In this document: positions 1 through 64,000 of the stretch, piece after piece
How the letters are laid out: every line of letters starts with the position of its first letter
Position numbering within the stretch: the first letter of the stretch is position 1
Position numbers and translations under genes: made by a program
From: a virus
Taxonomy: Duplodnaviria; Caudoviricetes
Virus record (IMG/VR): IMGVR_UViG_2602041664_000001
Span: 18,872-82,871 of that record
Length of the DNA: 64,000 bases
Reading direction: 5' to 3' (one strand)
Notes under the pieces: model-generated
The model's database searches: none
Told to the model about the DNA's origin: nothing
Seen by the model: only the letters and a program-made list of their open reading frames with translations

Positions 1-126
1 GGTTCTAATAAAGGCTTCTACTGGCGTGGTAGCCCTTGTAGAGCGTTATACTCACTTTACTTTACTTAGTGCTGAACACGAAAAGGATTTCTCGGATAAA
101 GATATCCCATTCCTTAGATAGTGCTG

Positions 127-294
127 ATGATGAACTTTCCTCTCCCTTTTTCGCTACCTCTTAGGAGTAGTATTTTATTCGATGGGTGTGAACTTTTAAA
201 ATCTCTCTTACATAAAGGAAAGAATAGAAAAGGCTCTACCCCGTATGCGAATAGACGCAATCGTAAACGTAAAAACCGCACAAAGCGAAAGTAA
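127..294 (+). CDS. Small basic protein (55 aa) ending GSTPYANRRNRKRKNRTKRK
   Basis: Hand-translated ORF below the track cutoff; C-terminus resembles the micro-ORF at 10076-10174. Confidence 0.45.
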   Translation: MMNFPLPFSLPLRSSILFDGCELLKSLLHKGKNRKGSTPYANRRNRKRKNRTKRK

Positions 295-318
295 ACAACC
301 CTTAAACTTAAACGACCT

Positions 319-822
319 ATGTTTAGTTTCAAAAAGTATTTTGATAAGAAGAAAGAAAAGAAACGCATTGCACAGCAACATGTCTTGGAAAAGAAGTGCG
401 TTGATTATTTCGACAAGTCTGTCTCTCGAATGACTGGAAGTCTGGAGATGTTGGTAGGCGATATGCCTTTGTCTGTAGAAGGAATCTACTTGCTTGGAAA
501 GTTTATTAATGATAGTTTTCCCTTGCAGGCGGTGAGACTTCATTGTCTTTACGAGGGTGGTCGCCCTGTCTTGTCTTATGGAGATTATCCGCAACGCTCG
601 CCGTATGAATGGTTAACCGCGGTGGAGAATTTTCCTGAGGAACTTTGGCTTTCAGTTGATGACTATCCACGTCCAACCTGTCCTGCATTGCTCTTGTGCG
701 AGTATGGTGGCGGACATTATGAGGTAGTCGAATATGAAAACAAGACGTGGACAACAGAGCTTTGTTTTCCTGTTAAGCCTACTCGCTATTTCGTTCTTGA
801 TTTCCTTAAAGATAAAGAATAA
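319..822 (+). CDS. Hypothetical phage protein
   Basis: 167-aa ORF, co-oriented with neighbours. Confidence 0.7.
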   Translation: MFSFKKYFDKKKEKKRIAQQHVLEKKCVDYFDKSVSRMTGSLEMLVGDMPLSVEGIYLLGKFINDSFPLQAVRLHCLYEGGRPVLSYGDYPQRSPYEWLTAVENFPEELWLSVDDYPRPTCPALLLCEYGGGHYEVVEYENKTWTTELCFPVKPTRYFVLDFLKDKE

Positions 823-870
823 CCGTCTTCACGTCATTCTTTAGTCCACTTCGCTTTTAAGAATGAGCCA

Positions 871-976
871 AAAGTGTACACTTTGGCAGCATAAAAGTGT
901 ACACTTTCAACTCTCAAAAGTGTACACTTTCGCATCACTAAAGTGCACACTTTAGTATCACCAAAGTGTACACTTT
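871..976. repeat. Array A1: five 14-bp palindromes AAAGTGTACACTTT, exact 23-bp period
   Basis: Copies start at 871, 894, 917, 940 (GTGCACAC variant), 963. Confidence 0.95.
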
Positions 977-997
977 TAGTTTTCGCAGGTATATATC

Positions 998-1032
998 TGT
1001 CCTAACTAAAATATAACGTTTAATTATCTTTG
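998..1032 (+). promoter_or_regulatory. Phage-type promoter TGTCC-N22-TATCTTTG
   Basis: Bacteroidetes -7 box with TGTCC starting 27 bp upstream; same spacing at 10 loci. Confidence 0.7.
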
Positions 1033-1036
1033 CTAT

Positions 1037-1441
1037 ATGAAAAGAATGGCAATCAAATACAAGGTGCAGCATCGACGCTCACAGGTGTCTGGTAAGCATT
1101 ATGCTTCTTTAGCTGCTGTCTCTAACGGACGTATTTCTTTAAGCGACCTTTGCGAGGATGTAGCCTCTAAGTCGCACATGGAAGCTCACGAGATTCGTGG
1201 CGTTATGGAACGTCTGGCAAGTCGTGCGCAAACACTTCTCTCTCGTGGTTTTCGTGTAGAGTTTGGCCCTGTCACTATCTTTCCAAAATCGTCTGGTACG
1301 CTTACCGATACTGAAACGCACGCTGCTACCGCTGACGACCTCTCGGTGGTGAAAGCAAAGACTACGCTCGGTGCTACCGTCTCCCGAAAGTTTACACGTG
1401 ACTTTGCAGAAGGTTGTAACTGGCAGAGGATAGACGAGTGA
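1037..1441 (+). CDS. HU-related (Bacteroidetes histone-like) DNA-binding protein, paralogue 1
   Basis: Y-A-x(n)-GRISLSDLCEDVASKSHM...LSRGFRVEFGPVTIFP pattern; true start may be ATG 1046. Confidence 0.8.
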   Translation: MKRMAIKYKVQHRRSQVSGKHYASLAAVSNGRISLSDLCEDVASKSHMEAHEIRGVMERLASRAQTLLSRGFRVEFGPVTIFPKSSGTLTDTETHAATADDLSVVKAKTTLGATVSRKFTRDFAEGCNWQRIDE

Positions 1442-1609
1442 TGCAGAAAGAGGTGATAAGTAGAACTATCTTTAATCCAGAAACGGGGGGGGGTAGTAAG
1501 AATACTTAAAGCGAACTATTACAAGATGGGTCATCGGAACTTTCTGTTTCGTTCTGATGGCTTTATCGCATCTTGTGTACTGAGTGAATATAGTTTTGAG
1601 AATTTTTGA
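1441..1609 (+). pseudogene. TRD-like mini-ORF U1, out of frame at a G9 tract (1485-1493)
   Basis: With G8 it reads MQKEVISRTIFNPETGGVVRILKANYYKMGHRNFLFRSDGFIASCVLSEYSFENF; ATG overlaps HU stop (TGATG). Confidence 0.65.
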
Positions 1610-1754
1610 TAAAAAGACACTATTACCTATCTGTGTAACTGTTGATAATTGTGTGGTAACACTTGTCTCCAGATATGGTAATATGGATTGGTCTAATCTT
1701 ATAGGTACACAGCATTATCCTATGACTGCTGTAATGGTTGAATATGATTTGTAA
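1584..1754 (+). CDS. TRD-like mini-ORF U2 (56 aa)
   Basis: ...ICVTVDNCVVTLVSRYGNMDWSNLIGTQHYPMTAVMVEYDL; clearly similar to T4 (3490-3687). Confidence 0.6.
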   Translation: MNIVLRIFDKKTLLPICVTVDNCVVTLVSRYGNMDWSNLIGTQHYPMTAVMVEYDL

Positions 1755-2547
1755 CTTTGTTGGTTGGACACGTGACGATAAAGGAAAGGTTCTAAACAGG
1801 CACTTTAAGGATATTTGTAATACGATTACTTCCAAGGCTGGTAGAAATGGTAATACCTCTCCTTTTGTGTGCATTAGTAATAATAATTCTAATAAAAGTA
1901 TGATTGCAAAGATTTATCCTGACGGGCATCCTGACTTGTTGGGAAAGAAAGATCCAACGCATCCTGTGCGTTATTTCGATATTCGTAAATTGACGCCGAC
2001 TGAATGCTTTCGTTTGATGGGTGTAAGCGATAATGATATTGAGAAGATTTTGCAAAGCGGACTGAGTAAGTCAGCTTGCTATAAATTGGCTGGTAATTCT
2101 ATCGTTGTTGATTGTCTCTACTATATCTATCGTAATATATGGCTGACCGAAGACGAACAACCACGGACGGGTGATGTTATGAGCTTGTTTGACGAACCTA
2201 CTTTTCGTGCTCCATTACCTAAAACTATCAATATGGTTACGTTATGTTCAGGTTATGATTCGCAGTGTTTAGCTATGCAACGTCTTATTTCAGATGCTAA
2301 ACAGCAGGGCTATGATGTGACGTTCGACTTGAAGGCGTGGAGTGAGTTCGACCCTGAAAGTCGTTCTGCCTTGGAGAAACAACCGGCGGTTGTGGCACAC
2401 AACTCTCTTTTTCCTCAGTTTGCTGACCGTAACGTGGGTGATATGACCAAAGCAGATTGGTCGTTTCTGAAGGGTGAAAATATTGATTTGCTTACCTATT
2501 CAACTCCTTGCCAGTCTATTCTCAAGCGGGAAAGCGGACAGGGATAA
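1744..2547 (+). CDS. Circularly permuted DNA (cytosine-5) methyltransferase, 5' part (TRD, motifs IX-X, I-IV)
   Basis: RKLTPTECFRLMG (IX), YKLAGNSIVV (X) precede TLCSGYDS (I) and LLTYSTPCQS (IV, catalytic PC). Confidence 0.85.
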   Translation: MICNFVGWTRDDKGKVLNRHFKDICNTITSKAGRNGNTSPFVCISNNNSNKSMIAKIYPDGHPDLLGKKDPTHPVRYFDIRKLTPTECFRLMGVSDNDIEKILQSGLSKSACYKLAGNSIVVDCLYYIYRNIWLTEDEQPRTGDVMSLFDEPTFRAPLPKTINMVTLCSGYDSQCLAMQRLISDAKQQGYDVTFDLKAWSEFDPESRSALEKQPAVVAHNSLFPQFADRNVGDMTKADWSFLKGENIDLLTYSTPCQSILKRESGQG

Positions 2548-3026
2548 AACGTGATAGCGGTACACGTTCATCTGTGTTGTGGTACACAGAGAATGCTATT
2601 CGTGCCTTGCGTCCTAAGTTTCTCTTACAAGAGAATGTTCGTGCGTTGGTTAACAAGATTAATGTCGATGATTTCAAGGAATGGCAGAAGGTATGCCAGG
2701 ATTGTGGCTATACGAATTATTGGACTATTATGAATGCAAAAGACTTTGGTGTTCCACAGAATCGTGAACGTGTCTTTATGCTTTCAGTTCGTAATGACTT
2801 AAATCTCCCTACTTATCGTTTTCCTAAACCTTTCCGTCTCGACAAAGCTATTGTTGATATTCTTGAGGAGGATGTGAATGAATCTTATTTCTTAAAGCCA
2901 GAGAGCGTTCTTAAGTTCTTCGAGGCTAATGAAAAGCCAGAAGATGCAGGTATTCATTATCTTGTAACCGATCATAAGCTGTCAGATGTGGAGATTGCTA
3001 ATGTGCGTGGTGCTGAAAAATCGTAG
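2508..3026 (+). CDS. C5 methyltransferase 3' part (motifs V-VIII), -1 frame relative to the 5' part at ~2520
   Basis: SQAGK...RSSVLW, LLQENV (VI), MNAKDFGVPQNRERVF (VII-VIII); one extra T at 2520 gives continuous PCQSISQAGK. Confidence 0.85.
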   Translation: MPVYSQAGKRTGIKRDSGTRSSVLWYTENAIRALRPKFLLQENVRALVNKINVDDFKEWQKVCQDCGYTNYWTIMNAKDFGVPQNRERVFMLSVRNDLNLPTYRFPKPFRLDKAIVDILEEDVNESYFLKPESVLKFFEANEKPEDAGIHYLVTDHKLSDVEIANVRGAEKS

Positions 3027-3183
3027 GACTGACGAGGGCAAGGCTGTTCGTCGTTTGTATGGCGACAACAGTGGTATGTGTCGCTTTGCAGATAGACAGC
3101 TTTTCCCCTCGTCCGCTTGTTGGTCGAATACTGTTACTGGTGTTGATAAGGATAATTTGATGTTGGTGGAATATGATCCGTAG
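3001..3183 (+). CDS. TRD-like mini-ORF T1
   Basis: RRTDEGKAVRR...WSNTVTGVDKDNLMLVEYDP; start may be 2986 or 3001. Confidence 0.65.
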   Translation: MCVVLKNRRTDEGKAVRRLYGDNSGMCRFADRQLFPSSACWSNTVTGVDKDNLMLVEYDP

Positions 3184-3331
3184 AGATAATATTTGTGTTG
3201 TCGGTCTTTTGCCGTTTATAACTTGGTTTAGACCTGATCGTGTAGTTCTTTCTGTAGAAGGGGTTAGTACTACCTTACAGACGCAGATGAACTCTAAACT
3301 TCAGAAAATATTAGTAGAGTATGACTTGTAG
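3173..3331 (+). CDS. TRD-like mini-ORF T2 (52 aa)
   Basis: MIRRDNICVVGLLP...RVVLSVEGVSTTLQTQMNSKLQKILVEYDL; ATG inside GAATATGA of T1. Confidence 0.65.
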   Translation: MIRRDNICVVGLLPFITWFRPDRVVLSVEGVSTTLQTQMNSKLQKILVEYDL

Positions 3332-3503
3332 AGAAAAAACTATTCGTGCAAAGTGGTTGCCAAATGGAAATATCCGTTTCTTTAGGGATGACGATAAGAA
3401 GAGTGGGGTAGGTGAGCTTTGTTGTACCGCTTGTTGTAATCCTTCTGCGACAGTTATCCGTGGTGTTGTGGGTTGTGTTATTGTTGATTATGAATTTGAT
3501 TAG
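3321..3503 (+). CDS. TRD-like mini-ORF T3 (60 aa)
   Basis: ...NGNIRFFRDDDKKSGVGEL...PSATVIRGVVGCVIVDYEFD; ATG inside GAGTATGA of T2. Confidence 0.6.
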   Translation: MTCREKTIRAKWLPNGNIRFFRDDDKKSGVGELCCTACCNPSATVIRGVVGCVIVDYEFD

Positions 3504-3687
3504 TCTTTGCTCGACGGCTGTTTCCGTTCCTAAATTTCTTTTTTGGGGTCAAATGGCTGCTGTGAATGTTTGTACGGGTAATGTCGCTTGTACGCTAAAT
3601 ACTCGGTATGAGTATATGGGTAAAAGTGATTTCCTTTCTTTAGTGCATTTCCCTAAGACTGTGGTTTTGTGTGAATATGATATGTAA
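3490..3687 (+). CDS. TRD-like mini-ORF T4 (65 aa)
   Basis: VNVCTGNVACTLNTRYEYMGKSDFLSLVHFPKTVVLCEYDM; ATG inside GATTATGA of T3. Confidence 0.65.
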   Translation: MNLISLCSTAVSVPKFLFWGQMAAVNVCTGNVACTLNTRYEYMGKSDFLSLVHFPKTVVLCEYDM

Positions 3688-3904
3688 CTGTCCTGTTTTG
3701 TACGTTCGTGACGTGCGTCCATCCGATTCCTCTTCGCCTGTACGTATTAGTGCGAGTCGTGGACGTAACCCGTCATCTCCTAAAAAAAGGGCAAGGAGTG
3801 GAGAAACGTTCTTGCAGTTTGTTGAAATAGGTAGTGGCGTGGTTACGAATACGATTACTTCTGTTTCTAAAGATAACTGGTTATGGATAGAAAAAGACTT
3901 ATAG
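3677..3904 (+). CDS. TRD-like mini-ORF T5 (75 aa)
   Basis: ASRGRNPSSP...VTNTITSVSKDNWLWIEKDL, typical phage C5-MTase variable-region repeat. Confidence 0.7.
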   Translation: MICNCPVLYVRDVRPSDSSSPVRISASRGRNPSSPKKRARSGETFLQFVEIGSGVVTNTITSVSKDNWLWIEKDL

Positions 3905-4023
3905 GTACATCCGTTCACCCTTTATCCCATAAAATAGAGTGGAGTGGGTGGCTCTCACATTCGCCCGCATTACGCTCGACGGATTACAAATGTCCGCATT
4001 GCTTGGTATTTGAATATGAATAA
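3883..4023 (+). CDS. TRD-like mini-ORF T6 (46 aa)
   Basis: MDRKRLIGTSVHPLSHKIEWSGWLSHSPALRSTDYKCPHCLVFEYE (hand-translated). Confidence 0.6.
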   Translation: MDRKRLIGTSVHPLSHKIEWSGWLSHSPALRSTDYKCPHCLVFEYE

Positions 4024-4174
4024 AGGAAATGTGTCTTTGATAGTCTTGGGGAGATATTCGCCTTCTCAAAATGGTGTAATCGTATCTCCCCTTGGTCTGT
4101 CTCCTTGCATTGTTGGTGGAGATACCGGGCATGATACGGACGTACCGAAGATTTTGTGTGAGCGTGATCTGTAG
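4016..4174 (+). CDS. TRD-like mini-ORF T7 (52 aa)
   Basis: LIVLGRYSPSQNGVIVSPLGLSPCIVGGDTGHDTDVPKILCERDL; ATG inside GAATATGA of T6. Confidence 0.65.
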   Translation: MNKGNVSLIVLGRYSPSQNGVIVSPLGLSPCIVGGDTGHDTDVPKILCERDL

Positions 4175-4177
4175 GTT

Positions 4178-4212
4178 TGTCCCACATCGTTGTTTTTGTT
4201 TTCCTATCTTTG
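4178..4212 (+). promoter_or_regulatory. Phage-type promoter TGTCC-N22-TATCTTTG
   Basis: Exact 27-bp offset between TGTCC and the -7 box. Confidence 0.7.
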
Positions 4213-4260
4213 TATCGTCTTCTATTGGAATTGTCCTTTGGAGAATGAAAAAGTATTGGT

Positions 4261-4830
4261 ATGGTTTCACGATTTGATAATATACTTGAACATTGGGCAC
4301 AAATTTATCGTCCGCTTTCGCATAACCCAGAAAAGGGCAGCAAGGAGAAAGCTTTCTATCGCATTGATACTATCAATACGCAGAATGAATTTGTGCGCAA
4401 TGTTAACACCGCTGCTTCACCAGCTTTGGCTTACTCGTCTTTGATAGATGCTGAATTGCACGACTCTTTGAAGACGGTTCATTATCGACATACGTTATAT
4501 TTCCTTGCTAAACAGCCTCAGGTATCGCTGGCTAAGTCGGCAAAGCAGGACGATGATAATGCTGCTGCTCTGAAGGTTGAAATGGACGAGTGGGTGAATG
4601 ACTTGCTTATATGGTTGTTCTCTGTTCGTAGGAAAGGGAAATGTCCCATAACTGGCAAGGTGTTTAGTGATGTTGACTTACAGGCTTTGCGAGGATTGGA
4701 TTTAGATAATGCTTCGTGGGCAACTATTCCTATGATGTATAATGGTTGGTGGGTGTTGGGCTTAGAACTTAACCAGGTGTCTCCTCGTAAACAGTGCATT
4801 GAAAATGAACGCTATAAGAAACTTCTTTAG
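4261..4830 (+). CDS. Hypothetical protein, possibly tail completion/terminator-like
   Basis: 189-aa ORF behind a putative late promoter; function is a guess. Confidence 0.6.
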   Translation: MVSRFDNILEHWAQIYRPLSHNPEKGSKEKAFYRIDTINTQNEFVRNVNTAASPALAYSSLIDAELHDSLKTVHYRHTLYFLAKQPQVSLAKSAKQDDDNAAALKVEMDEWVNDLLIWLFSVRRKGKCPITGKVFSDVDLQALRGLDLDNASWATIPMMYNGWWVLGLELNQVSPRKQCIENERYKKLL

Positions 4831-4937
4831 AGTGTATTAAACTCGCGCCATAAGTATTTAATTGAAAGAATGCCTATCACCTGTGAAGGTGGTAGGCATT
4901 CGCTATTAATAGTGGTTGAGTTAGTTTGTGTTCCTTT

Positions 4938-5636
4938 TTATCCTTCCGCTATTCGAGCAGCAAGTGCGTCGATGTCGCTATGCTTTTTACGCATACTTTC
5001 TTTCTCACTATTGATTTCTTGTAGCGCACTTTGTACATCTTTCCATAGTGCCATATTCACTTGTTGCGTGATAGGGTTGTAATCTCCTACGGCTATGACG
5101 TGATTGGTTGCTTCTTTACTTTCCTTTGCAGCGTTGGTTGTTTCTTCGCTAACTTGAAGATACGACCCCTCATAATTGTCGCCAAGGATGAACAATTCAA
5201 ATGGCTTTATCTCAATAGCGTTCTTCTTAGCCTCTTGTACCTCGCTTCTGCGCTGTCTTCGGATGCGCTCTATATCCATCTTAGTCAGCATAGCATACTT
5301 TCTTTTTGCACGTCTGACGGCTTTCAATTCCTCATTGCGAATATAACTATCCCAGCTGTCTTGCACCTCCTTGTAATACTGCCAATACGCTATATTCTGT
5401 AAGAAGGCTATCCATCCTTGCTCTTTTTGTATCATAAGGATAGCTAACGGCTCCGCTATGAACAGTCTTCTGTTCTTCGTGTCCCACAGCAATAACCCTT
5501 TCTTTTCCATTGTCTCTAATGTAGCGAATACTTGTGAAGCGTCCGTTCTTAGTCTCTCACGTTTTGTCTTTCTTGAGAAAAGTTTCTTCAGAAAATTCAT
5601 GTCTATACTTTTTTCTTGTTTATATTCTTCGTTCAT
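4938..5636 (-). CDS. Hypothetical protein
   Basis: 232-aa ORF with its own TGTCC promoter. Confidence 0.75.
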   Translation of the reverse strand: MNEEYKQEKSIDMNFLKKLFSRKTKRERLRTDASQVFATLETMEKKGLLLWDTKNRRLFIAEPLAILMIQKEQGWIAFLQNIAYWQYYKEVQDSWDSYIRNEELKAVRRAKRKYAMLTKMDIERIRRQRRSEVQEAKKNAIEIKPFELFILGDNYEGSYLQVSEETTNAAKESKEATNHVIAVGDYNPITQQVNMALWKDVQSALQEINSEKESMRKKHSDIDALAARIAEG

Positions 5637-5649
5637 CTAATCTCTGTCG

Positions 5650-5684
5650 CAAATTTAACATTTCACCTTTATTCGGTAGGGACA
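5650..5684 (-). promoter_or_regulatory. Phage-type promoter TGTCC-N22-TAAATTTG
   Basis: Reverse-strand copy with the same spacing. Confidence 0.65.
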
Positions 5685-5760
5685 AAATTGTCCTCTCACC
5701 CTCTTTGTGATTGACATTTAGTCTTCTCAAATCGCCTCTTTTCTCACCTTGTTTTAACTC

Positions 5761-6310
5761 AAAAGGAGACTTCAAGGATGCAAAAGGAGATTTTTATTTT
5801 CTCGTCTTTTTCTCTAAGTGGCTGATTTTCAATCTAAAACGCTATTTTCTTGTATTTAAAAGGAGAAAAAGACGTTTTTTCTTGATACCCTATATATTAT
5901 TTTGAAGAAATTTTTCTTGCCAAGTAGCATTGTTTTTCCGTACCTTGAATTGTATATAGTAAATAATTAAAGCTCCGCTTTCACTTTGGTTATTAGCGTT
6001 TTACGAATAGTTGAAGGATAGCAAAGAGCGGGGGTATGTACTTGTTTTTCTCTATTTTACTTTACTTATTTTTTTCTCAGTGCGCTATAAGTTTATGAAA
6101 ATATATCTTATTTTCTCCTTTTAAAGTATAACTTATTGATTAGTAATGATATAAGCGAGATTCGTTTTCTCCTTTATGTCTCCTTTTACATCTTTCTGTA
6201 TCTTTTTAATTCGTTTTTGTCTTTCACAAAATAAGTGATTCAGTCTTTTTGTGAAAAGTCAGGGAGATTTTAAGGCAAAAGGAGATTTTTCACTTTAAGT
6301 TTCTCCTTTT
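5761..6310. repeat. AT-rich non-coding region with ~8 AAAAGGAGA/TCTCCTTTT repeats; candidate replication origin
   Basis: Copies at 5761, 5782, 5858, 6277 (+) and 6114, 6168 (8/9), 6179, 6302 (-); upstream of a primase-like gene. Confidence 0.5.
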
Positions 6311-6417
6311 GGATATTGAATGAACTTTTCATGGAGTATTAATGATCTTTGATATAATTTATAGGGTATGGCAAATGTTAAAAAAGTGGTAAGGATTAAA
6401 TGTTTTCTTTGTTTTAT

Positions 6418-6448
6418 TTTGACAAATTAAAGTAAATGTTTAACTTTG
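6418..6448 (+). promoter_or_regulatory. Host-type sigmaA promoter TTTG-N19-TAACTTTG
   Basis: Matches the Bacteroidetes -33/-7 consensus. Confidence 0.65.
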
Positions 6449-6478
6449 CAGCGTAGAATTAAATAAAAGCATTGTAAA

Positions 6479-6886
6479 ATGAACAAAAACTTAAAATCCA
6501 TGAAGCTTTGCTTTGTTGTAGAGATACTTTTATTATCTTCAGCGAATATCTTAGCTTTGCTTTTTATGGATAGTATATATATAAAGATAGGAATGGCGAT
6601 GTATCTTTTCGTTATTTTCTTCTTTATGATCCTTCCTGTTACACGTAAGAATACAGATGAAGAAATGGGTTTCTTTTTAGGAAGGCTTTATGATAAGTCA
6701 TATCTTACTGAGATAGGAACACAAATAGCAATTACGATAGTGTTCTATTTGTTCAGTTTCTTATGGTCTTTGCTTCTTTTTGCAGTTGGATTTCACTTGC
6801 TGTGGACTTTTGCTTTGCTTATTGAAGTTGTTGATAAGTGGATTTATTCTAAGTATAATCAAGAACGTGAGGAAGATAAAGTATGA
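6479..6886 (+). CDS. Membrane protein (about 4 TM helices)
   Basis: Long hydrophobic stretches. Confidence 0.7.
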   Translation: MNKNLKSMKLCFVVEILLLSSANILALLFMDSIYIKIGMAMYLFVIFFFMILPVTRKNTDEEMGFFLGRLYDKSYLTEIGTQIAITIVFYLFSFLWSLLLFAVGFHLLWTFALLIEVVDKWIYSKYNQEREEDKV

Positions 6887-7797
6887 GCATCTTTGATGTG
6901 AAATGTAGCGTTTATCGTTCGGCTAAGGATAGGATAGGAACTGGTGATATGACGATTGCTGAGTTTCTACTTGGTGAACGTTGGAAGGAACCTGTCTTAA
7001 GGTTACGGGACATGGTGGCGGAGTATGGTCCACTTGAAGCAAAAATGCACGAGGACTATAAGCTGACTAAACAGCAGTTGCCAGGTGCTACGCTTTCTGG
7101 ATTATTCTCAAGGCGTAAAGGTGATTGCTTGATACAGCACACAGGCTTTGTTGCTATAGATATTGACCTTGGAGACAACACAAGCATCGGTAACTTTGGA
7201 ACCATTCTGCGCACTCTTCGCCATCGTGCCGAGGTTGCTATGTATATGCGTTCATGTTCTGGTACAGGATATTTCGCTTTGATACCGTTGGCATATCCTG
7301 AACATCATAAGGAACAGTTCCGTGCTTTACAAAAGGAATATGCAGCGATGGGTATAGTGCTTGATAATGCTTGTAGCGATATAACCCGCATCCGCTTTGC
7401 TTCTTATGATGAGCATCTTTATGTTAATGAGCAGGCTATTCCTTATATGGGAGTGGATTTAGGAAGCCAAACACTCGCTCCTCGTGCGGCTGTTTATGGT
7501 GGTCATGTTGATAGTATGGATAGTAAGGTTCAAGCCGTTGAAACTTTGGTCTCAAAGTTAGAGATGCACCATATAGACATTACTGATAGCTATAATGATT
7601 GGTATCGCATTGGCTTTGCTTTGGCAAATCTTCCTAATCCAATAGGCAGGCAGATGTTTCACCGTGTTTCAGCTATATGCAAAAAGTATAATCCTCAAGA
7701 ATGTGATAAAAAGTTTGATACATTACAACGTCCTGAAAAGATAGGGTTAGGAACTTTCTTCCATATCTGTGAGGACTATGGTATAACTCTTAAATAA
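6883..7797 (+). CDS. VirE N-terminal/BT4734-like plus PriCT-2 primase-associated protein
   Basis: KQQLPGATLSGLF, FVAIDID, SCSGTG, DNACSDITRIRFASYD; C-terminal YNDWYRIGFAL...KYNPQECDKKF...IGLGTFF. Confidence 0.85.
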   Translation: MSIFDVKCSVYRSAKDRIGTGDMTIAEFLLGERWKEPVLRLRDMVAEYGPLEAKMHEDYKLTKQQLPGATLSGLFSRRKGDCLIQHTGFVAIDIDLGDNTSIGNFGTILRTLRHRAEVAMYMRSCSGTGYFALIPLAYPEHHKEQFRALQKEYAAMGIVLDNACSDITRIRFASYDEHLYVNEQAIPYMGVDLGSQTLAPRAAVYGGHVDSMDSKVQAVETLVSKLEMHHIDITDSYNDWYRIGFALANLPNPIGRQMFHRVSAICKKYNPQECDKKFDTLQRPEKIGLGTFFHICEDYGITLK

Positions 7798-7808
7798 TTT
7801 ATAAAAGT

Positions 7809-8093
7809 ATGGTGGTAAAAGTTTCAATTGATTTGGACGACATCGACGAGTATGACCTCGTTGAGTATTTAGAAGATCGTGGCTATCTCGTTGAGAAAGA
7901 AAATCTATCAAGTGATGATAGTAATAGTGCTATTGATACTGGCTATAATGGTCAGGCTAAAAGTGTCGTAAGATATATAAATGACAATGGCGAAGAGACC
8001 TTATTTAAGGAGGTTCTATATGAGTACTTAGGTATGGGTCACTTTAATGATGTTGATACTCTTTGTGAGGAACTAAAAAAGAGATTAAGCTAA
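7809..8093 (+). CDS. Hypothetical acidic protein
   Basis: 94-aa ORF in operon. Confidence 0.7.
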   Translation: MVVKVSIDLDDIDEYDLVEYLEDRGYLVEKENLSSDDSNSAIDTGYNGQAKSVVRYINDNGEETLFKEVLYEYLGMGHFNDVDTLCEELKKRLS

Positions 8094-8971
8094 TGAAAAT
8101 TATTAAACCTGATGTAACTTCTTGGTTATGTCCTGAAGACTGGCACACCTTGGTCGCTCGTGCGGCACGTGTTTGCTATGGTAGTGAGACTGGAAAGCGC
8201 ACGGCTGAAGAGTTGTGCAGCTTCTTAGAAAAGCGCAATCACCTCTCTATGTTCCGTCATGGAACAAAGTACTTTGTATTCTCGCTTAATGATGTTAGCG
8301 ACTATCTTACTATCTCCCGCTTGTTGTTCTCACCGTATATCGGTCTGACTTATAAGAAAACTAAGAAGCAGCGTGTTTATTTTGTTGCTATGAATGTGCA
8401 GGCATTCATGGAGTTGACTCCTAACATACATAATGAGCTGGACCCACACGAGGTAAGTCTGTCTGAATTTGTTGAGAAGGTTAAGCAGTATAAACATCCT
8501 ACGGCTTTTGCGTTGATTCGCTATACCGTTTGTGTTACGACACAGATTAGCACGAGTCGCGAACTCAATCGAACTTCTCCAAACAACATAGCCGAGCAGA
8601 GTACACGTTATGTTAGTTTTGGTAAGCGTGGCGGTATAATTATCTGTGAGCCGCATTGGTACTCTGGTGTTTCCAAACTGAAACGTTTCACGGCTCGCCT
8701 TGGCTGGCGTGTTGAAGGTTTATTCTATTCGCTGATGATGCGAATGGGATTAAAGGCAGAGGATGCACGTGGTTATCTTCCCCTTGATGCGGCAACTCGT
8801 GTCGTTTATACCTACAATGTCTTTGAGTGGCGACATATATTAGAACTTCGCCTATTGGGAAAGACCGGTAAACCTCATCCGAATGCGAAGCTCGTTGCGC
8901 AGATGATAGCAGACGAGTTGCAAGAGGCAATAGTCGATGTTACAGGAAATGTAAACTATAGAATAATTTGA
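8093..8971 (+). CDS. thyX: FAD-dependent thymidylate synthase
   Basis: AARVCY, HLSMFRH, RELNR...AEQSTRYV, EDARGYLP, WRHILELR. Confidence 0.9.
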   Translation: MKIIKPDVTSWLCPEDWHTLVARAARVCYGSETGKRTAEELCSFLEKRNHLSMFRHGTKYFVFSLNDVSDYLTISRLLFSPYIGLTYKKTKKQRVYFVAMNVQAFMELTPNIHNELDPHEVSLSEFVEKVKQYKHPTAFALIRYTVCVTTQISTSRELNRTSPNNIAEQSTRYVSFGKRGGIIICEPHWYSGVSKLKRFTARLGWRVEGLFYSLMMRMGLKAEDARGYLPLDAATRVVYTYNVFEWRHILELRLLGKTGKPHPNAKLVAQMIADELQEAIVDVTGNVNYRII

Positions 8972-8974
8972 TTT

Positions 8975-9358
8975 ATGGATTTGAACGAATATCAAGAGAA
9001 GGCAATGAGAACTTGTATGCCCACGTGCGACAACCTTCTTTATATGTTGACTAACCTTATGGGCGAGGTCGGTGAGTTTGCAGGAAAGATAGCAAAGCAC
9101 GTACGTAAGGGTGACCTTTATGTTTCTCACGCTTCGCATCGTGATGAAAATGGTGATGTACTTCATTCTCAAGCTATCCTAATAACTGATGAGGAAAAGG
9201 ACGCTTTAGCCAAGGAGGCAGGCGACATTGCTTGGCAGCTTGCAGGCCTTTGTCATGTGATGGGCTGGTCGCTTGAAGACGTTTGTCAACAGAATTTGGA
9301 TAAGCTCGCTTCACGTCAACAGCGTGGAGTGATAGATGGAAATGGGGACGAACGCTAA
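8975..9358 (+). CDS. MazG-like nucleoside triphosphate pyrophosphohydrolase
   Basis: NEYQEKAMRT, LMGEVGEF, KEAGDIAW, NLDKLASR. Confidence 0.85.
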   Translation: MDLNEYQEKAMRTCMPTCDNLLYMLTNLMGEVGEFAGKIAKHVRKGDLYVSHASHRDENGDVLHSQAILITDEEKDALAKEAGDIAWQLAGLCHVMGWSLEDVCQQNLDKLASRQQRGVIDGNGDER

Positions 9359-10065
9359 TGACTGATAGTAGAGTTCCTACAGACCGCAAACGATTACGGG
9401 AAGCCTTGTTTGTTCCTCCTTATCATAAACGGCAGCTCACAGATTACCAGTTGGAGTGGCTGAAGGATCATTTTCACGACAAAGAGAATAGCAAACTCGC
9501 CTCTGCTTTGAACATCTCTCTATCAACCTTGCATCGCTTTGCACGTGAGTTGAAACTAACGAAGAGTGAAGCTGGTATGCGAGCAATAAAGAAGCGGCAG
9601 GCAGCTCAGATAAAGAAAGTGTGTGAGGAGAATGGCTACTATGATTCACTTAGAGGCAAACCCCCCTGCACTGCTGCTTTGGAAGCTACGCGCCGACTAC
9701 GCAAGGCGGGCTTTGTTCCTCTTGTACGTCTGAAAGAGATAAGCCCTTATCGCTATCGAAAATGTATGAAGGAGAGATCCGAGAGACGTCGATTACTTAT
9801 CAGTAAAGAACGCAGGCGCATCCGCTTTGGAATGGAACCGCAGACACGTCTCGGTAAAATCCTACAGCAGAAGCAATTTTTACGTAAGGCTACCTGTTTA
9901 CGTTACAATATGCTAAAGAAGGGGTATATATTGGGTGATAAGTCGTTTGATAGTGACGAACGTTGGGTAATTTACTATGATAGTGATACTATCCGTTCGG
10001 CTATCCGTGAGCGAAATGCTGTGAACTGTGGCTTTAAGATACTTCCTTTACCAGTTGAAGAGTAG
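9358..10065 (+). CDS. Basic HTH-containing hypothetical protein
   Basis: NSKLASALNISLSTLHRFARELKL helix-turn-helix-like segment. Confidence 0.7.
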   Translation: MTDSRVPTDRKRLREALFVPPYHKRQLTDYQLEWLKDHFHDKENSKLASALNISLSTLHRFARELKLTKSEAGMRAIKKRQAAQIKKVCEENGYYDSLRGKPPCTAALEATRRLRKAGFVPLVRLKEISPYRYRKCMKERSERRRLLISKERRRIRFGMEPQTRLGKILQQKQFLRKATCLRYNMLKKGYILGDKSFDSDERWVIYYDSDTIRSAIRERNAVNCGFKILPLPVEE

Positions 10066-10084
10066 ATAACTTAGAATGAATAAC
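10028..10084 (+). repeat. Left copy of 57-bp imperfect direct repeat (50/57 identical to 11354-11410)
   Basis: GTGGCTTTAAGATACTTCCTTTACCAGTTGAAGAGTAGATAACTTAGAATGAATAAC. Confidence 0.9.
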
Positions 10085-10174
10085 TTTGAATTAAGGTTAA
10101 ACAAAAGGAAAAGCAAATCACGTGCAGGTTCAATACCTTATGCAAGTAAAAGGAAAAAGAAACGTAAAAAGTAA
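10076..10174 (+). CDS. Basic micro-protein (32 aa) MNNFELRLNKRKSKSRAGSIPYASKRKKKRKK
   Basis: Hand-translated; shares GSxPYA plus a K/R tail with ORF 127-294. Confidence 0.4.
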   Translation: MNNFELRLNKRKSKSRAGSIPYASKRKKKRKK

Positions 10175-10258
10175 ATAATTATGAAAGTAGATATAAGTGT
10201 ATAAGTTGATATGAGAACTCTCCGCAGGAAGTGGAGATTAGACTGAAAAAATAACAAA

Positions 10259-10465
10259 ATGGATATAGATACTTCAAAAGGTCTGTATTATATCGTTGAC
10301 GCGAATACAGACTATAAGGTTAGAGAAGCTCTTGGATTAGCAAGAGCAATGGCACAAGATAACTATCCACATCTGATAGGCAATATAGACTTTGCTATCA
10401 AGATGTACGATGAGCGAACGAAAACGATAGCAAGTAGTAATGGAAAGATAACACTTAAAGAATGA
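10259..10465 (+). CDS. Hypothetical protein
   Basis: 68-aa ORF coupled to the next gene. Confidence 0.6.
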   Translation: MDIDTSKGLYYIVDANTDYKVREALGLARAMAQDNYPHLIGNIDFAIKMYDERTKTIASSNGKITLKE

Positions 10466-11331
10466 AAATATTAGTACAATTTAGCGGAGGCAAGGATAGC
10501 CAGGCTTGCCTTATCAAGGCGGTAAATGACTATGGCAACGACAAAGTTACAGCAGTGTTCTCAGATACAGGGTGGGAGCACGAAGATACTTACACACATA
10601 TTCATAATGTTTGCAATCAGTTAAATGTAGAACTGATTACACTCAAAAGCTGTAAATACAAAGACTTCGTGGATATGTCTATCAAGAAAGGTAGATTTCC
10701 ATCAACTATGGCAAGGTTCTGCACGTCAGAACTAAAAAATATTCCAATGATAGATTATATTCTATCGCAAGATGACCATTTTATCATCATTCAAGGTATT
10801 AGAGCGAAAGAGAGTAAGGCACGAGCAGGCTATGATGTGGAGTGTTCATATTTCAAAGAATACTTTAACAATGAAGTGAAAGGGTTGTATCACAAGAAAG
10901 CGGTGTTGGAATGGTGCAAGACACACGATGCAAGTGTGTTACGACCTATTTTTCACTGGTCAGCACAACAAGTAATAGATTATATCCTTGAAAATGATCA
11001 GCGTCCAAACCCTCTATATGAACGAGGCTTTTCAAGGGTAGGCTGCTTCCCTTGTGTTATGTGTAGACAGCGTGAAGTACAGTTGATTTCAAAAGATGAA
11101 TGGGCAAGCAACCGATTGATAGAGGCGGAGCAAAGAATGAAGGATGAAACAGAACTCGGCTCGTCGTTCTTTCCACCTACTTACATACCTAAGCGTTTTT
11201 GCGCCAACGGCGAATACCCCACAGTGCAGGAAGTGTTCAAATATGTAAATCGCAATGATATAGAGCTTGATTTGTTTGAACCAGAGGGAGGGTATAGCTG
11301 TATGAGCTTATATCACGGGTTGTGTGAATGA
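10462..11331 (+). CDS. PAPS reductase family (PP-loop, Fe-S) protein
   Basis: VQFSGGKDS, DTGWEH, RFCTSELK, GIRAKES, RPIFHWS, RVGCFPC. Confidence 0.9.
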   Translation: MKILVQFSGGKDSQACLIKAVNDYGNDKVTAVFSDTGWEHEDTYTHIHNVCNQLNVELITLKSCKYKDFVDMSIKKGRFPSTMARFCTSELKNIPMIDYILSQDDHFIIIQGIRAKESKARAGYDVECSYFKEYFNNEVKGLYHKKAVLEWCKTHDASVLRPIFHWSAQQVIDYILENDQRPNPLYERGFSRVGCFPCVMCRQREVQLISKDEWASNRLIEAEQRMKDETELGSSFFPPTYIPKRFCANGEYPTVQEVFKYVNRNDIELDLFEPEGGYSCMSLYHGLCE

Positions 11332-11353
11332 AGTGAAAACTAAGTAATGAGAA

Positions 11354-11410
11354 GTGGCTTTAAGATACTTCTTTTACCAATCAAAGAATAGATAACTTAG
11401 ATTGAATTAC
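11354..11410 (+). repeat. Right copy of 57-bp imperfect direct repeat
   Basis: GTGGCTTTAAGATACTTCTTTTACCAATCAAAGAATAGATAACTTAGATTGAATTAC. Confidence 0.9.
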
Positions 11411-11414
11411 ATAT

Positions 11415-11723
11415 ATGAATAGAAAAGAAACAGAGGCATTGCTTGCCGAGAAGAGAAAACAAATATTAGCGTTACAGCAAGAGATGGGACGTATCGGAGA
11501 GACTTTTCTTGCAGAGAATAAGCCTTTTGAAGTGGGTACTCTTTGCGAGTATAATGGTCGTCAGTTCCGTATTGCTGGCTATAATTACTACTTTGAGCCT
11601 AATGTCCTTATTAATCCGATGAAGCAGAATGGCAAGCCTTCCCGCCTTGTGCGTTACCTCAGAGGTGTTGATTGGGACGACTTGAAAGAGAAGTTGACTG
11701 TGATAGGCTTCGCAGAGGATTAG
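11415..11723 (+). CDS. Hypothetical protein
   Basis: 102-aa ORF. Confidence 0.7.
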   Translation: MNRKETEALLAEKRKQILALQQEMGRIGETFLAENKPFEVGTLCEYNGRQFRIAGYNYYFEPNVLINPMKQNGKPSRLVRYLRGVDWDDLKEKLTVIGFAED

Positions 11724-11753
11724 ACTGATATTGTTACATAAGAATAGACGAAT

Positions 11754-12098
11754 ATGAATAGTAAGATAACGCCTGTCTGTATGGCAGAAGAGTATTGGGC
11801 AAATAGTCAGTTGTCTGTTGTAAGACATTTTGGCGAGATAGATTTCAACGGACATCATTATATCATCGTAAACAAAGAGGGTATCAGTGTCCTTGAATTG
11901 TCTGACCCAAAGAGCAAGCATTACGCAAAGGATGGTATGGCTATCCCAGCAGGCGAGCCGTGCGACTTGATACTTGCCGACTTTCAGCCCTATTATCGTT
12001 CCTTAGGTCGTGATGCCTTCCTTGAGGTCTTGAAAGAGAAACCTTCTACGGATCTAAAGACCTTGAAGCGTATCTATAAAGAAAAGATTCGTAAATAA
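11754..12098 (+). CDS. Hypothetical protein
   Basis: 114-aa ORF. Confidence 0.75.
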   Translation: MNSKITPVCMAEEYWANSQLSVVRHFGEIDFNGHHYIIVNKEGISVLELSDPKSKHYAKDGMAIPAGEPCDLILADFQPYYRSLGRDAFLEVLKEKPSTDLKTLKRIYKEKIRK

Positions 12099-12101
12099 AC
12101 T

Positions 12102-12230
12102 ATGCGAGCAACAGAACGAAACTATAAGCAAGCTGCCCTTGCAGTCTTACTGACCTTAAAGAGAGAGTATGACGCTTGTGCTACGCTTGAGGATGTGATA
12201 AATGAAATTGAAACAGAACTATTAGGTTAG
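12102..12230 (+). CDS. Small hypothetical protein (42 aa)
   Basis: MRATERNYKQAALAVLLTLKREY...; fills the gap between co-oriented genes. Confidence 0.5.
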   Translation: MRATERNYKQAALAVLLTLKREYDACATLEDVINEIETELLG

Positions 12231-12239
12231 GAATTAGCA

Positions 12240-12590
12240 ATGGAGAAACAAGAAATTGAAAAACTGAATGCTGAGTATGTTGAGCATCTAAATACTATGG
12301 ATGCCTTATGTGAGCGTATGGGAAGGAAGTTTCTATATATGGATAACTTCTCTATACTTCGCTTTGGGAAAGCCAATATGGTAGAAATATCTGAGGTGCT
12401 CTTGTTTAATATGTTGCGGCAAGAAAGTGTGTTTGAGTTGTTTCGCAAATGTGTTGAGTCTGCTGCAAAGGTAAAGAAAGAGAAACCTGCTTGGCTCCAT
12501 GAACTGATAGAGAAGGACAATGAAGTTCAGACACAGTATGTTGTAGATAGTTTGTTGAAGTCTAACGGGATGAAACGAGAAGGGCAGTAA
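12240..12590 (+). CDS. Hypothetical protein
   Basis: 116-aa ORF. Confidence 0.7.
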   Translation: MEKQEIEKLNAEYVEHLNTMDALCERMGRKFLYMDNFSILRFGKANMVEISEVLLFNMLRQESVFELFRKCVESAAKVKKEKPAWLHELIEKDNEVQTQYVVDSLLKSNGMKREGQ

Positions 12591-12601
12591 GTCGACACAG
12601 A

Positions 12602-12705
12602 TTGCTATAATAACTCCCTAAAGGGTGATATAGCAAGGCAAAGCGGGTTACTATAGTAACTCTAAGCGTCTTGCTATACTAACCCGAAGTGACTTACTAT
12701 AGCAA
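12602..12705. repeat. Array B1: five degenerate palindromes TTRCTATAGYAA, exact 23-bp period
   Basis: Copies start at 12602, 12625, 12648, 12671, 12694. Confidence 0.9.
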
Positions 12706-12724
12706 CTGAAAACGCTGAAAATTT

Positions 12725-12759
12725 TGTCCCTATGTATGTTTGTAAATGAACTATCTTTG
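12725..12759 (+). promoter_or_regulatory. Phage-type promoter TGTCC-N22-TATCTTTG
   Basis: Same spacing as the other copies. Confidence 0.7.
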
Positions 12760-12792
12760 TGATGATAATTCTAATGTTCAACCTTAAAAAGA

Positions 12793-13323
12793 ATGTATAT
12801 TATGGCAAGAGTCAAATATACCGTAAGGGAAAACAAAAAGTTAGGTAAGCATAGTTTCTATGCTGTTCCTATTCCTAACGACACTCTGACCTTTGCAGAG
12901 CTTTGTCGTGAGGCGTGTGATAACACCTCTATCGAGCCTTCTATTATGCAGGCGGCAGTGACTGACTTTATGAAAGTCGTTCAGCGCAATGTGCTGAAAG
13001 GTTTCCGTTGCAATTTAGGAGACAAGTTCTTAACAGTCTATCCTAACCTTCAGTGTTCGGTAAAAGACACCGACAAGGTTACGGCTACGGCTAAGATGGT
13101 CAACGCTGCCAATGGCAGAAGCCGTTTAGGTTGCACGGTGAGCATCAAGTTCAGTCAGCAGTTTGCCGCAGAGGTGAGCTGGCAGAAGGTGGACAACCGT
13201 GGCGTTGCTATCGAGGAAGACAACATAGTCGAGGAGGGCAAGGAACATCAGCCGGGCGGTAAGCCTGGTGGTGGTGGTGCGGGAGTTAATCCGCCTTTGC
13301 CTGGAGGAACGGTAGAGGGATAA
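12793..13323 (+). CDS. HU-related DNA-binding protein, paralogue 2, Gly/Pro-rich tail
   Basis: HSFYAVP...LTFAELCREACDNTSI...LKGFRCNLG...YPNL. Confidence 0.85.
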   Translation: MYIMARVKYTVRENKKLGKHSFYAVPIPNDTLTFAELCREACDNTSIEPSIMQAAVTDFMKVVQRNVLKGFRCNLGDKFLTVYPNLQCSVKDTDKVTATAKMVNAANGRSRLGCTVSIKFSQQFAAEVSWQKVDNRGVAIEEDNIVEEGKEHQPGGKPGGGGAGVNPPLPGGTVEG

Positions 13324-13369
13324 TAGCTGGCATTTCTTTTATAGTTTTATAGTTATTATAATCTTCGTT

Positions 13370-13440
13370 AAGGTCGGTCTGCGTAAGATTCTTTATCTTG
13401 CATACTGAAACTTGCCTAAGCGGACTGACCTTTTTCTTTT
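13370..13440 (+). terminator. Long-loop hairpin followed by a T tract
   Basis: AAGGTCGGTCTGC...GCGGACTGACCTT then TTTCTTTT. Confidence 0.5.
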
Positions 13441-13442
13441 TC

Positions 13443-13535
13443 GCCCGTGCGACTGCCACGCGGATAGGCAGAGGAAATAAGGCTATGATTGCCGAAAGCT
13501 GAGGACAAAGTGCGGTTCGACTCCGTACATGGGCA
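13443..13535 (+). ncRNA. tRNA-like element with a non-canonical anticodon arm
   Basis: Acceptor GCCCGTG/CATGGGC, D-like stem CTGCC/GGCAG, T arm TGCGG-TTCGACT-CCGTA. Confidence 0.5.
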
Positions 13536-13565
13536 CAAGTAGTAATTGAGAAAGTAAAGGAAAGT

Positions 13566-13787
13566 ATGAGTAAAGTCGTGAGAATAATCGGACGTGGATT
13601 TATGATGGCATTCGTAACTATCTATATCGTGGTTGCTTATGTTCTGTATGTGCTATACGCTTTTTTTCGTGCACTGGCAGATTTAGACGAGTTTGGTGAT
13701 TTCGTGAGAGATACGACAACTTTGCTTTTAACACCATTGAAGGTATTCTTTAAGATGCGTTCAAAATCACGAAGAGAAAAGCTATGA
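13566..13787 (+). CDS. Small membrane protein
   Basis: N-terminal TM helix. Confidence 0.65.
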   Translation: MSKVVRIIGRGFMMAFVTIYIVVAYVLYVLYAFFRALADLDEFGDFVRDTTTLLLTPLKVFFKMRSKSRREKL

Positions 13788-14023
13788 GCAAGGCAAATAC
13801 TTACATACAACGTGCGGCAGACTTCCTGCGCACTATAGACAACGATAGCGATACACAGGCAGACCTGCGTAAGAAACAAGAGCTTCGTTGGCACGACCTT
13901 CAGGTACTTCGTAGATATGAAGCCTATCGACGTGGATCAGGTTCAATTGAAGATTGTCCGCCTCCGAAGGTTGTTACTGCCTCAATTGAAAGGGCTATCA
14001 GAGAACTGAAAAGTCATTTTTAA
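13784..14023 (+). CDS. Hypothetical protein
   Basis: 79-aa ORF, ATGA overlap. Confidence 0.65.
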   Translation: MSKANTYIQRAADFLRTIDNDSDTQADLRKKQELRWHDLQVLRRYEAYRRGSGSIEDCPPPKVVTASIERAIRELKSHF

Positions 14024-14089
14024 GAGTAGTTGCCCTATCGTTACATAAGCACTCTTATGATAAATAAACCCTAAACCATATATAAACAA

Positions 14090-14518
14090 ATGAGTAAAAA
14101 AAACAAAGCAAAAGAGACTTCTCCAACTGCTGCCCCACAGAAGAAGGTAGACAGCAGAGTAGAACACCCAAGTTACTATAACGCTCACCCATCAGGTGTA
14201 GAGTGCATTGCCATTGTTCGACATTATAACTTCAATGTTGGCAACGTAATTAAGTACCTTTGGCGACATGGCTTAAAGCGTGAAGAAGGTATGAACAATA
14301 AGGCAAAAGCACTGGAGGACTTGCGTAAGGCACGTTTCTATCTTGATGATGAGATTAAGAGATTGGAGCGTGAAGCAGTTAAGGAAGACAGAGAACTTTG
14401 TCGTAAACATATTCAAAGTTATGTCATCCCGTTCAGTGATATTGTTTCTGCTTCTCGTATTCTTCGTGAACTTCTCAATACTGAGGGTAAGGCTGAAAGC
14501 AAGAAAGGAGGCCGCTAA
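14090..14518 (+). CDS. DUF3310-like protein
   Basis: VEHPSYYN...ECI...FNVGNVIKYLWR...EDLRKARFYL. Confidence 0.85.
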   Translation: MSKKNKAKETSPTAAPQKKVDSRVEHPSYYNAHPSGVECIAIVRHYNFNVGNVIKYLWRHGLKREEGMNNKAKALEDLRKARFYLDDEIKRLEREAVKEDRELCRKHIQSYVIPFSDIVSASRILRELLNTEGKAESKKGGR

Positions 14519-15201
14519 TGTCAGCACAGAAGAAGAAAGTTAACTCTCGTGAGATAGCAAAGACCTTTATGAGTCCGACTGTTCACGCCTTTACGCTTGA
14601 CAATCTTAAAGGTGAAGAGTATGGTGATGTGCTTGATATGCTCTTCCACGAAAAAGAATGGACAGAACGTATCGAAAAACGCAACCGCCTCTATCATGGT
14701 ATAGATCGTATGCCAGAGCAGAACCGTCCGGCTGCTATTCGTGCCTTGAAAGATGCTGATACTTGGCTGGGCAATCGTTTGTTGCAGACGTTGGTGATGA
14801 AGTCGGTTCATGTAGGGACGATAGAACATAAGCCATTGAAGGAGTATTACGCTGAACTGCCTAAGGACAAGGAATCAATGGCAAAGCAAGATAAAATCTC
14901 CTTCCTCTTGAACGCTACCGTCTTTCTATGCGATATTATCGAAAGTAAGATTAAGGACGTAAACACCTTGCTCCGTGAGTTGTTCAACGATGACTCTATG
15001 GGCTTTGAACAGATGGACGGTGTGCTGATAGCCCTTAAGCAGATGAGTGATTTCTTTGAAGCTACGCGTGATAAAGCTTCAACAGCAGAGAAGGAAATCT
15101 TTGCCGACTATGCAGAAAGTATAGAGAAGTATATGGACGGCCGTATGAAGACTTATCTCGAACGTATTAAGAAGATACGCTTGGAGAATAGTAAGAAGTA
15201 A
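14518..15201 (+). CDS. Hypothetical helical protein
   Basis: 227-aa ORF. Confidence 0.75.
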   Translation: MSAQKKKVNSREIAKTFMSPTVHAFTLDNLKGEEYGDVLDMLFHEKEWTERIEKRNRLYHGIDRMPEQNRPAAIRALKDADTWLGNRLLQTLVMKSVHVGTIEHKPLKEYYAELPKDKESMAKQDKISFLLNATVFLCDIIESKIKDVNTLLRELFNDDSMGFEQMDGVLIALKQMSDFFEATRDKASTAEKEIFADYAESIEKYMDGRMKTYLERIKKIRLENSKK

Positions 15202-15206
15202 GGACT

Positions 15207-15920
15207 ATGGCGAATATCTATCTGCAAGTGCAGTCTTACGTAGCGGCTTATTACCGCAATCGTGATGATAATAACGTTTTAGGAGTGAACGACCCTGTTA
15301 AGTTCTGCTCTTTCTCGCAAGAGCAATTCGTTCTGCAATCCTCCTTGGTACCGCTCAGCGCACAGTTGCAAGCGCACTCGAGATGCTATTCAGCAAGCGT
15401 GTGGAACACAATGCTTACAGGTAAGTCGCCTATTACGGGCAACTTACTTGTTAAGCGCGACCGCCACGATTGGCTTACCTACAGCGAGGTTTGTACTATG
15501 ATGAGTACACGCTACTTGCCGCAGAAGGATAATTGTGATTACCTTTGTATTGCTATCCCTGACACGGTAATGATAGGCAATACACAGCACAGGACGACAG
15601 CACTCTTTGCGCTTGATCATACGGCCTCCTTCCAGTTGCAACGTCTACTTCATGACGAATTTGTACGCGCTTTGCTTACTTGGTATCAGTCGGATTTAGA
15701 GTTTTGTGCTGAGAAAGGTATATCACGCTCACGCATTGAGATGCTTGAACGCTTCATGCTTCACTATGACATCCCTGTCGGACCGTCTAAGATAGAGCGT
15801 GATAGTTTGCGTAGATTGCTGAACCGTTGGCTATCCCAGTCGTTGTCGCCTTCCTTTGCTCGTGTGTCTGTAAACAATACGGATATAACCCGACTTAATG
15901 GGAAAGAGGAACTAACTTAA
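15207..15920 (+). CDS. Hypothetical protein
   Basis: 237-aa ORF, last gene before the head module. Confidence 0.75.
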   Translation: MANIYLQVQSYVAAYYRNRDDNNVLGVNDPVKFCSFSQEQFVLQSSLVPLSAQLQAHSRCYSASVWNTMLTGKSPITGNLLVKRDRHDWLTYSEVCTMMSTRYLPQKDNCDYLCIAIPDTVMIGNTQHRTTALFALDHTASFQLQRLLHDEFVRALLTWYQSDLEFCAEKGISRSRIEMLERFMLHYDIPVGPSKIERDSLRRLLNRWLSQSLSPSFARVSVNNTDITRLNGKEELT

Positions 15921-16057
15921 TAGCTTTCTTGTGTTGTTTCCTTATGTTAAATCTATTCTAAATGAATGTTAAATAATTTAATCAAATAAGCTATCTTTTT
16001 AACGCTGATTTGTTTTCGTGTTTTTTGATAGTATTTTGACTTATAATCTCTTAAAAT

Positions 16058-16534
16058 ATGGATAGTAGTTTGTCTTGTAAGGAGTTGTTCCTTGATGATA
16101 TAGTTAAGTTGGAAATCTTTCCCGCTGATCAGTGTCGCTTTCTTCTACCAGCTAATCTTGCTTTGTCGGAGATGTCGGGTGCGGTCTTTAGTGAACATTG
16201 TCTGACGATTGACTTAACGGGTGAAGCTGATGTACAGGCGGCTGATGTTCCTACGTTGAAGATTAGCACTGCTCGTTCTATGGCAGGACTGACTTATATA
16301 CACGATTTGCAGGTGTCGGTTCAGTTCGGTGCGCCTCTTGTTTCAGCGGCTATCGTGTATCTGAAAAACGCTGATTTCCACGTAGTTTACACGAAAGCCG
16401 ACGGTACTCGGTGGTTGTCTTATTCGTTGTGGAATACGTCTTTGATTGACTTTGACGATACCCACGCTACGGCTCGTGCTTGTCAGTTGAAAGTGAAACT
16501 GACATCTATGAGTGACTTGATACAGTTGAAATAA
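16058..16534 (+). CDS. Hypothetical, probably structural, protein
   Basis: 158-aa beta-rich ORF upstream of the head protease. Confidence 0.7.
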   Translation: MDSSLSCKELFLDDIVKLEIFPADQCRFLLPANLALSEMSGAVFSEHCLTIDLTGEADVQAADVPTLKISTARSMAGLTYIHDLQVSVQFGAPLVSAAIVYLKNADFHVVYTKADGTRWLSYSLWNTSLIDFDDTHATARACQLKVKLTSMSDLIQLK

Positions 16535-16674
16535 GTTCGTTCTATATAATATAAGGTATAGTTAGTGTTTTTGCAGGCCATAAAAACATTTGGCGTGTTT
16601 TGACAAGGTAGATAGATTTGTTCTTGGATAACATTCTTTTTGTCTTGAATGACAGAAGAAAACCTTGTTCGTTT

Positions 16675-16708
16675 GCCTTGGAGCTCGTGAGAGTTCCAAG
16701 GCTTTTTT
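16675..16708 (+). terminator. Rho-independent terminator
   Basis: GCCTTGGAGCTC-GTGA-GAGTTCCAAGGC-TTTTTT. Confidence 0.85.
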
Positions 16709-16751
16709 GTTTGTAAATGTTGCCCAAAAATGTCAAATACGCTTATAAATA

Positions 16752-16786
16752 AGTCCTTACTTCGTCTTTTTGCCTTCATACATTTG
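16752..16786 (+). promoter_or_regulatory. Phage-type promoter AGTCC-N22-TACATTTG
   Basis: Variant first base, same spacing, upstream of the head operon. Confidence 0.6.
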
Positions 16787-16814
16787 CACTATACAATTTT
16801 ATTAACCAAACTGT

Positions 16815-18356
16815 ATGAACGGATTACTTGAAATATTAACGACACGCAAATGGATGATCTCACCAGAGTTTGTTCATTCTATTCGTGAAGTTGTTGAGCG
16901 TAATATGAATGGACATGCTTCCCTTAGTTTAGGTGTTAAGTCTATGGGATACACTGCTGCTGTTGGTAGTAATGGTATTGTTGAGTATGCAACTGATGAA
17001 GAAGGTGTTGGTGCTTGGGAGCCTAAGAATATGACTAAGCCCTTCTTTAATGTCGTTTCCGTTGACGGTCCTATTACACGTAATGGCGGTGCTTGTAGCT
17101 ATGGCTCTATTGAATTTCGTGATATGGTTTTCGAGGCAGCTAACAATCCTTTGTGCCTCGGTCATCTCTTTGTTATCAATACGCCTGGCGGTTCAGCTTG
17201 GGCAAAGAACGACTTTCAGCAGGCTATTGATTATGCACATGACAGGAACCAGCCTGTATTGGCTTTTGTAGATGGAATGTGTTGCTCGGCTGGTATGTAT
17301 CTCGCTGCTTTGTGTGACGAACGCTATTACATGCACCCAAAGGATGAAATTGGTTGTATTGGTGTAATGGCTGCTTTCTACACACAGAAAGACGGTAGCA
17401 AGAACGAATATACAAACGAGACCTACCACGAACTCTATGACCCAGAGTCTTTTGAAAAGAACAAGTGGGTTCGTGATGTCGCTAATGACGATAAGACTGA
17501 CTTACTTGTTGCTGACCTTGCTGCCTTAGGCGTTGAGTTTCGTGCAGACGTAAAGGCTAACTGTCCTAATGCGACTGACGAGCATTTACACGGTAAAATC
17601 TTTGCCGCTGAAGACGTTAAGGGCATCCTTATGGACGGTCAGAGTACAGTGCTTGGCTGTTTCCAAAGAATTAAGTTGTTGGCTAAGCAACGTGGAAATA
17701 AAGCCTCTGAATCTTTGAGTGAACAATCAAAATCAAATTTGAATATGGATAAGAAGTATCAGAACATTGCTACTGCGTGTGGCGTGAACGAGTTGGTTAT
17801 TACAGAGGAAGGTACACATCTCGACCTCTCTTTGTGCGATAAGCTCGCTGAGACGCTTGGTCAGGCTGAGGAAACTAAGACAGCTCTTGACAAGGCGAAC
17901 GAGACTATTAAGGGTTTGGAACAGCAGTTAGAGGAAACGAAAGCGGCATCCGAACAGGAGAGAAACAACGACTTTAAAGGTCTGAAGAAAGAGCAGGAGG
18001 CAGCTATTGCGGCTCTTACCGAGGCTAACGAGAAGGCTATGGCAGAGGCAAAGGCTGAATCTGACAAGGCTATCGAGGCTTTGAAGAGTGAACTTGATGC
18101 TGCTAAGACTACTCTGAAAGAGGCTGAGCAGAAGATTGCTGACCGTGACGAGCAGATTCAGACTTTGACAGCAGCCCCTGCTGAGACTGAGGGCGAGGAA
18201 AGTCCTGCTTCTAATGGTACTGGTGCTGAGCAGTCACACTTGGTAACTGGCGTTCCTCAGTATGACCCAACAAAGTCACCATCAGAGAACAGACGTGCAA
18301 TGGAAGAGTACGAGCGTAAGTTGCAGGCAACTATTGGCTCTAAAACCTCAATCTAA
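16815..18356 (+). CDS. S49 (SppA/ClpP-like) prohead protease with C-terminal coiled-coil scaffold
   Basis: VDGPITR, INTPGGSA, FVDGMCCSAGMYLAALCD, IGCIGVM; Ala/Glu/Lys coiled coil after ~aa 310. Confidence 0.9.
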   Translation: MNGLLEILTTRKWMISPEFVHSIREVVERNMNGHASLSLGVKSMGYTAAVGSNGIVEYATDEEGVGAWEPKNMTKPFFNVVSVDGPITRNGGACSYGSIEFRDMVFEAANNPLCLGHLFVINTPGGSAWAKNDFQQAIDYAHDRNQPVLAFVDGMCCSAGMYLAALCDERYYMHPKDEIGCIGVMAAFYTQKDGSKNEYTNETYHELYDPESFEKNKWVRDVANDDKTDLLVADLAALGVEFRADVKANCPNATDEHLHGKIFAAEDVKGILMDGQSTVLGCFQRIKLLAKQRGNKASESLSEQSKSNLNMDKKYQNIATACGVNELVITEEGTHLDLSLCDKLAETLGQAEETKTALDKANETIKGLEQQLEETKAASEQERNNDFKGLKKEQEAAIAALTEANEKAMAEAKAESDKAIEALKSELDAAKTTLKEAEQKIADRDEQIQTLTAAPAETEGEESPASNGTGAEQSHLVTGVPQYDPTKSPSENRRAMEEYERKLQATIGSKTSI

Positions 18357-18402
18357 GGTGTTCTTCCCATAAAAAGTATTCATTCAATAAACTTATAAAG
18401 AT

Positions 18403-19677
18403 ATGGCAAAAGCAGAATTTATTGGTCTTCACGCACTGACTCACATTGCTGATCAGTTCGCACCACAGATTATCATGGGTGCAAGCTACTTCCGTCCTGA
18501 AGAGATGGACCGCCTGCACATTAAGGTGATTTCTGGTATTCAGTTCCGCAACACTGCAACGGTGATGGCTCGTAAGGGCGGTACCACTCGACGCAAAGTT
18601 GTTGGCAAAAAGGTTGATAATCCTATTGGCTTCTTGAAGGAGCGTGTTCTTACAGCTAAGCTGACTATGAACCGCTTCAGCGACAATCAGGATAACTATG
18701 TTGAGACACCTTACCAAGTGGAAGGTAGTTCAGACTACAGCTATCCTATGTCAGAAGCAGCATTCAAGGCTATCACCGCTACCTATGGTGAAGACTTGTT
18801 TGCAAACCTCTTCCATGGCGATCTTGCCAATGATGAGAACGGAGAGAAGGGTGCTCTTTCTTTGTTCGACGGCTTCCTGACTTGCATTAAGCATGATGTC
18901 GAGGATGGTCTTATCAGTGAAGCAATGGGTAACCTTGTTAACTGTGATGCTATTACTGCTCCTACTTCATCTACTGACACCGCAGCTTGGGACGCTTTTT
19001 GTGCATGGCAACAGAAGTGGAATGGCTCATTGAAGAACCAGCTCAAGGTCATTGTTTACTGCTCTACTAAGACAGGAACGGCTTTAGCGAGAGCATACGC
19101 TAACGTTTGGCACGGCAATCAAGGTGTAAGATACCTTCAGGTGAACGGTATCGAAACTTACAACTTTACCGTACCAGAGTACCCTAACATCGAGTTCGCT
19201 CCATCGGATATTTATGGTGAAGGTGACAAGTTGATTGCTACCACCCCAGAAAACTTCCAGTATGGTGTAAACAGCGAAGACAGTCGAAGCAAAATCTCTG
19301 TCAAGTTGGGTAGCGACACTGATAACCTCGATATTACCTTCCAGGTAGAGAGTATTCAGGGAGCTCGTCTCCTTAATCCGTTTGCTTCTGCGTTCTGTAT
19401 GAGTAACGGTACTCTTGTTGAGAAGGTTGTTCTTGGTGACTTCACTCGTGCTATTTTCGCTGTTTCTGCGAATGACGACGCACTTGGTACTGTAACGGTC
19501 AATAGTGCTGCACCAGATCCTAAGAAGGACTACGCTGCTAACGAAACACTTACTTTGAAGGCAACTCCAAAGGGAAGTAATAAGTTCGTTAAATGGAGCA
19601 ACGGTAAGACTACTCCAGAAATCACCGTTGTAACAACTGGTTATCCAGACGCTATTGTTGCGCTTTTCTCTAAGTAA
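18403..19677 (+). CDS. Major capsid protein with C-terminal Ig-like/B-repeat domain
   Basis: Follows protease/scaffold; LSLFDGF motif; C-terminal GTVT...YAANETLTLKATP...FVKWSNG. Confidence 0.75.
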   Translation: MAKAEFIGLHALTHIADQFAPQIIMGASYFRPEEMDRLHIKVISGIQFRNTATVMARKGGTTRRKVVGKKVDNPIGFLKERVLTAKLTMNRFSDNQDNYVETPYQVEGSSDYSYPMSEAAFKAITATYGEDLFANLFHGDLANDENGEKGALSLFDGFLTCIKHDVEDGLISEAMGNLVNCDAITAPTSSTDTAAWDAFCAWQQKWNGSLKNQLKVIVYCSTKTGTALARAYANVWHGNQGVRYLQVNGIETYNFTVPEYPNIEFAPSDIYGEGDKLIATTPENFQYGVNSEDSRSKISVKLGSDTDNLDITFQVESIQGARLLNPFASAFCMSNGTLVEKVVLGDFTRAIFAVSANDDALGTVTVNSAAPDPKKDYAANETLTLKATPKGSNKFVKWSNGKTTPEITVVTTGYPDAIVALFSK

Positions 19678-19753
19678 TAATTATTAAGTCTATCGGCAGA
19701 GGACTTTTCTCTGCCGAAGACTTTTAGTAATAAAGAAATAAAAGATTATATAT

Positions 19754-20326
19754 ATGGCAGTAACAGTTCAGTGCCCAACTATGGGTGATATTCTCGCCGG
19801 CAATCAGTGCTTGGAGAATTTTGCTGGTCTTGGTTCTACGGTTTATGTTGGTCTGAAAGAAGACTTGACTGAGCCAATGAAACTGACCGACGGTGTTTAC
19901 TCAACCCCTAAGTTTAAGAGTGGTAAAGGTCTTTATCGTTTTGACTGTAAAGACGATGCTCAGCAGATTCAGGGTTCTTCTCTGAAGAATAACAAGGGTT
20001 TTGAGTTGACTGGTCATTTTGTTATCGACGCAGTTAGTAAGCTCACGGCTAAGTATTCACGTTCAGTGAATAACCTTAAGTTGTTCTTCATCTTCCTTGA
20101 TGGTGAGGAAGACTCTCAGATTTTGTACGACCCAACTCGCAACGTTCGTTTCGATGATGGTGGTATTAAGTCTGATACTGGTAAGGAAGCTAAGGATGAA
20201 CGTACAACGACTTTCGAGTGCAAGCTCGGTCCTGTTCGCTATGATCATCTCTACGTTACCCCACCAACTACAGGTGGTTGGGATTCTCTCCTTGCTAACA
20301 AGGGTACTGTAAGCCCTGGTGGATAA
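19754..20326 (+). CDS. Structural protein, probable tail tube
   Basis: 190 aa, beta-rich, follows the capsid gene; highly biased codons. Confidence 0.55.
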   Translation: MAVTVQCPTMGDILAGNQCLENFAGLGSTVYVGLKEDLTEPMKLTDGVYSTPKFKSGKGLYRFDCKDDAQQIQGSSLKNNKGFELTGHFVIDAVSKLTAKYSRSVNNLKLFFIFLDGEEDSQILYDPTRNVRFDDGGIKSDTGKEAKDERTTTFECKLGPVRYDHLYVTPPTTGGWDSLLANKGTVSPGG

Positions 20327-20382
20327 GTTAATATTTTTACCTGCCTAATAAATGGACTGATAGGTTTTTTATGTTTAGGGTT

Positions 20383-20424
20383 GCCCCTCACGTTTGGAAG
20401 TGTCCGTTCGTGAGGGGCTTTTTT
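20383..20424 (+). terminator. Rho-independent terminator
   Basis: GCCCCTCACG...CGTGAGGGGC-TTTTTT. Confidence 0.85.
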
Positions 20425-20504
20425 GTGTCCATTCTTTTTGGATAAGTTTCTGGTCTAAAAAGCTCCTATTGTTACGTCTTTTGCTTTATGCACCTTCCCC
20501 TTTT

Positions 20505-20539
20505 TGTCCTATACAGGGGAAGTTATCTTATTACCTTTG
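20505..20539 (+). promoter_or_regulatory. Phage-type promoter TGTCC-N22-TACCTTTG
   Basis: Same spacing; upstream of the terminase operon. Confidence 0.7.
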
Positions 20540-20597
20540 TATAGAACAAAAGCAAATCAGAGAATGTTTCTCATTAAGTTTCATAGACTTTTAGCGA

Positions 20598-21710
20598 ATG
20601 GATAAACTCTTTTCTACATTAAGTGCAGAAGAACGACAGGCGTGGATAGCTGATTTTCAAACGTGGGTAGCATCTAAGTTTCCTGTATTGGAAGATGCGT
20701 CGTGTGCTTGGTCATCTGAAGATAGAGAGCAAATGGTGTATGGGTTAAACTTGATTAATGCCTTTCCTTTCTGTCGTTCCTTTGTCGCAGATTCCTTGAT
20801 GTTCCAAGACTATAATAGGCGTGTGACAGCGATGCGCCGTTGTATTAATCAAGTCTTAGAGGAGATTAAGAAGGAAGTATCATTACAGGCTATAGACCTC
20901 TCAGACCCGAAATTACTTGTTCGTCATCGTGGTAGACCTACAAAGTTAGAGCAAAAAGCCCGTGCTTTGGAGGAAGAACGAAAACAGAAAGAAGCCGAAG
21001 TTGAACACCCTTCTTTGTTTGAAGAAGACGAGATGAAGAACGAGCCTGTTGCACTTCATACAGTAAGTGGTGCTGCTGGTTATGGTACTTTGTTTCATCT
21101 TGATCAGTGGAAGTGGTTAATGAGTAAAGATTTGCAAGAGGCTGTTGATACGATTCGTGATTTGCGCTCAAATGCTGCTGCTGCCGCTGAGAAAGCCAAG
21201 GCTTTGGCTGAAGCTGGTGTTGAGCCAGATAAGGTGAGTGTTTATGCTAAAGAAGCTGCTAAGAGTACCGAAGCCTATGAGCGTATCTATGAACGTGTAG
21301 ATAATGAGTTAGCTACTGTTTATGTTCGTTTGAAAGAGGATAGCACCTATAAGACACAGATGCTAAAACGAAAGGTGCAAATACCAGAGTTACGTTCTTT
21401 GTTGCGTCCTTATTACGACCGACAGCCTGAAGGATTTAAGGATAAGGTTATTCAAAGTATTATGGATAATGATCCTCGTCAGGCTGCTATTCGTGATAAG
21501 CGTAAAGCCTTGAAATGTCGTGTTGATGCAATACGTAAGTATCTTTTACGCACTGATAAGCCTAATACTCCTAAACGTATTAAGACTATGACAGAAAGAA
21601 TTAAAGAACTGGAGAAACTTATAGGCAAAGCAGAAACAGAACCTTACTATAAGGTGTTAGAGGCTGCAAAGAATAATCCTTATGTGAAACCTAAAAAGAC
21701 AAAAGCATAA
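20598..21710 (+). CDS. Hypothetical helical protein
   Basis: 370-aa ORF heading the terminase operon. Confidence 0.8.
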   Translation: MDKLFSTLSAEERQAWIADFQTWVASKFPVLEDASCAWSSEDREQMVYGLNLINAFPFCRSFVADSLMFQDYNRRVTAMRRCINQVLEEIKKEVSLQAIDLSDPKLLVRHRGRPTKLEQKARALEEERKQKEAEVEHPSLFEEDEMKNEPVALHTVSGAAGYGTLFHLDQWKWLMSKDLQEAVDTIRDLRSNAAAAAEKAKALAEAGVEPDKVSVYAKEAAKSTEAYERIYERVDNELATVYVRLKEDSTYKTQMLKRKVQIPELRSLLRPYYDRQPEGFKDKVIQSIMDNDPRQAAIRDKRKALKCRVDAIRKYLLRTDKPNTPKRIKTMTERIKELEKLIGKAETEPYYKVLEAAKNNPYVKPKKTKA

Positions 21711-22447
21711 TGAGCAGACCTTCGCAAAACTACCTTGATAAGGTAGAAAAGTGGTTAATGGGTGGGTTAACCCTTGACCGTATGGCAATGACCCTTGATC
21801 AGAAATTTCGTGCTAAGTTGGTTTATGAAGCATATCAAGTATGGTTGCAAGATAAACAGATACGTCCTACCGACCTTATGCGTCGTCTTGCAGCCCGTGA
21901 ATATCCCATTTTGTTACAGAAGGCAGGTGAGGGAGATGAAGCCGCTTTAGAGGTTGTTCGTCTGCTGAATATCCGTGAAGGGGTACCACGTAGCTTTACT
22001 GAAATATCTAATGATGTTTCTGTGTTCAATTGGATTGTAGGGCGTTTTGATACAGGTATAGAACATATTGAGAAGGCGAAAGTCGTTGATGCGTCTGATT
22101 GGCTTATTCGTGAAGGAATGAAGATGGGTGATGTCCGTGCGGTAAAGAGTGGTGCAGATATAAAGATGCAACTTAACAACAACTTCAATGAAAAAGAAGA
22201 TGCTGCCTCTAAAATGCCAACGACCGAGATTAATATTACAGGTGATGTTTCTATTATTAAGAGTGACAGAGTGAATTATACGCCTGAAGAGCGTAAGCGT
22301 CTTGCTAAGCGTTTCAATCTTTCAGAGAAGGAGTTTACGGATATGATCCAAAATGAAGATGGTACGTGGGAAATGCCAGCAGAAGATACAGAGAAGGATT
22401 TTACTCCTGATGTTTTCGACCCGACACAAGAACAACGTCCATTATAA
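21710..22447 (+). CDS. Putative terminase small subunit
   Basis: Position directly upstream of TerL; helical with acidic tail. Confidence 0.5.
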   Translation: MSRPSQNYLDKVEKWLMGGLTLDRMAMTLDQKFRAKLVYEAYQVWLQDKQIRPTDLMRRLAAREYPILLQKAGEGDEAALEVVRLLNIREGVPRSFTEISNDVSVFNWIVGRFDTGIEHIEKAKVVDASDWLIREGMKMGDVRAVKSGADIKMQLNNNFNEKEDAASKMPTTEINITGDVSIIKSDRVNYTPEERKRLAKRFNLSEKEFTDMIQNEDGTWEMPAEDTEKDFTPDVFDPTQEQRPL

Positions 22448-22459
22448 AGACCTAAGATT

Positions 22460-24445
22460 ATGCAGCGACGTGACGTATATATGAACCATAAACAGCAGCA
22501 GATATTCTATGCGAATGCACGGGATGTCCGTCTTCTTGCTGCTCGTCGATTTGGAAAGACTGATGGCTCTATTGGTCCGCGTATCTACTCTGTTAGTATG
22601 AGTATGCCACGTGGAACTAATCTCTGGTTGGGAAATAGCCGTAAGCAGCTTTACACAAGAACGGTACCTGGTACGATAGCGGCTATTGAGCGTTTCTTTG
22701 GTTTACGTGAAGGTGAACACTTTGGATGGGGAAGACCGCCACGTTGGGTGTCGAAGCCTATCTTACAACCTAAGACATGGGATAACGTGATATGGTTTGC
22801 CAATGGTAGTATTTGGCAACTTATCTCTTTGGCTGTTTCTGGTTCTGCAAACAGTATTACCGCAAATTCTATTGTGGCCGATGAGTGTAAGTTTATGTCG
22901 AAGTCTAAGATTGACGGAGAGGTTATGCCAGCCCTCTCAGGTATAACGCATCCGCTTGCAGATCCTGCTTTCTCTGAAAGTAATCCTTTGTATAAGTCGA
23001 CTTTCTTTGCCTCTGATGCGTCTTTAACGGCTAAAGGTAACTGGCTGGAGAAAGAAGAAGATAAGCTTGACCTTGAACTAACTGACGGCATATTTAAGGG
23101 AAAAACCTATCGTGACATACAAAATGAACTAACATATTATGCTGATAGGGTTATTTACTTCAATGAACTTCTGCGCAATGCAAAAGCAACAGGGCGTGAG
23201 GTTATGGTTGTCAGACCTGAAAAGCGTGCTGCTATTCAAGCGTTAGCGGCTCAGGCGATAGCTCATGAAGGACCTTTCAAGATTATGCCACGTAATTGGA
23301 AGAACATAAATAAGTCGTTCGTCGATATGCTTATCAATTATAAACTTATCGACCCCAATGATGCCGAAATGCTCTTTAATCACGAGTACTTGATAACTCC
23401 TGATGAGCATTTTGAACTTTCTATGCTTCGCAATTCAAAGAAATATGCACGACACATAAACGACCTACGTTGTAATGCTTTCGCTTTTTATCGTGCATCG
23501 ACGTTTGATAACATAGACTTGATAGGTGCTGATTATATTGCGAAGATGAAACGTGACTTGCCGCCAGTTGTCTTTGCTATTTCTATTGGAAATATGAAGG
23601 CTGTTAAGAGCAATGACGGTTTTTATTCCAATCTTGATATAGAACACGTCCACGGTTACATACCTGACGACTGTCCGGCTATTGAGAACGCTATGCACCT
23701 TCGTATAGCAAGTACGGTAAGCGGGGGATGTAAGATAGATACTGAATACGAAACACCCGATTTTAGAGAGCTACAGGAAGTAAAGGATTGTACGCTTGAT
23801 GGTGATGTAATTGAAAACCAACCGCTTTATATTTCCTTTGACTTTAATGCAAACATAAACTGGGTTGTAACAGGGCAGCAGTATAAGCGTGATGGAGTTG
23901 ATGCCTTAAATGTGGTATCTTCTATGTTTGTTAAGAATGAACGTAAGTTGCGTGAGCTGTTGCAAGATTGGAATAAGTATTACACTCCGCATCGTTCTCA
24001 TTGCAAGGAGGTGTTTTTCTTCTATGATTCTACTGCTAAATTCAAAGTTTACGCAGTGCAATCTGAAGATTATAAGGACACCATTATAGCCGACCTGACT
24101 AAGTATGGTTGGACGGTACATCCTATAGATATGGGTTCTCCTATGCAACATGAGCAGAAATACAAAGAGATTAACGAGTGCCTTGCTGGTGCTGCTTATC
24201 CTGCTGTTCGCTTTAATAGAGATAACAATGAGGCTTTGATTGTTGCTTTACAGACTGCCGAGGTTAGTATCGGTTATAAAGGATTTAGAAAAGACAAGTC
24301 AGGTGAGAAACTCAGCGAGGAAGCCGATGATGCGGTAAGATTGGAATATAGAACGGACGGCACTGATGCTTTCGACACTTTACTTATTGGTGTTAAGCGT
24401 TTTCTATACCGTATGAGTGGAATGTGTTTCCCAAGTGGAACATAA
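22460..24445 (+). CDS. terL: Terminase large subunit
   Basis: Walker A RRFGKT, Walker B SIVADE, nuclease YISFDFN and TDGTDAFD. Confidence 0.9.
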   Translation: MQRRDVYMNHKQQQIFYANARDVRLLAARRFGKTDGSIGPRIYSVSMSMPRGTNLWLGNSRKQLYTRTVPGTIAAIERFFGLREGEHFGWGRPPRWVSKPILQPKTWDNVIWFANGSIWQLISLAVSGSANSITANSIVADECKFMSKSKIDGEVMPALSGITHPLADPAFSESNPLYKSTFFASDASLTAKGNWLEKEEDKLDLELTDGIFKGKTYRDIQNELTYYADRVIYFNELLRNAKATGREVMVVRPEKRAAIQALAAQAIAHEGPFKIMPRNWKNINKSFVDMLINYKLIDPNDAEMLFNHEYLITPDEHFELSMLRNSKKYARHINDLRCNAFAFYRASTFDNIDLIGADYIAKMKRDLPPVVFAISIGNMKAVKSNDGFYSNLDIEHVHGYIPDDCPAIENAMHLRIASTVSGGCKIDTEYETPDFRELQEVKDCTLDGDVIENQPLYISFDFNANINWVVTGQQYKRDGVDALNVVSSMFVKNERKLRELLQDWNKYYTPHRSHCKEVFFFYDSTAKFKVYAVQSEDYKDTIIADLTKYGWTVHPIDMGSPMQHEQKYKEINECLAGAAYPAVRFNRDNNEALIVALQTAEVSIGYKGFRKDKSGEKLSEEADDAVRLEYRTDGTDAFDTLLIGVKRFLYRMSGMCFPSGT

Positions 24446-24472
24446 ATGCAAACTATATTCTTGTGTATTTCA

Positions 24473-24578
24473 AAAGTGTACACTTTCGAGATACTAAAGT
24501 GTACACTTACGTGATATGAATGTGTACACTTTGGAGATATGAAAGTGTACACTTTAGCACAGCCAAAGTGTACACTTT
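24473..24578. repeat. Array A2: five AAAGTGTACACTTT palindromes, exact 23-bp period
   Basis: Copies start at 24473, 24496, 24519, 24542, 24565. Confidence 0.95.
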
Positions 24579-24609
24579 GGTATCACTGATAAACTTTAAG
24601 TAGTCCACC

Positions 24610-24623
24610 CTTGCTATAGCAAG
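24610..24623. repeat. Single perfect B-type palindrome CTTGCTATAGCAAG
   Basis: Matches the consensus of array B1. Confidence 0.75.
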
Positions 24624-24651
24624 TGGTATATAGATAAAGGTTAAGTAGATT

Positions 24652-25245
24652 ATGACTAAAGACTGGACAGGAAACGGAGCTTCTTTATTTAAGACGATTG
24701 GCGCAAGTAATCATTGTGCACATGAACGTCAGCCGGACGATTATTACGCAACAGAACCGAAGGCTACAGAGTGGCTTTTGAAGTTAGAACGCTTTGAGGG
24801 TCCTATCCTTGAACCTTCATGTGGAGAGGGGCACATATCGAAGGTACTTATAGATGGGGGTTATCAGGTTGTGAGTCGTGACTTAATAGACCGTGGCTAT
24901 GGCTCTGTTGCCGATTTTCTTTCTAAGGATAACACAGAATGGAATGGCGACATTGTTACCAATCCTCCTTATAAATATGCACAAGAGTTCGTTGAGAAAG
25001 CGTTGGAGATAATACCAGAGGGGCATAAAGTTGCAATGTTTCTTAAACTACAATTCTTGGAAGGTAAGCATCGTAGAATGTTGTTTGAATCTATGCCTCC
25101 TAAGCGTGTCTGGGTGAGTACGTCACGATTAAAGTGTGCGATGAATGGCGACTTTGATAGTGTTGGCGGAAGTGCTACTGCTTATGCTTGGTTTGTTTGG
25201 GAGAAAGGCTTCAGTGGCGACCCTATTATAAAGTGGTTTAATTAA
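24652..25245 (+). CDS. DNA N6-adenine (amino) methyltransferase
   Basis: DYYATEP, ILEPSCGEG (SAM binding), IVTNPPY catalytic motif. Confidence 0.9.
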   Translation: MTKDWTGNGASLFKTIGASNHCAHERQPDDYYATEPKATEWLLKLERFEGPILEPSCGEGHISKVLIDGGYQVVSRDLIDRGYGSVADFLSKDNTEWNGDIVTNPPYKYAQEFVEKALEIIPEGHKVAMFLKLQFLEGKHRRMLFESMPPKRVWVSTSRLKCAMNGDFDSVGGSATAYAWFVWEKGFSGDPIIKWFN

Positions 25246-25249
25246 CTTC

Positions 25250-25284
25250 TGTCCTACCTTTATCTTTCGTCTTTCTTACCTTTG
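25250..25284 (+). promoter_or_regulatory. Phage-type promoter TGTCC-N22-TACCTTTG
   Basis: Same spacing; upstream of the portal operon. Confidence 0.7.
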
Positions 25285-25305
25285 TTATAACAAAACATCA
25301 AGGAT

Positions 25306-25623
25306 ATGCCGTACAAACAACCGCAGCAATCGTTTCAGTCTTTGCGCAATTATACAGAGAAATTCTCTTGGATAGAAGAGCGAACAGGACTACGTACGAC
25401 AGGATATAACCCACCAAAGGGAGCGCAGGATGTACAGCGTGTTCCCTTCTTTGTACGTTTTGTTACTCAGAGTGGACGGCTTGAAGAGGGTAACGTGGTC
25501 TGTTTGAAAGTAAATAGACGTAGGCATCAACGAATGATTCAGTTTGTTGAAAGTCAAGAGATACGCATCCTCTGTGATTATCTTGTTATTGAAGTCGATG
25601 GTATAAGAATTTTAACGCATTAA
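25306..25623 (+). CDS. Hypothetical protein preceding the portal
   Basis: 105-aa ORF. Confidence 0.75.
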   Translation: MPYKQPQQSFQSLRNYTEKFSWIEERTGLRTTGYNPPKGAQDVQRVPFFVRFVTQSGRLEEGNVVCLKVNRRRHQRMIQFVESQEIRILCDYLVIEVDGIRILTH

Positions 25624-25627
25624 GGAT

Positions 25628-27391
25628 ATGGCTACTAAGATTAAGAGTAAGAGAAACATAGTCCGAGTTGTCGGCTCGGAGAAACTGAAGGAGGAAATGA
25701 GTTATCTTGAGTCTCAAGGTTATGCTGTGCTTCGTCCTGGAGGTATTAAGGGGAATGATGCTGCTGATGAGACTTGGCACGACTTCTTTTCTAACCAAAT
25801 GACCGCTGGTGTTGGAGGAGGAAAAGGTGGGCGTAAATCCGTACCAACTCTCTTTGCCAGCAGCGGTTCAGAACAAGCGGTTTCCGAGGATGTTGGTACG
25901 AAAGGGCTTGGATGGATGGAATGGGGTGTAGGCAACAGATTGCCTAATGTCGTCTCTCTACTTTGTGGTATTCTTCCTTACACAGCGGCTGGTTTGAAAT
26001 TCAACACAGACCTCTGTGCGGGTCTTGGTCCTGAGCCAATGTATCGCTACACACAGTATGTTGGCGGGAATATTACTACGAAAGAAATTCCATATTCAGA
26101 GGCAAGTAAACTTATCTCTGGCTTGATCATCGACCGACTTCGTGAGATTAAGAACTTAGAGAATAGTGATTCTTCTGCGTTTGGAACGACTGCTAAGAGT
26201 GATAATAAGGCTTTGATTGAACAGCTTAATAAGGAAATAGAATCCTTGAAAGCCGCCCTTACTGTGTGGGAAAGAACGGCTCCCGAGGTGGCAGAGTTTC
26301 AAGAGCGTAACAATCTTGCACAGACTTATCTTCAGCTTTCTGGTGATACTCAGATGTTGGGAATGTGTTTCCCAGAGTTACAACTCAACTCTCAAGAACT
26401 TGATGAGCGTGGAAAACCGGTAAAGACAACGCTTTGGAAGCCTAAGGTTGTAGGTATTGGCTACCGTTCAGCACATACTTGCCGTTTGGAGCGTATGGAC
26501 GACCAGAATAAGATTAATTATGTTTATGTAAGTAATCGTTGGTTAGATCAGCCCGTAGCGTCAGTGCAAGAAGCATCTTCTAAAGTCGTTGCTTATCCTG
26601 CTTTGTCTATACAGACCCCATTGGCTGACTTGAAAGCTGCTGTGCGAACGGCACGAGATAAGAATGTCAGTGCTAAGAACCGCCCTACCCGATTCATATT
26701 TCCTTCAAGTTATCCTACTGTAGGTCGTCCTTACTATCCGTCTCCAGCATGGCATAGTGTCTTTGTTGGTGATGTGTATGAGTATATTGCGACTATCATC
26801 TCTGACCGCTTCAACCGTCGTAAAAACAGTAATGTTATTGGTCGAGTGATTTATATTCACAACGACTATATGCAGCAACTCTTCATTCAAGCACAGGCAC
26901 AGAGTGATGCTGATAAACAGAATGAGATACGTGATAAGTTGTATAAGGACATCAATACGTGGCTTAGTAATCGAGACAATAGCGGTCAGTCTCTCCTTGC
27001 CTTCACCTTTATGGGTACTGATGGTAAAGAGCATAAGAGCTTTGAAATCGTAGAGGTTGAGAGCAGTAGTAAGTCGGTCGCTGATGCGAATGAAAAGGAA
27101 ACAGCCGAGGTGGCAAGTATCATCTTTATGGCTATGGGACTTGATGCGAAACTACTTGGCTCTACCCCACTCTCCCTTGTTGGTCAGAGTAGTGGTACTG
27201 ACTTGCGTATTCGTTTTGGTGTAAAACAAGTTCAGATGGCACCGACACAAAAGATAATGCTAAAGAGCCTTGAGGTGGCAAGCCGTTTTAATGAATGGGA
27301 TAAGCATCTCGTTTGGCGTATCAATCGTGAGGTGCTTACCACGCTTGATAGTAGTAAAACTGGTATTACCCAAAAAGAAGAGGAGACATAA
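25628..27391 (+). CDS. Portal protein
   Basis: WGVGNRLP, YYPSPAWHS, NSGQSL, IIFMAMGLDAKLLG...SSGTDLR; follows terminase. Confidence 0.8.
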   Translation: MATKIKSKRNIVRVVGSEKLKEEMSYLESQGYAVLRPGGIKGNDAADETWHDFFSNQMTAGVGGGKGGRKSVPTLFASSGSEQAVSEDVGTKGLGWMEWGVGNRLPNVVSLLCGILPYTAAGLKFNTDLCAGLGPEPMYRYTQYVGGNITTKEIPYSEASKLISGLIIDRLREIKNLENSDSSAFGTTAKSDNKALIEQLNKEIESLKAALTVWERTAPEVAEFQERNNLAQTYLQLSGDTQMLGMCFPELQLNSQELDERGKPVKTTLWKPKVVGIGYRSAHTCRLERMDDQNKINYVYVSNRWLDQPVASVQEASSKVVAYPALSIQTPLADLKAAVRTARDKNVSAKNRPTRFIFPSSYPTVGRPYYPSPAWHSVFVGDVYEYIATIISDRFNRRKNSNVIGRVIYIHNDYMQQLFIQAQAQSDADKQNEIRDKLYKDINTWLSNRDNSGQSLLAFTFMGTDGKEHKSFEIVEVESSSKSVADANEKETAEVASIIFMAMGLDAKLLGSTPLSLVGQSSGTDLRIRFGVKQVQMAPTQKIMLKSLEVASRFNEWDKHLVWRINREVLTTLDSSKTGITQKEEET

Positions 27392-27394
27392 ACT

Positions 27395-28441
27395 ATGTTG
27401 ATAACAACGACTAATGAACTTAGGCTTTATTCGCCTGCAAACGCAATAGATGCTATAGAAACTCTGACGGGCTTCATAGACAGTAGCGAGCACGATTTCC
27501 TTGAAGAAAAGTTAGGAAAAGATTTGTTTGTGCTGTTGCAGAAGTATTATCGTGGTATTGGTGAAGCGGGCATTATGACCCTGATTGAAAGTATTCAGCG
27601 TAACGAAACGCTTTTACCCTATTCACAGTTACTAATGTTGGCTCAGCGTTGTGTCTGCTTTGATGCCTTGGGTAGAGCTATTGATATGCAGGCTATCAGC
27701 GTGAATGGTTCGGGCGTGAACGTGGCAACTTCTGACGATTATGGTAAGGCTGATAAAGATGCTATCAGTGCATACAAACAGACTTGTTATAAGGAATCTC
27801 ATTCGGCTGTAAACCGCTTGCTCATTGTACTTGAAGAGTGGATGCGTGAGGTTGCGTCTGTTACTGGAGAAGGCAAAGACACTGATGAGTACCGAGAGAA
27901 AAAGGAAATTACAGATGCTTGGCAGAAAAGTCGATATTTCTTCCTTGTTGGCTCTCTGTTGATTCCTTCAGCACAGGTGCTGCAAGAGTACGTGAACATA
28001 TATGACAATCGTGAGAAGTATATTACACTTTTGCCTGATTTGCGTTATATCCAAGAGGATATTCTTGCACCAGTTGTAGGTGAAGAATTGTTGGATTTCC
28101 TTACAGACAATGCTATTAAAGGTGCAAAAGATAAGAAACTCGCAAGGCTTATTCATCGCTTACGTAAGGCGATGGTAAAGCATCTTATTGCAAGAACAAA
28201 CTTCTTGAAGCTGTCTGCTCCTGACCTTGCTACCGTTCATAATGAAGCCGTCTTAATGGTGAATAATTGCGTCGATTATATACGTATGTATCAGTCAGAC
28301 TTTCTCAGCTTAGCCAAGGATGCTATGGAAGCCTCGCCTATCTATGACGCTTCAGAAAATAAGGTTCGTGAACCCTACGAATCGACATTTAAGAACAATG
28401 AGGATGGGAATGTAATGTTTGTTATACCAGCTTTGAGTTAA
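27395..28441 (+). CDS. Putative head-tail adaptor (DUF6712-like)
   Basis: MLITTTNELR..., duplicated L-x-x-x-L-G-x-x-L helical halves, position after the portal. Confidence 0.65.
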   Translation: MLITTTNELRLYSPANAIDAIETLTGFIDSSEHDFLEEKLGKDLFVLLQKYYRGIGEAGIMTLIESIQRNETLLPYSQLLMLAQRCVCFDALGRAIDMQAISVNGSGVNVATSDDYGKADKDAISAYKQTCYKESHSAVNRLLIVLEEWMREVASVTGEGKDTDEYREKKEITDAWQKSRYFFLVGSLLIPSAQVLQEYVNIYDNREKYITLLPDLRYIQEDILAPVVGEELLDFLTDNAIKGAKDKKLARLIHRLRKAMVKHLIARTNFLKLSAPDLATVHNEAVLMVNNCVDYIRMYQSDFLSLAKDAMEASPIYDASENKVREPYESTFKNNEDGNVMFVIPALS

Positions 28442-28443
28442 AT

Positions 28444-29526
28444 ATGTTTGAAGAAAAACGACACATTGACCTTCGTCTTCCTCGTTCTTGGAACGACTGT
28501 TCCACGGAGGACCTCCGTATTGTTGCACGTGTTTTGATGTCCTGTGCTTCAAAAGCAACCCGTTACAAGCCTTTCTCTTTAAAGGAAGTAAAGATTGCTC
28601 TCTTCTTTGCCTTTACAGGTCTTGAAATTGTAGAACCTATTAATCCTCGTGTTGACGTAGAACGGCAATATTATGTGGTACGCTTTCGTGATAAGTCTTT
28701 CAGTTGGTTTCATCGTGCGTGGCGTTGGTGTCGTAAACGGCTGACAGGTGAAGACCCGTCTGTATTCAACCTTTATCTTTGGCAAATATCTTCTTGGATT
28801 GAGCCTGAGAAAGACTTGAATAGTGGGCGCGTTCTTCGTGCAGGTCTGCTTGACTGGTTGGACTGTGAGGGGAATAATCACCTATTTGTATTCCCTTTCC
28901 AAGAGATAAAGCGTAGTCGTTCTTGGTGGCGACGTAAACGTGTCTTTCGTGGTCCTGAAACGTTAATGCAAGACTTTACTTGGCAGCGTTATCGTTTCGT
29001 TCAGGATTACATGGAGCATTATGTTACGCAACAAAATCTATTACTTCAAATGCAAGAGAAGGGTGATCAAGTCAGTGATAGGGACTTGATGAAACAAGAA
29101 AAGGCTACTGACCTCGCTCGTGCTTGCTTCTTAGCAGTCTTGTATAAGGCTAAAATTCGTGTTGTTGAAGATAAAACACAACGTATTCGTGTTGACTTTG
29201 AATATCAGAGTAATCAAGTTTCGGATTATGCGCCTTACTTTAGGAACTTTCCTGAAGAAGATTGGCAGGTTATTCGTTTTTGGTGGGAAGGTATGATGTT
29301 CTATTTGCAAACAGAATATCCGCGTTGCTTTAAGCGTCAAGTTGTGAAAGGACAGCCAAAGCAAAACAATCCGCTTGAACTCTATACACGTACAACGGCA
29401 ACTATGCAAAAGTATCTTGGTTTAGATGAGACGGAGGTTAATAGTCAGTTCTTCCAACTTGTATTGCAGCACATGGATAATATGGCTAAAGAGAATGATG
29501 AACTTGAAAGGATAAAGGGTAGTTAA
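28444..29526 (+). CDS. Hypothetical protein (LPRSWND family, possible tail assembly)
   Basis: 360-aa ORF in the structural operon. Confidence 0.75.
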   Translation: MFEEKRHIDLRLPRSWNDCSTEDLRIVARVLMSCASKATRYKPFSLKEVKIALFFAFTGLEIVEPINPRVDVERQYYVVRFRDKSFSWFHRAWRWCRKRLTGEDPSVFNLYLWQISSWIEPEKDLNSGRVLRAGLLDWLDCEGNNHLFVFPFQEIKRSRSWWRRKRVFRGPETLMQDFTWQRYRFVQDYMEHYVTQQNLLLQMQEKGDQVSDRDLMKQEKATDLARACFLAVLYKAKIRVVEDKTQRIRVDFEYQSNQVSDYAPYFRNFPEEDWQVIRFWWEGMMFYLQTEYPRCFKRQVVKGQPKQNNPLELYTRTTATMQKYLGLDETEVNSQFFQLVLQHMDNMAKENDELERIKGS

Positions 29527-29569
29527 TGGTATTTATATCGTAGCTTTATGTTTATATATTGGTAGTGTT

Positions 29570-29606
29570 GCCTTCATTGTCCGTGATGGATAGTGAAGGC
29601 TTTTTT
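29570..29606 (+). terminator. Rho-independent terminator
   Basis: GCCTTCATTGTCC-GTGAT-GGATAGTGAAGGC-TTTTTT. Confidence 0.85.
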
Positions 29607-29614
29607 GTTGCTTT

Positions 29615-29649
29615 TGTCCCATACTCTCTTGTTTAGTTTCCTATCTTTG
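29615..29649 (+). promoter_or_regulatory. Phage-type promoter TGTCC-N22-TATCTTTG
   Basis: Same spacing. Confidence 0.7.
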
Positions 29650-29668
29650 CTATATAAATGATTTGATT

Positions 29669-30316
29669 ATGGCAAATATTGATGCTAAGTTAGAACGATT
29701 TAAGAAGCTTTGTACAGATATTCTTTCTCAGAGTGGAAATTGTAAGGAGAGCCAAGCGGACATGGCAGCAGCTAATACGGTACCAGAGTTGGTTGCCGTG
29801 TGGCTTAAGTATTGGCATGGACTTATTACAGAAGTTCCACAGCAGACAATTGCAGCTCTCTCTGAGGTGTATGATGATTATAAAGACGAGATAAATGCTG
29901 CTGGTGTCTATTTTAACGAGAGCACTGATAAGGGAGAGGTTCTTGTTAGTGATTGTCCTAACGTGTTAAAGTTTAGAGATAAGGCTAAGGTTTATGTACT
30001 TGGTAAAGCCGAAGTTTGTGCTTATGATCATGTCTACGTTTATGCGGATAATGAAGAAGCAAAGGTTTTATTGAATGATTACTCTCGTGGTAATATTCAT
30101 AAAAGTACAGTTCATGCTTGCGACTGGTCTTCTGTTATCACAGACTCTAAAAAGGTGTTTTGTGCTGATGCTGCTACGGTTGATATTACTGGTGGGGTTG
30201 TTTGTGATGCTGGTCATCGTGAGATAAATGCTTATAAAGGCTCTGTGGTTTACTCAGACTTAAAGAAAGGTATCACTTTGGATAATACATCTAAATTATT
30301 AAAGAAAAATAGTTAA
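29669..30316 (+). CDS. Hypothetical protein with short beta-repeat C-terminus
   Basis: A-x-V-x-A-x-D-type repeats. Confidence 0.75.
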   Translation: MANIDAKLERFKKLCTDILSQSGNCKESQADMAAANTVPELVAVWLKYWHGLITEVPQQTIAALSEVYDDYKDEINAAGVYFNESTDKGEVLVSDCPNVLKFRDKAKVYVLGKAEVCAYDHVYVYADNEEAKVLLNDYSRGNIHKSTVHACDWSSVITDSKKVFCADAATVDITGGVVCDAGHREINAYKGSVVYSDLKKGITLDNTSKLLKKNS

Positions 30317-33300
30317 TGAAGTCACACGTTACTATAAAGGCAAAAAGGAAACCACTTGTTCTGCCTGACGATTTTACGCTTGATATTGATGATCAGAACC
30401 CACTGTTCAACGAAACAGAAATGTTCTCCTACCCTGTCAATATTCCTTTGATAGGTAATCGTTTCCTTGTAGGTAACGTTGATAGCGCAATAAGTGATAT
30501 TCGTCCTGTTCAGTTGGAGCATACCCCTATGCGTATTCTTGTTGATGGTCTTCCCTTTCGTAGTGGTACTGCTGTCCTTGCCGATGATGACGAGGTAGAA
30601 GATGGTGTGTCTATGAATATAGCTTCTTCTTCGCAAAGTTTCGATAGCCTTATCGGGGATTTGTCTTGCCAAGACATACCCGTGAAGGATAAAATTCAGA
30701 TCGGAGAGAAGATTGGTAATCTTGTTAGTGAAGTTACATATTCTTTTAGAGCGAAGATTGAACATAAAGGAAAGAAAGGAGGTAAAGAATATACTTCTGA
30801 TAAAGATGGTGTCGCTAATGGAACTTTTGAACCACAGGCTTTAGGGTTCTCTTATCCTGGTGTGTGCGTTGTCTCTGGTAATAAAGAAAAGGCAGAAAGG
30901 AAGACAACTTTATCTTATCCTGATAAGAACTCTGTTACTGTTCCAAAGGTTAAAACGAGCTTTATAAATGTTTCAGAGGCCTATCCTACAAAGCCTTATT
31001 GTAATGCTCGTGTTTGTTATAAGCATTTAGGACTGAATGATGATGGAACAACAAGTGATAGCGTTATTGCGGCAAAAGACGCTACCAATACTAATGAGGA
31101 TGCTTATCCTTATTGGGTTTTGGATGCTGATCGCCCACAGTCAGGTATCTGTTTCTATGTGCTTTACTTTCTTGATTGTTTGTTTGAATATTTAGGAGTG
31201 TCGTTTGATAAGAGTGCATTAACAGAAATAGGTGATTTCAATCGACTTTGTTTCTTTACCACTCATTGTAAGTACGATACTGTTCCTATTCATGGTGAAG
31301 GCGAGAAAAAATATATTTGGAAAAAGAGTGTTATAAAAGATTCTAAGGAGCGTATTATAGAGTCTACCGACACACTTTGTCTTGGTTCTTTATTGTTAAA
31401 AGCGAATAGTATAGCGAAGATTGATGAGTTCTATTACTTTTCTGATTCTCAATCTGAAATGCCTATTATACCTCTGTCTGAAACTGAATTGAATGGTTGG
31501 AAAACCTCCCCTTCCGAAGCTACAGAGGATAAACCTTATGTCTGGAATGTAGAGATTTTTACATACACAGATGGAACAAAAACGGTGGGTATTCCTCATT
31601 TCCTTTGTACTTATAGGCAAATACCTATAGCGTCTGTTGAACATCAATATGCACCAAGTGATAATACTGTTACACCTCCTGTAAATAAATGGGCTATTAC
31701 GCCTCCGCAACACGAGGATGCCAATCCCTTCTTCGCGAATATCGATGAGATTAATGAGTGGTTGGATAGTCGTGGTTGTGGTGGTCGATTGAAATTTGAG
31801 GATGAAGGCTCTAAGGATGTCACCAGTTTTACGGTTCGTTTTGATGATGGAAGTGAACCCCAAACGTACAATGTCGGTGATGGCTCAATTCAGTCTATTA
31901 CTATTGAGTCGGATGCTAAGACGCATAATGTGTCTGGCAATGTCCTCGCTATGTATGCAAATAGTGAGAATTTTCCAAAGGAGAGTGTTAGTACTGTCAT
32001 TAAGTCTTTAGAGAACAGTTTCGGTATTAAGTTCTATTATGATTATGAGCAGAAGAAGGTAACGGCTTATTTACTTCGTAAAGTCTTTCGTGATCAGGCG
32101 CAACCGATAGACCTTCCTTGTAAGGTTATCTCTATGCGTAAGGTTAATGAGAAAATCACGGGTGTCCGTATGTGTTATTCAGCAGAAAGTGATACAAAGG
32201 AACAACGACAGAATATCAAACAGAATAAGAAAGACTATAATACTGATTACGACTATATTGAGTATCCTCGTTCAAGAACAGTGACTAATAAAGTCTATGG
32301 TCAGATTTTCAAGGCTTTGTCATCTTCTGATATGAACGTTTATGTTGATAAAACAACCGGTAACGCTTATCGTGTAAAGGTAGACAGTGAAGCTAAGGAT
32401 GCTAACTCTTTACATCCTGCTTTATTTGAGGTTGGTGCTTTCAAAGGCGTTGAATTAGGCGATTGCTCTAAGATGAATGAAGACTATGTTCAGGAGTTTA
32501 GTAGTGAGTTTACTCCGATGGTTTTTAATGATGTAAACTATCAGAATGAAATCGCTCTTGCCTCTGGTTCTGCTACGGGTGTTGATGAAAAAGGACGACG
32601 TGGTTCTGTTTCAAACATCAACGCAAAGCGTAGACAGCCTATTTTATCGGCTTTCATAGATGAGGAAATGGAACACGAGTTTGTCTTACAGAAGATTCGT
32701 AATCTATTGTCTACTTCTTGGGCTGATTTCTATCTGACAGAGGAACTTCGTTTGCGTGAGAGTTATGACACTACAAAAACAGAAGATGGCAACTCTCCCT
32801 TGCAATCGCACGACTGGGGACTTTCTATTGCTATTATGCGTGGCGGTGGTATTGATTCGACAATTGAAAAATATTCTTTCGATTATGATGGCTTTGGAAA
32901 TAGTAAGTGGCGAACCGTGGCAGGTCAATATGCTCTAACCTCCGACTCTATTGACATGATGGGTAACGAGTTTGATTATAATGGCGTGCAGCCTGGTGTT
33001 GGTAATGAAGAGAGATTCTCTCTGAAGATTCGAGCTTTCAAACAGCCTGACTGGTCGCCTGTGCCTCTGTGTAATCCTGATGTTATGAACGAGAATGGAA
33101 CAGTTGAGACTAAGATTCGTACACGTGGATTGTTTGATACTTTTATGTCGGAGTTTGCTTATTTCCTTCTTAATCGAAAGAAATATCGCATTCGTTTGTT
33201 AGCTACTCCAGCGGCTATTGCTGATATACCGAACCATTGGCTTCAGCGTTATCGTATTAATGGGGTTACTGGTTATATAAATAAGGTGTCTTACTCCCTT

Positions 33301-33351
33301 TCTGCAAAAGAGGGTATAAAGGATATTGAAATAGAATTTTACGCATTATGA
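30316..33351 (+). CDS. Large tail/baseplate structural protein
   Basis: 1011 aa; N-terminal DQNPLF...FSYPVNIP typical of Bacteroidetes phage tail hub proteins. Confidence 0.7.
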   Translation: MKSHVTIKAKRKPLVLPDDFTLDIDDQNPLFNETEMFSYPVNIPLIGNRFLVGNVDSAISDIRPVQLEHTPMRILVDGLPFRSGTAVLADDDEVEDGVSMNIASSSQSFDSLIGDLSCQDIPVKDKIQIGEKIGNLVSEVTYSFRAKIEHKGKKGGKEYTSDKDGVANGTFEPQALGFSYPGVCVVSGNKEKAERKTTLSYPDKNSVTVPKVKTSFINVSEAYPTKPYCNARVCYKHLGLNDDGTTSDSVIAAKDATNTNEDAYPYWVLDADRPQSGICFYVLYFLDCLFEYLGVSFDKSALTEIGDFNRLCFFTTHCKYDTVPIHGEGEKKYIWKKSVIKDSKERIIESTDTLCLGSLLLKANSIAKIDEFYYFSDSQSEMPIIPLSETELNGWKTSPSEATEDKPYVWNVEIFTYTDGTKTVGIPHFLCTYRQIPIASVEHQYAPSDNTVTPPVNKWAITPPQHEDANPFFANIDEINEWLDSRGCGGRLKFEDEGSKDVTSFTVRFDDGSEPQTYNVGDGSIQSITIESDAKTHNVSGNVLAMYANSENFPKESVSTVIKSLENSFGIKFYYDYEQKKVTAYLLRKVFRDQAQPIDLPCKVISMRKVNEKITGVRMCYSAESDTKEQRQNIKQNKKDYNTDYDYIEYPRSRTVTNKVYGQIFKALSSSDMNVYVDKTTGNAYRVKVDSEAKDANSLHPALFEVGAFKGVELGDCSKMNEDYVQEFSSEFTPMVFNDVNYQNEIALASGSATGVDEKGRRGSVSNINAKRRQPILSAFIDEEMEHEFVLQKIRNLLSTSWADFYLTEELRLRESYDTTKTEDGNSPLQSHDWGLSIAIMRGGGIDSTIEKYSFDYDGFGNSKWRTVAGQYALTSDSIDMMGNEFDYNGVQPGVGNEERFSLKIRAFKQPDWSPVPLCNPDVMNENGTVETKIRTRGLFDTFMSEFAYFLLNRKKYRIRLLATPAAIADIPNHWLQRYRINGVTGYINKVSYSLSAKEGIKDIEIEFYAL

Positions 33352-33605
33352 TTATGAAGAGTGAGGTTGAATATTTTATTTACAGCTACTTGACCCGATT
33401 GTTTGGTCCTAAGTACTTGTTGGATTATAGAACTGATTTGACAAAAGACCTTGGGCTCTCCAGTATGGACCTTTTGCAAATCGTGATGGACGTTGAAACT
33501 CGTTTTAACATCTTTATTGACCCGTCTCGATTCCAACAGGACCGTTCTATGGGGACTATTGTTAGTGTTATTACAAACATAATTAGAGAACAACATGGCT
33601 TCTAA
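33348..33605 (+). CDS. Acyl carrier protein-like
   Basis: DLTKDLGLSSMDLLQIVMDVETRFNIFID vs ACP consensus DLGxDSLDxxElvmxxExxFgixI. Confidence 0.75.
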   Translation: MIMKSEVEYFIYSYLTRLFGPKYLLDYRTDLTKDLGLSSMDLLQIVMDVETRFNIFIDPSRFQQDRSMGTIVSVITNIIREQHGF

Positions 33606-34614
33606 TCTCGTTTTAAAATCTGGCTCACCGCACATTGGTTCGCCTATTACTTATAAGGTAACAGCTGCTTCACTTACGGGTATCATTTCTTTCCATAGGG
33701 TTGTCGTAAAGGTGAAAGCAGCTCTTAGCACTGATACTGATTGGACTATTACGCAGGTTTCTACTCCTGTTAATGAAGGCGAAATCGTTGAGTTAGATAT
33801 TTCTTCTGCTCTTCAGGCTGTTGCTGACCGCTATCAATACGATCCTATCCCACCTACGGCTTATCCGTTCGTAAAATATTCGCTTTCTGCCTATGATGAG
33901 TATATGCAAAATGGTGAGGTTCATCAGACGGAGGAAATAAGTAATGAAGGTGGTAATGCTCTCTTGGGTGCTAAGACCGACTTAGAAAGGCTCTTTAGTG
34001 ATGGGAATAGTACCGCACAACATTTCTCTCGGAAACCTAAGTCTGAGTATGAAATTGTTTCCGTTGGAGAGGCTGTTGTTGTTCCTCAGTCTTTTCCTGC
34101 TCCTGTGTCGTTGGGTAATGTAACGACTGGCCCCTCTTCTGCTGTCTTCCCTGTAACAACAGCTGGTATGCAAACGATAGGCGGACGTGATTTCTACGCT
34201 TTGAATAGTTCTTCGTCTGATCGTTTTGAGTTTCGCTTCGTGAATGGCTTGGGATGTCTTGAGAGCATATCTCTTCTTTCGCTTCGTTCGGTAGAGGTGA
34301 ATATTACAAGTGAGACTTATATTCGTTCTGTTCAGGAAACATTTGGTAACTTTTTCCGTGGCTTAATTACAAAACAGAATGATTATGAAACGTGGAAACT
34401 ATCAAGTGGACCTGTCAGTCCCGCAATGCAAGCGTGGTTTCTTCATGAGTTCCTTATGACTTCGGCAGCTTGGATAAAGGTAGGAACTGTGTTTATCCCT
34501 TGTCATATCGTACCAGAAGAAACTGTGACGGGTGTCAATCGTGCAGATGGTTCTATGCGTGAGGTTCATTTCTCGGTACAGTTTGATGTTAATGGCTCGC
34601 CTGAATTTAGTTGA
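33595..34614 (+). CDS. Tail structural protein
   Basis: 339 aa; FRFVNGLGCLESI motif; tail operon. Confidence 0.65.
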   Translation: MASNLVLKSGSPHIGSPITYKVTAASLTGIISFHRVVVKVKAALSTDTDWTITQVSTPVNEGEIVELDISSALQAVADRYQYDPIPPTAYPFVKYSLSAYDEYMQNGEVHQTEEISNEGGNALLGAKTDLERLFSDGNSTAQHFSRKPKSEYEIVSVGEAVVVPQSFPAPVSLGNVTTGPSSAVFPVTTAGMQTIGGRDFYALNSSSSDRFEFRFVNGLGCLESISLLSLRSVEVNITSETYIRSVQETFGNFFRGLITKQNDYETWKLSSGPVSPAMQAWFLHEFLMTSAAWIKVGTVFIPCHIVPEETVTGVNRADGSMREVHFSVQFDVNGSPEFS

Positions 34615-34657
34615 ATAGGGTAAGTGTCCTCTCCTACCCTATTTAGGCTTAATACGT

Positions 34658-34715
34658 AAAGTATATACTTTAGCATCATAAGGTATATACTTTATTTCGT
34701 TAAAGTATATACTTT
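34658..34715. repeat. Array C1: three AA(A/G)GTATATACTTT palindromes, 22-bp period
   Basis: Copies start at 34658, 34680 (AAGG variant), 34702; degenerate fourth at 34724. Confidence 0.9.
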
Positions 34716-34779
34716 ACGTTTTGTGGGTATATTCACTCCTCTTTTTATTAGTCTTATTTTGTCTGTCCCTAAATAATTC

Positions 34780-34814
34780 TGTCCCACACATTCCTTATAT
34801 CAATTTTATCTTTG
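34780..34814 (+). promoter_or_regulatory. Phage-type promoter TGTCC-N22-TATCTTTG
   Basis: Same spacing. Confidence 0.7.
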
Positions 34815-34833
34815 CATAAAACAATGATAAAAT

Positions 34834-37788
34834 ATGACAGAAGCAAGCGCAAGTAATTATTGGATTAGTTCCACGGCTTTGAGTATAACGCTTAATGCTA
34901 TGGGTGATGCTGACTATATTCAGGCAAATGTAGCCAGTGGTGCTATGATAATGTGTTATATGCGTAACATAGACGGATTGGGCTATGATGCAGGACATAA
35001 CTATCGCCGTTGGAATTTGATAGCCAACCCAACTTATTTCAATTCTACGACCGAGAAATATGTCTATGCTGCTATCCCCCGCAAGCAGCAAGAGAATGGC
35101 ACGGCATTGATTGTGTTCCCTTCTGAGCGTGTTGATATTTATGGTAAGTCAGCCACTGAAGTTCAGCTTGGCTCTGAAGATTATTATTACATCTTCCTCG
35201 GTGGTGTTATCAGTCCTTCGGTTGTTGGCGGTGTGTTGCAAAACAGAACGTGGACACAACGCGTTGATACCGGTAAATTGGCTTCTGACGAAGCTATCGC
35301 TGCTGGCGGTGATAATACTTGGTGGCTCTATAGTGCTGTTGATGATACGGTGACTTTCTTGAAGGCTATTGTTCGTGCCGCATTCGATAATATCGAGGCT
35401 AAGTATGCGACCGTAAAGAACCTTATTATCGGTGGAGAAACTTTGACGGGTGTCGCTAATAATGAAACGCCAAAAAACTCTCGTGTCGACGTGGTTACGC
35501 CTGACTATCTTTTTGGTAATTCTGATGCTCGATATATCCGTAAGGATATTGATGATAGGGTTTCTTCTATACTTACTTTTCTTAATGGCGTTCACTTTGG
35601 CGATGACTTTGAGAAAGATCTTCGTGGTGCTGGCATTTATCGCGACGAACAAGGAAGTTGGCATATCGACACTGATTATATTCACGCACGCAAGAAGCTG
35701 ACAGCAGAAGAGGTGGAGATAATGAAGACCTCCCACATCAAAGGAAAGGTCGTGAACTCTGCTGGCGGCTTTGTCATTTCACGAATAGAGAAGATAAATG
35801 GTGCATGGCGGTGTTTCTTTGTTCAGCAGGATAGTGAAGGGCGTAGGGTGTATAACTCCATGCTTAAGGACGACTTGGCTCTTTGCGAGACGTTTAATCT
35901 TATTGACAATAACGGACAAACAGCTAATCACTACTGGTATAGGCGTGTTACTGCTGTCGGTACTGATTACGTAGATATTGCTGACAATACGAATGTAGAT
36001 TACTATGCGAGTGGTAGCGATGTTCCACAGGTGGGTGACGAGGTTGTGCAGCTTGGCAACCTCACAGTCAAAGAACGTCAGAGTGCTATTATTCAGTCAG
36101 CAGCAGGAGAGGGTAGTCCGTACTTTAAGATTATAAAGGGCATCAATAGTTTTATCCTCCCTGATCCTATCTTCTTATTTGATAAGCAGAACTTCGAGAT
36201 ACGTGTCGAGAACCCAGCTAATCGTGGTGAGTATATCCCTCTGCAAAACTTCTTGGAGACGATGCAAGGACGTCTCAATGCTGTTCAGCAGCAATCAGAT
36301 AAGCAACTGGTTATTTGGTTTGGTGACGTGGTACCAACGCTCACCAGTGAACCCGCTAACGAGTGGACGGACGATGAAACGAAAGAAATGCACGAGCATG
36401 ATGTATATTACAATCGCTCGTATGCTGAAACTGGTGGCGGTCGTGCTTATTCTTTCGAGAAGAATCCAGACGGCTCTTTCTCTTGGCACGAGATTACAGA
36501 TGCTGATGTCCTCAAATCATTAGAAGCAGCAAAGCGAGCACAAGATACGGCAGACGGTAAGCGTAGAGTTTTCGTGCAAGCCGTACCAGTTCCTCCATAC
36601 GATAAAGGCGACCAGTGGAGTAATGCTACCTTCGAAGATAAGTATAACAATGATTTGCTTGTTTGTGTTCGCCCGAAAGCGACTGGCGAGTCTTTCGATA
36701 TTGAGGATTGGACTTCTGCACAACACTACACCACGAAGCAGTTTCAGGCAGAGTTTAACGTGGGGGGAAATAGTATCTCTGCCGTTGTTCGTGACCTTTC
36801 TACAGGTCTTAAGCGTGTCGGATTCAATCTTGACGGTGAGAATAGCACCTTTGACATTGTTGCAGACACATTCAAGGTCACGACTACAACGGGCAAAGTC
36901 CCGTTCTTTACCAGTAACGGAAAGCTAAACGCTTACTTTATTGATGCAAAGTCAATAGTAACTGAAGGCATCAAGGCTCAGACTATCGATGCAAAAGGAG
37001 CTACATTTCAGAATATCACCGTTACTGGTGAAAGTAAATTCGGGGGTGAGCTTGATGGAGCAAGCGGAACATTTAAGGTTCTTAGATGTCTTAACAGCAA
37101 CAGAGAACCTACTGGTGGTATTTATTTTGAGGAAAGAGGAAGCCAAGCTATTATGGCAATTGAGGGCGATTTGGGTATGCGTAAGAACGTTGAGGGAAAA
37201 TTTCGTAAACGCCTGCCACGCTTCTATGCTAAAGATGTTTGGTGTCAAGGACAGTTCGGGCATTATGCTAAGATTTGTGCTGTCGTTAAAGATGATATGA
37301 TGTACGTTCATCATGGTGGGCATATTGAGACAAATGGAGTAAAAGTACAGTTGCCTACCGTAACTGTAAAAAGTGGTGGAAGTGATATCGTCTGCTATAA
37401 AATTCCATTATATGCACCGGGCTATCATGGAGCAGATGGAGATAACGGAGTTGTGAGGGATGTTGATAATCCTGCCTTACATCCGGGTCTTACTGATTTT
37501 GAAAGAGAGATTCCTTATGGTGCTCCTATTGACATGGTAATCTTTAACTGCGAACAACCTCACAGTTATGTCTTCTTTGAAATGGGATATGGCAAAGAAT
37601 GGGTAGTGTTTAATGGCAAAGACAATGTTGAAGTTTATATCTGTGATCATCGAGAGATTAGAAAACTTGATGGTGGTTGGGTGAGTCACTATTTATATGT
37701 TAATCCGTTATGGCTTACTCCATCTAAGAGCAAAGAAACTCCGGGAGCAGGTATTATTTACACAGGTACAGTTGATTTTGACTGGTAA
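34834..37788 (+). CDS. Tail spike/fibre-type structural protein
   Basis: 984 aa; SDVPQVGDEVVQLGN...RQSAII and AQDTADGKRRVF...PPYDKGD motifs of Bacteroidetes phage tail proteins. Confidence 0.75.
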   Translation: MTEASASNYWISSTALSITLNAMGDADYIQANVASGAMIMCYMRNIDGLGYDAGHNYRRWNLIANPTYFNSTTEKYVYAAIPRKQQENGTALIVFPSERVDIYGKSATEVQLGSEDYYYIFLGGVISPSVVGGVLQNRTWTQRVDTGKLASDEAIAAGGDNTWWLYSAVDDTVTFLKAIVRAAFDNIEAKYATVKNLIIGGETLTGVANNETPKNSRVDVVTPDYLFGNSDARYIRKDIDDRVSSILTFLNGVHFGDDFEKDLRGAGIYRDEQGSWHIDTDYIHARKKLTAEEVEIMKTSHIKGKVVNSAGGFVISRIEKINGAWRCFFVQQDSEGRRVYNSMLKDDLALCETFNLIDNNGQTANHYWYRRVTAVGTDYVDIADNTNVDYYASGSDVPQVGDEVVQLGNLTVKERQSAIIQSAAGEGSPYFKIIKGINSFILPDPIFLFDKQNFEIRVENPANRGEYIPLQNFLETMQGRLNAVQQQSDKQLVIWFGDVVPTLTSEPANEWTDDETKEMHEHDVYYNRSYAETGGGRAYSFEKNPDGSFSWHEITDADVLKSLEAAKRAQDTADGKRRVFVQAVPVPPYDKGDQWSNATFEDKYNNDLLVCVRPKATGESFDIEDWTSAQHYTTKQFQAEFNVGGNSISAVVRDLSTGLKRVGFNLDGENSTFDIVADTFKVTTTTGKVPFFTSNGKLNAYFIDAKSIVTEGIKAQTIDAKGATFQNITVTGESKFGGELDGASGTFKVLRCLNSNREPTGGIYFEERGSQAIMAIEGDLGMRKNVEGKFRKRLPRFYAKDVWCQGQFGHYAKICAVVKDDMMYVHHGGHIETNGVKVQLPTVTVKSGGSDIVCYKIPLYAPGYHGADGDNGVVRDVDNPALHPGLTDFEREIPYGAPIDMVIFNCEQPHSYVFFEMGYGKEWVVFNGKDNVEVYICDHREIRKLDGGWVSHYLYVNPLWLTPSKSKETPGAGIIYTGTVDFDW

Positions 37789-37809
37789 TTATTTATAAAC
37801 AAAAGAGAA

Positions 37810-38094
37810 ATGAAGAATTTTTTAGATTGTGTTTACAGGATTTTTAGGAAGATCGCTACTATTGGTAGCGACAAGTACTTACACCTCATTGCAGGTCTTA
37901 TCGTAGCCTTCGTGCTTGGTAGGCTGTTGGCAAACGTTGAAGCGTGGGCATTTCCTGCAATTACGGGTGTCTTGCTACTGATGGTAGCGAAGGAGTGTGT
38001 TGATTATTACCTCCGTGATGAGCAGTTCGACTTGAAGGACGTAGCTGCTGGTCTGGTGGGTGCAGTTGTCGGAGTAATACTTTGCTTATTATGA
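37810..38094 (+). CDS. Small membrane protein (lysis cassette)
   Basis: DKYLH, KE and D motifs with 3 TM segments. Confidence 0.7.
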   Translation: MKNFLDCVYRIFRKIATIGSDKYLHLIAGLIVAFVLGRLLANVEAWAFPAITGVLLLMVAKECVDYYLRDEQFDLKDVAAGLVGAVVGVILCLL

Positions 38095-38582
38095 ATTACC
38101 TTGAACAATTCAAATACGTAATGTGTAGTGTCATCAGCGGAATGCTGAGCTTGTTTTTCCCGATACGTGATTTCATGTATGCAATGTTGATTGTGTTCGG
38201 TGTCAACTATATCTTTGGATTAGTTGCAGGGCTGAAACATGGCGAGGACTGGAACTTGAAAAAGTCAATGGTATTCTTTTATCATTGTTGTTTGTTCTTC
38301 GTAATGTCAGCTTCTATCTTCATTACCGGCTATTTCCTCCACGCTGGAGAAGAGACACTCGGAGTTGTAAAGGCATTGTGCGGTGTGGCGATTTGGTTTT
38401 ACTCAACGAATATCGTCCGTAACTGGAGGATGATGCTTGTCGAGAATACTACGATGTGGAAAGTAGCCGGCTTTGTTTATTACGTTCTGACACTGAAAGC
38501 AATCGACAAAGTGCCGTTCCTTAGCGAGTATCTTAAGAGCTCGCACGTTGATGTAGATGATGATAAACCAAAATTTGATTAG
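38091..38582 (+). CDS. Putative holin
   Basis: Multiple TM helices, charged C-terminus, directly upstream of the endolysin. Confidence 0.7.
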   Translation: MNYLEQFKYVMCSVISGMLSLFFPIRDFMYAMLIVFGVNYIFGLVAGLKHGEDWNLKKSMVFFYHCCLFFVMSASIFITGYFLHAGEETLGVVKALCGVAIWFYSTNIVRNWRMMLVENTTMWKVAGFVYYVLTLKAIDKVPFLSEYLKSSHVDVDDDKPKFD

Positions 38583-38584
38583 AC

Positions 38585-39037
38585 ATGGCAAATTTTTCGA
38601 TAGCGGAGCTGGTACAATCCTGCACCGCTGAACAATTAAAGATAAACAATAACCCTCCTTCTATTGTGAGGGTTCATCTAACAGAGACGATTACGCTCTT
38701 AGAGTGCATCCGTGCGGAGTGGGCAGAATATTGCGAGCGTCACGACCTCGGTACTCCTGCTATACGCATTACAAGTGGCTATCGCTCACCAGAATTGAAC
38801 AAGGCTGTAGGAGGTGTGAAAAACTCTGCTCATGTCACAGGATATGCCGCAGACTTGCAGCCTGTCAATGGTAAGCAGGATGAGTTTGAACGTTTCTTTG
38901 TGACAGAGTTCTCGCGGATGGGGTATGCTTACGACCAAATCATCGTCGAGAGGTCTAAGTCCTCTCGCTGGGTGCATGTAGGGTTTAAGCGTGCTGATGG
39001 AAAGCAGCGCAGACAATGTTTCACATTAAATGTATAG
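38585..39037 (+). CDS. Endolysin, peptidase M15 family
   Basis: ITSGYRSPELNKAVGG...SAH...AADL...WVHV. Confidence 0.9.
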   Translation: MANFSIAELVQSCTAEQLKINNNPPSIVRVHLTETITLLECIRAEWAEYCERHDLGTPAIRITSGYRSPELNKAVGGVKNSAHVTGYAADLQPVNGKQDEFERFFVTEFSRMGYAYDQIIVERSKSSRWVHVGFKRADGKQRRQCFTLNV

Positions 39038-39039
39038 TT

Positions 39040-39585
39040 ATGGACGACAAAGAAATTAAATACTACGTGTATTCAATATTAACCCTCATAGGGTTACTTG
39101 TACTTACGGCTCTCTGCCTTACAAGCTGTTCTCATAGAGTGTATGTCCCTGTGCAGTCTATTCGCACAGATACTATCTACATGTCAAGGAAGGATAGCGT
39201 ACATATCAAGGATAGCTTAATCACTCGGCAAGTGATTAACATCCGTGATAGTGTCGCTATTCATGACAGCGTTGTCATCATCAAGGACGAGCAAGGCAAC
39301 GTCAAGGAACGGCTTATAGTTCGTTATCGTGACCGCTGGCATGCGACACAGGACAATCTGATGCTTCAAAGAATGATTGACCGCTACAAGGCGAGCAATG
39401 ACAGCCTACGTGCTACCAAGAAGGAACACATCGAGGTTCCTAAGGTCATTGAGCGAGAACTAAGCCGGTGGCAGAAAATCAAGATGGATGTAGGCGGATG
39501 GGTAATAGGTGCTCTCTCTGCTACTCTGTTAGCTGCTATTGCTTATATCATTATATTGCTTCTGAAAAAGTATAGACGGATTTAA
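39040..39585 (+). CDS. Lipoprotein with C-terminal TM helix, probable spanin
   Basis: LTSC lipobox, D-S/T-I/V repeats, C-terminal TM; after the endolysin. Confidence 0.65.
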   Translation: MDDKEIKYYVYSILTLIGLLVLTALCLTSCSHRVYVPVQSIRTDTIYMSRKDSVHIKDSLITRQVINIRDSVAIHDSVVIIKDEQGNVKERLIVRYRDRWHATQDNLMLQRMIDRYKASNDSLRATKKEHIEVPKVIERELSRWQKIKMDVGGWVIGALSATLLAAIAYIIILLLKKYRRI

Positions 39586-39806
39586 TGAAGCATATCAAGC
39601 TACATCTCACAGAGAGCCGTACGAAAGATAACCGTTTCGCACAAGCATCTATCCGTGGCATTGAAGACAATACGGGTGAGAATTTTACGAGTTCTCACCC
39701 TAAACTCCTTCAAGACATCATTTGTCATGCGCTATCTCTTGCGCACGGTGTCGAGATAGAGGGCAACAACGGTTTTACATACACATTCCCATTCAGATTA
39801 TCATAA
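39585..39806 (+). CDS. Hypothetical protein
   Basis: 73-aa ORF, coupled. Confidence 0.6.
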   Translation: MKHIKLHLTESRTKDNRFAQASIRGIEDNTGENFTSSHPKLLQDIICHALSLAHGVEIEGNNGFTYTFPFRLS

Positions 39807-39807
39807 C

Positions 39808-42800
39808 ATGGCGATAGAGAAGTTATACTTAGAACACAAACAGACAGGCGGACGACTGACCGCTGAGGAGTTTAACAAATTGCCTGAAAAGGTCAACGAG
39901 TTAATCGACGCACAGAACTCCGAGGAGGAACGTGTGAAGAAGACGATTGCAAAGAATCGTCCTACGCTTGGGCAACTCTCAAACGTGAATAGCGAGACAG
40001 ACGAACTCACATCCGAGACGTGTGTACTCGTATGGAATGGCGACGAGTGGGGCCCTATGAAGCTGTCTGAACTTAATATTGGGCAAGGTGGCGGAGGACA
40101 ACAGCAATCTATTCTCTATTATCTCCGTGCCATCAATCAGTCGCCTTCTACTACGCTATCGGCCTCTAAGTCAGCAGGTGAGTGTGCTATTCGATTTATG
40201 TTCGTGTCACGCACTAAGGATTTTGGGCAGGCTGATTATGTTGACTCTGGCGAATGGGGAACGTACGAAATATTCGCCAAAGCAGGTGATGGTACTTTCG
40301 TCAGTAAGGCTCGTGGTCGCTGTCAGTCGAACACAGTTACGACTGTTGATGTATTCAAGTTCCTTGAGAGCGGACAAAATAACATCATGGTAAAGATTAC
40401 AGGTGAGGTGACAGGACAAACCTCTCCTGCGTTAGTCTATTCAATCACACTGTCTGCCCTCTTCCTTTCTATTTCTGAGTTTAACTGGTGGAAGGCTTAT
40501 CAAGGCGACATTGTCTTGCCGTGTTACATTAGCGGTAACATCTCTAAGACGCTTCATGTGAAGATAACAGGTGAAGGCTACGAGCAGACGTATGAGCGTC
40601 AGTTCGGTACTGCAACTTACACATCTTCCCCTGTCGCTTACACCGTGCCATTTACGAATAAGACTGGTATCTTCCATCTCTCTGCTTGGCTATCAAATGA
40701 AGACAACACCGTGCAAACTACGCCAGTAGGCTACGACTTTATGGCGGTAGCTAATAACGAGGCTGTGAAGATGGTCGTTGTTAATAATAAGGCAGAGAAA
40801 CTGCTGAACTGGTATGAAAATAAGGTGTTGGAGTACGCTGTATATGACGGCAAGGCTGTTACGACACCGCTGTCAATCCTGATGAAGAAGGATAACGAGG
40901 TCCTTCAAGAGAATGTTTCTGAGAATACTCTGACACAAACAAAGATGCAATACACCCTTTCGCTTGAGGTTGAGACTATAGACAACTCCGACTTTACAGC
41001 GTTAATTGGGTTCAAAACTCACCCAACTGACGAGGTGCGTTTGCGTGACGCTATTCCTTTCCCAGTGGATAACTCGCAAGGTTACTCTGCAACAGCTGGA
41101 GCGGTATTCTATTTGAATGCTAAGAACAGAAACAACACCGACACCGACCGTAATATCCTCCGTAATCTCATCAATACCGAGCATATCGGTGCTGAGTGGC
41201 AGAGCGTTGCCTTCTCACGTGACGGCTGGGTGACGGACGATGAGGGTGCACGCACATTGCGACTGCTCGCTGGTTCTCGATTGACAATAGATTACAAGCC
41301 ATTTGAGAAGGAAGCTGCTCAAAGCGGTAAGACTATCGAGATAGACTATCAGATTAATAACACCTCTGATTACGATGCTGAGTGTATCTCTATTGCAATG
41401 CCTTATCAGAAGGGTTATATCGGATTGAAGGTGAAGCCTTCTTCTATTATGTTCGCAACTCGTAGCGAGCGTAATCCTGATGTGCAGGCAATGAGCACAG
41501 ATGATGGTGTGCGTATTCGCCTGGCACTCGTGATTAGTCCTAAGAAGTACACTTATGTACTGAATGGAAACACGTATTACCTTAACCTCGTCTATCTCTA
41601 TATTGACGGCATTGAAGCTCGTAAGTTCGCCTACTTGCTTACCGATTCTATGCAGATAGGTTCAGGCGGTGGTATCGTTATAGGATCTGATAAGGCTGAT
41701 GTCGATTTGTACTCTATTCGCATTTATGACAGTGCAATGGACGCAGCTAATGTTCATCAAGATTATATCAATGCTCTTGCAACCGTAGGAGAGAAGAGTG
41801 CCGAGAAATTGGATAATGACATCTACGACACGCTCGGTACCACAGTCGACTTTGACAAGGTCCGTGGCAAGGTGAACGTATTTACATTTGATAAGCCACT
41901 CCCAGCGTATGAGTATGGTAAATCATATAGACCTAAAGGCACGCTTGAGATATATCCGAAAGATGGTAATACCAACCTTAACCGCTTGACAATTACCAAC
42001 CTTCAATTACAAGGTCAAGGTACATCTTCTATGCTTTACTATCTTTGGAATTGGAAAGCAAAAGTAGCTAAGGATACTACTATTGTATATGAGGATGGTC
42101 AGACAGCGCAGAAGAAGTTTGAATTATTCAAGAACCTGCCTAAAATCTCTAAGCTGACAGCAAAGAAAAACATCGCTTCTTCTATGCAATATCACAAGTT
42201 AGGTTCTGTGAACTCATATACCGACCTATGGAAGGCGGTAGGATTAACTAACGAGGGTATCGAGCAGGATAGCGAAGCACGAGTGTCTATTTACCAAGAG
42301 ACATTCGTTGGCTTTGAGAAACAGACAGCAGAAGACGGTACTGTTACGTACAAGTTTGTCGGTCTGTTTACACTCGGTCCAGACAAAGGAGATTCTGCAA
42401 CCTTCGGATATGATAAGGACCTTTTCCCCGACCTCTTATCTATTGAAGGCTCTGATAACTCTCCACGCTTGACGCTCTTTCAAGTACCTTGGGACAAAAG
42501 GCGCATCCGCTACAATGCGGAGGAAGAAGCATACCAGTACCAAGTCTCTGAACTCTCTTGGGAGAATTGCTGGGATTTGGACTATGCCGACCTCCCAGCG
42601 GATGATAAGTCAACAGCAGATGATGAGACCCGCCAGCGAGCAGAGCAGCTCGTTGAATCGTATATCACTGCTTATAACATCGTATATCAGTGCAATACTT
42701 TCATTGAGCCTTTCAATGGTACACTTGACGAACTAAATGCTGACCCTCATTCAACACACATTGAGTATTGGATTGCAAAGGCTGGTGATCCAAACCAATA

Positions 42801-43116
42801 CAACCTATATTATTACGACTCGCTTTACAAGAAGTTCTGCCCGTCGACACTCGATAGCGGTGTATCGGTGGTTAATCTTCGACAGCAGTTAGTCGGAGAT
42901 AAGTACGGATTGACTGAGACGATATTTAGCTCAGTTAGTGACGCAGCCCAGCTCAATGAGTTATTCAAGTCTGCACGTATTCAGAAGTTCCGTGCTGAGC
43001 AATCCCAATACTGGGACATCACAGATACCTTATATCATCAACTATATGTTGAAGCGGTGGCAGCGACCGATAACTGCGCAAAGAATACTTATCCTTATTG
43101 TTTTAACGAAGAATAA
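39808..43116 (+). CDS. Large tail fibre/adhesin, N-terminal part (Ig-like, LamG-like, start of CotH-like region)
   Basis: 1102 aa; YLYIDG...IVIGSDKADVDLYSIRIYD (LamG-like), QGTSS, DNCAKNTY. Confidence 0.75.
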   Translation: MAIEKLYLEHKQTGGRLTAEEFNKLPEKVNELIDAQNSEEERVKKTIAKNRPTLGQLSNVNSETDELTSETCVLVWNGDEWGPMKLSELNIGQGGGGQQQSILYYLRAINQSPSTTLSASKSAGECAIRFMFVSRTKDFGQADYVDSGEWGTYEIFAKAGDGTFVSKARGRCQSNTVTTVDVFKFLESGQNNIMVKITGEVTGQTSPALVYSITLSALFLSISEFNWWKAYQGDIVLPCYISGNISKTLHVKITGEGYEQTYERQFGTATYTSSPVAYTVPFTNKTGIFHLSAWLSNEDNTVQTTPVGYDFMAVANNEAVKMVVVNNKAEKLLNWYENKVLEYAVYDGKAVTTPLSILMKKDNEVLQENVSENTLTQTKMQYTLSLEVETIDNSDFTALIGFKTHPTDEVRLRDAIPFPVDNSQGYSATAGAVFYLNAKNRNNTDTDRNILRNLINTEHIGAEWQSVAFSRDGWVTDDEGARTLRLLAGSRLTIDYKPFEKEAAQSGKTIEIDYQINNTSDYDAECISIAMPYQKGYIGLKVKPSSIMFATRSERNPDVQAMSTDDGVRIRLALVISPKKYTYVLNGNTYYLNLVYLYIDGIEARKFAYLLTDSMQIGSGGGIVIGSDKADVDLYSIRIYDSAMDAANVHQDYINALATVGEKSAEKLDNDIYDTLGTTVDFDKVRGKVNVFTFDKPLPAYEYGKSYRPKGTLEIYPKDGNTNLNRLTITNLQLQGQGTSSMLYYLWNWKAKVAKDTTIVYEDGQTAQKKFELFKNLPKISKLTAKKNIASSMQYHKLGSVNSYTDLWKAVGLTNEGIEQDSEARVSIYQETFVGFEKQTAEDGTVTYKFVGLFTLGPDKGDSATFGYDKDLFPDLLSIEGSDNSPRLTLFQVPWDKRRIRYNAEEEAYQYQVSELSWENCWDLDYADLPADDKSTADDETRQRAEQLVESYITAYNIVYQCNTFIEPFNGTLDELNADPHSTHIEYWIAKAGDPNQYNLYYYDSLYKKFCPSTLDSGVSVVNLRQQLVGDKYGLTETIFSSVSDAAQLNELFKSARIQKFRAEQSQYWDITDTLYHQLYVEAVAATDNCAKNTYPYCFNEE

Positions 43117-43118
43117 AT

Positions 43119-45167
43119 ATGGCAAAAAGCAAATGGAAATTCAGACAAGATGACCTCGATACTATCTTCACGGTCATTAACCAAGGATTGATGAAGAAAC
43201 CCTACTCGGTGGAATATCACGATACATACGATGATGGTACACCTGTTTGGAACGGTGAGAAATCCGTACTATGGAATCTTATGGAGCAGGCATATCCCGA
43301 AGAGCGTGCGCAGATGATGCGCAGAATGCTTGCGAAGATGGAGGAACTCGGAGGGTTGCAGAAAGGATCACACCAGCAGAAGCTCTTTGCATTCTTTGCT
43401 AAGTACTATTTTTCTGTGATTGATAAATTCTCATCTATGCTCTACAATGAAGATGGCAAGCTATATGAGAAGATGAAGCTCGCTATGCTACAGGGAACAT
43501 ACACGAACGATACCGACCCACTCGGTCAGTCGCTCGGTGATGGGCAATCACCCGAGGTTGCGTGGGTAAAGAAGCGCATTCAATACCTTATGTCTAAGTA
43601 TTCCTTCGGAGATTATGATGCCAAGACTGCTGAAGGTGCGATTACTGTTCGTACATCAGCACAGGCGGATGCAACAACTAACTCTATTACCTTACGTTTG
43701 ACACCTGCAATGAAATTGTACCCTACTATTGCGTACGGTACCACAATTATGCGTGGTGCTCGCACAGATGCAGGTAAGCCTTGTGAGATAGTTGTCGATA
43801 TCAACGGCACGTCCGACCAGCAGCTATCAGTTAAATCAGCAGACTACCTGCTCGATATTGGCGATTGGTCATCATACGTCATTAATGGTGCGCTCTCTAT
43901 CATTGGTAAGCGACTCAAGCGATTGAAGCTCGGTGATGAGAAAGAACAGAAGGTGAAGATACTAATATCTTCGCTCACGCTCGGCAATACAACATCCTTA
44001 GAGGAGATAGATATTCAGAACATATCTACCCTCGGAGGTGCGCTCGATATGCGTGGGAACTTCCGCTTGCGTAAGTTCCTCGCTGGTGGTTCCTCGCTCA
44101 CCGAAGCACACTTTGCAGATGGTGCTGCACTCGAGGAGGTCGACTATCCAGCTACGACATCATACGTGGAATTAAAGAACCTCGATAAACTCACGAACGA
44201 GCACTGCGACACAGAAGCGTGCGCTCCTAATGTAATGAGTTACTTTGTTAGCGGGTGTGACAATCTCCAGCCGATTAAAATGCTCATTGGAATAATGGAT
44301 GCACAGGTTGGGCAAGTTCCTCATGCTCTGCGTTACGTGCGCTGTGTCGGTTTCAATGAGACTTTCACGGACGGACGAGCATTCGATAAACTCTCCCAGT
44401 TAGTCGATGGAACATATCAAGGAATCGATGCAGAGGGTCAGTACGGCAACGACCCCTACCCAGTTCTCGACGGCACTATCAATCTCTCCACAGGTGCATA
44501 TCGTGATACCTACGATGCACTTATGACGCACTATCCTAAGCTCAAGCTGAACATCGCTAAGTGGTGGATTCGCTTCGAAGACCCAGAGGTGAAGCGAATC
44601 TGTGTTGAGAATTGGGACAAAGACGGTGATGGCGAGCTCTCTATGGAGGAAGCCGCTTCAGTTAGTTCCATCGGGACTATCTTTAGGGGTAACATAAAGA
44701 TTAAAGACTTCTCCGCATTCACTTTTTTCACAGAAATAAAGGGAAACGAAGGGGGTATTTTTGATGGATGTAAGAATCTTGAAAAAATAGCAATACCTAC
44801 GGGATATACACTACAACATACGATGTTCTCTAATTGTATTCGTCTAAAAGAAGTAATCTTTCCAGTCAACATGAAGTCTTCACCAGTCTTATACGAGACC
44901 TTTTCACACTGTATAGCACTCAAAGTTCTTGATTTCCCTGAGACGTTTACAGGCATCATTAACTCAGGAACCTTCAGAGGTGTTACTGCTATACTTATAT
45001 TCAGGGCGCAGACTGTTGTGAAATTCGAACGATATGCAGGTTGGCCATTTTTTTACAAAGGCAACAACATCTATGTACCTGATAGTTTGGTAGAGAAATA
45101 TAAGATTACTGACGGCTGGAATGATAAATCAGAATGTATTAAGCCTCTCAGTGAGTATCAAGGGTGA
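43119..45167 (+). CDS. Tail fibre/receptor-binding protein with exchangeable C-terminal BspA-like LRR cassette
   Basis: FEDPEVKRICVENWDKDGDGELS..EA..V-SIGT then LRR and IYVPD..PLSEY; crossover site at 44668. Confidence 0.85.
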   Translation: MAKSKWKFRQDDLDTIFTVINQGLMKKPYSVEYHDTYDDGTPVWNGEKSVLWNLMEQAYPEERAQMMRRMLAKMEELGGLQKGSHQQKLFAFFAKYYFSVIDKFSSMLYNEDGKLYEKMKLAMLQGTYTNDTDPLGQSLGDGQSPEVAWVKKRIQYLMSKYSFGDYDAKTAEGAITVRTSAQADATTNSITLRLTPAMKLYPTIAYGTTIMRGARTDAGKPCEIVVDINGTSDQQLSVKSADYLLDIGDWSSYVINGALSIIGKRLKRLKLGDEKEQKVKILISSLTLGNTTSLEEIDIQNISTLGGALDMRGNFRLRKFLAGGSSLTEAHFADGAALEEVDYPATTSYVELKNLDKLTNEHCDTEACAPNVMSYFVSGCDNLQPIKMLIGIMDAQVGQVPHALRYVRCVGFNETFTDGRAFDKLSQLVDGTYQGIDAEGQYGNDPYPVLDGTINLSTGAYRDTYDALMTHYPKLKLNIAKWWIRFEDPEVKRICVENWDKDGDGELSMEEAASVSSIGTIFRGNIKIKDFSAFTFFTEIKGNEGGIFDGCKNLEKIAIPTGYTLQHTMFSNCIRLKEVIFPVNMKSSPVLYETFSHCIALKVLDFPETFTGIINSGTFRGVTAILIFRAQTVVKFERYAGWPFFYKGNNIYVPDSLVEKYKITDGWNDKSECIKPLSEYQG

Positions 45168-45598
45168 TACTCGCTAAGGGGTCGGATTAATTTTGCTAAC
45201 CAGAATCTACTATACTCTTGCTTGTATTGTGTAATGGTTGAATCTGGCACATAGATATACTTTAAATTCTCATTTAGAGCATGAATAGAGGAATTATTAA
45301 TTTTAGGAGGAGTTTCAGGCAAAAGAATAATAGTTGTAAGCTTCTCATTCCTTATTATAGATTCTCCCAATATTTCCCTTACATTAGCTGGTATTGTAAT
45401 CTCTTTTAATCCCGTATTATAAAATGACTGATAAGATAATATAACAAGAGAATTAGGAAGCTCTATCGTTTCTAAATTTGTGCAATTTGAAAAGGAAACG
45501 TACCTTGAAACGACTCCTCCTAACACTTTAAGGCCTGTAAATAATTTGAAACCTCTAAAACTTGTTATCTGTTTGTTATTTGCGAACATAGTCCCGAT
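45158..45598 (-). other. Silent shufflon cassette 2 (IGTMFANNK...PLSEYHP)
   Basis: Open frame from the recombination site to the stop; LRR. Confidence 0.85.
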
Positions 45599-45634
45599 GG
45601 GATTAAGACAGTATTTGAACATCGTTTTAATCCC

Positions 45635-46123
45635 ATCGGGACTATCTTCGCAGGAAACAGAAGGATAAGGAATCTACAGGTCTTATCATTCACCAATATC
45701 AAAAGGATTGGATATGAGAACTTAGAGGGATGTGAATCTTTAGAATCAATCACTATCCCTAAGAGTGTAGATGTTATAGGTTTCTATACATTCGGAGGTT
45801 GGTCTTATAACCCTCTTAAATCTCTTAAAACTGTTTTTGTAGAGGAAGGGACGTTGTCGTATATACCTGAAGGATTTGATAAATACATTAAGGATGTCGT
45901 AGACTACCCTTCTACTATATCTTCTTTTGGATATACTCAACCTTCTTTGCTTGCGAAAATTACCATTTTAAGATCAAAGACCCCACCTACTATTAATTTC
46001 TCCTCACTAAAGGGAAACGGCGTTATATATGTGCCTGACGACGTAATAGAAACTTATAGACATTCCGACAACTGGGCTCGTGTTGCAGATAGAATTTACC
46101 CTTTAAGTGAGTATCACCCGTGA
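45635..46123 (+). other. Silent shufflon cassette 3 (IGTIFAGNRR...PLSEYHP)
   Basis: Open frame from the site, no own start codon. Confidence 0.85.
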
Positions 46124-46530
46124 TACTTACTAAGCGGATAGATATACTCTGCTATATCTGAGAAGGAAGCACTTGCTTTGTATAAATTAACGCTCTCGTC
46201 TGGCACAAAGATTCTTGAGCCCGTTCTATCACTCCATCCATACGAAGCGTTCTTTCCTTGCTTAGGAGGTATTTTGCTTTTGATTACAAAGTTTTTAAAA
46301 CGCAACCCCCATAATAAAGAACTTTGCTGCTCCATGTTCTCAACGATGAGATTATCAATCGTTGAATTATAGAAGCACGCTTGGTACACAGATACAGAAG
46401 GTGGACATATTAGTTTGTAAAGGTGTACTATATAACGTAAGCTCTCTTGATTAACAGAGTTGAGATTCTTAAATATAGATAGGTCTAATATGCCATTTTT
46501 TCTATCTAAGCCTTGGAATACAGTCCCGAT
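46114..46530 (-). other. Silent shufflon cassette 4 (IGTVFQGLD...PLSKYHG)
   Basis: Open frame from the site. Confidence 0.85.
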
Positions 46531-46566
46531 GGGATTAAAACAGCATTTGAACACCATTTTAATCCC

Positions 46567-46959
46567 ATCGGGACTATTTTCTATAATATGAATACAGATA
46601 ATCTCTCAGATCTGAAGCATTTTAAATCAGTCAAACTCCTTCCGTCAGTAGGTGGAGCTCCTCGCTCATACTTCTATAATACAAGAAGAATCGATATACC
46701 TGAGAATGTCACGTCGCTTAGTCGTTATGTATTAGGTTTCAACACATCAACAGTTGTCGTTTTTCATGGAAAGACTCCTCCAAGTCACGACTGGACATTT
46801 TCTAACACGACAGCAACCTACGATACATGCACACCTAATGGGTGCAAGTTCTATGTACCTGACGAGAGCTTGGAAGCATATAAAAAGGCTTTTACAAGTA
46901 AACCTTGCCCATTAAGAGGAACATCTATTATTCGTCCTATGAGCGAGTATCACGAATGA
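46567..46959 (+). other. Silent shufflon cassette 5 (IGTIFYNMN...PMSEYHE)
   Basis: Open frame from the site. Confidence 0.85.
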
Positions 46960-47315
46960 TACTCGCTCATAGGATGGACTCTATCTACATATTTATAATT
47001 CATCCATGTCTTTTTATACGTGTTTAAAGCCTTATCAGGTACGTATATACATAGCTTCGTAGGAATTCGCATAGCCGTATCTTTATTAAACAGCGTGTCA
47101 TCTCCAATAGGTGTATCACCCAGCATGATTACATTCTTCAGATTCTCACAGCCTAAGAACATTCTTCTTCCACATCCTTTAACAGTGGAAGGAATCCACA
47201 CCTCTTCCAAGTTAGACATATTCCTAAATATGTCATTATTCAAGTACTGAATTTTGAAGTATTGCAACTCCTTGAATCTCTTAACATCATTACGGTTGTA
47301 GAACTTAGTTCCGAT
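46950..47315 (-). other. Silent shufflon cassette 6 (IGTKFYNRN...PMSEYHS)
   Basis: Open frame from the site. Confidence 0.85.
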
Positions 47316-47322
47316 GGAACCC

Positions 47323-48327
47323 TTATCTAAACGCTCTCCGTATCTCCTTATTAATCGTTGTGTCTTTCACAGCAGAATACACCTGAGTAGTCTTGATGCT
47401 CTGATGCCCTAATATATGTTGTATAATAGGTAAGCTCACACCCTTACTCAGTAGCACAGTGGCGCACGTATGCCTGGCACAATGAAAAGTAATGTGCCTA
47501 TGTATATTGAATCGCTTAAGCACACGCTTCAGTATCAGGTTACAGCGAGCGTTACAGGGCAACTGAAAGAGTTTACCTGTCGTAGTCTTGTTCTCTTGCA
47601 CCATTGCAGCAGCCTTTCCTCCAAACATCTTAGAGATAGGTATTCGCACCTCATGGTCAGTCTTCTGCATTCGCATCACCACCCACTTGTTCCGATAGAT
47701 GTTCTTAACGTGCTGCTTAGTTACTTGCACGATGTCCGAGAATCGAAGACCTGAATAGACGCTGAATAGAAAACCTTTAACCACCTTTCTCTCCTCTTTT
47801 GTCAAGTCTTCCTTTACCTCTTTCTCCTCAATCCGCCTCAGTTCTCTCTCTGTCAGCGATTGCTTCTGAACATTCTCCGTCTTAATGTGATACTTGCGAA
47901 AAGGATATACCGTCATCAGTTCCTCGTCGATAGCGAGATTGACGAATCGACGAAATATCTTCATAAACTTTGCAATAGTGTTTATCGCATACCCAGCACC
48001 TTTCAAGAAGTTCTCGAAATCGCATATACATTTATAATCAATCTGCGTAAAGGTCAGTTCTTCCTTATATCGCTTTAGCACCGCCAGTGTAGCCTTATGA
48101 TTTGCTATTGTCCCTGCTGTATATGTCTCCTTATCTATCTCACCTTCCATCCAGTCGAGGAAAGAACTATTCTCTTTGTATGTTGTTATTTTTGGATTGT
48201 CTATTAGTTGGTTTATATTACCGATACGTTTTACAAAGTATTGTCCGTCTATTTGTATCTGTATTAATGCGTTGTGTCCACGTAATTTTATTGCAATGTC
48301 CTGAACAATCTCTTTGATGTCTTTCAT
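47323..48327 (-). CDS. Tyrosine recombinase (probable shufflon invertase)
   Basis: SGLRFSD, HCARHT, LGHQSIKTTQVY; stop 5 bp from the last shufflon site. Confidence 0.9.
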   Translation of the reverse strand: MKDIKEIVQDIAIKLRGHNALIQIQIDGQYFVKRIGNINQLIDNPKITTYKENSSFLDWMEGEIDKETYTAGTIANHKATLAVLKRYKEELTFTQIDYKCICDFENFLKGAGYAINTIAKFMKIFRRFVNLAIDEELMTVYPFRKYHIKTENVQKQSLTERELRRIEEKEVKEDLTKEERKVVKGFLFSVYSGLRFSDIVQVTKQHVKNIYRNKWVVMRMQKTDHEVRIPISKMFGGKAAAMVQENKTTTGKLFQLPCNARCNLILKRVLKRFNIHRHITFHCARHTCATVLLSKGVSLPIIQHILGHQSIKTTQVYSAVKDTTINKEIRRAFR

Positions 48328-48839
48328 TATATCTCTTTAGTATGTTCTGCTATCCTGATTTTTGATTTTATAGGGCTAATCATATCTTCTATTCGTTGCT
48401 TATCGCTTCCAAAATAAGCACAGTATTGATGATAGCCAAGGGTTATGTCCTCATTCATATATCCTTGTATAATACAAGTATTTTTCTCTCCTTCAAAAGC
48501 GATTAACCCCTCATATATAGTTTTATGCCATACGTAATGAACTTTTGTGTTGTGTGTTGAAAGTTCGTTGCTTACAAGTTTTTTTTGATTTTCTTGTGTT
48601 ATAAGATGTACTTCTGTTGTCCATTTACGCTGAAGATAGTAATTTATTACTCTTAATAGGGAGATTCTTATGGTTGGAATTGCTAATATTAATTTATGTC
48701 TATCCCCTACCATTGATGAACAAGCTTCCATAAATTTATCTACAGTTATATCTCCATTTGTCTGAAAAACATACCAGCCTTGTTCACGTAACAAGGCTGG
48801 TAGTTTTCGCGATATACAACAAGGTTCTTGAAAAGCCAT
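48327..48839 (-). CDS. Hypothetical protein
   Basis: 170-aa ORF coupled to the recombinase. Confidence 0.75.
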   Translation of the reverse strand: MAFQEPCCISRKLPALLREQGWYVFQTNGDITVDKFMEACSSMVGDRHKLILAIPTIRISLLRVINYYLQRKWTTEVHLITQENQKKLVSNELSTHNTKVHYVWHKTIYEGLIAFEGEKNTCIIQGYMNEDITLGYHQYCAYFGSDKQRIEDMISPIKSKIRIAEHTKEI

Positions 48840-49414
48840 TAGAAATCGTCCTCCTTTTTTTGTTGTTTTATGTATGCTTTTAGGTCAGCTATAAGTTTGC
48901 TGAAATATTCACTTCGCTTCTCATTAAAGCTTTCTATGTTGCTTATTTGTTGAATTGTCAAGTAGTAATCTTCATTTTCATGTGAGAAAATCTTTTCTCT
49001 TTGTTTGATATTTCCACCATTTGATGCCATTATTATATAGCCGTTGTATGAGTATCGTACAGCATCTATTTTTAGTCTAAATCGCTTATCTTTGCAGTCG
49101 ATTGTGATGTCAAATTTTTCTATACCGTCATAGTCAATAGGTCTTCCCATCAGTTTATCACTTGTTACTCGGAAGTTCTTGTTTGCTTTGAGTATAATTT
49201 TCCCGTTTTCTGCGTCTTCAACTTGAACAGCATTTTTGTAGTTACTTATTTTCCCCGCAAAATAACTCCGAAGATAGGCGTATTCTTGTTTTGCGTTTGT
49301 ATCTGTCGTTATAACTTGCGTAAATCCTCCGTTAGTATCAAAACGGATTGTGTCTTGTGCGTAACTTGTTATTCCGATAATGGCGAATAGCAGAGTGATA
49401 ATTAATTTTTTCAT
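48839..49414 (-). CDS. Exported protein, DUF4468-like
   Basis: Signal peptide MKKLIITLLFAIIGITSYA-Q; VQVEDAENGKII...IDCKDKRFRL. Confidence 0.75.
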   Translation of the reverse strand: MKKLIITLLFAIIGITSYAQDTIRFDTNGGFTQVITTDTNAKQEYAYLRSYFAGKISNYKNAVQVEDAENGKIILKANKNFRVTSDKLMGRPIDYDGIEKFDITIDCKDKRFRLKIDAVRYSYNGYIIMASNGGNIKQREKIFSHENEDYYLTIQQISNIESFNEKRSEYFSKLIADLKAYIKQQKKEDDF

Positions 49415-49540
49415 AAGGTTTATTTCTAATACGTTAATATCGCAAAGGTAGTATTTTTATCTTAAAAATAAAGATTTCTACTGATATAATTTTATTTATA
49501 GTAAAACTTTCTTTATCTTTGCATTAAAAAGGATAACAAT

Positions 49541-49789
49541 ATGCAAGGAAGTAAATATGCTAAAATTAAGACCGAGACGCCCGATTGGTATGTTGCACGG
49601 CGTTTGATGCGTGAAAAGAAGAAGAAACTTGTTGATGCCGCTGCTTTCTTTGGCTTAACTGTTGGGGGAATGCACCGTGTTATAAATGGGGTACCAAATA
49701 TCATTCAAGCGAAAAAACTTGCAGAGTTTTTAGAAGTCGATTTTAATGAGTTATTTGAATTTGAAGACACGAAGAATAAATTTATTTAG
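49541..49789 (+). CDS. XRE-family HTH regulator
   Basis: PNIIQAKKLAEFLEVDFNELF. Confidence 0.8.
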   Translation: MQGSKYAKIKTETPDWYVARRLMREKKKKLVDAAAFFGLTVGGMHRVINGVPNIIQAKKLAEFLEVDFNELFEFEDTKNKFI

Positions 49790-49794
49790 TTTTT

Positions 49795-49826
49795 CTTGCA
49801 CATGAAAAATATTTTTATTATCTTTG
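49795..49826 (+). promoter_or_regulatory. Host-type promoter CTTG-N20-TATCTTTG
   Basis: -33/-7 consensus spacing. Confidence 0.55.
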
Positions 49827-49852
49827 CATCGAAAATAAAATAAATCTATTGT

Positions 49853-50254
49853 ATGGCAAGAAGAAATGAAGATGATAAAGATGTAAAGGAATATCGTGGC
49901 AAGCGTTTCGATATGCGTGCTTTAATGGCTAAATATGATGTATCTATCAGTGATTTGGCTAACGGAACTGGACTTTCTTATGGCTCAGTTCAGTCCCTTA
50001 TTAGACTCAATCGCCCCTCTATGACAAATCTTTACAAGATAGCTCAAGCATTGTCTTGTGATGTTACAGAGTTATTTTTATCTGAAGATGAAATAGAGAA
50101 TCCATCTTTTTCAAATAATATAGATGGGGAAGATACGTTTAAAAAAGATTTTGATGTTAAACCTTTAGACCCTTCTTTAATACCTGGTTTAATGTTATCC
50201 CATGACACGATAACTTGTCCTTATTGTAGCAAACGTTTTTTGTTGTTGGATTGA
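49853..50254 (+). CDS. XRE-family HTH regulator with C-terminal CPxC motif
   Basis: VSISDLANGTGLSY...PSMTNLYKIAQALSCDVTELF...ITCPYCSK. Confidence 0.85.
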   Translation: MARRNEDDKDVKEYRGKRFDMRALMAKYDVSISDLANGTGLSYGSVQSLIRLNRPSMTNLYKIAQALSCDVTELFLSEDEIENPSFSNNIDGEDTFKKDFDVKPLDPSLIPGLMLSHDTITCPYCSKRFLLLD

Positions 50255-50381
50255 TAATGTGATTATTTTGATGCTCCTCTTTTTTAGTGGAGTACTTTTT
50301 GTAAATTGTTCCTTTTACATTTTGTATTTTTAATAGTGTAGTCCGAAACGAATTTATATATTTCTTGATTTTCAGATAGAT

Positions 50382-50416
50382 AAGCAGTGTGTGGTTTACC
50401 TAACACTGCTTTTTTT
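50382..50416 (+). terminator. Rho-independent terminator
   Basis: AAGCAGTGT...ACACTGCTTTTTTT. Confidence 0.75.
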
Positions 50417-50649
50417 ATGTTGAAACAAAAGGAAGAGCGGCCGCCACACTAAGGGCTTCTCTGTCGCCCCGAACTTTTTTTGACCTTTAAATATGCTTAC
50501 GCCCTCCGAGATGGTCGAGACTCAGAAGGTAGCCGCCCGCTGAGATCTTCGACGCTTAGAAGTTTTTTATATATAATAAGGTGTAAGTAAAAGAATAGTT
50601 TTTTTTATTATTTTTCTTCGCAAATAATAAAAATAATTCTCTTTTTTTT

Positions 50650-50681
50650 CTTGCACAAACAAAAAACATTTAGTACCTTTG
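50650..50681 (+). promoter_or_regulatory. Host-type early promoter CTTG-N20-TACCTTTG
   Basis: -33/-7 consensus heading the early region. Confidence 0.6.
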
Positions 50682-50742
50682 CATTGTCAAAAACAAAAAA
50701 CAAAAACTGCCGAGCAGTAGCACGGCACAAAAACAAAAAACA

Positions 50743-51093
50743 ATGAAAAGAAATCTAAAAATCGCGGCACTTGCAGCAATTGCAGCCGCAAATCCTGAAG
50801 GATTTACTGTTAACGCTAAAACGTTAACGCCTGTTACATCTGGTTACGCTGTGGCTGTTCGTGCCACTCAAAACAGCTTCGGTTCTGAAGGTCTTTCCGC
50901 TGTAGTAGATTACGCTAATACTGATCAAGCAGTAACTGCCTTCGGTGGCTGGTTTGATTCTGAAACAGGTTTATATTACTACGACGCCGTCGTTATAACT
51001 GATAATTTTGATCGTGCAAAGGCTATCGCAGAGCGTGAAGGCCAAATCGCTTTTTTTTCATTAGATGAAATGAAAGAGTATCGAATTAAGTAA
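50743..51093 (+). CDS. Hypothetical early protein
   Basis: 116 aa; GFT...GYAVA...FGGWFD...YYYDA...QIAFF. Confidence 0.75.
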   Translation: MKRNLKIAALAAIAAANPEGFTVNAKTLTPVTSGYAVAVRATQNSFGSEGLSAVVDYANTDQAVTAFGGWFDSETGLYYYDAVVITDNFDRAKAIAEREGQIAFFSLDEMKEYRIK

Positions 51094-51135
51094 TTAACTT
51101 GCCAGGCTTTAGCCTGGCACTAAAAAGATAAAATT

Positions 51136-51447
51136 ATGAAACAAACTACTTTATACAATAGATTTAAAAAACTTTCTGTGCCTGCTACCTCTGTAGCTGC
51201 TCGCATTATTCGTTATTTGTGCGGAGAACGTACTTATACAACTATGGGATACGTTGATGATAAAAAATTAATTCGTCCCTGTTACGTTGCCGGTCGTGGT
51301 AGATTTATTCACAATGCGGATCATACTTCCGAGGTTTGCGCCTTACTTGATAGATTAGGCGTGAAATATGAGAAAGGAAACGACGCGCCGCGCGGTGGTC
51401 TAACTGGTAATTATATTCGTATAATTACAAAAATAGTGGAGGGCTAA
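51136..51447 (+). CDS. Hypothetical early protein (GNDAPRGG motif)
   Basis: 103-aa ORF. Confidence 0.75.
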   Translation: MKQTTLYNRFKKLSVPATSVAARIIRYLCGERTYTTMGYVDDKKLIRPCYVAGRGRFIHNADHTSEVCALLDRLGVKYEKGNDAPRGGLTGNYIRIITKIVEG

Positions 51448-51449
51448 AA

Positions 51450-51593
51450 ATGAAAGTAAATAATTTATATCGTTTACAGTTGCGAGTAAATAAGCGTTTT
51501 TTTTCTCTACTTAATAAGTACGAGAAAATCGTTAATATCGTTTTGATTTCGCTAAGTATATATACAATATATTTTGTATACATGTACGCTTAA
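51450..51593 (+). CDS. Small membrane-anchored protein (47 aa)
   Basis: Hand-translated; C-terminal hydrophobic helix. Confidence 0.45.
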   Translation: MKVNNLYRLQLRVNKRFFSLLNKYEKIVNIVLISLSIYTIYFVYMYA

Positions 51594-51677
51594 CAGGGCG
51601 GGCGGTCCCTTATAAACCGCCTAATAAATAAATAAAATAAAAAACTTTCAGGCGGTAGCCTGATAAAAAAAAAGATT

Positions 51678-52277
51678 ATGGAAACTAATTTTAATGAAAT
51701 CGCAAAACTGAAAGAAATTAATGCGCGTGAAGCTGCGTTAAAACAGTATATAGTATATGAAAAAGTATATAGTGACGTTATCCCCGCTTTGTATGTCAGT
51801 ACTTATGCAAAGTATAACGCGGGGTATCTTACAGGTGCCTGGATTAATCTTCAGGCTTGCAAGGATAAAGAAACTTTTTTTAAAGTTTGCCGTGCCTTGC
51901 ACGGAGATGAGGAATACCCTGAATTAATGTTCCAGGACTTCCGAGGCTTTCCAAAAGAATTGTATTCGGAGTGTGGCGGAGTTGATAACCTATACACTTA
52001 TATAGAGGCTTTGGAAAGTTGTGAAAATCCAGAAGCTCTCGCAGCTTTCCTTGAGTATTTCGAATTAGATGATCTTTGTGAATTTGAAGATCGCTTTATA
52101 GGTCCTTTTGATTCTGAAGTAGATTTTGCCTATGATTATGTAGATAATAGGAATTTTAAAAAAGATGCGGGGGAATTAGCATTATATTTTAATTACGAAG
52201 CATACGCCCGCGATTTGTTTATAAATAACTATGTCTTTATAAACGGCTTTGTGTTCTTTAAAGGAAATTTAAAATAG
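51678..52277 (+). CDS. ardA: ArdA antirestriction protein
   Basis: LYVSTYAKYNAGYLTGAWI, PELMFQDF, YFNYEAYARDLF; acidic. Confidence 0.9.
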   Translation: METNFNEIAKLKEINAREAALKQYIVYEKVYSDVIPALYVSTYAKYNAGYLTGAWINLQACKDKETFFKVCRALHGDEEYPELMFQDFRGFPKELYSECGGVDNLYTYIEALESCENPEALAAFLEYFELDDLCEFEDRFIGPFDSEVDFAYDYVDNRNFKKDAGELALYFNYEAYARDLFINNYVFINGFVFFKGNLK

Positions 52278-52339
52278 CAGATAAATTTTAACACTGTAAC
52301 CTCGTGGAGCTTTTAGCTCCACACAAAACAAAAAAGAAT

Positions 52340-53554
52340 ATGGAAACAAAGAATTTAATTAACGCTATTAATATAGATAATATTTATAATCGTGCGCAAA
52401 TATATTTCCGTGTCGAGCGTTTCGCCCGTGCTGCCTGGGGTGGGTTAACCGTGGAAATCAATGAGAAAACCGGCACGCTTACCCTATTGAAGGGATCTTA
52501 TATCCTTTCACGTGTAGCGAGTTTTGAAATACTCGCTAATCAAGAAGGGGATAACATCTATTTACAGGCGGGGGAAGGTTCGCCCTTCTCCTCTGCCTGG
52601 GTCGTACGAGGAAATGAAGAAGGGGCGGATGTTATGAATGACTGCCCAGCCTGGAAAGCTGCCGAGGCTGCCGCCTGTGAAAATGAAACAAAGCCCTTCG
52701 ATAGCTTACAAGTGGGTGACTTCTTGCACGGCTGGGCGGGCTGGTCGTCTAAAAATGGTTCAGTATCTGAATATATGGAGGACTTTGCAAGTATAGAAGA
52801 AGATTCGGACGGCGTTAATTTTTGCCCTAATTTAATGCGTATTGATAAAATCGTCGAGATGACGGATAAAGAACTTTCCGCCCTTTCTTTCTGGAAATTT
52901 AACGGCGGTGTTGACGGTGGCAGCTTCTCGGACGATGCGCCCGCGGTTGGTTTTTCCGCTCTGTCTTGGTCTCAGAAACATAGTTTTATTGATTCCGTTT
53001 GTCTTATTCGCACCCCTACGCGCTGGGTTGCTGTTGATCCTCAGGGTTACACATGTAGCCGTTACGTTTATTTTCCGCTTTCTTGGCGTGTATTATTTGC
53101 CGATTCTTATTCTCTGGCAAAGACTATCAGAGAGGAAAGAAAGCGCAAGGAGCAGGAGGAAAAGGAGGCAAGAGATAAGGCACAGCGTGAAGAATACGCA
53201 GCCCGTGCGGCTCGTGCTGTTGCGCTAATGGAAAAAACAAAAGCAAAAGTATATCAAGAAGATGAAAAGCGTACGGAAGTACGATTAACAAGTAATTTAA
53301 GGCGTTATTTATCCGTTTGCTTTCCTGCTGTCAAATTTGAAATAAAAAAAAGTAGTTGGGGGTATTTCTCCCGTACTATTAGATGGGCGGGCGGTCCAAC
53401 TGAAAAGGAGGTTAACGAGGTCTTAGAAGTTATGAAGGGGGATCACTGGGCACCAGAAGAAGGGTATAACCCAGGTGAAGAACGTCGCTACCTTAGTAAT
53501 GATTTTACGGATCGTTACGGGTTCTTAATTCATTGGATGTTATACCGCGATTAA
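52340..53554 (+). CDS. Protein with C-terminal LPD29-like domain, paralogue 1
   Basis: VDPQGY..RY; NLRRYLSVCFPAVKFEI...IRWAGGPT..EV. Confidence 0.75.
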   Translation: METKNLINAINIDNIYNRAQIYFRVERFARAAWGGLTVEINEKTGTLTLLKGSYILSRVASFEILANQEGDNIYLQAGEGSPFSSAWVVRGNEEGADVMNDCPAWKAAEAAACENETKPFDSLQVGDFLHGWAGWSSKNGSVSEYMEDFASIEEDSDGVNFCPNLMRIDKIVEMTDKELSALSFWKFNGGVDGGSFSDDAPAVGFSALSWSQKHSFIDSVCLIRTPTRWVAVDPQGYTCSRYVYFPLSWRVLFADSYSLAKTIREERKRKEQEEKEARDKAQREEYAARAARAVALMEKTKAKVYQEDEKRTEVRLTSNLRRYLSVCFPAVKFEIKKSSWGYFSRTIRWAGGPTEKEVNEVLEVMKGDHWAPEEGYNPGEERRYLSNDFTDRYGFLIHWMLYRD

Positions 53555-53623
53555 TTCGGTATTGTTTCTTAATCTCATAATCTTTGCGGGGCTGGTTTCA
53601 GCCTCGCACGAAATAAAAAAAAT

Positions 53624-53758
53624 ATGCTAAAGGTTCTTTTATATATAGTTTTAACATTGGTTGCGCTTGCGGTGGTTTACTTTGGTGGCCTGGTATTGTT
53701 TGCGCTTGCTTGTTTCGTCGTTCCTGTTGTTGGTGGTCGTATGTTTAATCATGAATAA
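53624..53758 (+). CDS. Small hydrophobic protein (44 aa)
   Basis: MLKVLLYIVLTLVALAVVYFGG...; hairpin plus A-rich leader like its neighbours. Confidence 0.5.
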   Translation: MLKVLLYIVLTLVALAVVYFGGLVLFALACFVVPVVGGRMFNHE

Positions 53759-53939
53759 CCCGCCCTTTTCATCTGCTTTTTTCGCTTTATTTGTGGTTAA
53801 TCTGGGCGGGGTCTGTCTTGTTTTTTTTAGTTCAAAAAGTCCAAATGTCCAGATATGCTATATATAGGGCTTTTGAAAATTTGGAAAATATTTAGAAAAT
53901 TACAGGGCTTTTGCTTGCCATGATTATAAAAAATAATTT

Positions 53940-55159
53940 ATGGAAGATTTTTTAAACGTTGTTGAGATAAAAAATAAATTTATTTGTGCTCAGGTCTTTG
54001 ATCGTGTGGAACGCTTTACCCGTGTTGAATTTGAACTTTTCAAGGTTGAAACCGATTTTAAAGCGGGGTGCGTGTCTGTAGTTCGTGGTGAAGCTTTTAA
54101 AAAGACTTTAGCATTATATGATATTATGACAGACGACACGGGCGCAAAAATAGAACTTTGTCTTAAGTCTGGGAATAAAAAAAGATTTAAGCCTGTTCTT
54201 ACTGTAGAAGATGGTAGCGGGAAAAGTCCCGATATAATGAGCCTTTGCCCCTACTGGCTAACTGTTGAAAAAATGGCTAAGAAGTTAACCGCTGAAGTGC
54301 CTTTTAAACATTGGAAGGAAGGCAGTTTTATTTTGGGCTGGCCTGGTCCTGTTTGCAAACTGTCTTCTGTCCTTGATTATGTCAAGAGCTTTTTAAGGAT
54401 TGATTCTGATGGGTCTGTTATGGACTTTAAAACGCGTTTGCTTCACATTGAGAAAATCATCGATATGACGGATGAGGAGTTAACCGTCTTGAATATTCAC
54501 GACTATACTGGCGGTTTTAAAGGTGGCAGTTTCTCGGAGGACATAGGAGAAGAAAGTCTTTATAATTTATCGTGGCCGCGCAAACATTCTTTTATACAGC
54601 GTGTTTGCTTGATACGTACGCCTTCGCGGTGGGTTGCGATAGATCCACAAGGTTACGATTATACCAGATATGTTTATTTCCCGCTGTCGTGGTGCGACAT
54701 GTTCGCAGATGTCGTTCTGTGTGCTAAAGAGGAAATAAAAGAGGCTGCAAAGCTTAAGAAACGAGAAGAAGCAAAGCAGCAGCAACGACAAAAAGGGCTT
54801 ATACCTTGCGCACGAAAAAAGCGGTTAAGATGATGGAAACTTTAGGCGTACAGCCTTTGCGAAAGGGGCAACGAATCACAGAAAACCGCCTGACGGAGAA
54901 TTTAAGGGCGTTTCTTTCGGCTTGCTTTCCTGAGGCTACTTTTGACATTTGGAATACTTATACGGCTTTTGATCGTGATATAGTGTGGAGTGGTAGCCCT
55001 GACAGATTAGACGTTTCTGAAGCCGTGGCAGTGATGCAGGGAGATGCCTGGGAATGTCGTTCGGCTGAGGACGGACAGATATACACTATTATGATAGATA
55101 ACGACTTTACGCGAAAGTATGGGAAATTGGGTATTTGTCGTTTCTTTGATGAGGTTTAG
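53940..55159 (+). pseudogene. Paralogue 2 of 52340-53554, split by a frameshift near 54790-54800 (ORFs 53940-54833 and 54806-55159)
   Basis: Both parts align in order with paralogue 1 (CLIRTP.RWVA.DPQGY; NLR.FLS.CFP). Confidence 0.75.
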
Positions 55160-55272
55160 CCCTTTTAAATTCTCAGTGTAAAATGATTAATTTTCATAAC
55201 TTTCTATATTAAGTTAGCGGGGTTTAGGTTTGGGAAATTCTTAGATTAATCCAGATATTTCTAAGATACTCT

Positions 55273-55531
55273 TATATAGGACCTCTGAAAAATTGGAAAA
55301 ATCGTGGAGATTTTCTGACCTACTGCCCGCTTCTTCTTAGAAATTATAAATTAGTTTTTGAGAGAGTCAAATGTCAAATAAGAAAACGTTTTTTATTATT
55401 AGAGATAGGTCGGTTCCTGACTATATGAATAATCTTTGAAAAGCTTGTGCGTGCAATGATTTTTGTTTATTTCAATATAAAGGAGGTTGAGACAATTCCT
55501 ATATATAGGACCTCTGAAAAATTGGAAAAAT
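55273..55531 (+). repeat. 30-bp direct repeat TATATAGGACCTCTGAAAAATTGGAAAAAT (55273, 55502); degenerate copy at 53861
   Basis: Two identical copies and one variant. Confidence 0.85.
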
Positions 55532-55662
55532 TTTAAGGATTTTGTTTGGCATTGCTCCCTTGAAAATAGAAAATGGTATTTATGCCTTTTATAGTAATAG
55601 AAAATAATTAGATATAATAACCCGTGAGGCGGAATAAAGGCTTCACACAAAAAGAAAAGAAT

Positions 55663-55998
55663 ATGAAACAGACTGACAAGATTTTGATTGCTTTAGGCTT
55701 TGTAGCTTCTGGCTCTGACTTTGATGAGAAGTTTGAGAATTTTGCTTCTAACTTTGGTGTTCAGTGGAGACCTTCAGACTTATGCGATGCAATTTCAATG
55801 AGTGTAGACAATAATAGTGCAGTGCGTAATTCTTTAGTTTCTATTATGTGGGATCGCGTTGTATCTCATTTTGTTGACAAAGGACTTTGCTCGGAACTCT
55901 TTGACTATTACATCAACGGCTCAATTGATACTCATTTCTATTATGATGGTGTAGAAGTCTTTTGCGCAGACGACTTAGAAGAATACGTAACGGATTAG
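55663..55998 (+). CDS. Hypothetical early protein
   Basis: ATG after hairpin and A-rich leader. Confidence 0.7.
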   Translation: MKQTDKILIALGFVASGSDFDEKFENFASNFGVQWRPSDLCDAISMSVDNNSAVRNSLVSIMWDRVVSHFVDKGLCSELFDYYINGSIDTHFYYDGVEVFCADDLEEYVTD

Positions 55999-56114
55999 TT
56001 TATTTCGTGCTCATAGTGAGTATTTGATGAAAGGAGAACTCATAACGCTTATATAAGGCGTAACAATATTTAGATTTCATTTTTCATAGTTTTTGTTTTT
56101 AGCCGTGTGGATTT

Positions 56115-56149
56115 TGTCCCACGGCTTTTTTTATTATTTCTTACCTTTG
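56115..56149 (+). promoter_or_regulatory. Phage-type promoter TGTCC-N22-TACCTTTG overlapping a terminator hairpin (56101-56131)
   Basis: Same spacing; AGCCGTG...CACGGCTTTTTTT. Confidence 0.65.
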
Positions 56150-56189
56150 AGTATGAATATCAGAGGACCACCATATTGTTCGTTTTCAT

Positions 56190-56247
56190 AAAGTATATAC
56201 TTTACGCTGCTAAGGTATATACTTTAAGTTGGTAAAGTATATACTTT
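56190..56247. repeat. Array C2: three AA(A/G)GTATATACTTT palindromes, 22-bp period
   Basis: Copies start at 56190, 56212 (AAGG variant), 56234. Confidence 0.9.
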
Positions 56248-56288
56248 ATTTTAAGCAGCTATTTTTTACGCCAAAAAACAATAAGATT

Positions 56289-56825
56289 ATGGCTGGTAAA
56301 AATATTAATTATACAGTCGTTGAGCGTACGTCTCCGATTAGTAAGAAACATTATGTGATGTCTCAGGTTATACCTACAGGCTCACTCAGTTTTGAACAAC
56401 TTTGCGAGGATGCCTGTCAAGGCACTACGCTCGACCCGCTGGAGATGCAGACGGCGGTAAAGTTCTATATGAAGGCAGCACAGAAGAATTTGCTTCGAGG
56501 CTTTCGAGTTCCTTTAGGACCTTCGTTCTTAATCCTCTATCCTAAGTTGGAGATGAGTGTGACGGATAAGGATGGTAAAGTTGCAAAACTGGAGGATGTG
56601 ACGGCTGCTAAAGCCCACCCTACTCTGGCTTGTACTGTTGCACCTAATTATAGTCGTGCTTTTCGTATGGCGGCATCTTTCCAACGTGTAACGCCTAAGG
56701 GAGTTGTTGTGCCTGAGCCTGGAGAGGATATTAACGAGGATAACAAGAAGGGGGACCCTACCACAGGAGGCGGTGGCGGTACTGAAGGAGGAACACCAGT
56801 GCCAGGGAATACGATTGAGGGCTAA
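56289..56825 (+). CDS. HU-related DNA-binding protein, paralogue 3, Gly-rich tail
   Basis: LSFEQLCEDACQGTTL...LLRGFRVPLG...LYPKL; similar to paralogue 2. Confidence 0.85.
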   Translation: MAGKNINYTVVERTSPISKKHYVMSQVIPTGSLSFEQLCEDACQGTTLDPLEMQTAVKFYMKAAQKNLLRGFRVPLGPSFLILYPKLEMSVTDKDGKVAKLEDVTAAKAHPTLACTVAPNYSRAFRMAASFQRVTPKGVVVPEPGEDINEDNKKGDPTTGGGGGTEGGTPVPGNTIEG

Positions 56826-56902
56826 AAGGTTGTTACGAGCTTTCTCGTAGTCCTGTAGTCTGTTTTGTGTTCCCTTGCTTGTTATGCTTATTCTCTTTTA
56901 TT

Positions 56903-56937
56903 ACGGGGCTGATACATAAGGTATCGATCCCGTTTTT
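56903..56937 (+). terminator. Rho-independent terminator
   Basis: ACGGGG-CTGATAC...GTATCGATCCCG-TTTTT. Confidence 0.6.
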
Positions 56938-57010
56938 CTTAAATAATAGTGTCTGTTTTATTGGTGTTTATATAAAAGTTTTATTTTTAGTGAAAATATT
57001 AGCTTAAAAG

Positions 57011-57042
57011 TTTGGAACGTACATTCTTTTTGCTTACCTTTG
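57011..57042 (+). promoter_or_regulatory. Host-type promoter TTTG-N20-TACCTTTG
   Basis: Canonical -33/-7. Confidence 0.65.
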
Positions 57043-57104
57043 CATCAGTTAATAAACAACTAATATTTAATAGTCGAGCTGAGCTTGACACAAAAGAAAG
57101 TAAA

Positions 57105-57974
57105 ATGAAAATCGAGTTAAATTCATCTATTTGTCCACTGGTTGATTTTTCAACCTATGAGACGCCTTTATCTGCATCTTTTTTTGAAGACTATGGTCGT
57201 GATTGCATAGGTGATTTTGAAACAGTTAGCGTTAATCAGGACGATGTTGACGTTGTGATTATGGAGAAAGTTGCTGCTGTTATGCAGGACGATATAGCAC
57301 CAGTGTTGGTTGAGTATGGTGTAAAGTCAATCAATATTGGTGAACTTTGTAGACCTAAGGAATATAATTTTAGACATGATAGTTTTGATTTTTCGGTTGA
57401 AATGAAAGAAGACTGGAAGGTATGTGCTATCACTTTCTTAGAAAAGAATCTACAGAATAAAAAACTGTGTAATTATATACAGGAAAATTGGGTGTCTCGT
57501 TCTGGATTTTGGTCTTTTATGCCTAAGAGTATAGAGGAGATTATTTCAGCTCTAAAAGGAAATGATACACGTTATACGGATGATTATCTACTCGGTGCCT
57601 ATCTTACTTTGGTAGGGTTAGAAACAGACGTTCTGATGCCTTGTCAAGTGTTTGAAGATATGGTCTTTGATGAGATTACTGAAAATACTTATTTAACGGT
57701 TCCTTATTGCTATATTCCTGAAGATTGGATGGAACTTTATAACGATGATGCTGCTGTCGACGAACTTTATTATAACTTGTTGGATAAGATTGGTCATGTT
57801 TGGCGTGGAATGAATGCAATTTATGATACACAGAGTTGCGAATCTTATGATTGCAATGACAATGCTTCACGTATGATAGCGTGGGCAATGAAAAATAACA
57901 TAAGTGTAGAAGACGCACAGGATATTGCTGCTGGGCGTAAGGTTTATGAATATGGAATGTTGATGTATGCTTAA
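57105..57974 (+). CDS. Acidic hypothetical protein (PKEYNF..D, SRSGFWSF motifs)
   Basis: ATG after hairpin and A-rich leader. Confidence 0.75.
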   Translation: MKIELNSSICPLVDFSTYETPLSASFFEDYGRDCIGDFETVSVNQDDVDVVIMEKVAAVMQDDIAPVLVEYGVKSINIGELCRPKEYNFRHDSFDFSVEMKEDWKVCAITFLEKNLQNKKLCNYIQENWVSRSGFWSFMPKSIEEIISALKGNDTRYTDDYLLGAYLTLVGLETDVLMPCQVFEDMVFDEITENTYLTVPYCYIPEDWMELYNDDAAVDELYYNLLDKIGHVWRGMNAIYDTQSCESYDCNDNASRMIAWAMKNNISVEDAQDIAAGRKVYEYGMLMYA

Positions 57975-58329
57975 AGAATATGATTTTAGATATTCGGTTC
58001 ACGAGGTGGACGGAAAATCATTTGAACTAATAGAATGTAAGACTTGGCCATGCTTGAATGTTCAGGTGCTGGACACTACTCCAGAACGATTTGCTGAAGA
58101 TGTGGCAGCCGTTAAAGCTCGTTCGATGTGTGGATATACAGAGGAGGATAAAACTTTCATCTTAAAACATGCAGGGGGTGAAGGAAATGGAGAACTTAAA
58201 CAGAGTAATCTGGATGAGATCTATGACGGAATGGTTGAGATAATGAAAGCTGCTGTAAAATGGTGGCAGCTGAACCGCCTGAAATTGAGAAATCCAAAAA
58301 TGGCTTTTTGGTCGGACGTGGCAAAATAA
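57967..58329 (+). CDS. Hypothetical protein
   Basis: 120-aa ORF. Confidence 0.7.
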   Translation: MLKEYDFRYSVHEVDGKSFELIECKTWPCLNVQVLDTTPERFAEDVAAVKARSMCGYTEEDKTFILKHAGGEGNGELKQSNLDEIYDGMVEIMKAAVKWWQLNRLKLRNPKMAFWSDVAK

Positions 58330-58390
58330 GTTTTATTAAGTTTATAGAATATCATAAATAGCTGACCTAACGGCTTGACGGGGAAAGAAT

Positions 58391-59137
58391 ATGAGAGACT
58401 ATACTTCATTTATCGGAACCAATGGCAGAGAGGTTTGTCGTATGTCTGGTACTCCAAAGAAAATTGCTGCCTTTGAAAATAGAGCAGAGAACGCAGAGGT
58501 TGTTGAAATCGGACGTTATTTTTCTTCTTCATCTATTTGGCCAGAAGACGTTATTTATTTGAGGAAGGTAGACGGTCGTTGGCAGTCGGGACTGAAGAAA
58601 GGATATAAAGGGTATTTCCTTTATTATCTTAAACCATTGAAAATTAATTTTTCTTTGGTTCGTGAAGATATTTCTGAGGAGGAAGGTAATAAGGCTATCA
58701 AGGACGCTGCACCTGAATTGATAGATAGTGCTGCTAAGGTTGTTGTCTGGTGTGATAAGAAAGATGAGACGGACGAGGACGGTCGTTATTGGTTGTCTGC
58801 CTATCAAGGTGCAGGTGTTTATCGTCTCATTGTTGCTGGTGGTAAGATCCGCGGTGCTATTTATGGAGGGTTTCATAACTGTCGTAAAAGTTCTCGAGTA
58901 TCAGCATTTGGAGACTTGGTTTTTAAGGAAGCTTTGATATTAGCCGTTGAGAAAGAACTTGGTACGTCTGACTTTCATCTTCTGAAGGCTGATGGTAGCG
59001 GTACATATTTTTTCTTACGCAATCAAGAAGATAGTATTTATCTTGAGACGAAAGAGTATGACGTTCCAATGGCAGATGGTACGGGGTGGCATCATAACAT
59101 AGAAATTCAATCATCGCTAATAAGCGTGAGAAAATAA
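58391..59137 (+). CDS. Hypothetical protein
   Basis: 248-aa ORF preceded by the AGCTG motif. Confidence 0.75.
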   Translation: MRDYTSFIGTNGREVCRMSGTPKKIAAFENRAENAEVVEIGRYFSSSSIWPEDVIYLRKVDGRWQSGLKKGYKGYFLYYLKPLKINFSLVREDISEEEGNKAIKDAAPELIDSAAKVVVWCDKKDETDEDGRYWLSAYQGAGVYRLIVAGGKIRGAIYGGFHNCRKSSRVSAFGDLVFKEALILAVEKELGTSDFHLLKADGSGTYFFLRNQEDSIYLETKEYDVPMADGTGWHHNIEIQSSLISVRK

Positions 59138-59194
59138 TTGGAAAATATTAAAAAAATAAATAGCTGACCTATCCGGCTTTACGGGGAATGGAAA

Positions 59195-59596
59195 ATGAAA
59201 AGATACACATTTAATGTTACCTTATCGAATGGAAACGAGATTCACGTTAATTCGGTTGGTAAGGATAAGGAGGATGCTATAGAGCGGTTTATGTCGCTGC
59301 CAAAAACTATTGAGTTTATTGGTAAGGCTACTGTTACGGCTGCTCGCCTTGTGAAAGAGGAGGAAATTACTTTATCAGCCTTTAATCGCTTCATTCTACA
59401 GAGTAGTAAAAACAAAGGCTGGTGGGTTGTAGGTGATCCTGAAGGAACTTTTGTAGTTCGTTTCAAGGAGGGTGAGTTTAATGAAACTCGAGAGATAACT
59501 TACTTACAAGATAGTCCTATGGACGCACTGGAGGAAGCACGTGTTTTGCGTGAGATACCAGAGTGGTTGCAGGCTTATCATTCGGAAGTGCTTTAG
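59195..59596 (+). CDS. Hypothetical protein
   Basis: 133-aa ORF preceded by the AGCTG motif. Confidence 0.75.
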   Translation: MKRYTFNVTLSNGNEIHVNSVGKDKEDAIERFMSLPKTIEFIGKATVTAARLVKEEEITLSAFNRFILQSSKNKGWWVVGDPEGTFVVRFKEGEFNETREITYLQDSPMDALEEARVLREIPEWLQAYHSEVL

Positions 59597-59617
59597 AAAA
59601 TATAAAAAGTTCATATC

Positions 59618-59782
59618 ATGGATGTTTATTGTGTGCAGGAAACAATAGGCGGGTGGAAACAAACGCCTGTGTTTGAGGGAACTTTTGACGAGTGTCAGGA
59701 TTTTCTTGAGACTAATTGCGATTATAGTCGTTCTTCATTTGCGATAGTAAATAAGGACGTTCTTAAGATAGATTATTTATAA
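59618..59782 (+). CDS. Small hypothetical protein (54 aa)
   Basis: MDVYCVQETIGGWKQTPVFEGTFDECQDFL..., hand-translated. Confidence 0.55.
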   Translation: MDVYCVQETIGGWKQTPVFEGTFDECQDFLETNCDYSRSSFAIVNKDVLKIDYL

Positions 59783-59821
59783 ACATAAAAAGCTGGGCTA
59801 TCGGCGTGACGGGCAAAATGT

Positions 59822-60628
59822 ATGGAAAATAATAATAAAGAGAATAAAAAATTGACAGCATTGCCTGTTTGGATGCCTAATGCTTGTCCGAAGTTTAACG
59901 ACAATATGCAGGCAAATTCGCCCTTTATCGTGACGCGTGAGATGACACGTACAGATTTAGGATTAAGTATTATAGGAACGAGATACCCACGTATGGTTGC
60001 ACGGTATGTCTCATTTCCTACGCAGCGTGGTATTACACGAGTACGGAAAGACGGTACTACTACGCAGGCGCAAATCGCTGAGGAAGGTCGACGGGCTTAT
60101 CTTGATGCTCGTGCCTTGGCTATTGAGAATGGACGTGAGGCTGCAAAGCGGGGTATAACAGTAAAGGAGTATATCGAGGACATTCTTGGTCGTGTTTATG
60201 ATGAAGAGTATGATGAACCACGTCCTGTCGCAAAGGTGCCAGGCTTAAACGCTTACCTTGAATTACGTGGATGTATGGATGATTTGAAGGGTAAAGAGGT
60301 AGATTGGTCAGGTGTTCTTCACCAGTTGGGTTTGATGGCTGAATGGGCACAGAACATCTGGATACATAGAGATCGTAAGTATCGCGCTTCACGTCTTGAA
60401 GACCTTCAGCCGCTTGATGAATGGGAGGAGGAGTATGACCCATCCGTTTCTCCAATGCTTTATCCTAAGCGTGGTATTGGTTTGACCGAGGTGGATTATT
60501 CTCGCCGTCCAGAACTCTTACACGTGAAAACATCACGTGAAACAGGTATTACGAAAGAGCGCATTGCAGAGATTAAGGCGGAACGTCAGCATAGGGCTGA
60601 TATGAACGCTATGGGCTTTAAGGAGTAA
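59822..60628 (+). CDS. Hypothetical protein
   Basis: 268-aa ORF preceded by the AGCTG motif. Confidence 0.75.
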   Translation: MENNNKENKKLTALPVWMPNACPKFNDNMQANSPFIVTREMTRTDLGLSIIGTRYPRMVARYVSFPTQRGITRVRKDGTTTQAQIAEEGRRAYLDARALAIENGREAAKRGITVKEYIEDILGRVYDEEYDEPRPVAKVPGLNAYLELRGCMDDLKGKEVDWSGVLHQLGLMAEWAQNIWIHRDRKYRASRLEDLQPLDEWEEEYDPSVSPMLYPKRGIGLTEVDYSRRPELLHVKTSRETGITKERIAEIKAERQHRADMNAMGFKE

Positions 60629-61127
60629 AGGAATGGGGATAGGTATCAGCTTTATACTGCTGCTCTTCCCCTACCCTTCCCTTGACAGAAAAGCAAGAAG
60701 CAGGATATGACTCCCTATTAGAACTACAGGATAGGTTCAGATATATCCTTGGTTGACAGTTTAGGCACACTGCTTGATACTCTCTCATGTAGTAATGTCT
60801 ATGCTTGTTACACCGATAGATGTCATTTACCCTCTATCTTGATTACAAATCCTTTCCAATTTGTAATGAATTGGAATGATTTTGAGCTCTCTTTGCTCCT
60901 GTCGCTACCATACTTACCGAACTCTTCGTGAAGGATATTCTTAAGTTTTCATCTTCTTACAATAAGAAATAAATATATTAAATATAAAAATATTTTCGTA
61001 CATACGTACTTTTGTACTTTTCTTTATATAAAAATAATAAACATATTATATTACTTATTAGAAAGCGAGTTTATTAATTAACTCGTTATTAATATATTAT
61101 TATACAAATCTATTAAACTAATCATTT

Positions 61128-62009
61128 ATGAAAAAGGTTGTTTATTTTGCAGTATTGGTAGTTGTATTACTATCTGCTTGCAGTAGTGAGAGTGATTCAC
61201 GCATAAAAGTGCCTGTTACACAGCAGAATACGATTACTTTCTTGTGTAATGGTTTTACGAAACGAACGGAGAATATGGCTAAGACAGTCGTTACTCGTGC
61301 TTCTGAAACAACGTCCTTGACAGCAGATGGTATCGGTATGACCGACCTGTGGTTGTTCGATTATGTAGGAGGAGAACTGAAACAGACGATACATCAGGTT
61401 GCTACTGATGATGACTTTGGTAAGCCTTCTGTTAAGCTTGACTATGGTCAGCATATCATTCGTATTGTCGCCTCTCGTGGAAATCACCCTACTCTATCGT
61501 CTGATATTATCACATGGGAGAAGGCAAGTGATACCTTTGCTAAAGAGGTTAATGTGAGTGTTGCTTCGGGAATGGAAACTATACAGCGTATTACACTGGA
61601 ACGTGTTGCCACGCGTTTGAATGTTAAGATCACAGACGTTGTACCCCCGTCAGCTGCTACCCTGGACTTAGAACTTGCGACATGGTATAAGTCGCTTAGC
61701 GTTCCTTCGCTCTTTGCTGTCAATGATAATGCGACACATTATAGCATTAATATTAAGAAATTCGTAGGAACAAAGGATGCTTCCTTGGCGGTATATTCAT
61801 TATCACCTTCAGCAGAATCGTGGAGTACGAATGTAACATTGGTGGCTAAAGATGAAGACGGAAAGGTGCTTTCACAAATTGTTGTACCTTCTGTACAGAT
61901 GAAAATGAACCGTACAACAGTCCTCTCTGGCGAACTATTTGGGAAAAGTAAACAGATGACTTTTACTCTTAACACACAATGGAACGAAGATTATGCACAG
62001 AATTTCTGA
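61128..62009 (+). CDS. Type V pilin/fimbrillin-like (FimB/Mfa2-like) lipoprotein
   Basis: LSAC lipobox, TRA processing-like site, LERVATRLNV, MKMNRTTVLSGELF, C-terminal NTQW. Confidence 0.75.
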   Translation: MKKVVYFAVLVVVLLSACSSESDSRIKVPVTQQNTITFLCNGFTKRTENMAKTVVTRASETTSLTADGIGMTDLWLFDYVGGELKQTIHQVATDDDFGKPSVKLDYGQHIIRIVASRGNHPTLSSDIITWEKASDTFAKEVNVSVASGMETIQRITLERVATRLNVKITDVVPPSAATLDLELATWYKSLSVPSLFAVNDNATHYSINIKKFVGTKDASLAVYSLSPSAESWSTNVTLVAKDEDGKVLSQIVVPSVQMKMNRTTVLSGELFGKSKQMTFTLNTQWNEDYAQNF

Positions 62010-62583
62010 TTATTTATACTTTAAGGCTTGCTGTCGAGTGTTTTGCTCGACAGCTGTAGCCACGTTCCTTCTCTTTGGATGCGAAAAGCCTTATACTGAC
62101 TTAGAAACTTCTACTAAACATCATCAGAGCCATAGTGGCGACAAAAAGGGAACAGATAGCTTAAATACACAGCGTGAAATTTTCTTATTTAAGAATGATA
62201 CAGCCTCTTTTTATGTTGCCAGTTTGGAACTCTATCCGCTTCAATATGACGATATAAGCAGGCTATATCAATCCGTATGCAGGCGTATATCACCTTATCG
62301 GTTACCAACAAAGAACGAAGCTTTACTCTTACGTTGTCATACTTTGCCTAATGGATGGTGGGGTGGGAAGCGTTGTTTATGTGTTGATAACATTGGAGAT
62401 AGGGGATATGAAACTCAGACTTTCTACTCTTTTCGGTGGGGTGGAGGTGTTATTACACCTATCGGAATACGTACACAATACGCTATAAAACCTATTCGTA
62501 CACAACGCTTTACATCGAAAGAGCAAAGTCACTCGATAGATATAAACGAAAAATGGAAACATAATTATTATATAGACTTCTAA
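61993..62583 (+). CDS. Lipoprotein, possible pilin partner
   Basis: LFGCEK lipobox, YRLPT..EA motif, C-terminal DINEKW like the upstream gene. Confidence 0.6.
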   Translation: MHRISDYLYFKACCRVFCSTAVATFLLFGCEKPYTDLETSTKHHQSHSGDKKGTDSLNTQREIFLFKNDTASFYVASLELYPLQYDDISRLYQSVCRRISPYRLPTKNEALLLRCHTLPNGWWGGKRCLCVDNIGDRGYETQTFYSFRWGGGVITPIGIRTQYAIKPIRTQRFTSKEQSHSIDINEKWKHNYYIDF

Positions 62584-62585
62584 AC

Positions 62586-62625
62586 AAGTATTTTAATACG
62601 TATATATTTTAGTACGAAAGTATTT
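62586..62625. repeat. 8-bp-period AT-rich array upstream of parA; candidate centromere/operator
   Basis: AAGTATTT-TAATACGT-ATATATTT-TAGTACGA-AAGTATTT; related inverted array at 60990-61021. Confidence 0.45.
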
Positions 62626-62691
62626 TTATAACAACAAAGCATATTATTAAATTATATTTTTTACTATAAATAAAACTTTTAAGTAAAATAG

Positions 62692-62723
62692 TTTGGTAGT
62701 GTTGACAAAATATAGTATTTTTG
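62692..62723 (+). promoter_or_regulatory. Host-type promoter TTTG-N20-TATTTTTG for the par operon
   Basis: Canonical spacing. Confidence 0.6.
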
Positions 62724-62772
62724 CAAGTGATATATTCACAGTGCTTCTTGTAGAACGAATTGAAAATAAAAT

Positions 62773-63609
62773 ATGGGTAAACTTAAAGAAGTGTTGGCGT
62801 TTGTCAACAACAAGGGTGGGGTAGGGAAGACTACTACCGTCCAGAGTGTAGCCGCAGGCATTCTGCGTCTGAATAAGAAGGCTAAAGTCTTGTGTATTGA
62901 CCTCGACCCACAAGGTAACATGTCGTTCCTAATGGGATGGGAGAAGGTAAAGGCTGACTATTCTCCTGCTCTTACCGTGGCAGATGCCTTACGTGATGGC
63001 AGTAATAACTCCTTACCAGTCTACAAGAAGAGTGATCGCTGGTATTACGTGCCTGCCTCTTCACTGTTGAATAGTATAGACCCTGATTTACATCGTCAGA
63101 TGCAATCAAAGTTGGTTCTGTGTCAACTTTTCGGTAATGAGTTTACAGATATGTCTGGTGACTTTAATGAAGGCCCACGTTGGATTAGTGAAGCGTTCGA
63201 TTATGTCCTTATAGATTGTGCTCCGTCGCTATCTGAACTTACTTATAATGCTCTTGGTGCTTCTACCGGCGTTATCATTCCTGTACAGTTAGAGGGGCTT
63301 TCTGTGAGTGGTATAGGTAAAATCCTTAAAGCGTGTAAGGATGTTCGCAAGATGTTGAACCCCGATCTTGAAGTGAGAGGTCTGTTACTTGCTATGGCTG
63401 ACGAACGCACCAACATGACTAAGGACATGGTGAAGTATCTCCGTGATACTTACGATGAGATTGTTTTTGATACTCGCATCCGTCGTTGTGTTAAGGTAGC
63501 CGAGGCGCAGCTTCAGTTACGCAACATCTTTGAGTATGCGCCTTATTGTACCGCAGGAATTGATTACGAGGCGTTTGTAAAAGAATTAAAGAAAACATAT
63601 AAAGCATAA
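62773..63609 (+). CDS. parA: ParA partition ATPase
   Basis: NNKGGVGKTTT, IDLDPQGN, DYVLIDCAPS. Confidence 0.95.
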   Translation: MGKLKEVLAFVNNKGGVGKTTTVQSVAAGILRLNKKAKVLCIDLDPQGNMSFLMGWEKVKADYSPALTVADALRDGSNNSLPVYKKSDRWYYVPASSLLNSIDPDLHRQMQSKLVLCQLFGNEFTDMSGDFNEGPRWISEAFDYVLIDCAPSLSELTYNALGASTGVIIPVQLEGLSVSGIGKILKACKDVRKMLNPDLEVRGLLLAMADERTNMTKDMVKYLRDTYDEIVFDTRIRRCVKVAEAQLQLRNIFEYAPYCTAGIDYEAFVKELKKTYKA

Positions 63610-63613
63610 AGTT

Positions 63614-63940
63614 ATGGGAAAAGATTACGGTAAGCGTTTGAAGGTCGGAGAGACACCTATGATTACGCAGACAGAGAATTATATGGAAAAAGAAGTCTTA
63701 TCTACTGAGGGGAATGTAACTAATGTTGCTACGCCAACAGTGGCACAACCTATGGCTCCAATCGGTAACTATGCACAACGCCTTGCAGGTCGTCAGCAAA
63801 CGAAGGGTATTGTTATTGATATGCCCGTTGACATTTATCGTCGTTTGCGTGATGTAAAGGACTATCTTCCTGGTGAGACATTGAAGTCTCTCGCTCTCCG
63901 AGCTGTCGTTGAGTTCGTTGAACGTAATAAAGTAAAATAG
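63614..63940 (+). CDS. Small ParA partner, probable ribbon-helix-helix centromere-binding protein
   Basis: Flexible N-terminus, C-terminal IVIDMPVDIYRRL...TLKSLALRAVVEFV. Confidence 0.65.
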   Translation: MGKDYGKRLKVGETPMITQTENYMEKEVLSTEGNVTNVATPTVAQPMAPIGNYAQRLAGRQQTKGIVIDMPVDIYRRLRDVKDYLPGETLKSLALRAVVEFVERNKVK

Positions 63941-64000
63941 TTGCGTTGTTTTAGAAAACAGTTGCTATGATTTAGAAAATAGTTGCGTTGTTTTAGAAAA
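63935..64000 (+). repeat. 21-bp tandem repeat AAA(T/C)AGTTGC...TTTAGA, at least 3 copies, running off the window end
   Basis: AAATAGTTGCGTTGTTTTAGA / AAACAGTTGCTATGATTTAGA / AAATAGTTGCGTTGTTTTAGA. Confidence 0.8.

Follow-up and report, generated by a model that had tools for sequence, protein, structure and literature searches.

Phased palindrome arrays are associated with HU-HIG genes in a Bacteroidota-type phage and across related genomes

Arrays and promoter-like elements at three phage genes

The window analysed here, a 64-kb stretch of DNA, is the final part of an 82.9-kb (82,871-bp) Bacteroidota-type phage genome from gut or rumen (G000), which carries an integrase, ParA and TAnnTTTG promoters and has nearly all of its genes co-oriented. 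The 82,871-bp genome encodes three HU-HIG (PF18291) paralogues only, and each follows an array of short palindromes at fixed spacing:

871-976, no strand: array A1a (type 1), 5 copies of AAAGTGTACACTTT at a 23-bp period, upstream of HU-1
998-1032, plus strand: predicted HU-1 promoter of Bacteroidota type, from a pattern scan (TGTCC at 998-1002, 22 nt, TATCTTTG at 1025-1032)
1037-1441, plus strand: HU-1, HU-HIG paralogue without a glycine-rich tail
12602-12705, no strand: array A2 (type 2), 5 degenerate copies of TTRCTATAGYAA at a 23-bp period, upstream of HU-2
12725-12759, plus strand: predicted HU-2 promoter, from a pattern scan (TGTCC at 12725-12729, 22 nt, TATCTTTG at 12752-12759)
12793-13323, plus strand: HU-2, HU-HIG paralogue with a glycine-rich C-terminal tail
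56115-56149, plus strand: promoter-like element near HU-3 (TGTCC at 56115-56119, 22 nt, TACCTTTG at 56142-56149)
56190-56247, no strand: array A3a (type 3), 3 copies of AARGTATATACTTT at a 22-bp period, upstream of HU-3
56289-56825, plus strand: HU-3, HU-HIG-like paralogue with a glycine-rich tail

Pairwise identities of 27%, 33% and 40% (the last between HU-2 and HU-3; E 2e-19 to 1e-37) mark the proteins as true paralogues. Against the Pfam HU-HIG cut-off of 26.2 bits, HU-1 (53.1) and HU-2 (32.8) score above and HU-3 (20.8) below, and no paralogue matched the classical HU/IHF family (Bac_DNA_binding, PF00216) at E <= 0.01. The MAKVKY N-termini of orthologues make ATG 1046 and ATG 12802 likelier starts for HU-1 and HU-2 than the 1037 and 12793 assumed in the earlier note.

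All three arrays lie where that note had placed them, and its observation that spacers differ in sequence while keeping a constant length is confirmed. Copies of A1a start at 871, 894, 917, 940 and 963, exactly 23 bp apart, and four of the five are exact (the copy at 940 has one mismatch); with up to two mismatches the type-1 motif matches the window 15 times against 0.46 expected. A2 has the same exact period (starts at 12602, 12625, 12648, 12671 and 12694), with two exact copies, two with one mismatch and one with two. As the type-2 motif by itself is not enriched (20 matches against 14.5 expected), the significance of A2 lies in five matches in exact register. All three copies of A3a are exact. 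The detector (a 12-mer, at least 10 of 12 positions matching, a fixed period of 15-40 bp and at least three copies) returned no arrays from shuffled DNA of six phage genomes, five shuffles each.

A TGTCC promoter class had been proposed ahead of all three genes. At HU-1 and HU-2 the element stands between array and gene, its TGTCC 21 bp beyond the end of A1a and 19 bp beyond the end of A2. At HU-3, TGTCC-N22-TAnnTTTG instead precedes the array and shares sequence with a terminator-like hairpin (56106-56123). A3a, positioned as an operator or leader element would be, separates the promoter-like element from the HU-3 start. An exact TAnnTTTG scan of 33 cases located a -7 box between array and gene in 5 and only upstream of the array in 11, and found none in 17; with box positions this variable, a simple activator picture fails in general.

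Further sites in the phage and in related genomes

The suggestion that each HU gene is paired with its own array is correct in that every HU gene has one, and incomplete in that types 1 and 3 also occur at non-HU loci:

24473-24578, no strand: array A1b (type 1), 5 copies at 23 bp, between a terminase-like gene and a 197-aa gene
24611-24622, no strand: single type-2 palindrome without mismatch, TTGCTATAGCAA, downstream of A1b and ahead of the start codon at 24652
24652-25245, plus strand: 197-aa gene downstream of A1b, partial phrog_799 match
34658-34715, no strand: array A3b (type 3), 3 copies at 22 bp
34834-37788, plus strand: 984-aa tail or tail-fibre-like gene downstream of A3b (phrog_17422, tail-protein PHROGs)

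The 197-aa gene opens a block of unannotated genes, and A3b ends 64 bp upstream of a TGTCC-N22-TATCTTTG promoter (34780-34814, by pattern scan). A third type-3 array, A3c, lies outside the window at genome positions 1637-1694, between convergent genes, and is thus not a promoter element. All 10 type-1 and all 9 type-3 sites with at most one mismatch fall within arrays. An exact type-2 site is expected about 0.025 times per shuffled genome; the one at 24611 is kept in the relative G007 and has one mismatch in the relative G006, while A1b falls from five copies to three in G007 and one in G006 in an otherwise conserved region. The presence of types 1 and 3 at non-HU loci makes autoregulation, one of the roles offered earlier, insufficient by itself.

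Palindromes are the most constrained part of these loci. Between relatives about 93-95% identical, 12 of 224 palindrome columns vary, compared with 20 of 104 spacer columns and 38 of 320 flank columns (palindromes against spacers, Fisher's test p = 2e-4). Arrays of one type in G000 have palindromes and spacing in common and unrelated spacer sequences, and the combination of free spacer sequence with fixed length argues for selection on motif and helical phase and not for copied DNA. Support for the proposed orthogonality of the sites comes from G6/C9 in type 1 versus A6/T9 in type 3, invariant in 10/10 and 9/9 copies.

The association that the earlier idea required across genomes was found, and the idea survived. 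Genes for HU2-like proteins (53-71% identical) have 21-23-bp arrays with gene-specific motifs upstream in 25 of 31 cases, counting loci whose upstream sequence spans 119 bp or more; in 19 of 32 loci a strict detector gave 22/23-bp arrays in the 300 bp ahead of the gene, and six more were recognized by eye. Counted by protein cluster at 90% identity, 10 of 14 have an array, and the remaining ~112 kb of these loci contain only four. Generic HU-HIG genes of Bacteroidales genomes have arrays upstream in 15 of 41 cases (8/20 and 7/21), against 17 non-HU arrays in 397 kb, or about 5% of intergenic regions (binomial test versus 0.05, p = 6e-10). Arrays are thereby 7- to 8-fold in excess at these upstream positions, with a separate motif for each gene, and none of six classical HU genes has an upstream array. 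HU-linked periods are all 21-23 bp, although 15-40 bp was allowed.

The association is partial. No array was found at 6 of 31 HU2-like and 26 of 41 generic HU-HIG genes, and arrays of at least three copies stand at 1 of 10 HU-HIG genes in G028 and 0 of 5 in G009. Part of the HU-linked arrays (in G001, G004 and at L123) are built of direct repeats in place of palindromes. In bacterial genomes most arrays are not beside an HU-HIG gene, and the same motifs recur at about 9 to >200 further loci of the same genome.

Motifs present both at a gene and elsewhere include types 1 and 3 in G000, a type-2-like array in G003 (12220 and 28353), AGTTACCCACTAACT in G010 (L061 and C24:37993) and GTTCCATCRYGATGGAAC in G011 (115 sites versus 1 in a control; one array precedes an HU-HIG gene); in G039 the count is 23 versus 1 in the control. 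Phage G001 has two HU-HIG genes (the second at 43 bits), each immediately preceded by an array, and the two arrays are of different types. Only 11 G000 ORFs match anything in G001-G005 by BLASTP.

Candidate readers of the arrays

We suggest, at a probability of roughly 0.6, that HU-HIG proteins are predicted sequence-specific, array-binding members of the HU family, with feedback on their own genes and private sets of further sites; the number match between three array types and exactly three paralogues counts in favour. Each of HU-1, HU-2 and HU-3, in the HU-HIG branch of the HU/IHF superfamily, would recognize its own 12-14-bp palindrome, in arrays of 3-5 copies whose fixed 22- or 23-bp spacing is about two helical turns. 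At this spacing several dimers could load side by side, and such dimers, if they bind cooperatively, may bend or wrap the DNA into a single nucleoprotein complex.

Feedback would come from the array at each protein's own gene, and the further type-1 and type-3 arrays and the single type-2 site could act on other transcription units (the block after the terminase gene, the tail-fibre-like gene and, near the tape-measure cluster, one more site). Thus, the three pairs look like orthogonal switches or architectural marks, which may be wired to different phage modules. Any effect on transcription would probably take its sign from array position: A1a, A2 and A3b, about 20-65 bp upstream of a -33-like TGTCC, occupy what may be an activator or upstream-element position, and A3a, downstream of its promoter-like element, a possible operator or roadblock position. 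The earlier interpretation is partly supported, and the pairing in many related genomes suggests that a poorly understood family reads specific DNA sequences.

The strongest competitor, though an unlikely one, is that another host or phage factor reads the arrays and that HU-HIG genes are just frequent targets, for example as a tightly controlled class. In its favour, most arrays in bacterial genomes do not adjoin HU-HIG genes, and the phage encodes a Cro/C1-type HTH protein (49853-50254). Near-identical HU-HIG proteins also stand behind different motifs. In a clade at least ~89% identical, V14F and T16S, at the N-terminal hairpin's tip, are common to the different-motif members L087 and L088, and three arm-region changes (K102T, D105K and T107S) are additional in L087; none of these positions varies among L084, L086 and L093, which have one motif in common, and only 13-16 of 148 residues differ between these three, L087 and L088. 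Either a handful of substitutions is enough to switch specificity, or the arrays have a different reader. Motif-protein covariation is not independent evidence, since array and gene are adjacent and co-inherited. Against another reader, HU-HIG is the only gene consistently adjoining arrays across phages that share almost no other genes. Motifs differ between lineages, so one conserved host factor cannot read them all, and three motif types would require three more binders, while G000 has no second three-member family with a DNA-binding fold.

Rather less probable is a role as single-stranded nucleic acid, in which the repeated palindromes of read-through transcripts would pair with one another into long, REP-like nested hairpins that govern processing, termination or stability. 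Read-through is plausible with nearly all phage genes co-oriented, leaders and the gaps between convergent genes contain many of the arrays, and arrays folded as RNA reach -25 to -50 kcal/mol (z-scores -6 to -10.6). Such energies are, however, a trivial outcome of palindrome repetition, and single palindromes give A/U-rich stems of only 4-5 bp. Spacers that are constant in length but free in sequence reflect a constraint of duplex phase and not of pairing, variant copies (AATGTG..., ...CTTA, AAGG on either arm) break pairing without strand bias, and the direct-repeat arrays at other HU-HIG genes are unable to fold in this way.

We consider it improbable that the arrays serve in cis as iterons, a centromere or a pac site, in replication, partition or packaging, with the HU-like proteins as accessories. 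In iteron plasmids, ParR/parC and omega systems the classic layout has repeats spaced by about 22 bp immediately ahead of the binder gene, which the phage arrays resemble; A1a also lies beside replication genes (clamp-like upstream, primase-like downstream) and A1b directly after a terminase-like gene. Yet A1b shrinks in close relatives, and bacterial chromosomes contain 9 to >200 arrays of this kind. Behind its own ParA gene the phage moreover carries a 108-aa ORF and, around an AT-rich stretch, a distinct locus of 21-bp inverted repeats, which is the better centromere or origin candidate; this leaves segregation the least likely of the roles first offered.

Equally improbable is that the arrays are dispersed repeats of a selfish or neutral kind (similar to MITEs or REPs), which happen to accumulate in the intergenic DNA of mobile, fast-evolving loci such as HU-HIG genes. 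In favour, copy number varies, G009 has hundreds of copies with semi-conserved spacers, and HU-HIG genes lack conserved neighbours according to Burroughs et al. 2017 (PMC5499826). Against it, same-type G000 arrays share only palindromes and spacing, palindromes are more constrained than spacers and flanks, and the excess upstream of HU-HIG genes comes with a separate motif at each.

Relation to known HU-family and repeat-array systems

The same paper (PMC5499826), which defined the clade, presents HU-HIG as a Bacteroidota-centred, fast-evolving family with many paralogues, deems its members unlikely sequence-specific transcription factors on the grounds of rapid divergence and missing operon linkage, and proposes a role in conflicts with invading DNA. 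A sequence-specific reading contradicts that inference. HU-2 and HU-3 have the glycine-rich C-terminal tail that it ascribes to one subclade, and it describes 4FMR (BVU_2165, Bacteroides vulgatus) as a homodimer.

Beyond the Pfam scores of HU-1 and HU-2, likeness to the family shows in an AlphaFold2 model of HU-2 (pLDDT 81.7), whose best PDB match is 4FMR itself (E 2.6e-5), followed by HU/IHF-DNA complexes. The model adds a hairpin at the N-terminus and lacks long beta-ribbon arms; a loop containing short helices occupies residues 85-105, and binding in the manner of HU therefore cannot be assumed. The family has no known function, whereas the genes here are phage-borne and tied to phased arrays, a link of which we found no description in the literature searched.

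Within the same superfamily, proteobacterial IHF is a sequence-specific, DNA-bending protein of transcription, recombination and packaging. As a heterodimer, it uses long beta arms to recognize single asymmetric sites, each about 30-35 bp long, in contrast to the short palindromes in phased arrays, three separate paralogues, extra hairpin and model without long arms described here. At rank 19 among the structure matches of the HU-2 model is PDB 1EXE, which is TF1, the HU homologue of Bacillus phage SPO1. TF1 resembles HU-1, HU-2 and HU-3 as an HU-family protein carried by a phage; it has preferred sites in the SPO1 genome and modulates phage transcription, but has classical HU architecture and depends on hydroxymethyluracil DNA, and we know of no phased palindrome arrays or orthogonal paralogue sets for it.

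Plasmid regulators offer a comparable layout. Omega (pSM19035), ParR/parC (R1, pSK41) and Rep-iteron systems place short repeats at a constant interval, frequently near two helical turns, ahead of the binder's own gene and at other promoters, where binding is cooperative and autoregulation is combined with a second function. These are ribbon-helix-helix or winged-helix proteins on mostly direct repeats, serving copy control or partition, and no sequence or fold relationship to the HU-HIG paralogues was found. Enterobacterial REP/BIME/RIP elements form palindrome clusters scattered through intergenic DNA, and IHF or HU binds some of them; to our knowledge REP elements are neither 22-bp phased nor linked to a private paralogue gene, and the comparison is one of analogy only. 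The likeness lies in the 9 to >200 dispersed arrays of the Bacteroidales genomes G009, G011 and G039; on one G009 contig, 3 of 8 arrays lie between convergent genes and thus are not promoter elements.

Phased arrays in the phage genome

The earlier note described three HU-related genes, each paired with its own array of regularly spaced palindromes, and all three arrays were re-found in the sequence with the same coordinates, periods and copies. An array does stand before each of these genes, which belong to the HU-HIG family (PF18291), but the pairing is less exclusive than proposed, as array types 1 and 3 also occur elsewhere in the phage genome (G000). The array observation holds, with more strength and a wider reach than first noted.

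Arrays, HU-HIG genes and predicted promoters (window coordinates unless stated)
871-976: array A1a, type 1, five copies of AAAGTGTACACTTT at an exact 23-bp period, four exact and one with one mismatch
1037-1441, + strand: HU-1 gene
12602-12705: array A2, type 2, five copies of TTRCTATAGYAA at an exact 23-bp period, with 0, 0, 1, 1 and 2 mismatches
12793-13323, + strand: HU-2 gene
24473-24578: array A1b, second type-1 array, five copies at 23 bp, between a terminase-like gene and a 197-aa gene
24611-24622: lone perfect type-2 palindrome, directly after A1b
34658-34715: array A3b, second type-3 array, upstream of a 984-aa tail-like gene
56190-56247: array A3a, type 3, three exact copies of AARGTATATACTTT at a 22-bp period
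56289-56825, + strand: HU-3 gene
Genome 1637-1694, outside the window: array A3c, third type-3 array, between two convergent ORFs
998-1032, 4205-4212, 12725-12759, 20532-20539, 25277-25284, 29642-29649, 34780-34814, 56115-56149: examples of the predicted promoter class, from a pattern scan

Shuffled controls (five shuffles of each of six phage genomes) yielded no arrays with our detector, which seeks a 12-mer matching at 10 or more of 12 positions in at least three copies at a fixed period of 15-40 bp. All type-1 and type-3 sites with at most one mismatch lie inside arrays (10/10 and 9/9), and the two symmetric positions that distinguish these types are invariant within each. The type-2 motif by itself is not enriched (20 matches versus 14.5 expected), and the improbable feature of its array is the exact register rather than motif frequency. 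The lone type-2 palindrome, of which ~0.025 are expected per shuffled genome, is kept in the related genome G007 and has one mismatch in G006, a 77.8-kb viral contig ~93.5% identical to G000 and circularly permuted relative to it.

Constraint was compared among close relatives (n = 5 for A1a, 10 for A2, 4 for A3a and 2 for A3b), leaving out A1b and A3c because their copy number differs between relatives (A1b has five copies in G000, three in G007 and one in G006; A3c has three in G000 and four in G006). Variable columns numbered 12/224 in palindromes, 20/104 in spacers and 38/320 in 40-bp flanks, palindromes being less variable by Fisher's test (p = 2e-4 versus spacers and p = 0.01 versus flanks). 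Per-sequence differences, which are non-independent counts, came to 16/910, 39/440 and 84/1200, respectively. Arrays of the same type have spacers of identical length and unrelated sequence. Thus, the lower variability of the motif, together with spacers fixed in length without shared sequence, points to selection on both motif and spacing, as would be expected of proteins that load onto duplex DNA in a single face pattern.

Promoter calls come from our own scan for the TAnnTTTG pattern, and the promoters are predicted from pattern matches alone. This Bacteroidota-type -7 box lies upstream of many phage genes, some without TGTCC, and a predicted class, TTTGTCC(C/T)A-N21-TAnnTTTG, precedes at least 11 genes, structural and HU genes included; it may mark a temporal gene class. 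A1a and A2 end 21 bp and 19 bp, respectively, upstream of the TGTCC element in the predicted HU-1 and HU-2 promoters, and A3b lies upstream of its predicted promoter with 64 bp between. A3a sits downstream of the predicted promoter, in the leader, and 3' of A1b there is only a poor -7 box, with the lone type-2 site occupying the would-be promoter spacer. Array positions vary (upstream of promoters, in leaders, between convergent genes), and their effect may be one of activation, of repression or of architecture.

Arrays and HU-HIG genes in other genomes

The proposed pairing hinged on an association of arrays with HU-related genes across genomes, and one was found, both for HU2-like genes (53-71% identical) and for generic HU-HIG genes. 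In genome and metagenome collections, the strict detector placed a 22- or 23-bp array within 300 bp upstream at 19 of 32 HU2-like loci. Inspection by eye added four loci with degenerate type-2 arrays and two that are the window's own A2, giving 25/31 with an array and six without, once a locus with too little upstream DNA was excluded. Of the 14 protein clusters at 90% identity, 10 include genes with an array, whereas the other ~112 kb of the loci hold only four. At least nine different motifs are represented, the majority being palindromic around a TATA-like centre.

The architecture of G000 is also seen in four further phage or provirus records that carry HU2-like genes, although these have very few other genes in common with G000. 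Each of the two HU-HIG genes of G001 directly follows an array of its own, at 22 or 23 bp. In G003, one type-2-like array precedes the HU gene and a second lies at a distance of 16 kb. In G004, an array precedes a second HU-HIG paralogue, and a type-2-like array stands upstream of a different gene. The type-2 array of G005 is in trans only, and no array was found in G002.

Among generic Bacteroidales HU-HIG genes, a 21-23-bp array lies within 450-470 bp upstream in 8/20 and 7/21 cases. This total of 15/41 compares with a background of ~5% of intergenic regions (binomial p = 6e-10), a figure that assumes one region per ~1.1 kb by our own estimate; the background search found 20 arrays in 397,289 bp of four contigs, three of them before HU-HIG genes. 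The share differs between genomes (5/8 in G010, 6/11 in G039, 1/10 in G028 and 0/5 in G009), three more generic genes have an array just downstream, and classical HU genes have none (0/6). By eye, four G009 HU-HIG loci carry two-copy leader motifs 22 bp apart; that of L109 is different, and those of L108, L111 and L182 are TTAACGAGTTA-like and closely related to the TAACRYGTTA motif dispersed through the same genome. Some G039 HU-HIG genes (L149, L152, L158 and L161) have two different arrays in tandem upstream. The L152 motif (TTTATAYRACATTG-like) is similar to that of the L158 array closest to the gene, a likeness that could be cross-regulation between paralogues or recent duplication.

Motifs found before HU-HIG genes recur at other places in the same genome. 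In G011, GTTCCATCRYGATGGAAC has 115 sites versus 1 for its reversed control. G039 has 23 sites of AGTGGTAYGAYCRTACCACT versus 1 in the control, forming ~9 arrays, the others of which are never beside an HU-HIG gene, and AGTTACCCACTAACT occurs at two G010 loci, the second with a TAnnTTTG box downstream. In G009, TAACRYGTTA forms 440 pairs at 22-bp spacing versus 0 in the control, and one 100-kb contig of this genome holds eight arrays at three convergent, one divergent and four co-oriented intergenic positions. Each of the Bacteroidales genomes G009 (L133-L137 and genome-wide), G011 and G039 has its own dispersed intergenic array families, usually of three copies at 22 bp. We found no description of these chromosomal arrays in the papers searched, and they would be of interest by themselves.

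HU-HIG proteins as candidate array readers

HU-1 (53.1 bits) and HU-2 (32.8 bits) pass the PF18291 cut-off of 26.2. HU-3 on its own scores 20.8 bits, below that cut-off, and is nevertheless clearly homologous to the others, with 40% identity to HU-2 (E 1e-37) and 33% to HU-1. Pairwise identities of 27, 33 and 40% mark the three as real paralogues, and a search of the whole phage genome found no further HU-HIG paralogue.

Classical HU and IHF proteins are about 90-100 aa long with long beta-ribbon arms. Membership in that family is rejected for the phage proteins, which have 134-178 aa, an extra N-terminal hairpin and, in the model, a short arm region; none of the three matched the classical family (Bac_DNA_binding) at E <= 0.01. 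Fold prediction covered HU-2, for which the AlphaFold2 model (pLDDT 81.7) comprises an N-terminal beta hairpin, an HU core and a glycine-rich tail that is disordered. In the PDB, the model matches chains of 4FMR in the first four places (E 2.6e-5 to 1.4e-4), with HU/IHF next, and the predicted fold is of HU/IHF type, nearest to this solved HU-HIG structure. 4FMR is described as a homodimer (Burroughs et al. 2017, PMC5499826).

Glycine-rich C-terminal tails occur on HU-2 (residues 140-173, disordered in the model) and HU-3, and supply a C-terminal extension of one of the three HU-HIG kinds (wHTH, Ig or glycine-rich motif); HU-1 has no such tail. Both tails share the terminal motif P(L/V)PG(G/N)T(V/I)EG (13230-13323; 56720-56825), relatives end in ...ELEG or ...VEEG, and this shared end may be a docking peptide. 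On other contigs, several HU2-like genes are interrupted. The last residue in frame is 33 (...FDV) in L015, L016 and L074 but 38 in L017, and L067 lacks ~24 residues in-frame. One gene (L011/L085) starts with ATA instead of ATG. An inserted element, decay or a variant form may be the cause.

The simplest account of these patterns would be that HU-HIG proteins read the arrays. Motif families and HU-HIG paralogues number three and three in G000 and two and two in G001. In G000 and in other genomes, the candidate site stands both at the gene of its putative binder and at loci beyond it and is conserved above background, as for an operator and its regulator. Four features together are the usual signature of an autoregulated DNA-binder with private targets: an array beside the gene that encodes the protein, recurrence of its motif in trans, motifs that differ between lineages, and a separate motif family for each paralogue. 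The palindromes would fit a symmetric dimer, and packing at 22-23 bp would fit side-by-side loading. On these sequence comparisons, sequence-specific array-binding by HU-HIG proteins is partly supported.

A tight protein clade (at least ~89% identical) includes members with the same motif (L084, L086 and L093) and with a different one (L087 and L088). Both changed-motif members carry V14F and T16S at the hairpin tip, and one has three further changes in the arm region; same-motif members are invariant at all these positions. This small sample hints that hairpin-tip and arm changes may be specificity determinants. A simple code linking hairpin-tip residues to motif class does not extend to every clade, as L061 has KVGTH but an AGTTA...TAACT motif.

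Several observations count against HU-HIG proteins as the readers. Each array is inherited together with its gene, many HU-HIG genes are without arrays, and most chromosomal arrays have no HU-HIG gene beside them. Certain arrays consist of direct repeats, and the HU-2 model lacks long HU arms. Among the rival readings are that a different protein binds the arrays, and that the arrays are selfish repeats. A role as single-strand or RNA structure is weakened: folding energies of array RNA are very low, but this follows from repetition of a palindrome and does not discriminate between the readings, and both the constant length of the spacers and variants that disrupt pairing, in one arm or the other, speak against it. 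Origin, centromere or pac sites are a further rival, of which the segregation reading is weakened by a ParA locus that G000 has apart from the arrays, with 21-bp repeats of its own. By site architecture, the nearest analogues are the omega, ParR and iteron systems; an iteron/Rep or ParR/parC-type system is rejected given HU-fold proteins and that separate locus. The GTAC/GTATAC cores of the palindromes might suggest restriction or methylation sites in a phage with several methyltransferases, a reading disfavoured by fixed phasing and lineage-specific motifs.

Returning to HU-HIG proteins as the readers, the nearest functional analogues of HU-1, HU-2 and HU-3 within the superfamily are IHF and phage SPO1 TF1. 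A far-reaching version, to which we tentatively give a probability of roughly two in five, is that the whole family consists of unrecognised sequence-specific, array-binding nucleoid proteins. Many paralogues per Bacteroidales genome, and others in phages, would each have private 21-23-bp-phased sites, from two or three arrays in a phage to hundreds per chromosome, forming orthogonal regulatory or architectural circuits that evolve via a few N-terminal-hairpin and arm residues; G000 would use three for its replication, head and tail modules. HU-HIG is among the largest lineage-specific expansions of Bacteroidota, the dominant Gram-negative bacteria of gut and rumen. The link from paralogue to private array would give a predicted DNA target for each HU-HIG protein, points to a hidden layer in the control of phage genes and the organisation of chromosomes, and might supply naturally orthogonal protein-operator pairs for Bacteroides genetics.

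The only dedicated study, which defined HU-HIG, proposed interception of invading DNA and argued against sequence-specific regulation (Burroughs et al. 2017, PMC5499826). The available portions of a 2025 preprint (10.1101/2024.06.24.600358) merely mention the family, and those of PMC5771137 and PMC3878776 contain nothing resembling arrays at HU-HIG genes. No description of such arrays was found in the literature searched, which left most subscription journals outside.

Probable partition locus and gene content of the phage

The window covers bases 18872-82871 of one contig, which is 82,871 bp long, has 41% G+C and carries nearly all its ORFs on the + strand. Family matches include tape-measure, primase-like, thymidylate-synthase-like, PAPS-reductase-like, terminase-like, head-protease-like and tail-like proteins, a clamp-like processivity factor, methyltransferases, a tyrosine integrase, a Cro/C1 HTH protein, ArdA and a ParA ATPase. 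G000 is a tailed phage and shows temperate or plasmid-like traits, and relatives of its HU genes were found in Bacteroidaceae and Prevotellaceae genome bins. Neither megablast with a 24-kb part of the window nor tblastn with HU-1 and HU-2 as queries found a match in the GenBank phage collection, and no Rfam family reached its gathering score in the window.

ParA locus and anti-restriction genes (window coordinates unless stated)
62586-62630: 16-bp repeat preceding parA
62773-63609: ParA-type ATPase gene
63614-63940: 108-aa ORF with no family match, after the ParA gene
63934-64000: 21-bp repeats after the 108-aa ORF
1738-3026, 51678-52277, and 11750-12667 of L023: methyltransferase-like and ArdA set

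The contig ends are 55-bp inverted copies of each other (the start copy is L023 1-55), and at 14200-14470 of the permuted relative G006, three repeats and four inverted repeats flank a ~125-bp AT-rich stretch. This ParA-side repeat locus is probably a partition centromere or origin, inside which the G000 contig probably broke.

Several DNA methyltransferase-like genes, one directly 3' of HU-1, form an anti-restriction set with the ArdA gene. In a region at 43119-48327, paralogous cassettes that alternate in strand (45158-47267) occur in the C-terminal part of a 682-aa tail-fibre-like gene, the cassette borders bear recurring palindromic sites (for example, 45123-45175 with 46106-46158; 46935-46974), and a tyrosine recombinase gene (47323-48327, - strand) adjoins them. 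This region looks like a shufflon-type invertible host-range switch.

Follow-up and report, generated by a model that had tools for sequence, protein, structure and literature searches.

An array of small module genes around a circularly permuted cytosine-5 methyltransferase core in a gut Bacteroidales phage

The core and the genes that flank it

The window (the whole 64-kb stretch of DNA analysed here) belongs to a gut Bacteroidales phage and contains one rearranged C5-methylase core with nine tiny genes or modules around it (Table 1). The core is circularly permuted, and ORFs of 46–75 amino acids are tiled on both of its sides. The initial annotation had counted nine such mini-ORFs; U2 and T1–T7 exist and tile as described, but U1 (1441–1609) is not a single ORF. 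Gene callers had been expected to miss most ORFs of this kind; contrary to this, public protein sets contain 78 representative clusters of T7-like mini-proteins.

Table 1. Genes, gene pieces and sequence changes at the methylase locus (positions in the window).
Feature	Position	Strand	Remarks
U1 leader	1441–1509	+	ATG at 1441, 22 codons, TAA at 1507–1509
G9 homopolymer	1485–1493	+	Putative slipped-strand switch of U1
U1 TRD-like body (..ILKANYYKMG..VLSEY..)	1460–1609	+	Without usable start in the window genome
U2 mini-gene	1584–1754	+	GTG start in the window; ends ..VMVEYDL, stop
Core, first piece	1744–2547	+	TRD0, motifs IX-X, motifs I to IV up to ..TPCQS
1-nt deletion in T run of core, motif IV	2518–2521	+	TT in the window, TTT in relatives
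Core, second piece	2508–3026	+	Remainder of motif IV to VIII, plus linker (..HKLSDVEIANVRGAEKS, stop)
T1 mini-gene	2986–3183	+	ATG at 2986 or 3001; ends ..LMLVEYDP, stop; homologue L020:4636-4833
T2 mini-gene	3173–3331	+	Ends ..KILVEYDL, stop
T3 mini-gene	3321–3503	+	Ends ..VIVDYEFD, stop; homologue L016:5486-5785
T4 mini-gene (..ACTLNTRYEYMG..TVVLCEYDM, stop)	3490–3687	+	Paralogue of U2
T5 mini-gene (..TNTITSVSKDNWLWIEKDL, stop)	3677–3904	+	Related to T1 and TRD0
T6 mini-gene (..SPALRSTDYKCPHCLVFEYE, stop)	3883–4023	+	Homologue L029:2693-2821
T7 mini-gene (..YSPSQNGVIVSP..GHDTDVPKILCERDL, stop)	4016–4174	+	Same module type fused in P0133

The permuted motif order proposed for the core is borne out by a PF00145 (Pfam) match in two pieces: profile positions 269–322 (motifs IX-X) correspond to residues 67–134 of ORF 1738–2547, and positions 74–204 to ORF 2508–3026. 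In the window lineage the order is TRD0-IX-X-I..VIII, with the core ATG (1744) lying within GAATATGA. TRD0 is here fused in cis to the core (MICNFVGW..CNTITS..), a fusion overlooked in the initial annotation; modules of the same type are free-standing in L013, L016, L017, L022, L088, and L089, where they end in ..TTPYILIEYEL, stop. Many relatives' cores lack a built-in recognition domain: the called proteins P0005 and P0006, for example, begin at MIAKIYP, as do the cores of L011, L012, L020, L088, and L021. The non-permuted relatives L102, L131, and L162 have the array between a motif I-VIII gene and a IX-X gene.

The modules share a common build. A short leader precedes a variable body, in which a T/A/C-[LIV] dipeptide occurs; the C-terminal strand is shared and consists of two hydrophobic residues and E-Y-D/E, and a stop comes almost immediately after it. 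The mini-ORFs of the window end in hydrophobic-E-Y-D/E followed by a stop, in line with the hydrophobic-E/D-Y-D/E-like strand previously described. BLASTP recovers both of the proposed homologous pairs, U2 with T4 (E=1e-8, 15/39 identical) and T1 with T5 (E=2e-5, 9/18 identical). Free-standing homologues of U2 occur in L017, L022, and L089. The ATG of T1 lies within the 3' end of the core, in a different frame.

Sequence and profile searches with the mini-ORFs yield no link to solved TRDs. The mini-proteins have no methylase match in PDB (phmmer, hmmsearch), the single match being an unrelated isomerase at E=1.2, and none of the at least eight modules tested matches Pfam or PHROGs. The AlphaFold2 model of P0133, a natural fusion of a T7-type module to the C-terminus of a permuted core, has pLDDT <55 across the TRD part; the predicted model of P0053 is weak over residues 1–60. 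As solved methylases give no sequence match, the label "TRD" is based on where the modules lie, on their cis fusions, and on short motifs. The lack of a sequence match or a confident structural match to solved TRDs, together with the very small size of the modules, would fit mini-proteins that are made for another role, e.g., to regulate or inhibit the core or host restriction enzymes. We consider this very improbable: many cores would then be without any TRD, and modules of these types occur in cis fusions at precisely the place expected of a TRD (P0133, TRD0 of the window lineage), the place that the array takes in L102, L131, and L162.

Junctions between modules

At six junctions of the window the ATG of the next gene is embedded in GA(A/G/T)TATGA, in agreement with the initial annotation; five of them carry GAWTATGA (1740, 3169, 3486, 3673, and 4012) and the sixth (3317) carries GAGTATGA. 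GAWTATGA has 18 matches in the window, compared with a mean of 6.4 in shuffled sequences, and 0/100 shuffles reached 18. The frame step is +1 at all window junctions except T5/T6, also as reported earlier, because the ATG lies inside TAT-GAN.

We analyzed 89 IMG/VR loci and the first 8 kb of the window (seven loci duplicate other contigs), defining modules as ORFs that end in [hydrophobic]2-E-[YWHF]-[DENF]-x0-3-stop. Such ORFs make up 161/6416 on the plus strand vs. 0/8834 on the minus strand; a second locus set (genome_contigs) has 28 on the plus strand and also 10 on the minus strand. The 127 distinct junctions have TAT as Tyr codon in 102 cases and TAC in 9, whereas TAT:TAC is 3559:2021 in the long ORFs of these loci; the Glu codon is unbiased (GAA 72, GAG 55). 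The bias toward TAT points to selection for the embedded start codon. The junction ATG is present in 115/137 modules and opens at least 30 codons in 103 of these 115. An HNH endonuclease gene (PF13392, 25.8 bits) in L020 starts at a junction-type ATG, hence the junction serves genes that are certainly separate.

These observations bear on the possibility that decoding joins the modules to each other or to the core, by programmed +1 or -1 ribosomal frameshifting, stop read-through, or transcriptional slippage on G runs, giving a nested set of fused multispecific enzymes similar to those of Bacillus phages. The +1 step at all window junctions but one is consistent with it, as are a T1-like module in frame after the core stop, without ATG, in L015 and L021, and an upstream module in frame with the core across a single stop in L012, L088, and L021. 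We nevertheless regard such joining as improbable. The +1 step is an automatic consequence of the ATG in TAT-GAN; the TAT bias argues for initiation; HNH and other genes inside the arrays use the same junction; junction frames are mixed (+1, 0, -1) across loci; and the position table of junctions reveals no conserved slippery site at the junction stop codons. The last two observations leave the joining by +1 frameshifting suggested in the initial annotation unsupported.

G tracts, sequence variation, and lesions in the window genome

In relatives of the window phage nearly every module holds a G7-G11 tract between leader and body; the initial annotation did not mention such switches. G-runs of at least 6 number 114 within arrays (59.6 kb) vs. 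6 outside (134.7 kb), and C-runs 10 vs. 1; the G-runs in arrays are GGG codons where other Gly codons would do. Of 143 G-runs of at least 7, 58 have no motif ORF within 400 nt under the pattern used. The other 85 are followed by a motif ORF, which is in frame in 32 cases, needs one more G in 41, one G fewer in 9, and is unclear in 3; hence, in 82/85 tract-bearing modules leader and body form one ORF with 0 or ±1 G, and the in-frame share (32/82) is near the one third expected for a random frame. As they stand, 28/137 modules have no Met in the stop-to-stop frame, and some have no start even once the tract is corrected. Loci L016 and L017 show 223 mismatches over 7087 aligned bases and differ in six tracts; at four of these, only one of the two loci has the module in frame. 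Near-identical phages thus differ in the on/off state of a module solely through tract length, and the tracts of the relatives are probably individual, reversible on/off switches. The predominance of modules that need one more G (41/50 of those out of frame) would also suit decoding, since a -1 slip on G7, or RNA with one G added, would restore the frame; however, in a fused product an out-of-frame tract would remove everything downstream too.

Phages whose cores share 52–82% identity with the query core keep the array layout, with as many as 12 modules per locus, placed on both sides of the cores; in T7-type modules of phages with diverged cores, 21/52 positions are invariant. Comparison of related phages, proposed in the initial annotation, shows that module stops and ATGs are kept, while module content varies even between near-identical phages. 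T1 and T2 are missing from L003-L007, where the deletion joins the T1 leader in frame to the T3 body; U1 and U2 are replaced by unrelated DNA in L003 and L005; L006 lacks U2, the deletion falling exactly at the E-Y codons; and T1 is frameshifted in L002. Within the window lineage, variable sites of T3-T7 number 34/30/71 at codon positions 1/2/3, and synonymous:nonsynonymous counts are 11:26 for T4, 20:19 for T5, and 22:13 for T7, compared with 46:6 and 61:10 for flanking genes; module constraint within this lineage is weak.

The gain and loss of T1+T2, U1+U2 (L003, L005), and U2 (L006) between near-identical phages, and TRD0 being core-fused in the window lineage and free-standing elsewhere, could mean that the modules are mostly silent cassettes, with recombination at the junction motif placing a TRD beside the core, and the cis or adjacent TRD being the only one in use. 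We give this quite a low probability. All modules are direct repeats, hence recombination between them would delete DNA irreversibly; the shared motif is merely ~8–16 nt; no recombinase was found in an unsystematic look at the stretches examined; and an own ATG and, in relatives, an in-frame G-tract design for each module would be needless in silent DNA. Of the recombination at the junction motif originally suggested, an evolutionary event is supported by the U2 deletion in L006, a programmed swap is not.

In the window, G9 at 1485 is the sole G-run of at least 7 in 64 kb, with otherwise one G6 at 36762; the tracts of T1-T7 are interrupted in this lineage and U1 alone keeps one. Its length is G9 in the window, G8 in L002, and G7 in L006, and contigs of runs X2 and X5 are one G shorter than the window. 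In L002 (G8), U1 and U2 form a single 110-aa ORF from the same ATG. There are three window-specific 1-nt homopolymer changes: one breaks U1, another cuts the link between U1 and U2, and the third shifts the frame of the core. G9 puts the U1 leader out of frame with the body, hence the early stop after the U1 ATG; this break was missed in the initial annotation. An extra T near 1603–1607 separates the U1 body from U2. At the core site (2518–2521), L002, L003, L005, and L006 have the extra T, as do contigs of X2, X3, and X5, while X1 reproduces the window. An independent assembly (depth ~1079) shows the same three changes, hence they are not assembler slips. With U1 off and motif IV of the core carrying the 1-nt deletion, the methylase system is probably inactive in the window genome.

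Such broken pieces invite the view that the array, at least in the window genome, is a decaying remnant, an exploded multispecific gene with unused pieces, the homopolymer changes being ordinary inactivating mutations or sequencing errors. The lesions of the core, of U1, and of the U1-U2 link, the frameshifted T1 of L002, the nearly neutral evolution of T4, and the in-frame state of about one third of tract-bearing modules agree with it. Still, we think it unlikely, while allowing it a small but real chance: modules, stops, and ATGs persist across the phages with 52–82% identical cores; most out-of-frame modules have no lesion besides tract length; decay predicts neither the concentration of G-runs inside arrays nor the choice of GGG codons; and recurrence in the independent assembly rules out assembler slips.

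Proposed mechanism and known systems

We consider it fairly probable that the modules are free-standing subunits for recognition, all serving one core in trans, and that in relatives they are individually phase-variable. Among the three models of the initial annotation (action in trans, +1 frameshifting, and recombination), this one fits best, because each module's own ATG is kept by the TAT bias, cores without TRD exist, the HNH gene uses the junction, and each module has its G tract. The earlier idea of a modular library holds as regards TRD-like modules released as separate genes around a permuted core in many phages; the sequence searches showed no homology to solved TRDs.

Under the model of trans-acting subunits, the locus would be an array of specificity genes belonging to a modular cytosine-5 DNA methyltransferase of the phage, with one circularly permuted catalytic gene (TRD0, IX-X, I-VIII) flanked by one-module recognition genes. 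The TAT-GAN formed by the Tyr and Asp/Glu codons creates, in the +1 frame, an ATG at which the next gene would start, so that the genes would be read successively as separate proteins of ~50–75 aa. The conserved C-terminal strand of each mini-protein is predicted to dock next to motif IX of the core and the MIAKIYP segment at the core's N-terminus, i.e., at the site a cis TRD occupies; the mini-protein would confer its own sequence specificity on the core; phage DNA methylated in this way at many motifs would escape host restriction. In relatives, tract length (G7-G11) would set each module in or out of frame, and module states may switch within a phage population. The window lineage would be a derived form, with T1-T7 fixed on, TRD0 fused, and U1 alone switchable.

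Our literature search found no description of such a module array. The C5-methyltransferases M.SPRI, M.Phi3TI, and M.Rho11sI of Bacillus phages (SPbeta group) carry tandem TRDs in one polypeptide, between motifs VIII and IX. They resemble the present system in being phage enzymes with one catalytic framework, interchangeable TRDs of ~40–60 aa with one specificity each, and escape from host restriction as the presumed purpose. Here, in contrast, every TRD-like module forms a separate ORF that has a start and a stop of its own; the modules flank a permuted core on both sides, number up to 12 per locus, and in relatives of the window phage each have a G-tract.

M.AquI and M.EcoHK31I, according to the accessible part of PMC3404938, are two-polypeptide C5-methyltransferases split in or near the variable region, comparable in their separate polypeptides to the motif I-VIII and IX-X genes of L131 and L162; however, their TRD stays on the catalytic piece and they have two subunits, whereas here the module is a putative third, exchangeable subunit in many versions. 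Natural circular permutants, in the available text of PMC5944983, are M.BssHII, M.Alw26I, M2.Eco31I, M.Esp3I, and M2.BsaI; they share with the window-lineage core IX-X before I-VIII and an N-terminus in the variable region, but are described there as single-specificity restriction-modification enzymes, whereas many cores here start after the TRD (MIAKIYP) and carry none.

Hypermutable polyG tracts of Campylobacter (Fletchervirus) phages, and phage contingency loci, have been reported (Sorensen et al. 2021, via 10.1101/2025.10.21.683753, PMC12823448). There, too, G7-G11 tracts in phage genes yield subpopulations with different gene states; however, in the text available the tracts lie in receptor-binding protein genes rather than methylase modules, and the accessible portion of the preprint (10.1101/2025.10.21.683753) has no occurrence of the word "methyltransferase". 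Phasevarions, as outlined in excerpts of the literature, are bacterial Type III mod and Type I hsdS genes with simple sequence repeats; as proposed here, length changes of a homopolymer or other short repeat within the coding sequence turn a methylation specificity on or off. In phasevarions so described, a single repeat controls either an entire enzyme or one S subunit of a bacterial adenine methylase, whereas in the phages as many as about a dozen separate tracts would each control a single module of a cytosine methylase.

Methylase core and mini-genes in the window

With the motif order IX-X-I...VIII, the core is a C5 cytosine methyltransferase of the circularly permuted type. This permuted order, proposed in the initial annotation, is borne out by PF00145 matches: profile positions 269-322 (motifs IX-X) fall on residues 67-134 of ORF 1738-2547, near its start, and ORF 2508-3026 matches profile positions 74-204. 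Foldseek comparison of a model of the family member P0053 returned M.HhaI, M.MpeI, and M.HaeIII, with E from 1e-14 to 5e-12. The core family is very large, E <= 1e-10 being obtained for 7946 of 8000 scored candidates.

Eight small ORFs, U2 on the 5' side of the core and T1-T7 on its 3' side, tile around it exactly as claimed. All eight close with a hydrophobic pair, then E-Y-D/E (or a near variant) and a stop codon. As described, GA(A/G/T)TATGA contains the ATG of the following gene at six junctions. The +1 step at the junctions arises because an ATG in the +1 frame is automatic from TAT-GAN. Sequence comparison supports both the U2/T4 and the T1/T5 likeness. U1, the outermost 5' mini-gene, had been read as a single ORF at 1441-1609; it is divided by a G9 run at 1485-1493 into a 22-codon leader and a body, and is the sole window module still to have such a G tract. 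T1-T7 have mixed Gly codons at the tract position (e.g., GGTGGAG in T7), and each is readable from its own junction ATG through to its end.

The window lies in a single 82,871-bp contig, and the neighbouring HU-HIG and primase genes (see the table) are typical of Bacteroidales elements. Directly upstream of the HU-HIG gene, a 14-nt palindrome, AAAGTGTACACTTT, occurs in five copies (one being AAAGTGCACACTTT) at 23-nt spacing, and looks like a putative operator or protein-binding array. A distant-mode search of phage GenBank with region 1000-4400 found a single, uninformative match, 180 nt at 70% identity, to an unannotated record.

Features of the window and of relatives' loci (L-numbers)
Feature	Location	Strand	Basis or remark
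Palindrome array	871-977		
HU-HIG protein gene	1037-1441		Precedes methylase array
C5-methyltransferase locus, permuted order	1441-4174	+	PF00145
BT4734-like/PriCT_2 primase gene	6883-7797		
Split non-permuted locus	L131:4438-6992		
Split non-permuted locus	L162:2295-6175		
Split non-permuted locus	L102:4486-6892		
HNH endonuclease gene within TRD array	L020:2377-2736		Pfam hits for L020 and L162: PF13392, PF01844
HNH endonuclease gene within TRD array	L011:2258-2575		Similarity only
HNH endonuclease gene within TRD array	L162:5548-5985		Pfam hits for L020 and L162: PF13392, PF01844
Unrelated small ORF in place of U1 and U2	L003:2702-2881		
Unrelated small ORF in place of U1 and U2	L005:2968-3219		

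Six IMG/VR loci are ~93% identical to the window in DNA. Five of them (L002-L006) span the core, which in each is a single uninterrupted ORF of 427-438 aa with the sequence ..TPCQSISQAGKR... The description of the core fails in the window, where a 1-nt deletion near 2518-2521 shifts the frame within motif IV (PCQ); this frame is intact in L002-L006 and, among the assembled contigs (which drop minority variants) of sequencing runs X1, X2, X3, and X5 that were compared, in those of X2, X3, and X5, intact versions being carried by contigs from three other studies. Three 1-nt homopolymer changes within the system distinguish the window from these relatives: G9 vs. G8/G7, T5 vs. T4, and TT vs. TTT. 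Run X1, the probable source, was also assembled separately, and its contig has zero differences from the window; hence the three changes are not assembler slips, and a sequencing-platform error may lie behind them. Since the core is broken, the system in this genome is most likely permanently off. The depth of this contig, ~1079 over window positions 1300-4300 and not equivalent to copy number, is such that phage or episome DNA appears very abundant in the X1 sample.

Module content varies among these relatives: T1 and T2 are absent from L003-L007, where the T1 leader runs in frame into the T3 body; unrelated DNA replaces U1 and U2 in L003 and L005; and L006 has a U2 deletion exactly at the E-Y codons. 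A comparison of relatives' stops with module content had been suggested as a check; T3-T7 proved to keep their stops and frames at the junctions in all relatives, with content variable. The reading of the modules as silent cassettes fits fewer observations than that of free-standing subunits. The unrelated small ORF in L003 and L005 (..EYDSIDDFIDKIKLLRDEIDKF..) had no match in a Pfam search.

Third positions account for 71 of 135 variable sites of T3-T7 in the window lineage, a majority that supports the annotated frames. Ratios of synonymous to nonsynonymous changes in this lineage are 11:26 for T4, 20:19 for T5, and 22:13 for T7, vs. 46:6 and 61:10 for the flanking genes, while 21 of 52 positions are invariant in T7-type modules from diverged phages. 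Constraint on the modules is weaker within the window lineage than across diverged phages. Decay of the array, as a general explanation, fits fewer observations than free-standing subunits do.

Junction start codons and G tracts

Across 127 distinct junctions, that is, the E-Y-D/E codons closing a mini-gene, in which the ATG of the next may be embedded, the Tyr codon is TAT in 102 and TAC in 9. Long ORFs from these loci give 3559:2021, so that the skew points to selection for the ATG; the adjacent Glu codon shows no bias (GAA 72, GAG 55). The ATG is present in 115 of 137 modules, and 103 of these 115 open at least 30 codons. An HNH endonuclease gene (PF13392) in L020 has a junction ATG of this type as its start, which indicates that the junction is an ordinary overlapping stop-start between separate genes. 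The alternative that recoding joins the modules into fused proteins fits fewer observations. Stop-codon reassignment was also considered and rejected: mini-ORFs end in TAA, TAG, and TGA in 89, 23, and 15 of 127 cases, respectively, and frames read through TAG closed again in a few codons.

Many modules of the relatives at first looked internally frameshifted or devoid of Met (28 of 137 without Met), because a G-run separates the body from a conserved leader. G-runs of at least 6 number 114 within arrays (59.6 kb) vs. 6 outside (134.7 kb), and C-runs 10 vs. 1. For 85 of 143 G-runs of at least 7, a motif ORF lies within 400 nt, and for 58 there is no pattern-fitting ORF. The 85 comprise 32 in frame, 41 one G short, 9 one G over, and 3 unclear; a change of tract length by 0 or +/-1 yields a leader-plus-body ORF in 82 of them, so other lesions are rare. 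The strong skew of out-of-frame tracts in arrays L011-L090 toward those needing one more G may possibly reflect slippage contraction bias, under-calling of G-runs in sequencing, or expression by way of a -1 slip or of G addition in RNA.

Close relatives differ in these tracts. L016 and L017, with 223 mismatches in 7087 aligned bases, differ in six tracts, and at four of these the module is scored as in frame for only one of the two loci; over four close pairs, G tracts hold 16 of 41 indels. The U1 tract is G9 in the window (out of frame), G8 in L002 (in frame), and G7 in L006 (out of frame). A length-variable homopolymer thus toggles the frame between close relatives, as is characteristic of a phase-variable locus.

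Are the mini-genes recognition domains?

Judged by position, the modules would be TRDs; by structure, they are candidates. In the core homologue P0133, the motif VIII linker is followed by a fused, C-terminal T7-type module ending ..ILLEYE; modules also occur in cis at this place in L102, and before motif IX in TRD0, the module fused to the core N-terminus in the window lineage, and in L131. The TRD0-type module is free-standing in six loci, where it ends ..ILIEYEL and a stop. Three distant, non-permuted relatives (L102, L131, L162) have the array between a motif I-VIII gene and a motif IX-X gene, the latter in L162 being only 70 aa long and consisting of motifs IX-X alone; their mini-ORFs have G tracts and variant C-terminal motifs (..VYEE, ..EEYEDDD, ..EIYD). 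This array site corresponds, by gene order, to the canonical place of the variable region.

A T-[LIV] dipeptide is conserved in the recognition loop of TRDs of multispecific enzymes. The TL-like dipeptide ascribed to the mini-genes is borne out: it is seen in U2 (VTL), TRD0 (NTI), T1 (NTV), T2 (TTL), T3 (ATV), T4 (CTL), and T5 (NTI); T6 has PAL and T7 PCI, and U1 has RIL in the window and RTL in L002. Pfam matched none of eight mini-ORFs and PHROGs none of nine; T7, T2, and the T7-type profile, searched against PDB sequences, hit no methylase and had one unrelated match (E = 1.2). AlphaFold2 models have low confidence over the TRD part of the natural fusion P0133; the P0053 model is good over the core but weak over the TRD part, and the fold search confirms the methylase fold only. 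A different role for the mini-peptides accounts for fewer observations than a role in recognition.

Many called core proteins start at MIAKIYP, a segment just before motif IX, and hence have no recognition domain at all; other cores have an N-terminal cis domain. The loci compared surround cores that share 42-82% identity with a TRD-less family member. ORFs with the shared C-terminal motif make up 161 of 6416 on the plus strand, a count that includes seven loci duplicating other contigs, vs. 0 of 8834 on the minus strand; they flank the core on either side and number as many as 12 in a locus, and none was found in loci whose cores are 42-47% identical (L036-L084). A second set, of 80 genome loci, shows a less clean pattern (28 on plus vs. 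10 on minus), with at least three motif ORFs in only 4 of 80. The array-bearing L108 (same contig as L020) comes from a cultured Prevotella isolate, and most other genome matches from Prevotellaceae or Bacteroidales bins. The T7-type profile found 78 representative proteins among 1.84 billion, all of 33-166 aa, many covering only the part before or only the part after the tract position.

The methylase locus attracts selfish elements: HNH genes lie within the arrays of three loci, and inteins (PF14528, PF13403, PF14890) occur in the core homologues P0023, P0031, and P0034, among others. Some cores (P0060, P0063, P0091) have an acidic, helical insertion of ~120-150 aa between motifs IX and X.

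Proposed mechanism and comparison with known systems

The best-supported reading of these sequences is an operon of free-standing TRD subunits serving one catalytic core; we infer that each subunit would be translated separately, from its own ATG, bind the core, and set its specificity. The shared C-terminal strand is the obvious candidate for a docking element, and in most relatives slippage of the G tract within each module would switch that module reversibly. A fuller scenario, which we hold tentatively and rate somewhat short of an even chance, is that in Bacteroidales phages one core takes up to about a dozen TRD subunits of ~50 aa via this strand, each polyG-switched, such that a population would sample thousands of methylation patterns, and that in the window lineage the switches were fixed on and, in this genome, the core was later lost. 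The mechanism is plausible given published accounts that C5-methylases tolerate being split in the variable region, naturally or artificially (PMC3404938), and being circularly permuted (PMC5944983), and that Campylobacter phages use G7-G11 tracts (as cited in 10.1101/2025.10.21.683753 and PMC12823448).

If true, this would be the first C5-methyltransferase with specificity carried on exchangeable TRD-only subunits; among phage counter-restriction systems, it would be the first to have many on/off switches that act independently. It would permit passage through host restriction with less exposure to methylation-dependent nucleases, explain how gut phages handle very diverse Bacteroidales restriction systems, give a known function to small ORFs that now go unannotated by the hundred, and supply programmable cytosine methylation with a natural plug-in scaffold. 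For annotation, neither cores that look TRD-less or "truncated" nor small "frameshifted" ORFs in arrays should be written off as pseudogenes or assembly errors.

Full-text searches of the literature turned up neither arrays of free-standing TRDs nor phage methylase modules switched by polyG. The parts are known, namely, multispecific, split, and permuted C5-methylases and repeat-driven phase variation; new, relative to that literature, is the combination, above all the arrayed TRD-only subunits with individual switches. Enzymes of the SPR/phi3T type have several tandem TRDs in one polypeptide, whereas here, in the window and in all examined relatives, with the sole exception of the U1-U2 pair in L002, the modules are separated by stops and frame changes.

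Follow-up and report, generated by a model that had tools for sequence, protein, structure and literature searches.

The window analysed here comprises 64,000 nucleotides of an 82,871-bp virus record (IMGVR_UViG_2602041664_000001). Its tail region contains an open reading frame of 984 aa, which matches 'tail protein' PHROGs, and further downstream a gene on the plus strand for a tail-module protein of 1102 aa (39808–43116). The latter protein matches phrog_24896 with 2134 bits. It is followed by a plus-strand gene for a 682-aa protein (43119–45167). On the phrog_14959 profile (2494 positions) the 1102-aa protein covers positions 500–1249 and the 682-aa protein positions 1528–1997, and in MT835639 the counterparts of both are fused into one open reading frame of 2013 aa. 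The two genes correspond to a single giant tail protein which is fused in relatives, the 1102-aa protein forming its front half. Residues 147–688 of the 1102-aa protein share 23 % identity with the DGR-repeat gene of hankyphage p00 (E 4e-7). Residues 1–516 of the 682-aa protein (43119–44667, plus strand) constitute a constant part with 81–100 % amino acid identity across 44 related loci. It was modelled by AlphaFold with a mean pLDDT of 84.6 and ends in DKDGDGELSMEEAASVSS directly before the first of a series of short repeated sites.

A scan of the window for CCATCGGRACTR revealed six matches of alternating orientation which delimit three segments. Shuffled sequences contained 0.31 matches on average and in 0 of 100 shuffles reached six, and the whole virus record contained the same six matches and none elsewhere. 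Site 1 (44668–44679, plus; CCATCGGGACTA, left flank TTAGTT) forms the constant/variable junction. It is followed by sites 2 (45589–45600, minus), 3 (45633–45644, plus), 4 (46521–46532, minus; CCATCGGGACTG) and 5 (46565–46576, plus), and the series is closed by site 6 (47306–47317, minus; CCATCGGAACTA, left flank AGGGTT). CCATCGG is intact in each of the six cores. This heptamer and GACTAT.TT are conserved across the sites, and the left arms fall into three classes, the outer sites being flanked by GTT and the inner sites by AATC. Neighbouring segments are separated by spacers of 32 bp (45601–45632 and 46533–46564) with GATTAA...TTAATC ends; in spacer 1, these ends provide sites 2 and 3 with their left arms. 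The two spacers differ at 4 positions (28/32 identical). The first-pass annotation had described alternating 12-bp sites bounding three segments, spacers of this kind and a distinct flank at the two outer sites, and all of these features were recovered as described.

Each segment carries two convergent, start-less cassettes, in which ATC GGG ACT of the site encodes I-G-T in frame with the open cassette. Segment A contains cassette A1 (44670–45167, plus; family F11, 165 aa counted from IGT), which is the tip now expressed, and A2 (45158–45598, minus; F16, 146 aa). B1 (45635–46123, plus; F2, 162 aa) and B2 (46114–46530, minus; F6, 138 aa) form segment B, and C1 (46567–46959, plus; F1, 130 aa) and C2 (46950–47315, minus; F19, 121 aa) form segment C. 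The five silent cassettes are all open, and the range of 121–165 aa agrees with the in-frame C-termini reading IGT that had been annotated. LRR_5 (PF13306) was detected at E ≤ 0.01 in four of the six cassettes; A1 (35.4 bits), A2 (48.4 bits) and C2 (29.0 bits) exceed the Pfam cut-off, whereas B1 stays below it (25.3 versus 27.7 bits). The Pfam search of B2 and C1 gave no match. A structural model of C1 (pLDDT 68.4) came closest to 4fdw (TMq 0.53) and 4fd0 (TMq 0.52), both LRR surface proteins of Bacteroides.

The convergent cassettes meet at central palindromes. In segment A (45143–45182, GAGTATCA-AGGG-TGATACTC) the stop codons at 45165–45167 (plus) and 45158–45160 (minus) lie within the palindrome arms, and the predicted hairpin has folding energies of -24.1 kcal/mol (z -5.3) on one strand and -19.2 kcal/mol (z -6.9) on the other. 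The palindrome of segment B (46106–46131) includes overlapping stops at 46121–46123 (plus) and 46114–46116 (minus) and folds with -17.5 and -14.7 kcal/mol. In segment C (46935–46974) two perfectly complementary arms of 18 nt with 4 nt between them fold with -36.4 kcal/mol (z -9.8) and -31.0 kcal/mol (z -7.3). These palindromes probably end or stabilise the transcript.

Outside the invertible region, a tyrosine recombinase of 334 aa is encoded on the minus strand (47323–48327), which we presume to be the invertase. As annotated before, 5 bp separate its stop codon from site 6. The earlier annotation thus held in all its details as far as the observation is concerned. The reading frame is intact, and the domains PF00589 (E 2e-19) and PF13102 (E 2.8e-19) were detected. 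The domain search found no arm-binding domain. In an alignment with the XerA-type structure 4a8e all catalytic positions (R, K, HxxR, H and Y) are present; judged by its sequence, the recombinase is catalytically complete. Generic Xer/integrase models matched below their cut-offs and none specific for Rci matched.

In order to compare the arrangement with that of relatives, 44 related IMG/VR phage loci and Prevotella prophages were collected. In 34 of the 44 loci, every site found contained CCATCGG, and I-G-T was invariant in all 90 complete cassettes, which fall into 25 families. Nine segment types were seen more than once. Four of these occurred in both orientations (F1/F3, three versus two; F2/F5, one versus two; F5/F12; F13/F18) and seven at differing ordinal positions. 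Every common cassette family was found fused to the constant gene, within the array or beside the recombinase. For F1 we counted six inner, two recombinase-side and one constant-fused placement; the corresponding numbers were three, three and two for F2 and two, four and one for F4. Four of the six cassette families of the window are expressed in some relative, among them F2 in L020 and L028, F6 in L029 and L046 and F1 in L035. L007, with 94 % identity to the window across 7 kb, carries the B2 cassette of the window (98.6 % nucleotide identity) fused at the core to its constant part. In one contig from run X4, position 46525 is joined to 47311, i.e. site 4 to site 6, and segment C is omitted.

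The spacers were exactly 32 bp long in 21 of 21 cases and occurred in both orientations. In L013 and L023 they are exact reverse complements of each other within one contig, as expected if inversions of several segments carry the spacer along. The left flank of a site tracks its location and positions 8–12 track the cassette. For example, L035 and L045 have F4 cassettes that are 99.8 % identical and show AACTA at a recombinase-side and at an inner site. Consequently, the exchange can be placed within CCATCGG. These data show that the segments have been inverted, permuted and re-paired at exactly these sites among relatives. They support the interpretation of the first-pass annotation, whose description of the architecture was correct. 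The pairing of cassettes also changes: 27 different pairings were found among 41 segments, with partners re-assorting at the central palindrome. This re-assortment requires exchange away from the sites, and the palindrome is the point where cassettes switch partners over evolutionary time.

Assembly behaviour at site 1 also speaks for switching. In the L019 assembly the constant end (47/47 nt identical) is joined to two different cassettes, of the 37 contigs reaching the constant end, 11 break off no more than 127 nt past the start of site 1, and both metagenome contigs found break beside this site. The breaks and the double junction could, however, reflect co-existing strains instead of switching within a clone.

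Taken together, we regard the locus as a shufflon of the multiple-inversion type, by which a Prevotella phage swaps the tips of a tail-module protein, with a probability of roughly 0.85. A single promoter-driven gene (43119–45167) would combine the constant body of 516 residues with one of six alternative LRR_5 domains, the switch from body to domain lying at the invariant heptamer inside Ser-Ile-Gly codons. The six domains of 121–165 residues are arranged head-outward in convergent pairs on three segments with inversely oriented ends. We infer that the 334-aa recombinase carries out the inversions by pairing any plus site with any minus site. Strand exchange within CCATCGG would then invert between one and three segments along with their spacers. 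Inversions using site 1 would fuse a different cassette in frame to the constant part, and those not using it would reorder the reserve cassettes. The up to 48 arrangements given by the first-pass annotation are arithmetically right (3! × 2^3) if all plus/minus pairs recombine. The protein forms the rear of the giant tail-module protein, and a swapped tip may alter the host surface structure that is recognised.

The array might also be locked, recording past recombination with the switch now off or too rare, so that only the A1 tip is expressed. The assembled contigs of the probable source run (~1100x, listing threshold 5 %) are in line with this, as they contained a single arrangement, no alternative joint and no contig continuing into an alternative cassette. 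Moreover, decayed versions exist among relatives: of the recombinase, L038 and L054 retain no more than the final 34 residues, an in-frame stop interrupts it in L027 and fragments are all that L047 contains, and L008 and L026 carry a fixed gene with neither sites nor recombinase. However, assembled contigs drop rare variants, so the absence of rare isomers cannot be read from them and, with the 5 % threshold, switching at low frequency remains compatible with these data. The intact recombinase with all its catalytic residues, the six perfect cores and the five open silent cassettes also argue against a fossil. We therefore consider a locked array unlikely, and switching presumably still occurs in this genome.

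The LRR protein might instead have a role other than adsorption, for example as a phase-variable product of the lysogen. It is listed under one database name as a 'putative leucine rich cell surface protein', among solved structures it comes nearest to 'putative cell surface proteins' of Bacteroides (4fd0, 4fdw, 4fs7), and searches of PHROGs and NCBIfam returned no function for the 682-aa protein and no family of known function. On inspection, however, its N-terminus (MAKSKWKFRQDDLD...) lacks a hydrophobic signal-like stretch. The gene lies downstream of the 'tail protein'-matching reading frames and is co-oriented with the structural block, and the protein represents the second half of a giant protein family with members from phage MAGs. 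In hankyphage, the family member follows a minor tail protein, bears the variable repeat and is the DGR target. A non-virion role is therefore quite improbable. From gene position and this distant homology to the hankyphage DGR target we infer that the protein may carry the 'receptor-binding tip' with 'six specificities' named in the earlier annotation.

It is also conceivable that the recombinase is primarily the phage integrase, the inversions being a side activity or the work of a host invertase. The 82.9-kb record encodes no other PF00589 protein, and neither rve nor a serine recombinase (PF00239) was found in it. The recombinase gene sits at the boundary between the tail genes and Cro/C1-type HTH and ArdA genes, a common place for int in temperate phages, and relatives are found integrated as prophages in Prevotella chromosomes. 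Against this stand its 334 aa without an arm-binding domain and the integrase of L054 beside tRNA-Lys, which is a separate protein of 399 aa with PF17293 (Arm-DNA-bind_5). In 17 loci a full-length copy (84–95 % amino acid identity) adjoins the last site, and the recombinase keeps a distance of 5–7 nt from it in the loci checked (L009, L015, L020, L028 and L034), whereas the DNA beyond varies between relatives. The junction of prophage L053 with its host is over 2 kb further away, past methyltransferase and thymidylate synthase genes. L008 and L026 possess no shufflon and no recombinase, and the closest full-length plasmid relatives (38–41 % identity) are short recombinases beside fimbrial operons in the two records examined. 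Integration as the primary function is thus very unlikely. General homologous recombination at the repeated spacer/site modules and conserved cassette ends, for which the inverted repeat of 66–78 nt common to the inner junctions and the off-site exchange at the palindrome could speak, is the most doubtful source of the rearrangements, since sites 1 and 6 share only ~15 nt with the remaining sites and cassettes are nevertheless exchanged freely with both outer positions, the exchange maps to the invariant heptamer with location-specific left flanks, and a conserved recombinase co-occurs with the array.

The shufflon reading can be compared with known systems. The R64/IncI1 shufflon consists of the Rci recombinase, sfx sites and PilV, and resembles the window in its several invertible segments, convergent C-terminal exons of one constant gene, terminal tyrosine recombinase and sites with conserved core and right arm but variable left arm. 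What it diversifies is a plasmid-encoded adhesin at the tip of a conjugative pilus, whereas a phage tail protein is affected here. Gin/G of Mu, Cin/C of P1 and Min of p15B invert tail-fibre C-termini and thereby change host range. These are serine invertases using an enhancer and Fis, in contrast to this genome without a PF00239 match. Hankyphage (Bacteroides phage p00) likewise diversifies the C-terminus of a distantly homologous scaffold located after tail genes. There, one domain is mutagenised by a retroelement, whereas whole LRR domains would be swapped by inversion here, and no reverse transcriptase was found in the genome.

The novelty that the first-pass annotation implied for a tyrosine instead of a serine invertase is outdated (Rin, 2018, PMC6109161; BV01-like phage, 2026, PMC13596623): the tyrosine-recombinase shufflon for phage host recognition is already known as a kind. 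The Rin shufflon is reported from prophages of Bifidobacterium breve and B. longum (Mavrich et al. 2018, PMC6109161) and from those of Eggerthella lenta clade 1 (PMC8778435), and prophage and virion genomes were seen to differ by its inversions. As here, a constant N-terminus, in Rin that of an RBP, is followed by start-less variable C-termini, each preceded by a short site (an 11-bp asymmetric crossover site in Rin), with a tyrosine invertase without arm-binding domain at the far end. The Rin site TTCCCTAACCC, the actinobacterial hosts, the five variable genes reported and their unrelated domains (H-type lectin in E. lenta) differ from the six paired cassettes in a Prevotella phage. The BV01-like temperate phages of Phocaeicola vulgatus (Res Sq preprint, Sept 2026, PMC13596623) are described with a six-isoform shufflon of which all configurations were seen in reads. 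These Bacteroidales phages share three invertible cassettes at the 3' end of a gene (a tail-fibre gene there), short directional motifs with conserved extensions and a recombinase flanking the array. Their motif TGGGAGAACT has 0 matches in the window, their array measures 1.7 kb versus 2.65 kb, their host is P. vulgatus versus Prevotella, and their protein is described as carbohydrate-binding versus LRR_5 tips here.

New here are shufflon tips made of BspA-type LRR_5 domains, a scaffold that is the giant tail protein diversified by a retroelement in hankyphage, and the occurrence of cassettes with 99–100 % identity in phages whose backbones are only 86–88 % identical.

The repeat CCATCGGRACTR was found six times in the window with alternating orientation (44668 on the plus strand, 45589–45600 minus, 45633 plus, 46521–46532 minus, 46565 plus and 47306–47317 minus). 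Shuffled versions of the window contained 0.31 copies on average and none of 100 shuffles reached six. No further copy is present in the whole 82,871-bp virus record. This short asymmetric repeat heads all six cassettes of the window, and the codons ATC GGG/A ACT within each site encode Ile-Gly-Thr (IGT) in frame with the open cassette. The expressed 682-aa gene (43119–45167) ends in cassette A1, which comprises 165 aa counted from IGT. Cassettes B1 and C1 comprise 162 and 130 aa from IGT, and the minus-strand cassettes A2, B2 and C2 comprise 146, 138 and 121 aa. The locus is built of one constant N-terminal gene followed by start-less in-frame cassettes in both orientations, five of the six being silent. 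Two spacers of 32 bp each, identical at 28 of 32 positions and ending in GATTAA...TTAATC, separate the three invertible segments, and the outer sites carry a GTT flank. An ORF for a recombinase of 334 aa (47323–48327, minus strand; PF13102 and PF00589) has its stop codon 5 bp from site 6, the last site. The first-pass annotation had described six alternately oriented sites bounding three segments, in-frame cassettes of 121–165 aa, the spacers with their ends and the outer flank, and a tyrosine recombinase 5 bp from the last site; all of this was confirmed. The shufflon observation is real and its interpretation holds.

The convergent cassettes of each of the three segments share a 10-nt overlap at the segment centre. 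A palindrome, GAGTATCA-N4-TGATACT[C/T], holds the two stop codons in its arms; it exists because nearly all cassettes end with P-[LM]-S-E-Y-[HQ]. The palindrome of segment C is longer and comprises 18 perfectly complementary nt. On both strands the central palindromes fold as strong hairpins (−14.7 to −36.4 kcal/mol, z −3.3 to −9.8); they contain no U tract and are absent from the list obtained by the terminator scan. We infer that these hairpins putatively stop or stabilise the transcript, whichever orientation the segment has.

Segment movement was followed among relatives of the phage. With the constant gene part (residues 1–516) as query, IMG/VR yielded 44 loci of 81–100 % amino-acid identity, 34 of which contain the recombination site. 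The complete cassettes (n = 90) were clustered at 60 % identity or more into 25 families (F numbers), and in this nomenclature the array of the window reads +F11 −F16, +F2 −F6, +F1 −F19. Array size ranges from one to four segments: one two-cassette segment in seven loci, two segments in three loci, three segments in the window and in loci L025, L027, L029 and L019, the last of these with the constant end repeated in inverse orientation behind the array, and four segments in L023. An extra lone cassette is found in four loci. Relatives with inverted and permuted segments share 83–98 % nucleotide identity in the constant part. Among nine recurring segment types, four occur in both orientations (F1/F3, three versus two; F2/F5, one versus two; F5/F12; F13/F18) and seven at different ordinal positions. 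Locus L035 is arranged as [F1/F3][F14][F7/F4] and locus L045 as [F7/F4][F14 inverted][F3/F1], an order which block inversions would give. All 21 spacers are exactly 32 bp long and both orientations occur. Inside L013 and inside L023 spacers are found as exact reverse complements of each other, as is expected if inversions between non-adjacent sites take the spacer along.

Common cassette families were observed in all three positions, i.e., fused to the constant part, at inner sites and adjacent to the recombinase gene. Four of the six families of the window are expressed in relatives, namely F11 (L026), F2 (L020, L028), F6 (L029, L046) and F1 (L035); F16 and F19 were never the expressed cassette among the relatives' loci. 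In L007, a locus with 94 % identity to the window along 7 kb, the constant part is joined exactly at the core of the site to cassette B2 (98.6 % identical). At this junction (L007 7053–7090) one extra T follows the core and the frame stops after 9 codons; the cause is a sequencing error, or else the isoform is dead.

Some loci deviate from the regular plan. L021, L035, L045 and L046 contain a lone single-cassette unit of 484 nt (F14, F15; e.g., L035 10404–10888) that runs from one site directly into the next site of the same orientation and has neither a partner nor a central palindrome. The lone F14 cassette ends with ...ESYFESEF and not with PLSEYH. Such direct-orientation sites could permit excision of the unit if the enzyme allows it. 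In the locus of P. multiformis DSM 16608 (L056, 11550–12080) two inverse sites are only 519 nt apart, and frames of 207 and 221 codons are open through and beyond both sites.

The point of exchange was deduced from the consensus of 99 sites, which fall into three classes by location. The inner sites read GTTTTAATC, then CCATCGG, then GACTAT.TT. The sites on the constant side read GTTAGTT followed by CCATCGG, and those on the recombinase side A(G/A)GGTT followed by CCATCGG. The left flank always tracks the location; which bases stand at positions 8 and 12 depends on the cassette. For instance, the F4 cassettes of L035 and L045, which are 99.8 % identical, carry AACTA at one recombinase-side and one inner site, and in L007 the G at position 12 travelled with the B2 cassette. 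Strand exchange is therefore confined to the invariant heptamer CCATCGG.

Evidence for activity was sought in four public sequencing runs (X1 to X4, Logan). In their assembled contigs, which drop rare variants, the probable source run X1 showed one arrangement at ~1100x and no alternative joint. Within this stretch the X1 contigs break only at the palindrome 45152–45182. The contigs of X2 to X4 represent small parts of relatives; one X4 contig joins 46525 to 47311 (site 4 to site 6), leaving out segment C. In locus L019 the constant end, identical at 47 of 47 nt, is joined to two different cassettes within one assembly. Furthermore, 11 of the 37 contigs reaching the constant end stop within 127 nt after the start of site 1, the joint between constant and variable part. 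A metagenome scan for the pattern of constant end plus site returned only two contigs, and both break beside site 1. As the repeat shared at site 1 is only ~15–18 nt long, the breaks suggest that the sample contains alternative continuations. Together, the L019 junctions and the breaks at site 1 point, as indirect signs, to mixed populations elsewhere. A mixture of strains would yield the same picture of junctions and breaks.

The enzyme expected to drive inversion at the shufflon aligns with the XerA-type structure 4a8e, and the catalytic residues are found in the motifs GLRFSD (Arg), MQKTD (Lys), HCARHT (His, Arg), LGHQ (His) and TQVYS (Tyr). PF13102 and PF00589 were the only domains detected, and no arm-binding domain is present. 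Full-length copies of 84–95 % identity adjoin the last site in 17 loci, the copy of L027 being interrupted by a stop codon, and contig ends truncate two more copies. In L038 and L054 the recombinase is reduced to a remnant of 34 residues, in L047 to fragments, and L008 and L026, which possess a fixed gene without further sites, have no copy. The closest full-length relatives in plasmid records (38–41 % identity) are short recombinases, located beside fimbrial operons in both records examined.

The recombinase may have an additional role as integrase. It is the sole tyrosine recombinase of the genome and lies at the border between the late genes and a region encoding a Cro/C1-type HTH protein and ArdA. 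On the other hand, prophage L054 has at its end, next to tRNA-Lys, a distinct integrase of 399 aa that carries PF17293. In the genome of the phage PF00239 (serine recombinase) gave 0 matches, the control being positive in 12 of 14 genomes, and no rve-type transposase was detected.

The surroundings of the recombinase gene were also inspected. In the second prophage of P. vespertina A2879 (L054, 12465–14317) a one-segment array is followed by the last 34 residues of the recombinase, the integrase mentioned (Arm-DNA-bind_5 and SAM_5), the tRNA-Lys gene and then ORFs that are host-like by translation. This locus looks like a locked shufflon at the prophage end. The DNA past the recombinase differs among relatives. 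In the window, two genes on the minus strand (48327–49414) overlap the recombinase gene end to start; the 191-aa gene encodes a DUF4468 protein with an N-terminus resembling a signal peptide, and the 170-aa product belongs to no known family. Both were rejected as partners of the shufflon after tblastn against a set of relatives' loci found the 170-aa protein only in L023 and L035 and the 191-aa protein only in L035. The genes for the Cro/C1-type HTH protein (49853–50254) and the ArdA antirestriction protein (51678–52277), just past the shufflon, mark the start of an early or regulatory region.

The exchanged domain was assigned by profile and structure searches. The cassettes had been described as BspA-like leucine-rich repeats (LRR). 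Three of the six window cassettes (35.4, 48.4 and 29.0 bits) exceed the curated cut-off of 27.7 bits for PF13306 (LRR_5); a fourth scores below it (25.3 bits) and the remaining two gave no match. Among the cassettes of all loci, 59 of 90 match LRR_5 at E ≤ 0.001, and all 90 align with the common IGT, YVPD and PLSEYH motifs. Cassettes of other families share 21–36 % identity with C1 of the window. An only moderately confident model (pLDDT 68.4) of C1, which has no Pfam match, is nearest to 4fdw and 4fd0, both LRR proteins (TMq 0.53 and 0.52). The constant part ends in DKDGDGELSxEEA just before the site, and a swap therefore exchanges essentially the whole LRR domain.

The constant part is also present in two prophages of P. 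vespertina A2879 (on contigs of 345 and 395 kb), one of which (L053) has an intact recombinase, in P. bivia DSM 20514, in P. multiformis DSM 16608 and in an isolate of the Prevotellaceae. These genomes identify Prevotella as the host and show that relatives are integrated prophages. The phage record is rated complete in IMG/VR. An inverted terminal repeat (genome 1–58 and 82814–82871, the latter being window 63943–64000; 58 bp at 98 % identity) was rejected as a special genome end and put down to the assembler; its perfect match is exactly 55 bp long, which suggests a k-mer artefact rather than a biological end. Another inverted repeat of 107 nt, 85 % identical, occurs in the structural region at window positions 871–977 and 24472–24578 (genome 19742–19848 and 43343–43449), the two copies being 23.5 kb apart. 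The genome part outside the window (examined as positions 1–19000) encodes a D12-class adenine methyltransferase and a homologue of DNA polymerase III beta (sliding clamp) (11750–12667 and 17046–18191) as well as a 1783-aa protein with a weak PhageMin_Tail match below the cut-off.

PHROGs and Pfam searches on 20 ORFs of the structural region returned almost nothing, i.e., a head maturation protease and ‘tail protein’ PHROGs for a 984-aa ORF upstream, and an NCBIfam search of the tail proteins gave no match. The tail assignment therefore rests on context. A megablast search of the locus against a phage collection, from which the phage's own record may be missing, was likewise without match. The 682-aa protein belongs to a large family of at least 381 proteins at E ≤ 1e-5, with lengths of 658–686 aa among the best 120. 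In a representative library 722 clusters matched at E ≤ 1e-30; most of these are proteins of ~2000–2500 aa which match around residues 1050–1650. The 682-aa gene and its 1102-aa upstream neighbour match consecutive parts of one 2494-position PHROG, and their counterparts are fused in MT835639 to one ORF of 2013 aa. Residues 147–688 of the 1102-aa protein share 23 % identity (E 4e-7) with hankyphage p00 at 32626–34221, inside a 6.7-kb gene that follows ‘minor tail protein’ and carries the variable repeat of a diversity-generating retroelement (DGR) at its 3' end.

AlphaFold predicted the 682-aa protein (33-row alignment, pLDDT 84.6, pTM 0.70) to be helical in its N-terminal part, to have beta-rich and LRR-like domains in the middle and to end in a C-terminal LRR. 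Compared with the PDB, the full-length model matched LRR proteins only, at low TM-scores, the nearest being the Bacteroides LRR surface proteins 4fd0, 4fdw and 4fs7; no solved tail fibre was matched in the structure search. In BFVD the nearest models were giant phage proteins of the LRR and the ‘spore coat protein H kinase fold’ (CotH-like) kinds. It is a reasoned inference that the 682-aa protein is the host-recognition part of the tail. The distant relative with the fused tail genes (MT835639.1, 8300–9492; 35–41 % amino-acid identity) contains a 69-nt inverted repeat, 96 % complementary, that brackets 1055 nt; these encode the LRR C-terminus and, in inverse orientation, a single alternative to it of 158 aa. 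A recombinase gene is missing next to this repeat, and the next ORFs are host-like judging by their translations. On the same scaffold this would make a simpler switch with two states.

Cassettes also change partners, and they move between lineages. Among 41 segments 27 different pairings were counted, F2 being paired with six different families, and the homology of L007 to B2 ends inside the central palindrome. Of 162 cassette pairs of the same family and length, 11 are at least 99 % identical, and all 11 stem from phages (four locus pairs) whose upstream 5 kb are only 86–88 % identical. This flow may use either the sites or homologous recombination. We tentatively propose, at somewhat less than even odds, that besides flipping within a genome the sites also dock LRR tips of a common, integron-like pool, which would move between Prevotella phages. 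Exchange may take place, e.g., between two prophages in one cell, as they are found in P. vespertina A2879.

Among known systems, R64 sfx sites have a conserved core and right arm and a variable left arm, a pattern which we also met in the 99 sites of this phage group. The R64 shufflon (Rci/sfx/PilV) acts on a conjugative plasmid's pilus adhesin, PilV; here the target is a phage tail-module protein. The Gin, Cin and Min switches use a serine invertase, for which, as stated, the genome has no gene. A DGR needs a reverse transcriptase and a template/variable repeat pair; PF00078 (reverse transcriptase) gave 0 matches in the genome. Tyrosine-invertase shufflons on phage receptor-binding proteins are described for bifidobacterial prophages (Rin, with 11-bp rix sites; PMC6109161) and Eggerthella prophages (PMC8778435), a September 2026 preprint describes a three-cassette, six-isoform tail-fibre shufflon of BV01-like Phocaeicola phages, confirmed in reads (PMC13596623), and a systematic inversion survey lists tail fibres among its targets (PMC9881135). 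With the Rin type, as a functional class, the window shares the constant gene with start-less cassettes, the repeat at the cassette head and the adjacent tyrosine recombinase without arm-binding domain. The 10-bp cassette-border motif of the BV01-like shufflon, TGGGAGAACT, has 0 matches in the window. A literature search, supplementary files aside, yielded no account of this Prevotella phage group or of a shufflon with LRR_5 tips. The tyrosine-invertase phage shufflon is already known as a kind; this one is set apart by probable BspA-type LRR tips on a hankyphage-type scaffold and, apparently, by a shared, mobile cassette pool.

Prevotella is a dominant genus in human and animal microbiomes, and to our knowledge few of its phages have been studied. 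Six ready-made recognition tips, together with at least 25 tip families in the whole group, would explain how these phages keep pace with variable host surfaces. BspA-type LRR domains are known mainly as bacterial surface adhesins; here they would also serve as swappable phage tips. With a single recombinase, a crossover core of 7 bp and defined tips, the locus is a compact testable system which could be used to map an LRR tip to the surface structure it recognises. The scaffold that is mutated by a retroelement in hankyphage appears to be varied here by inversion instead. If the tip pool is indeed shared, phage lineages would exchange their host-range determinants as finished modules, and for the variation of its tip the same giant tail protein would have taken up a retroelement in one case, that of hankyphage, and a shufflon in the other.
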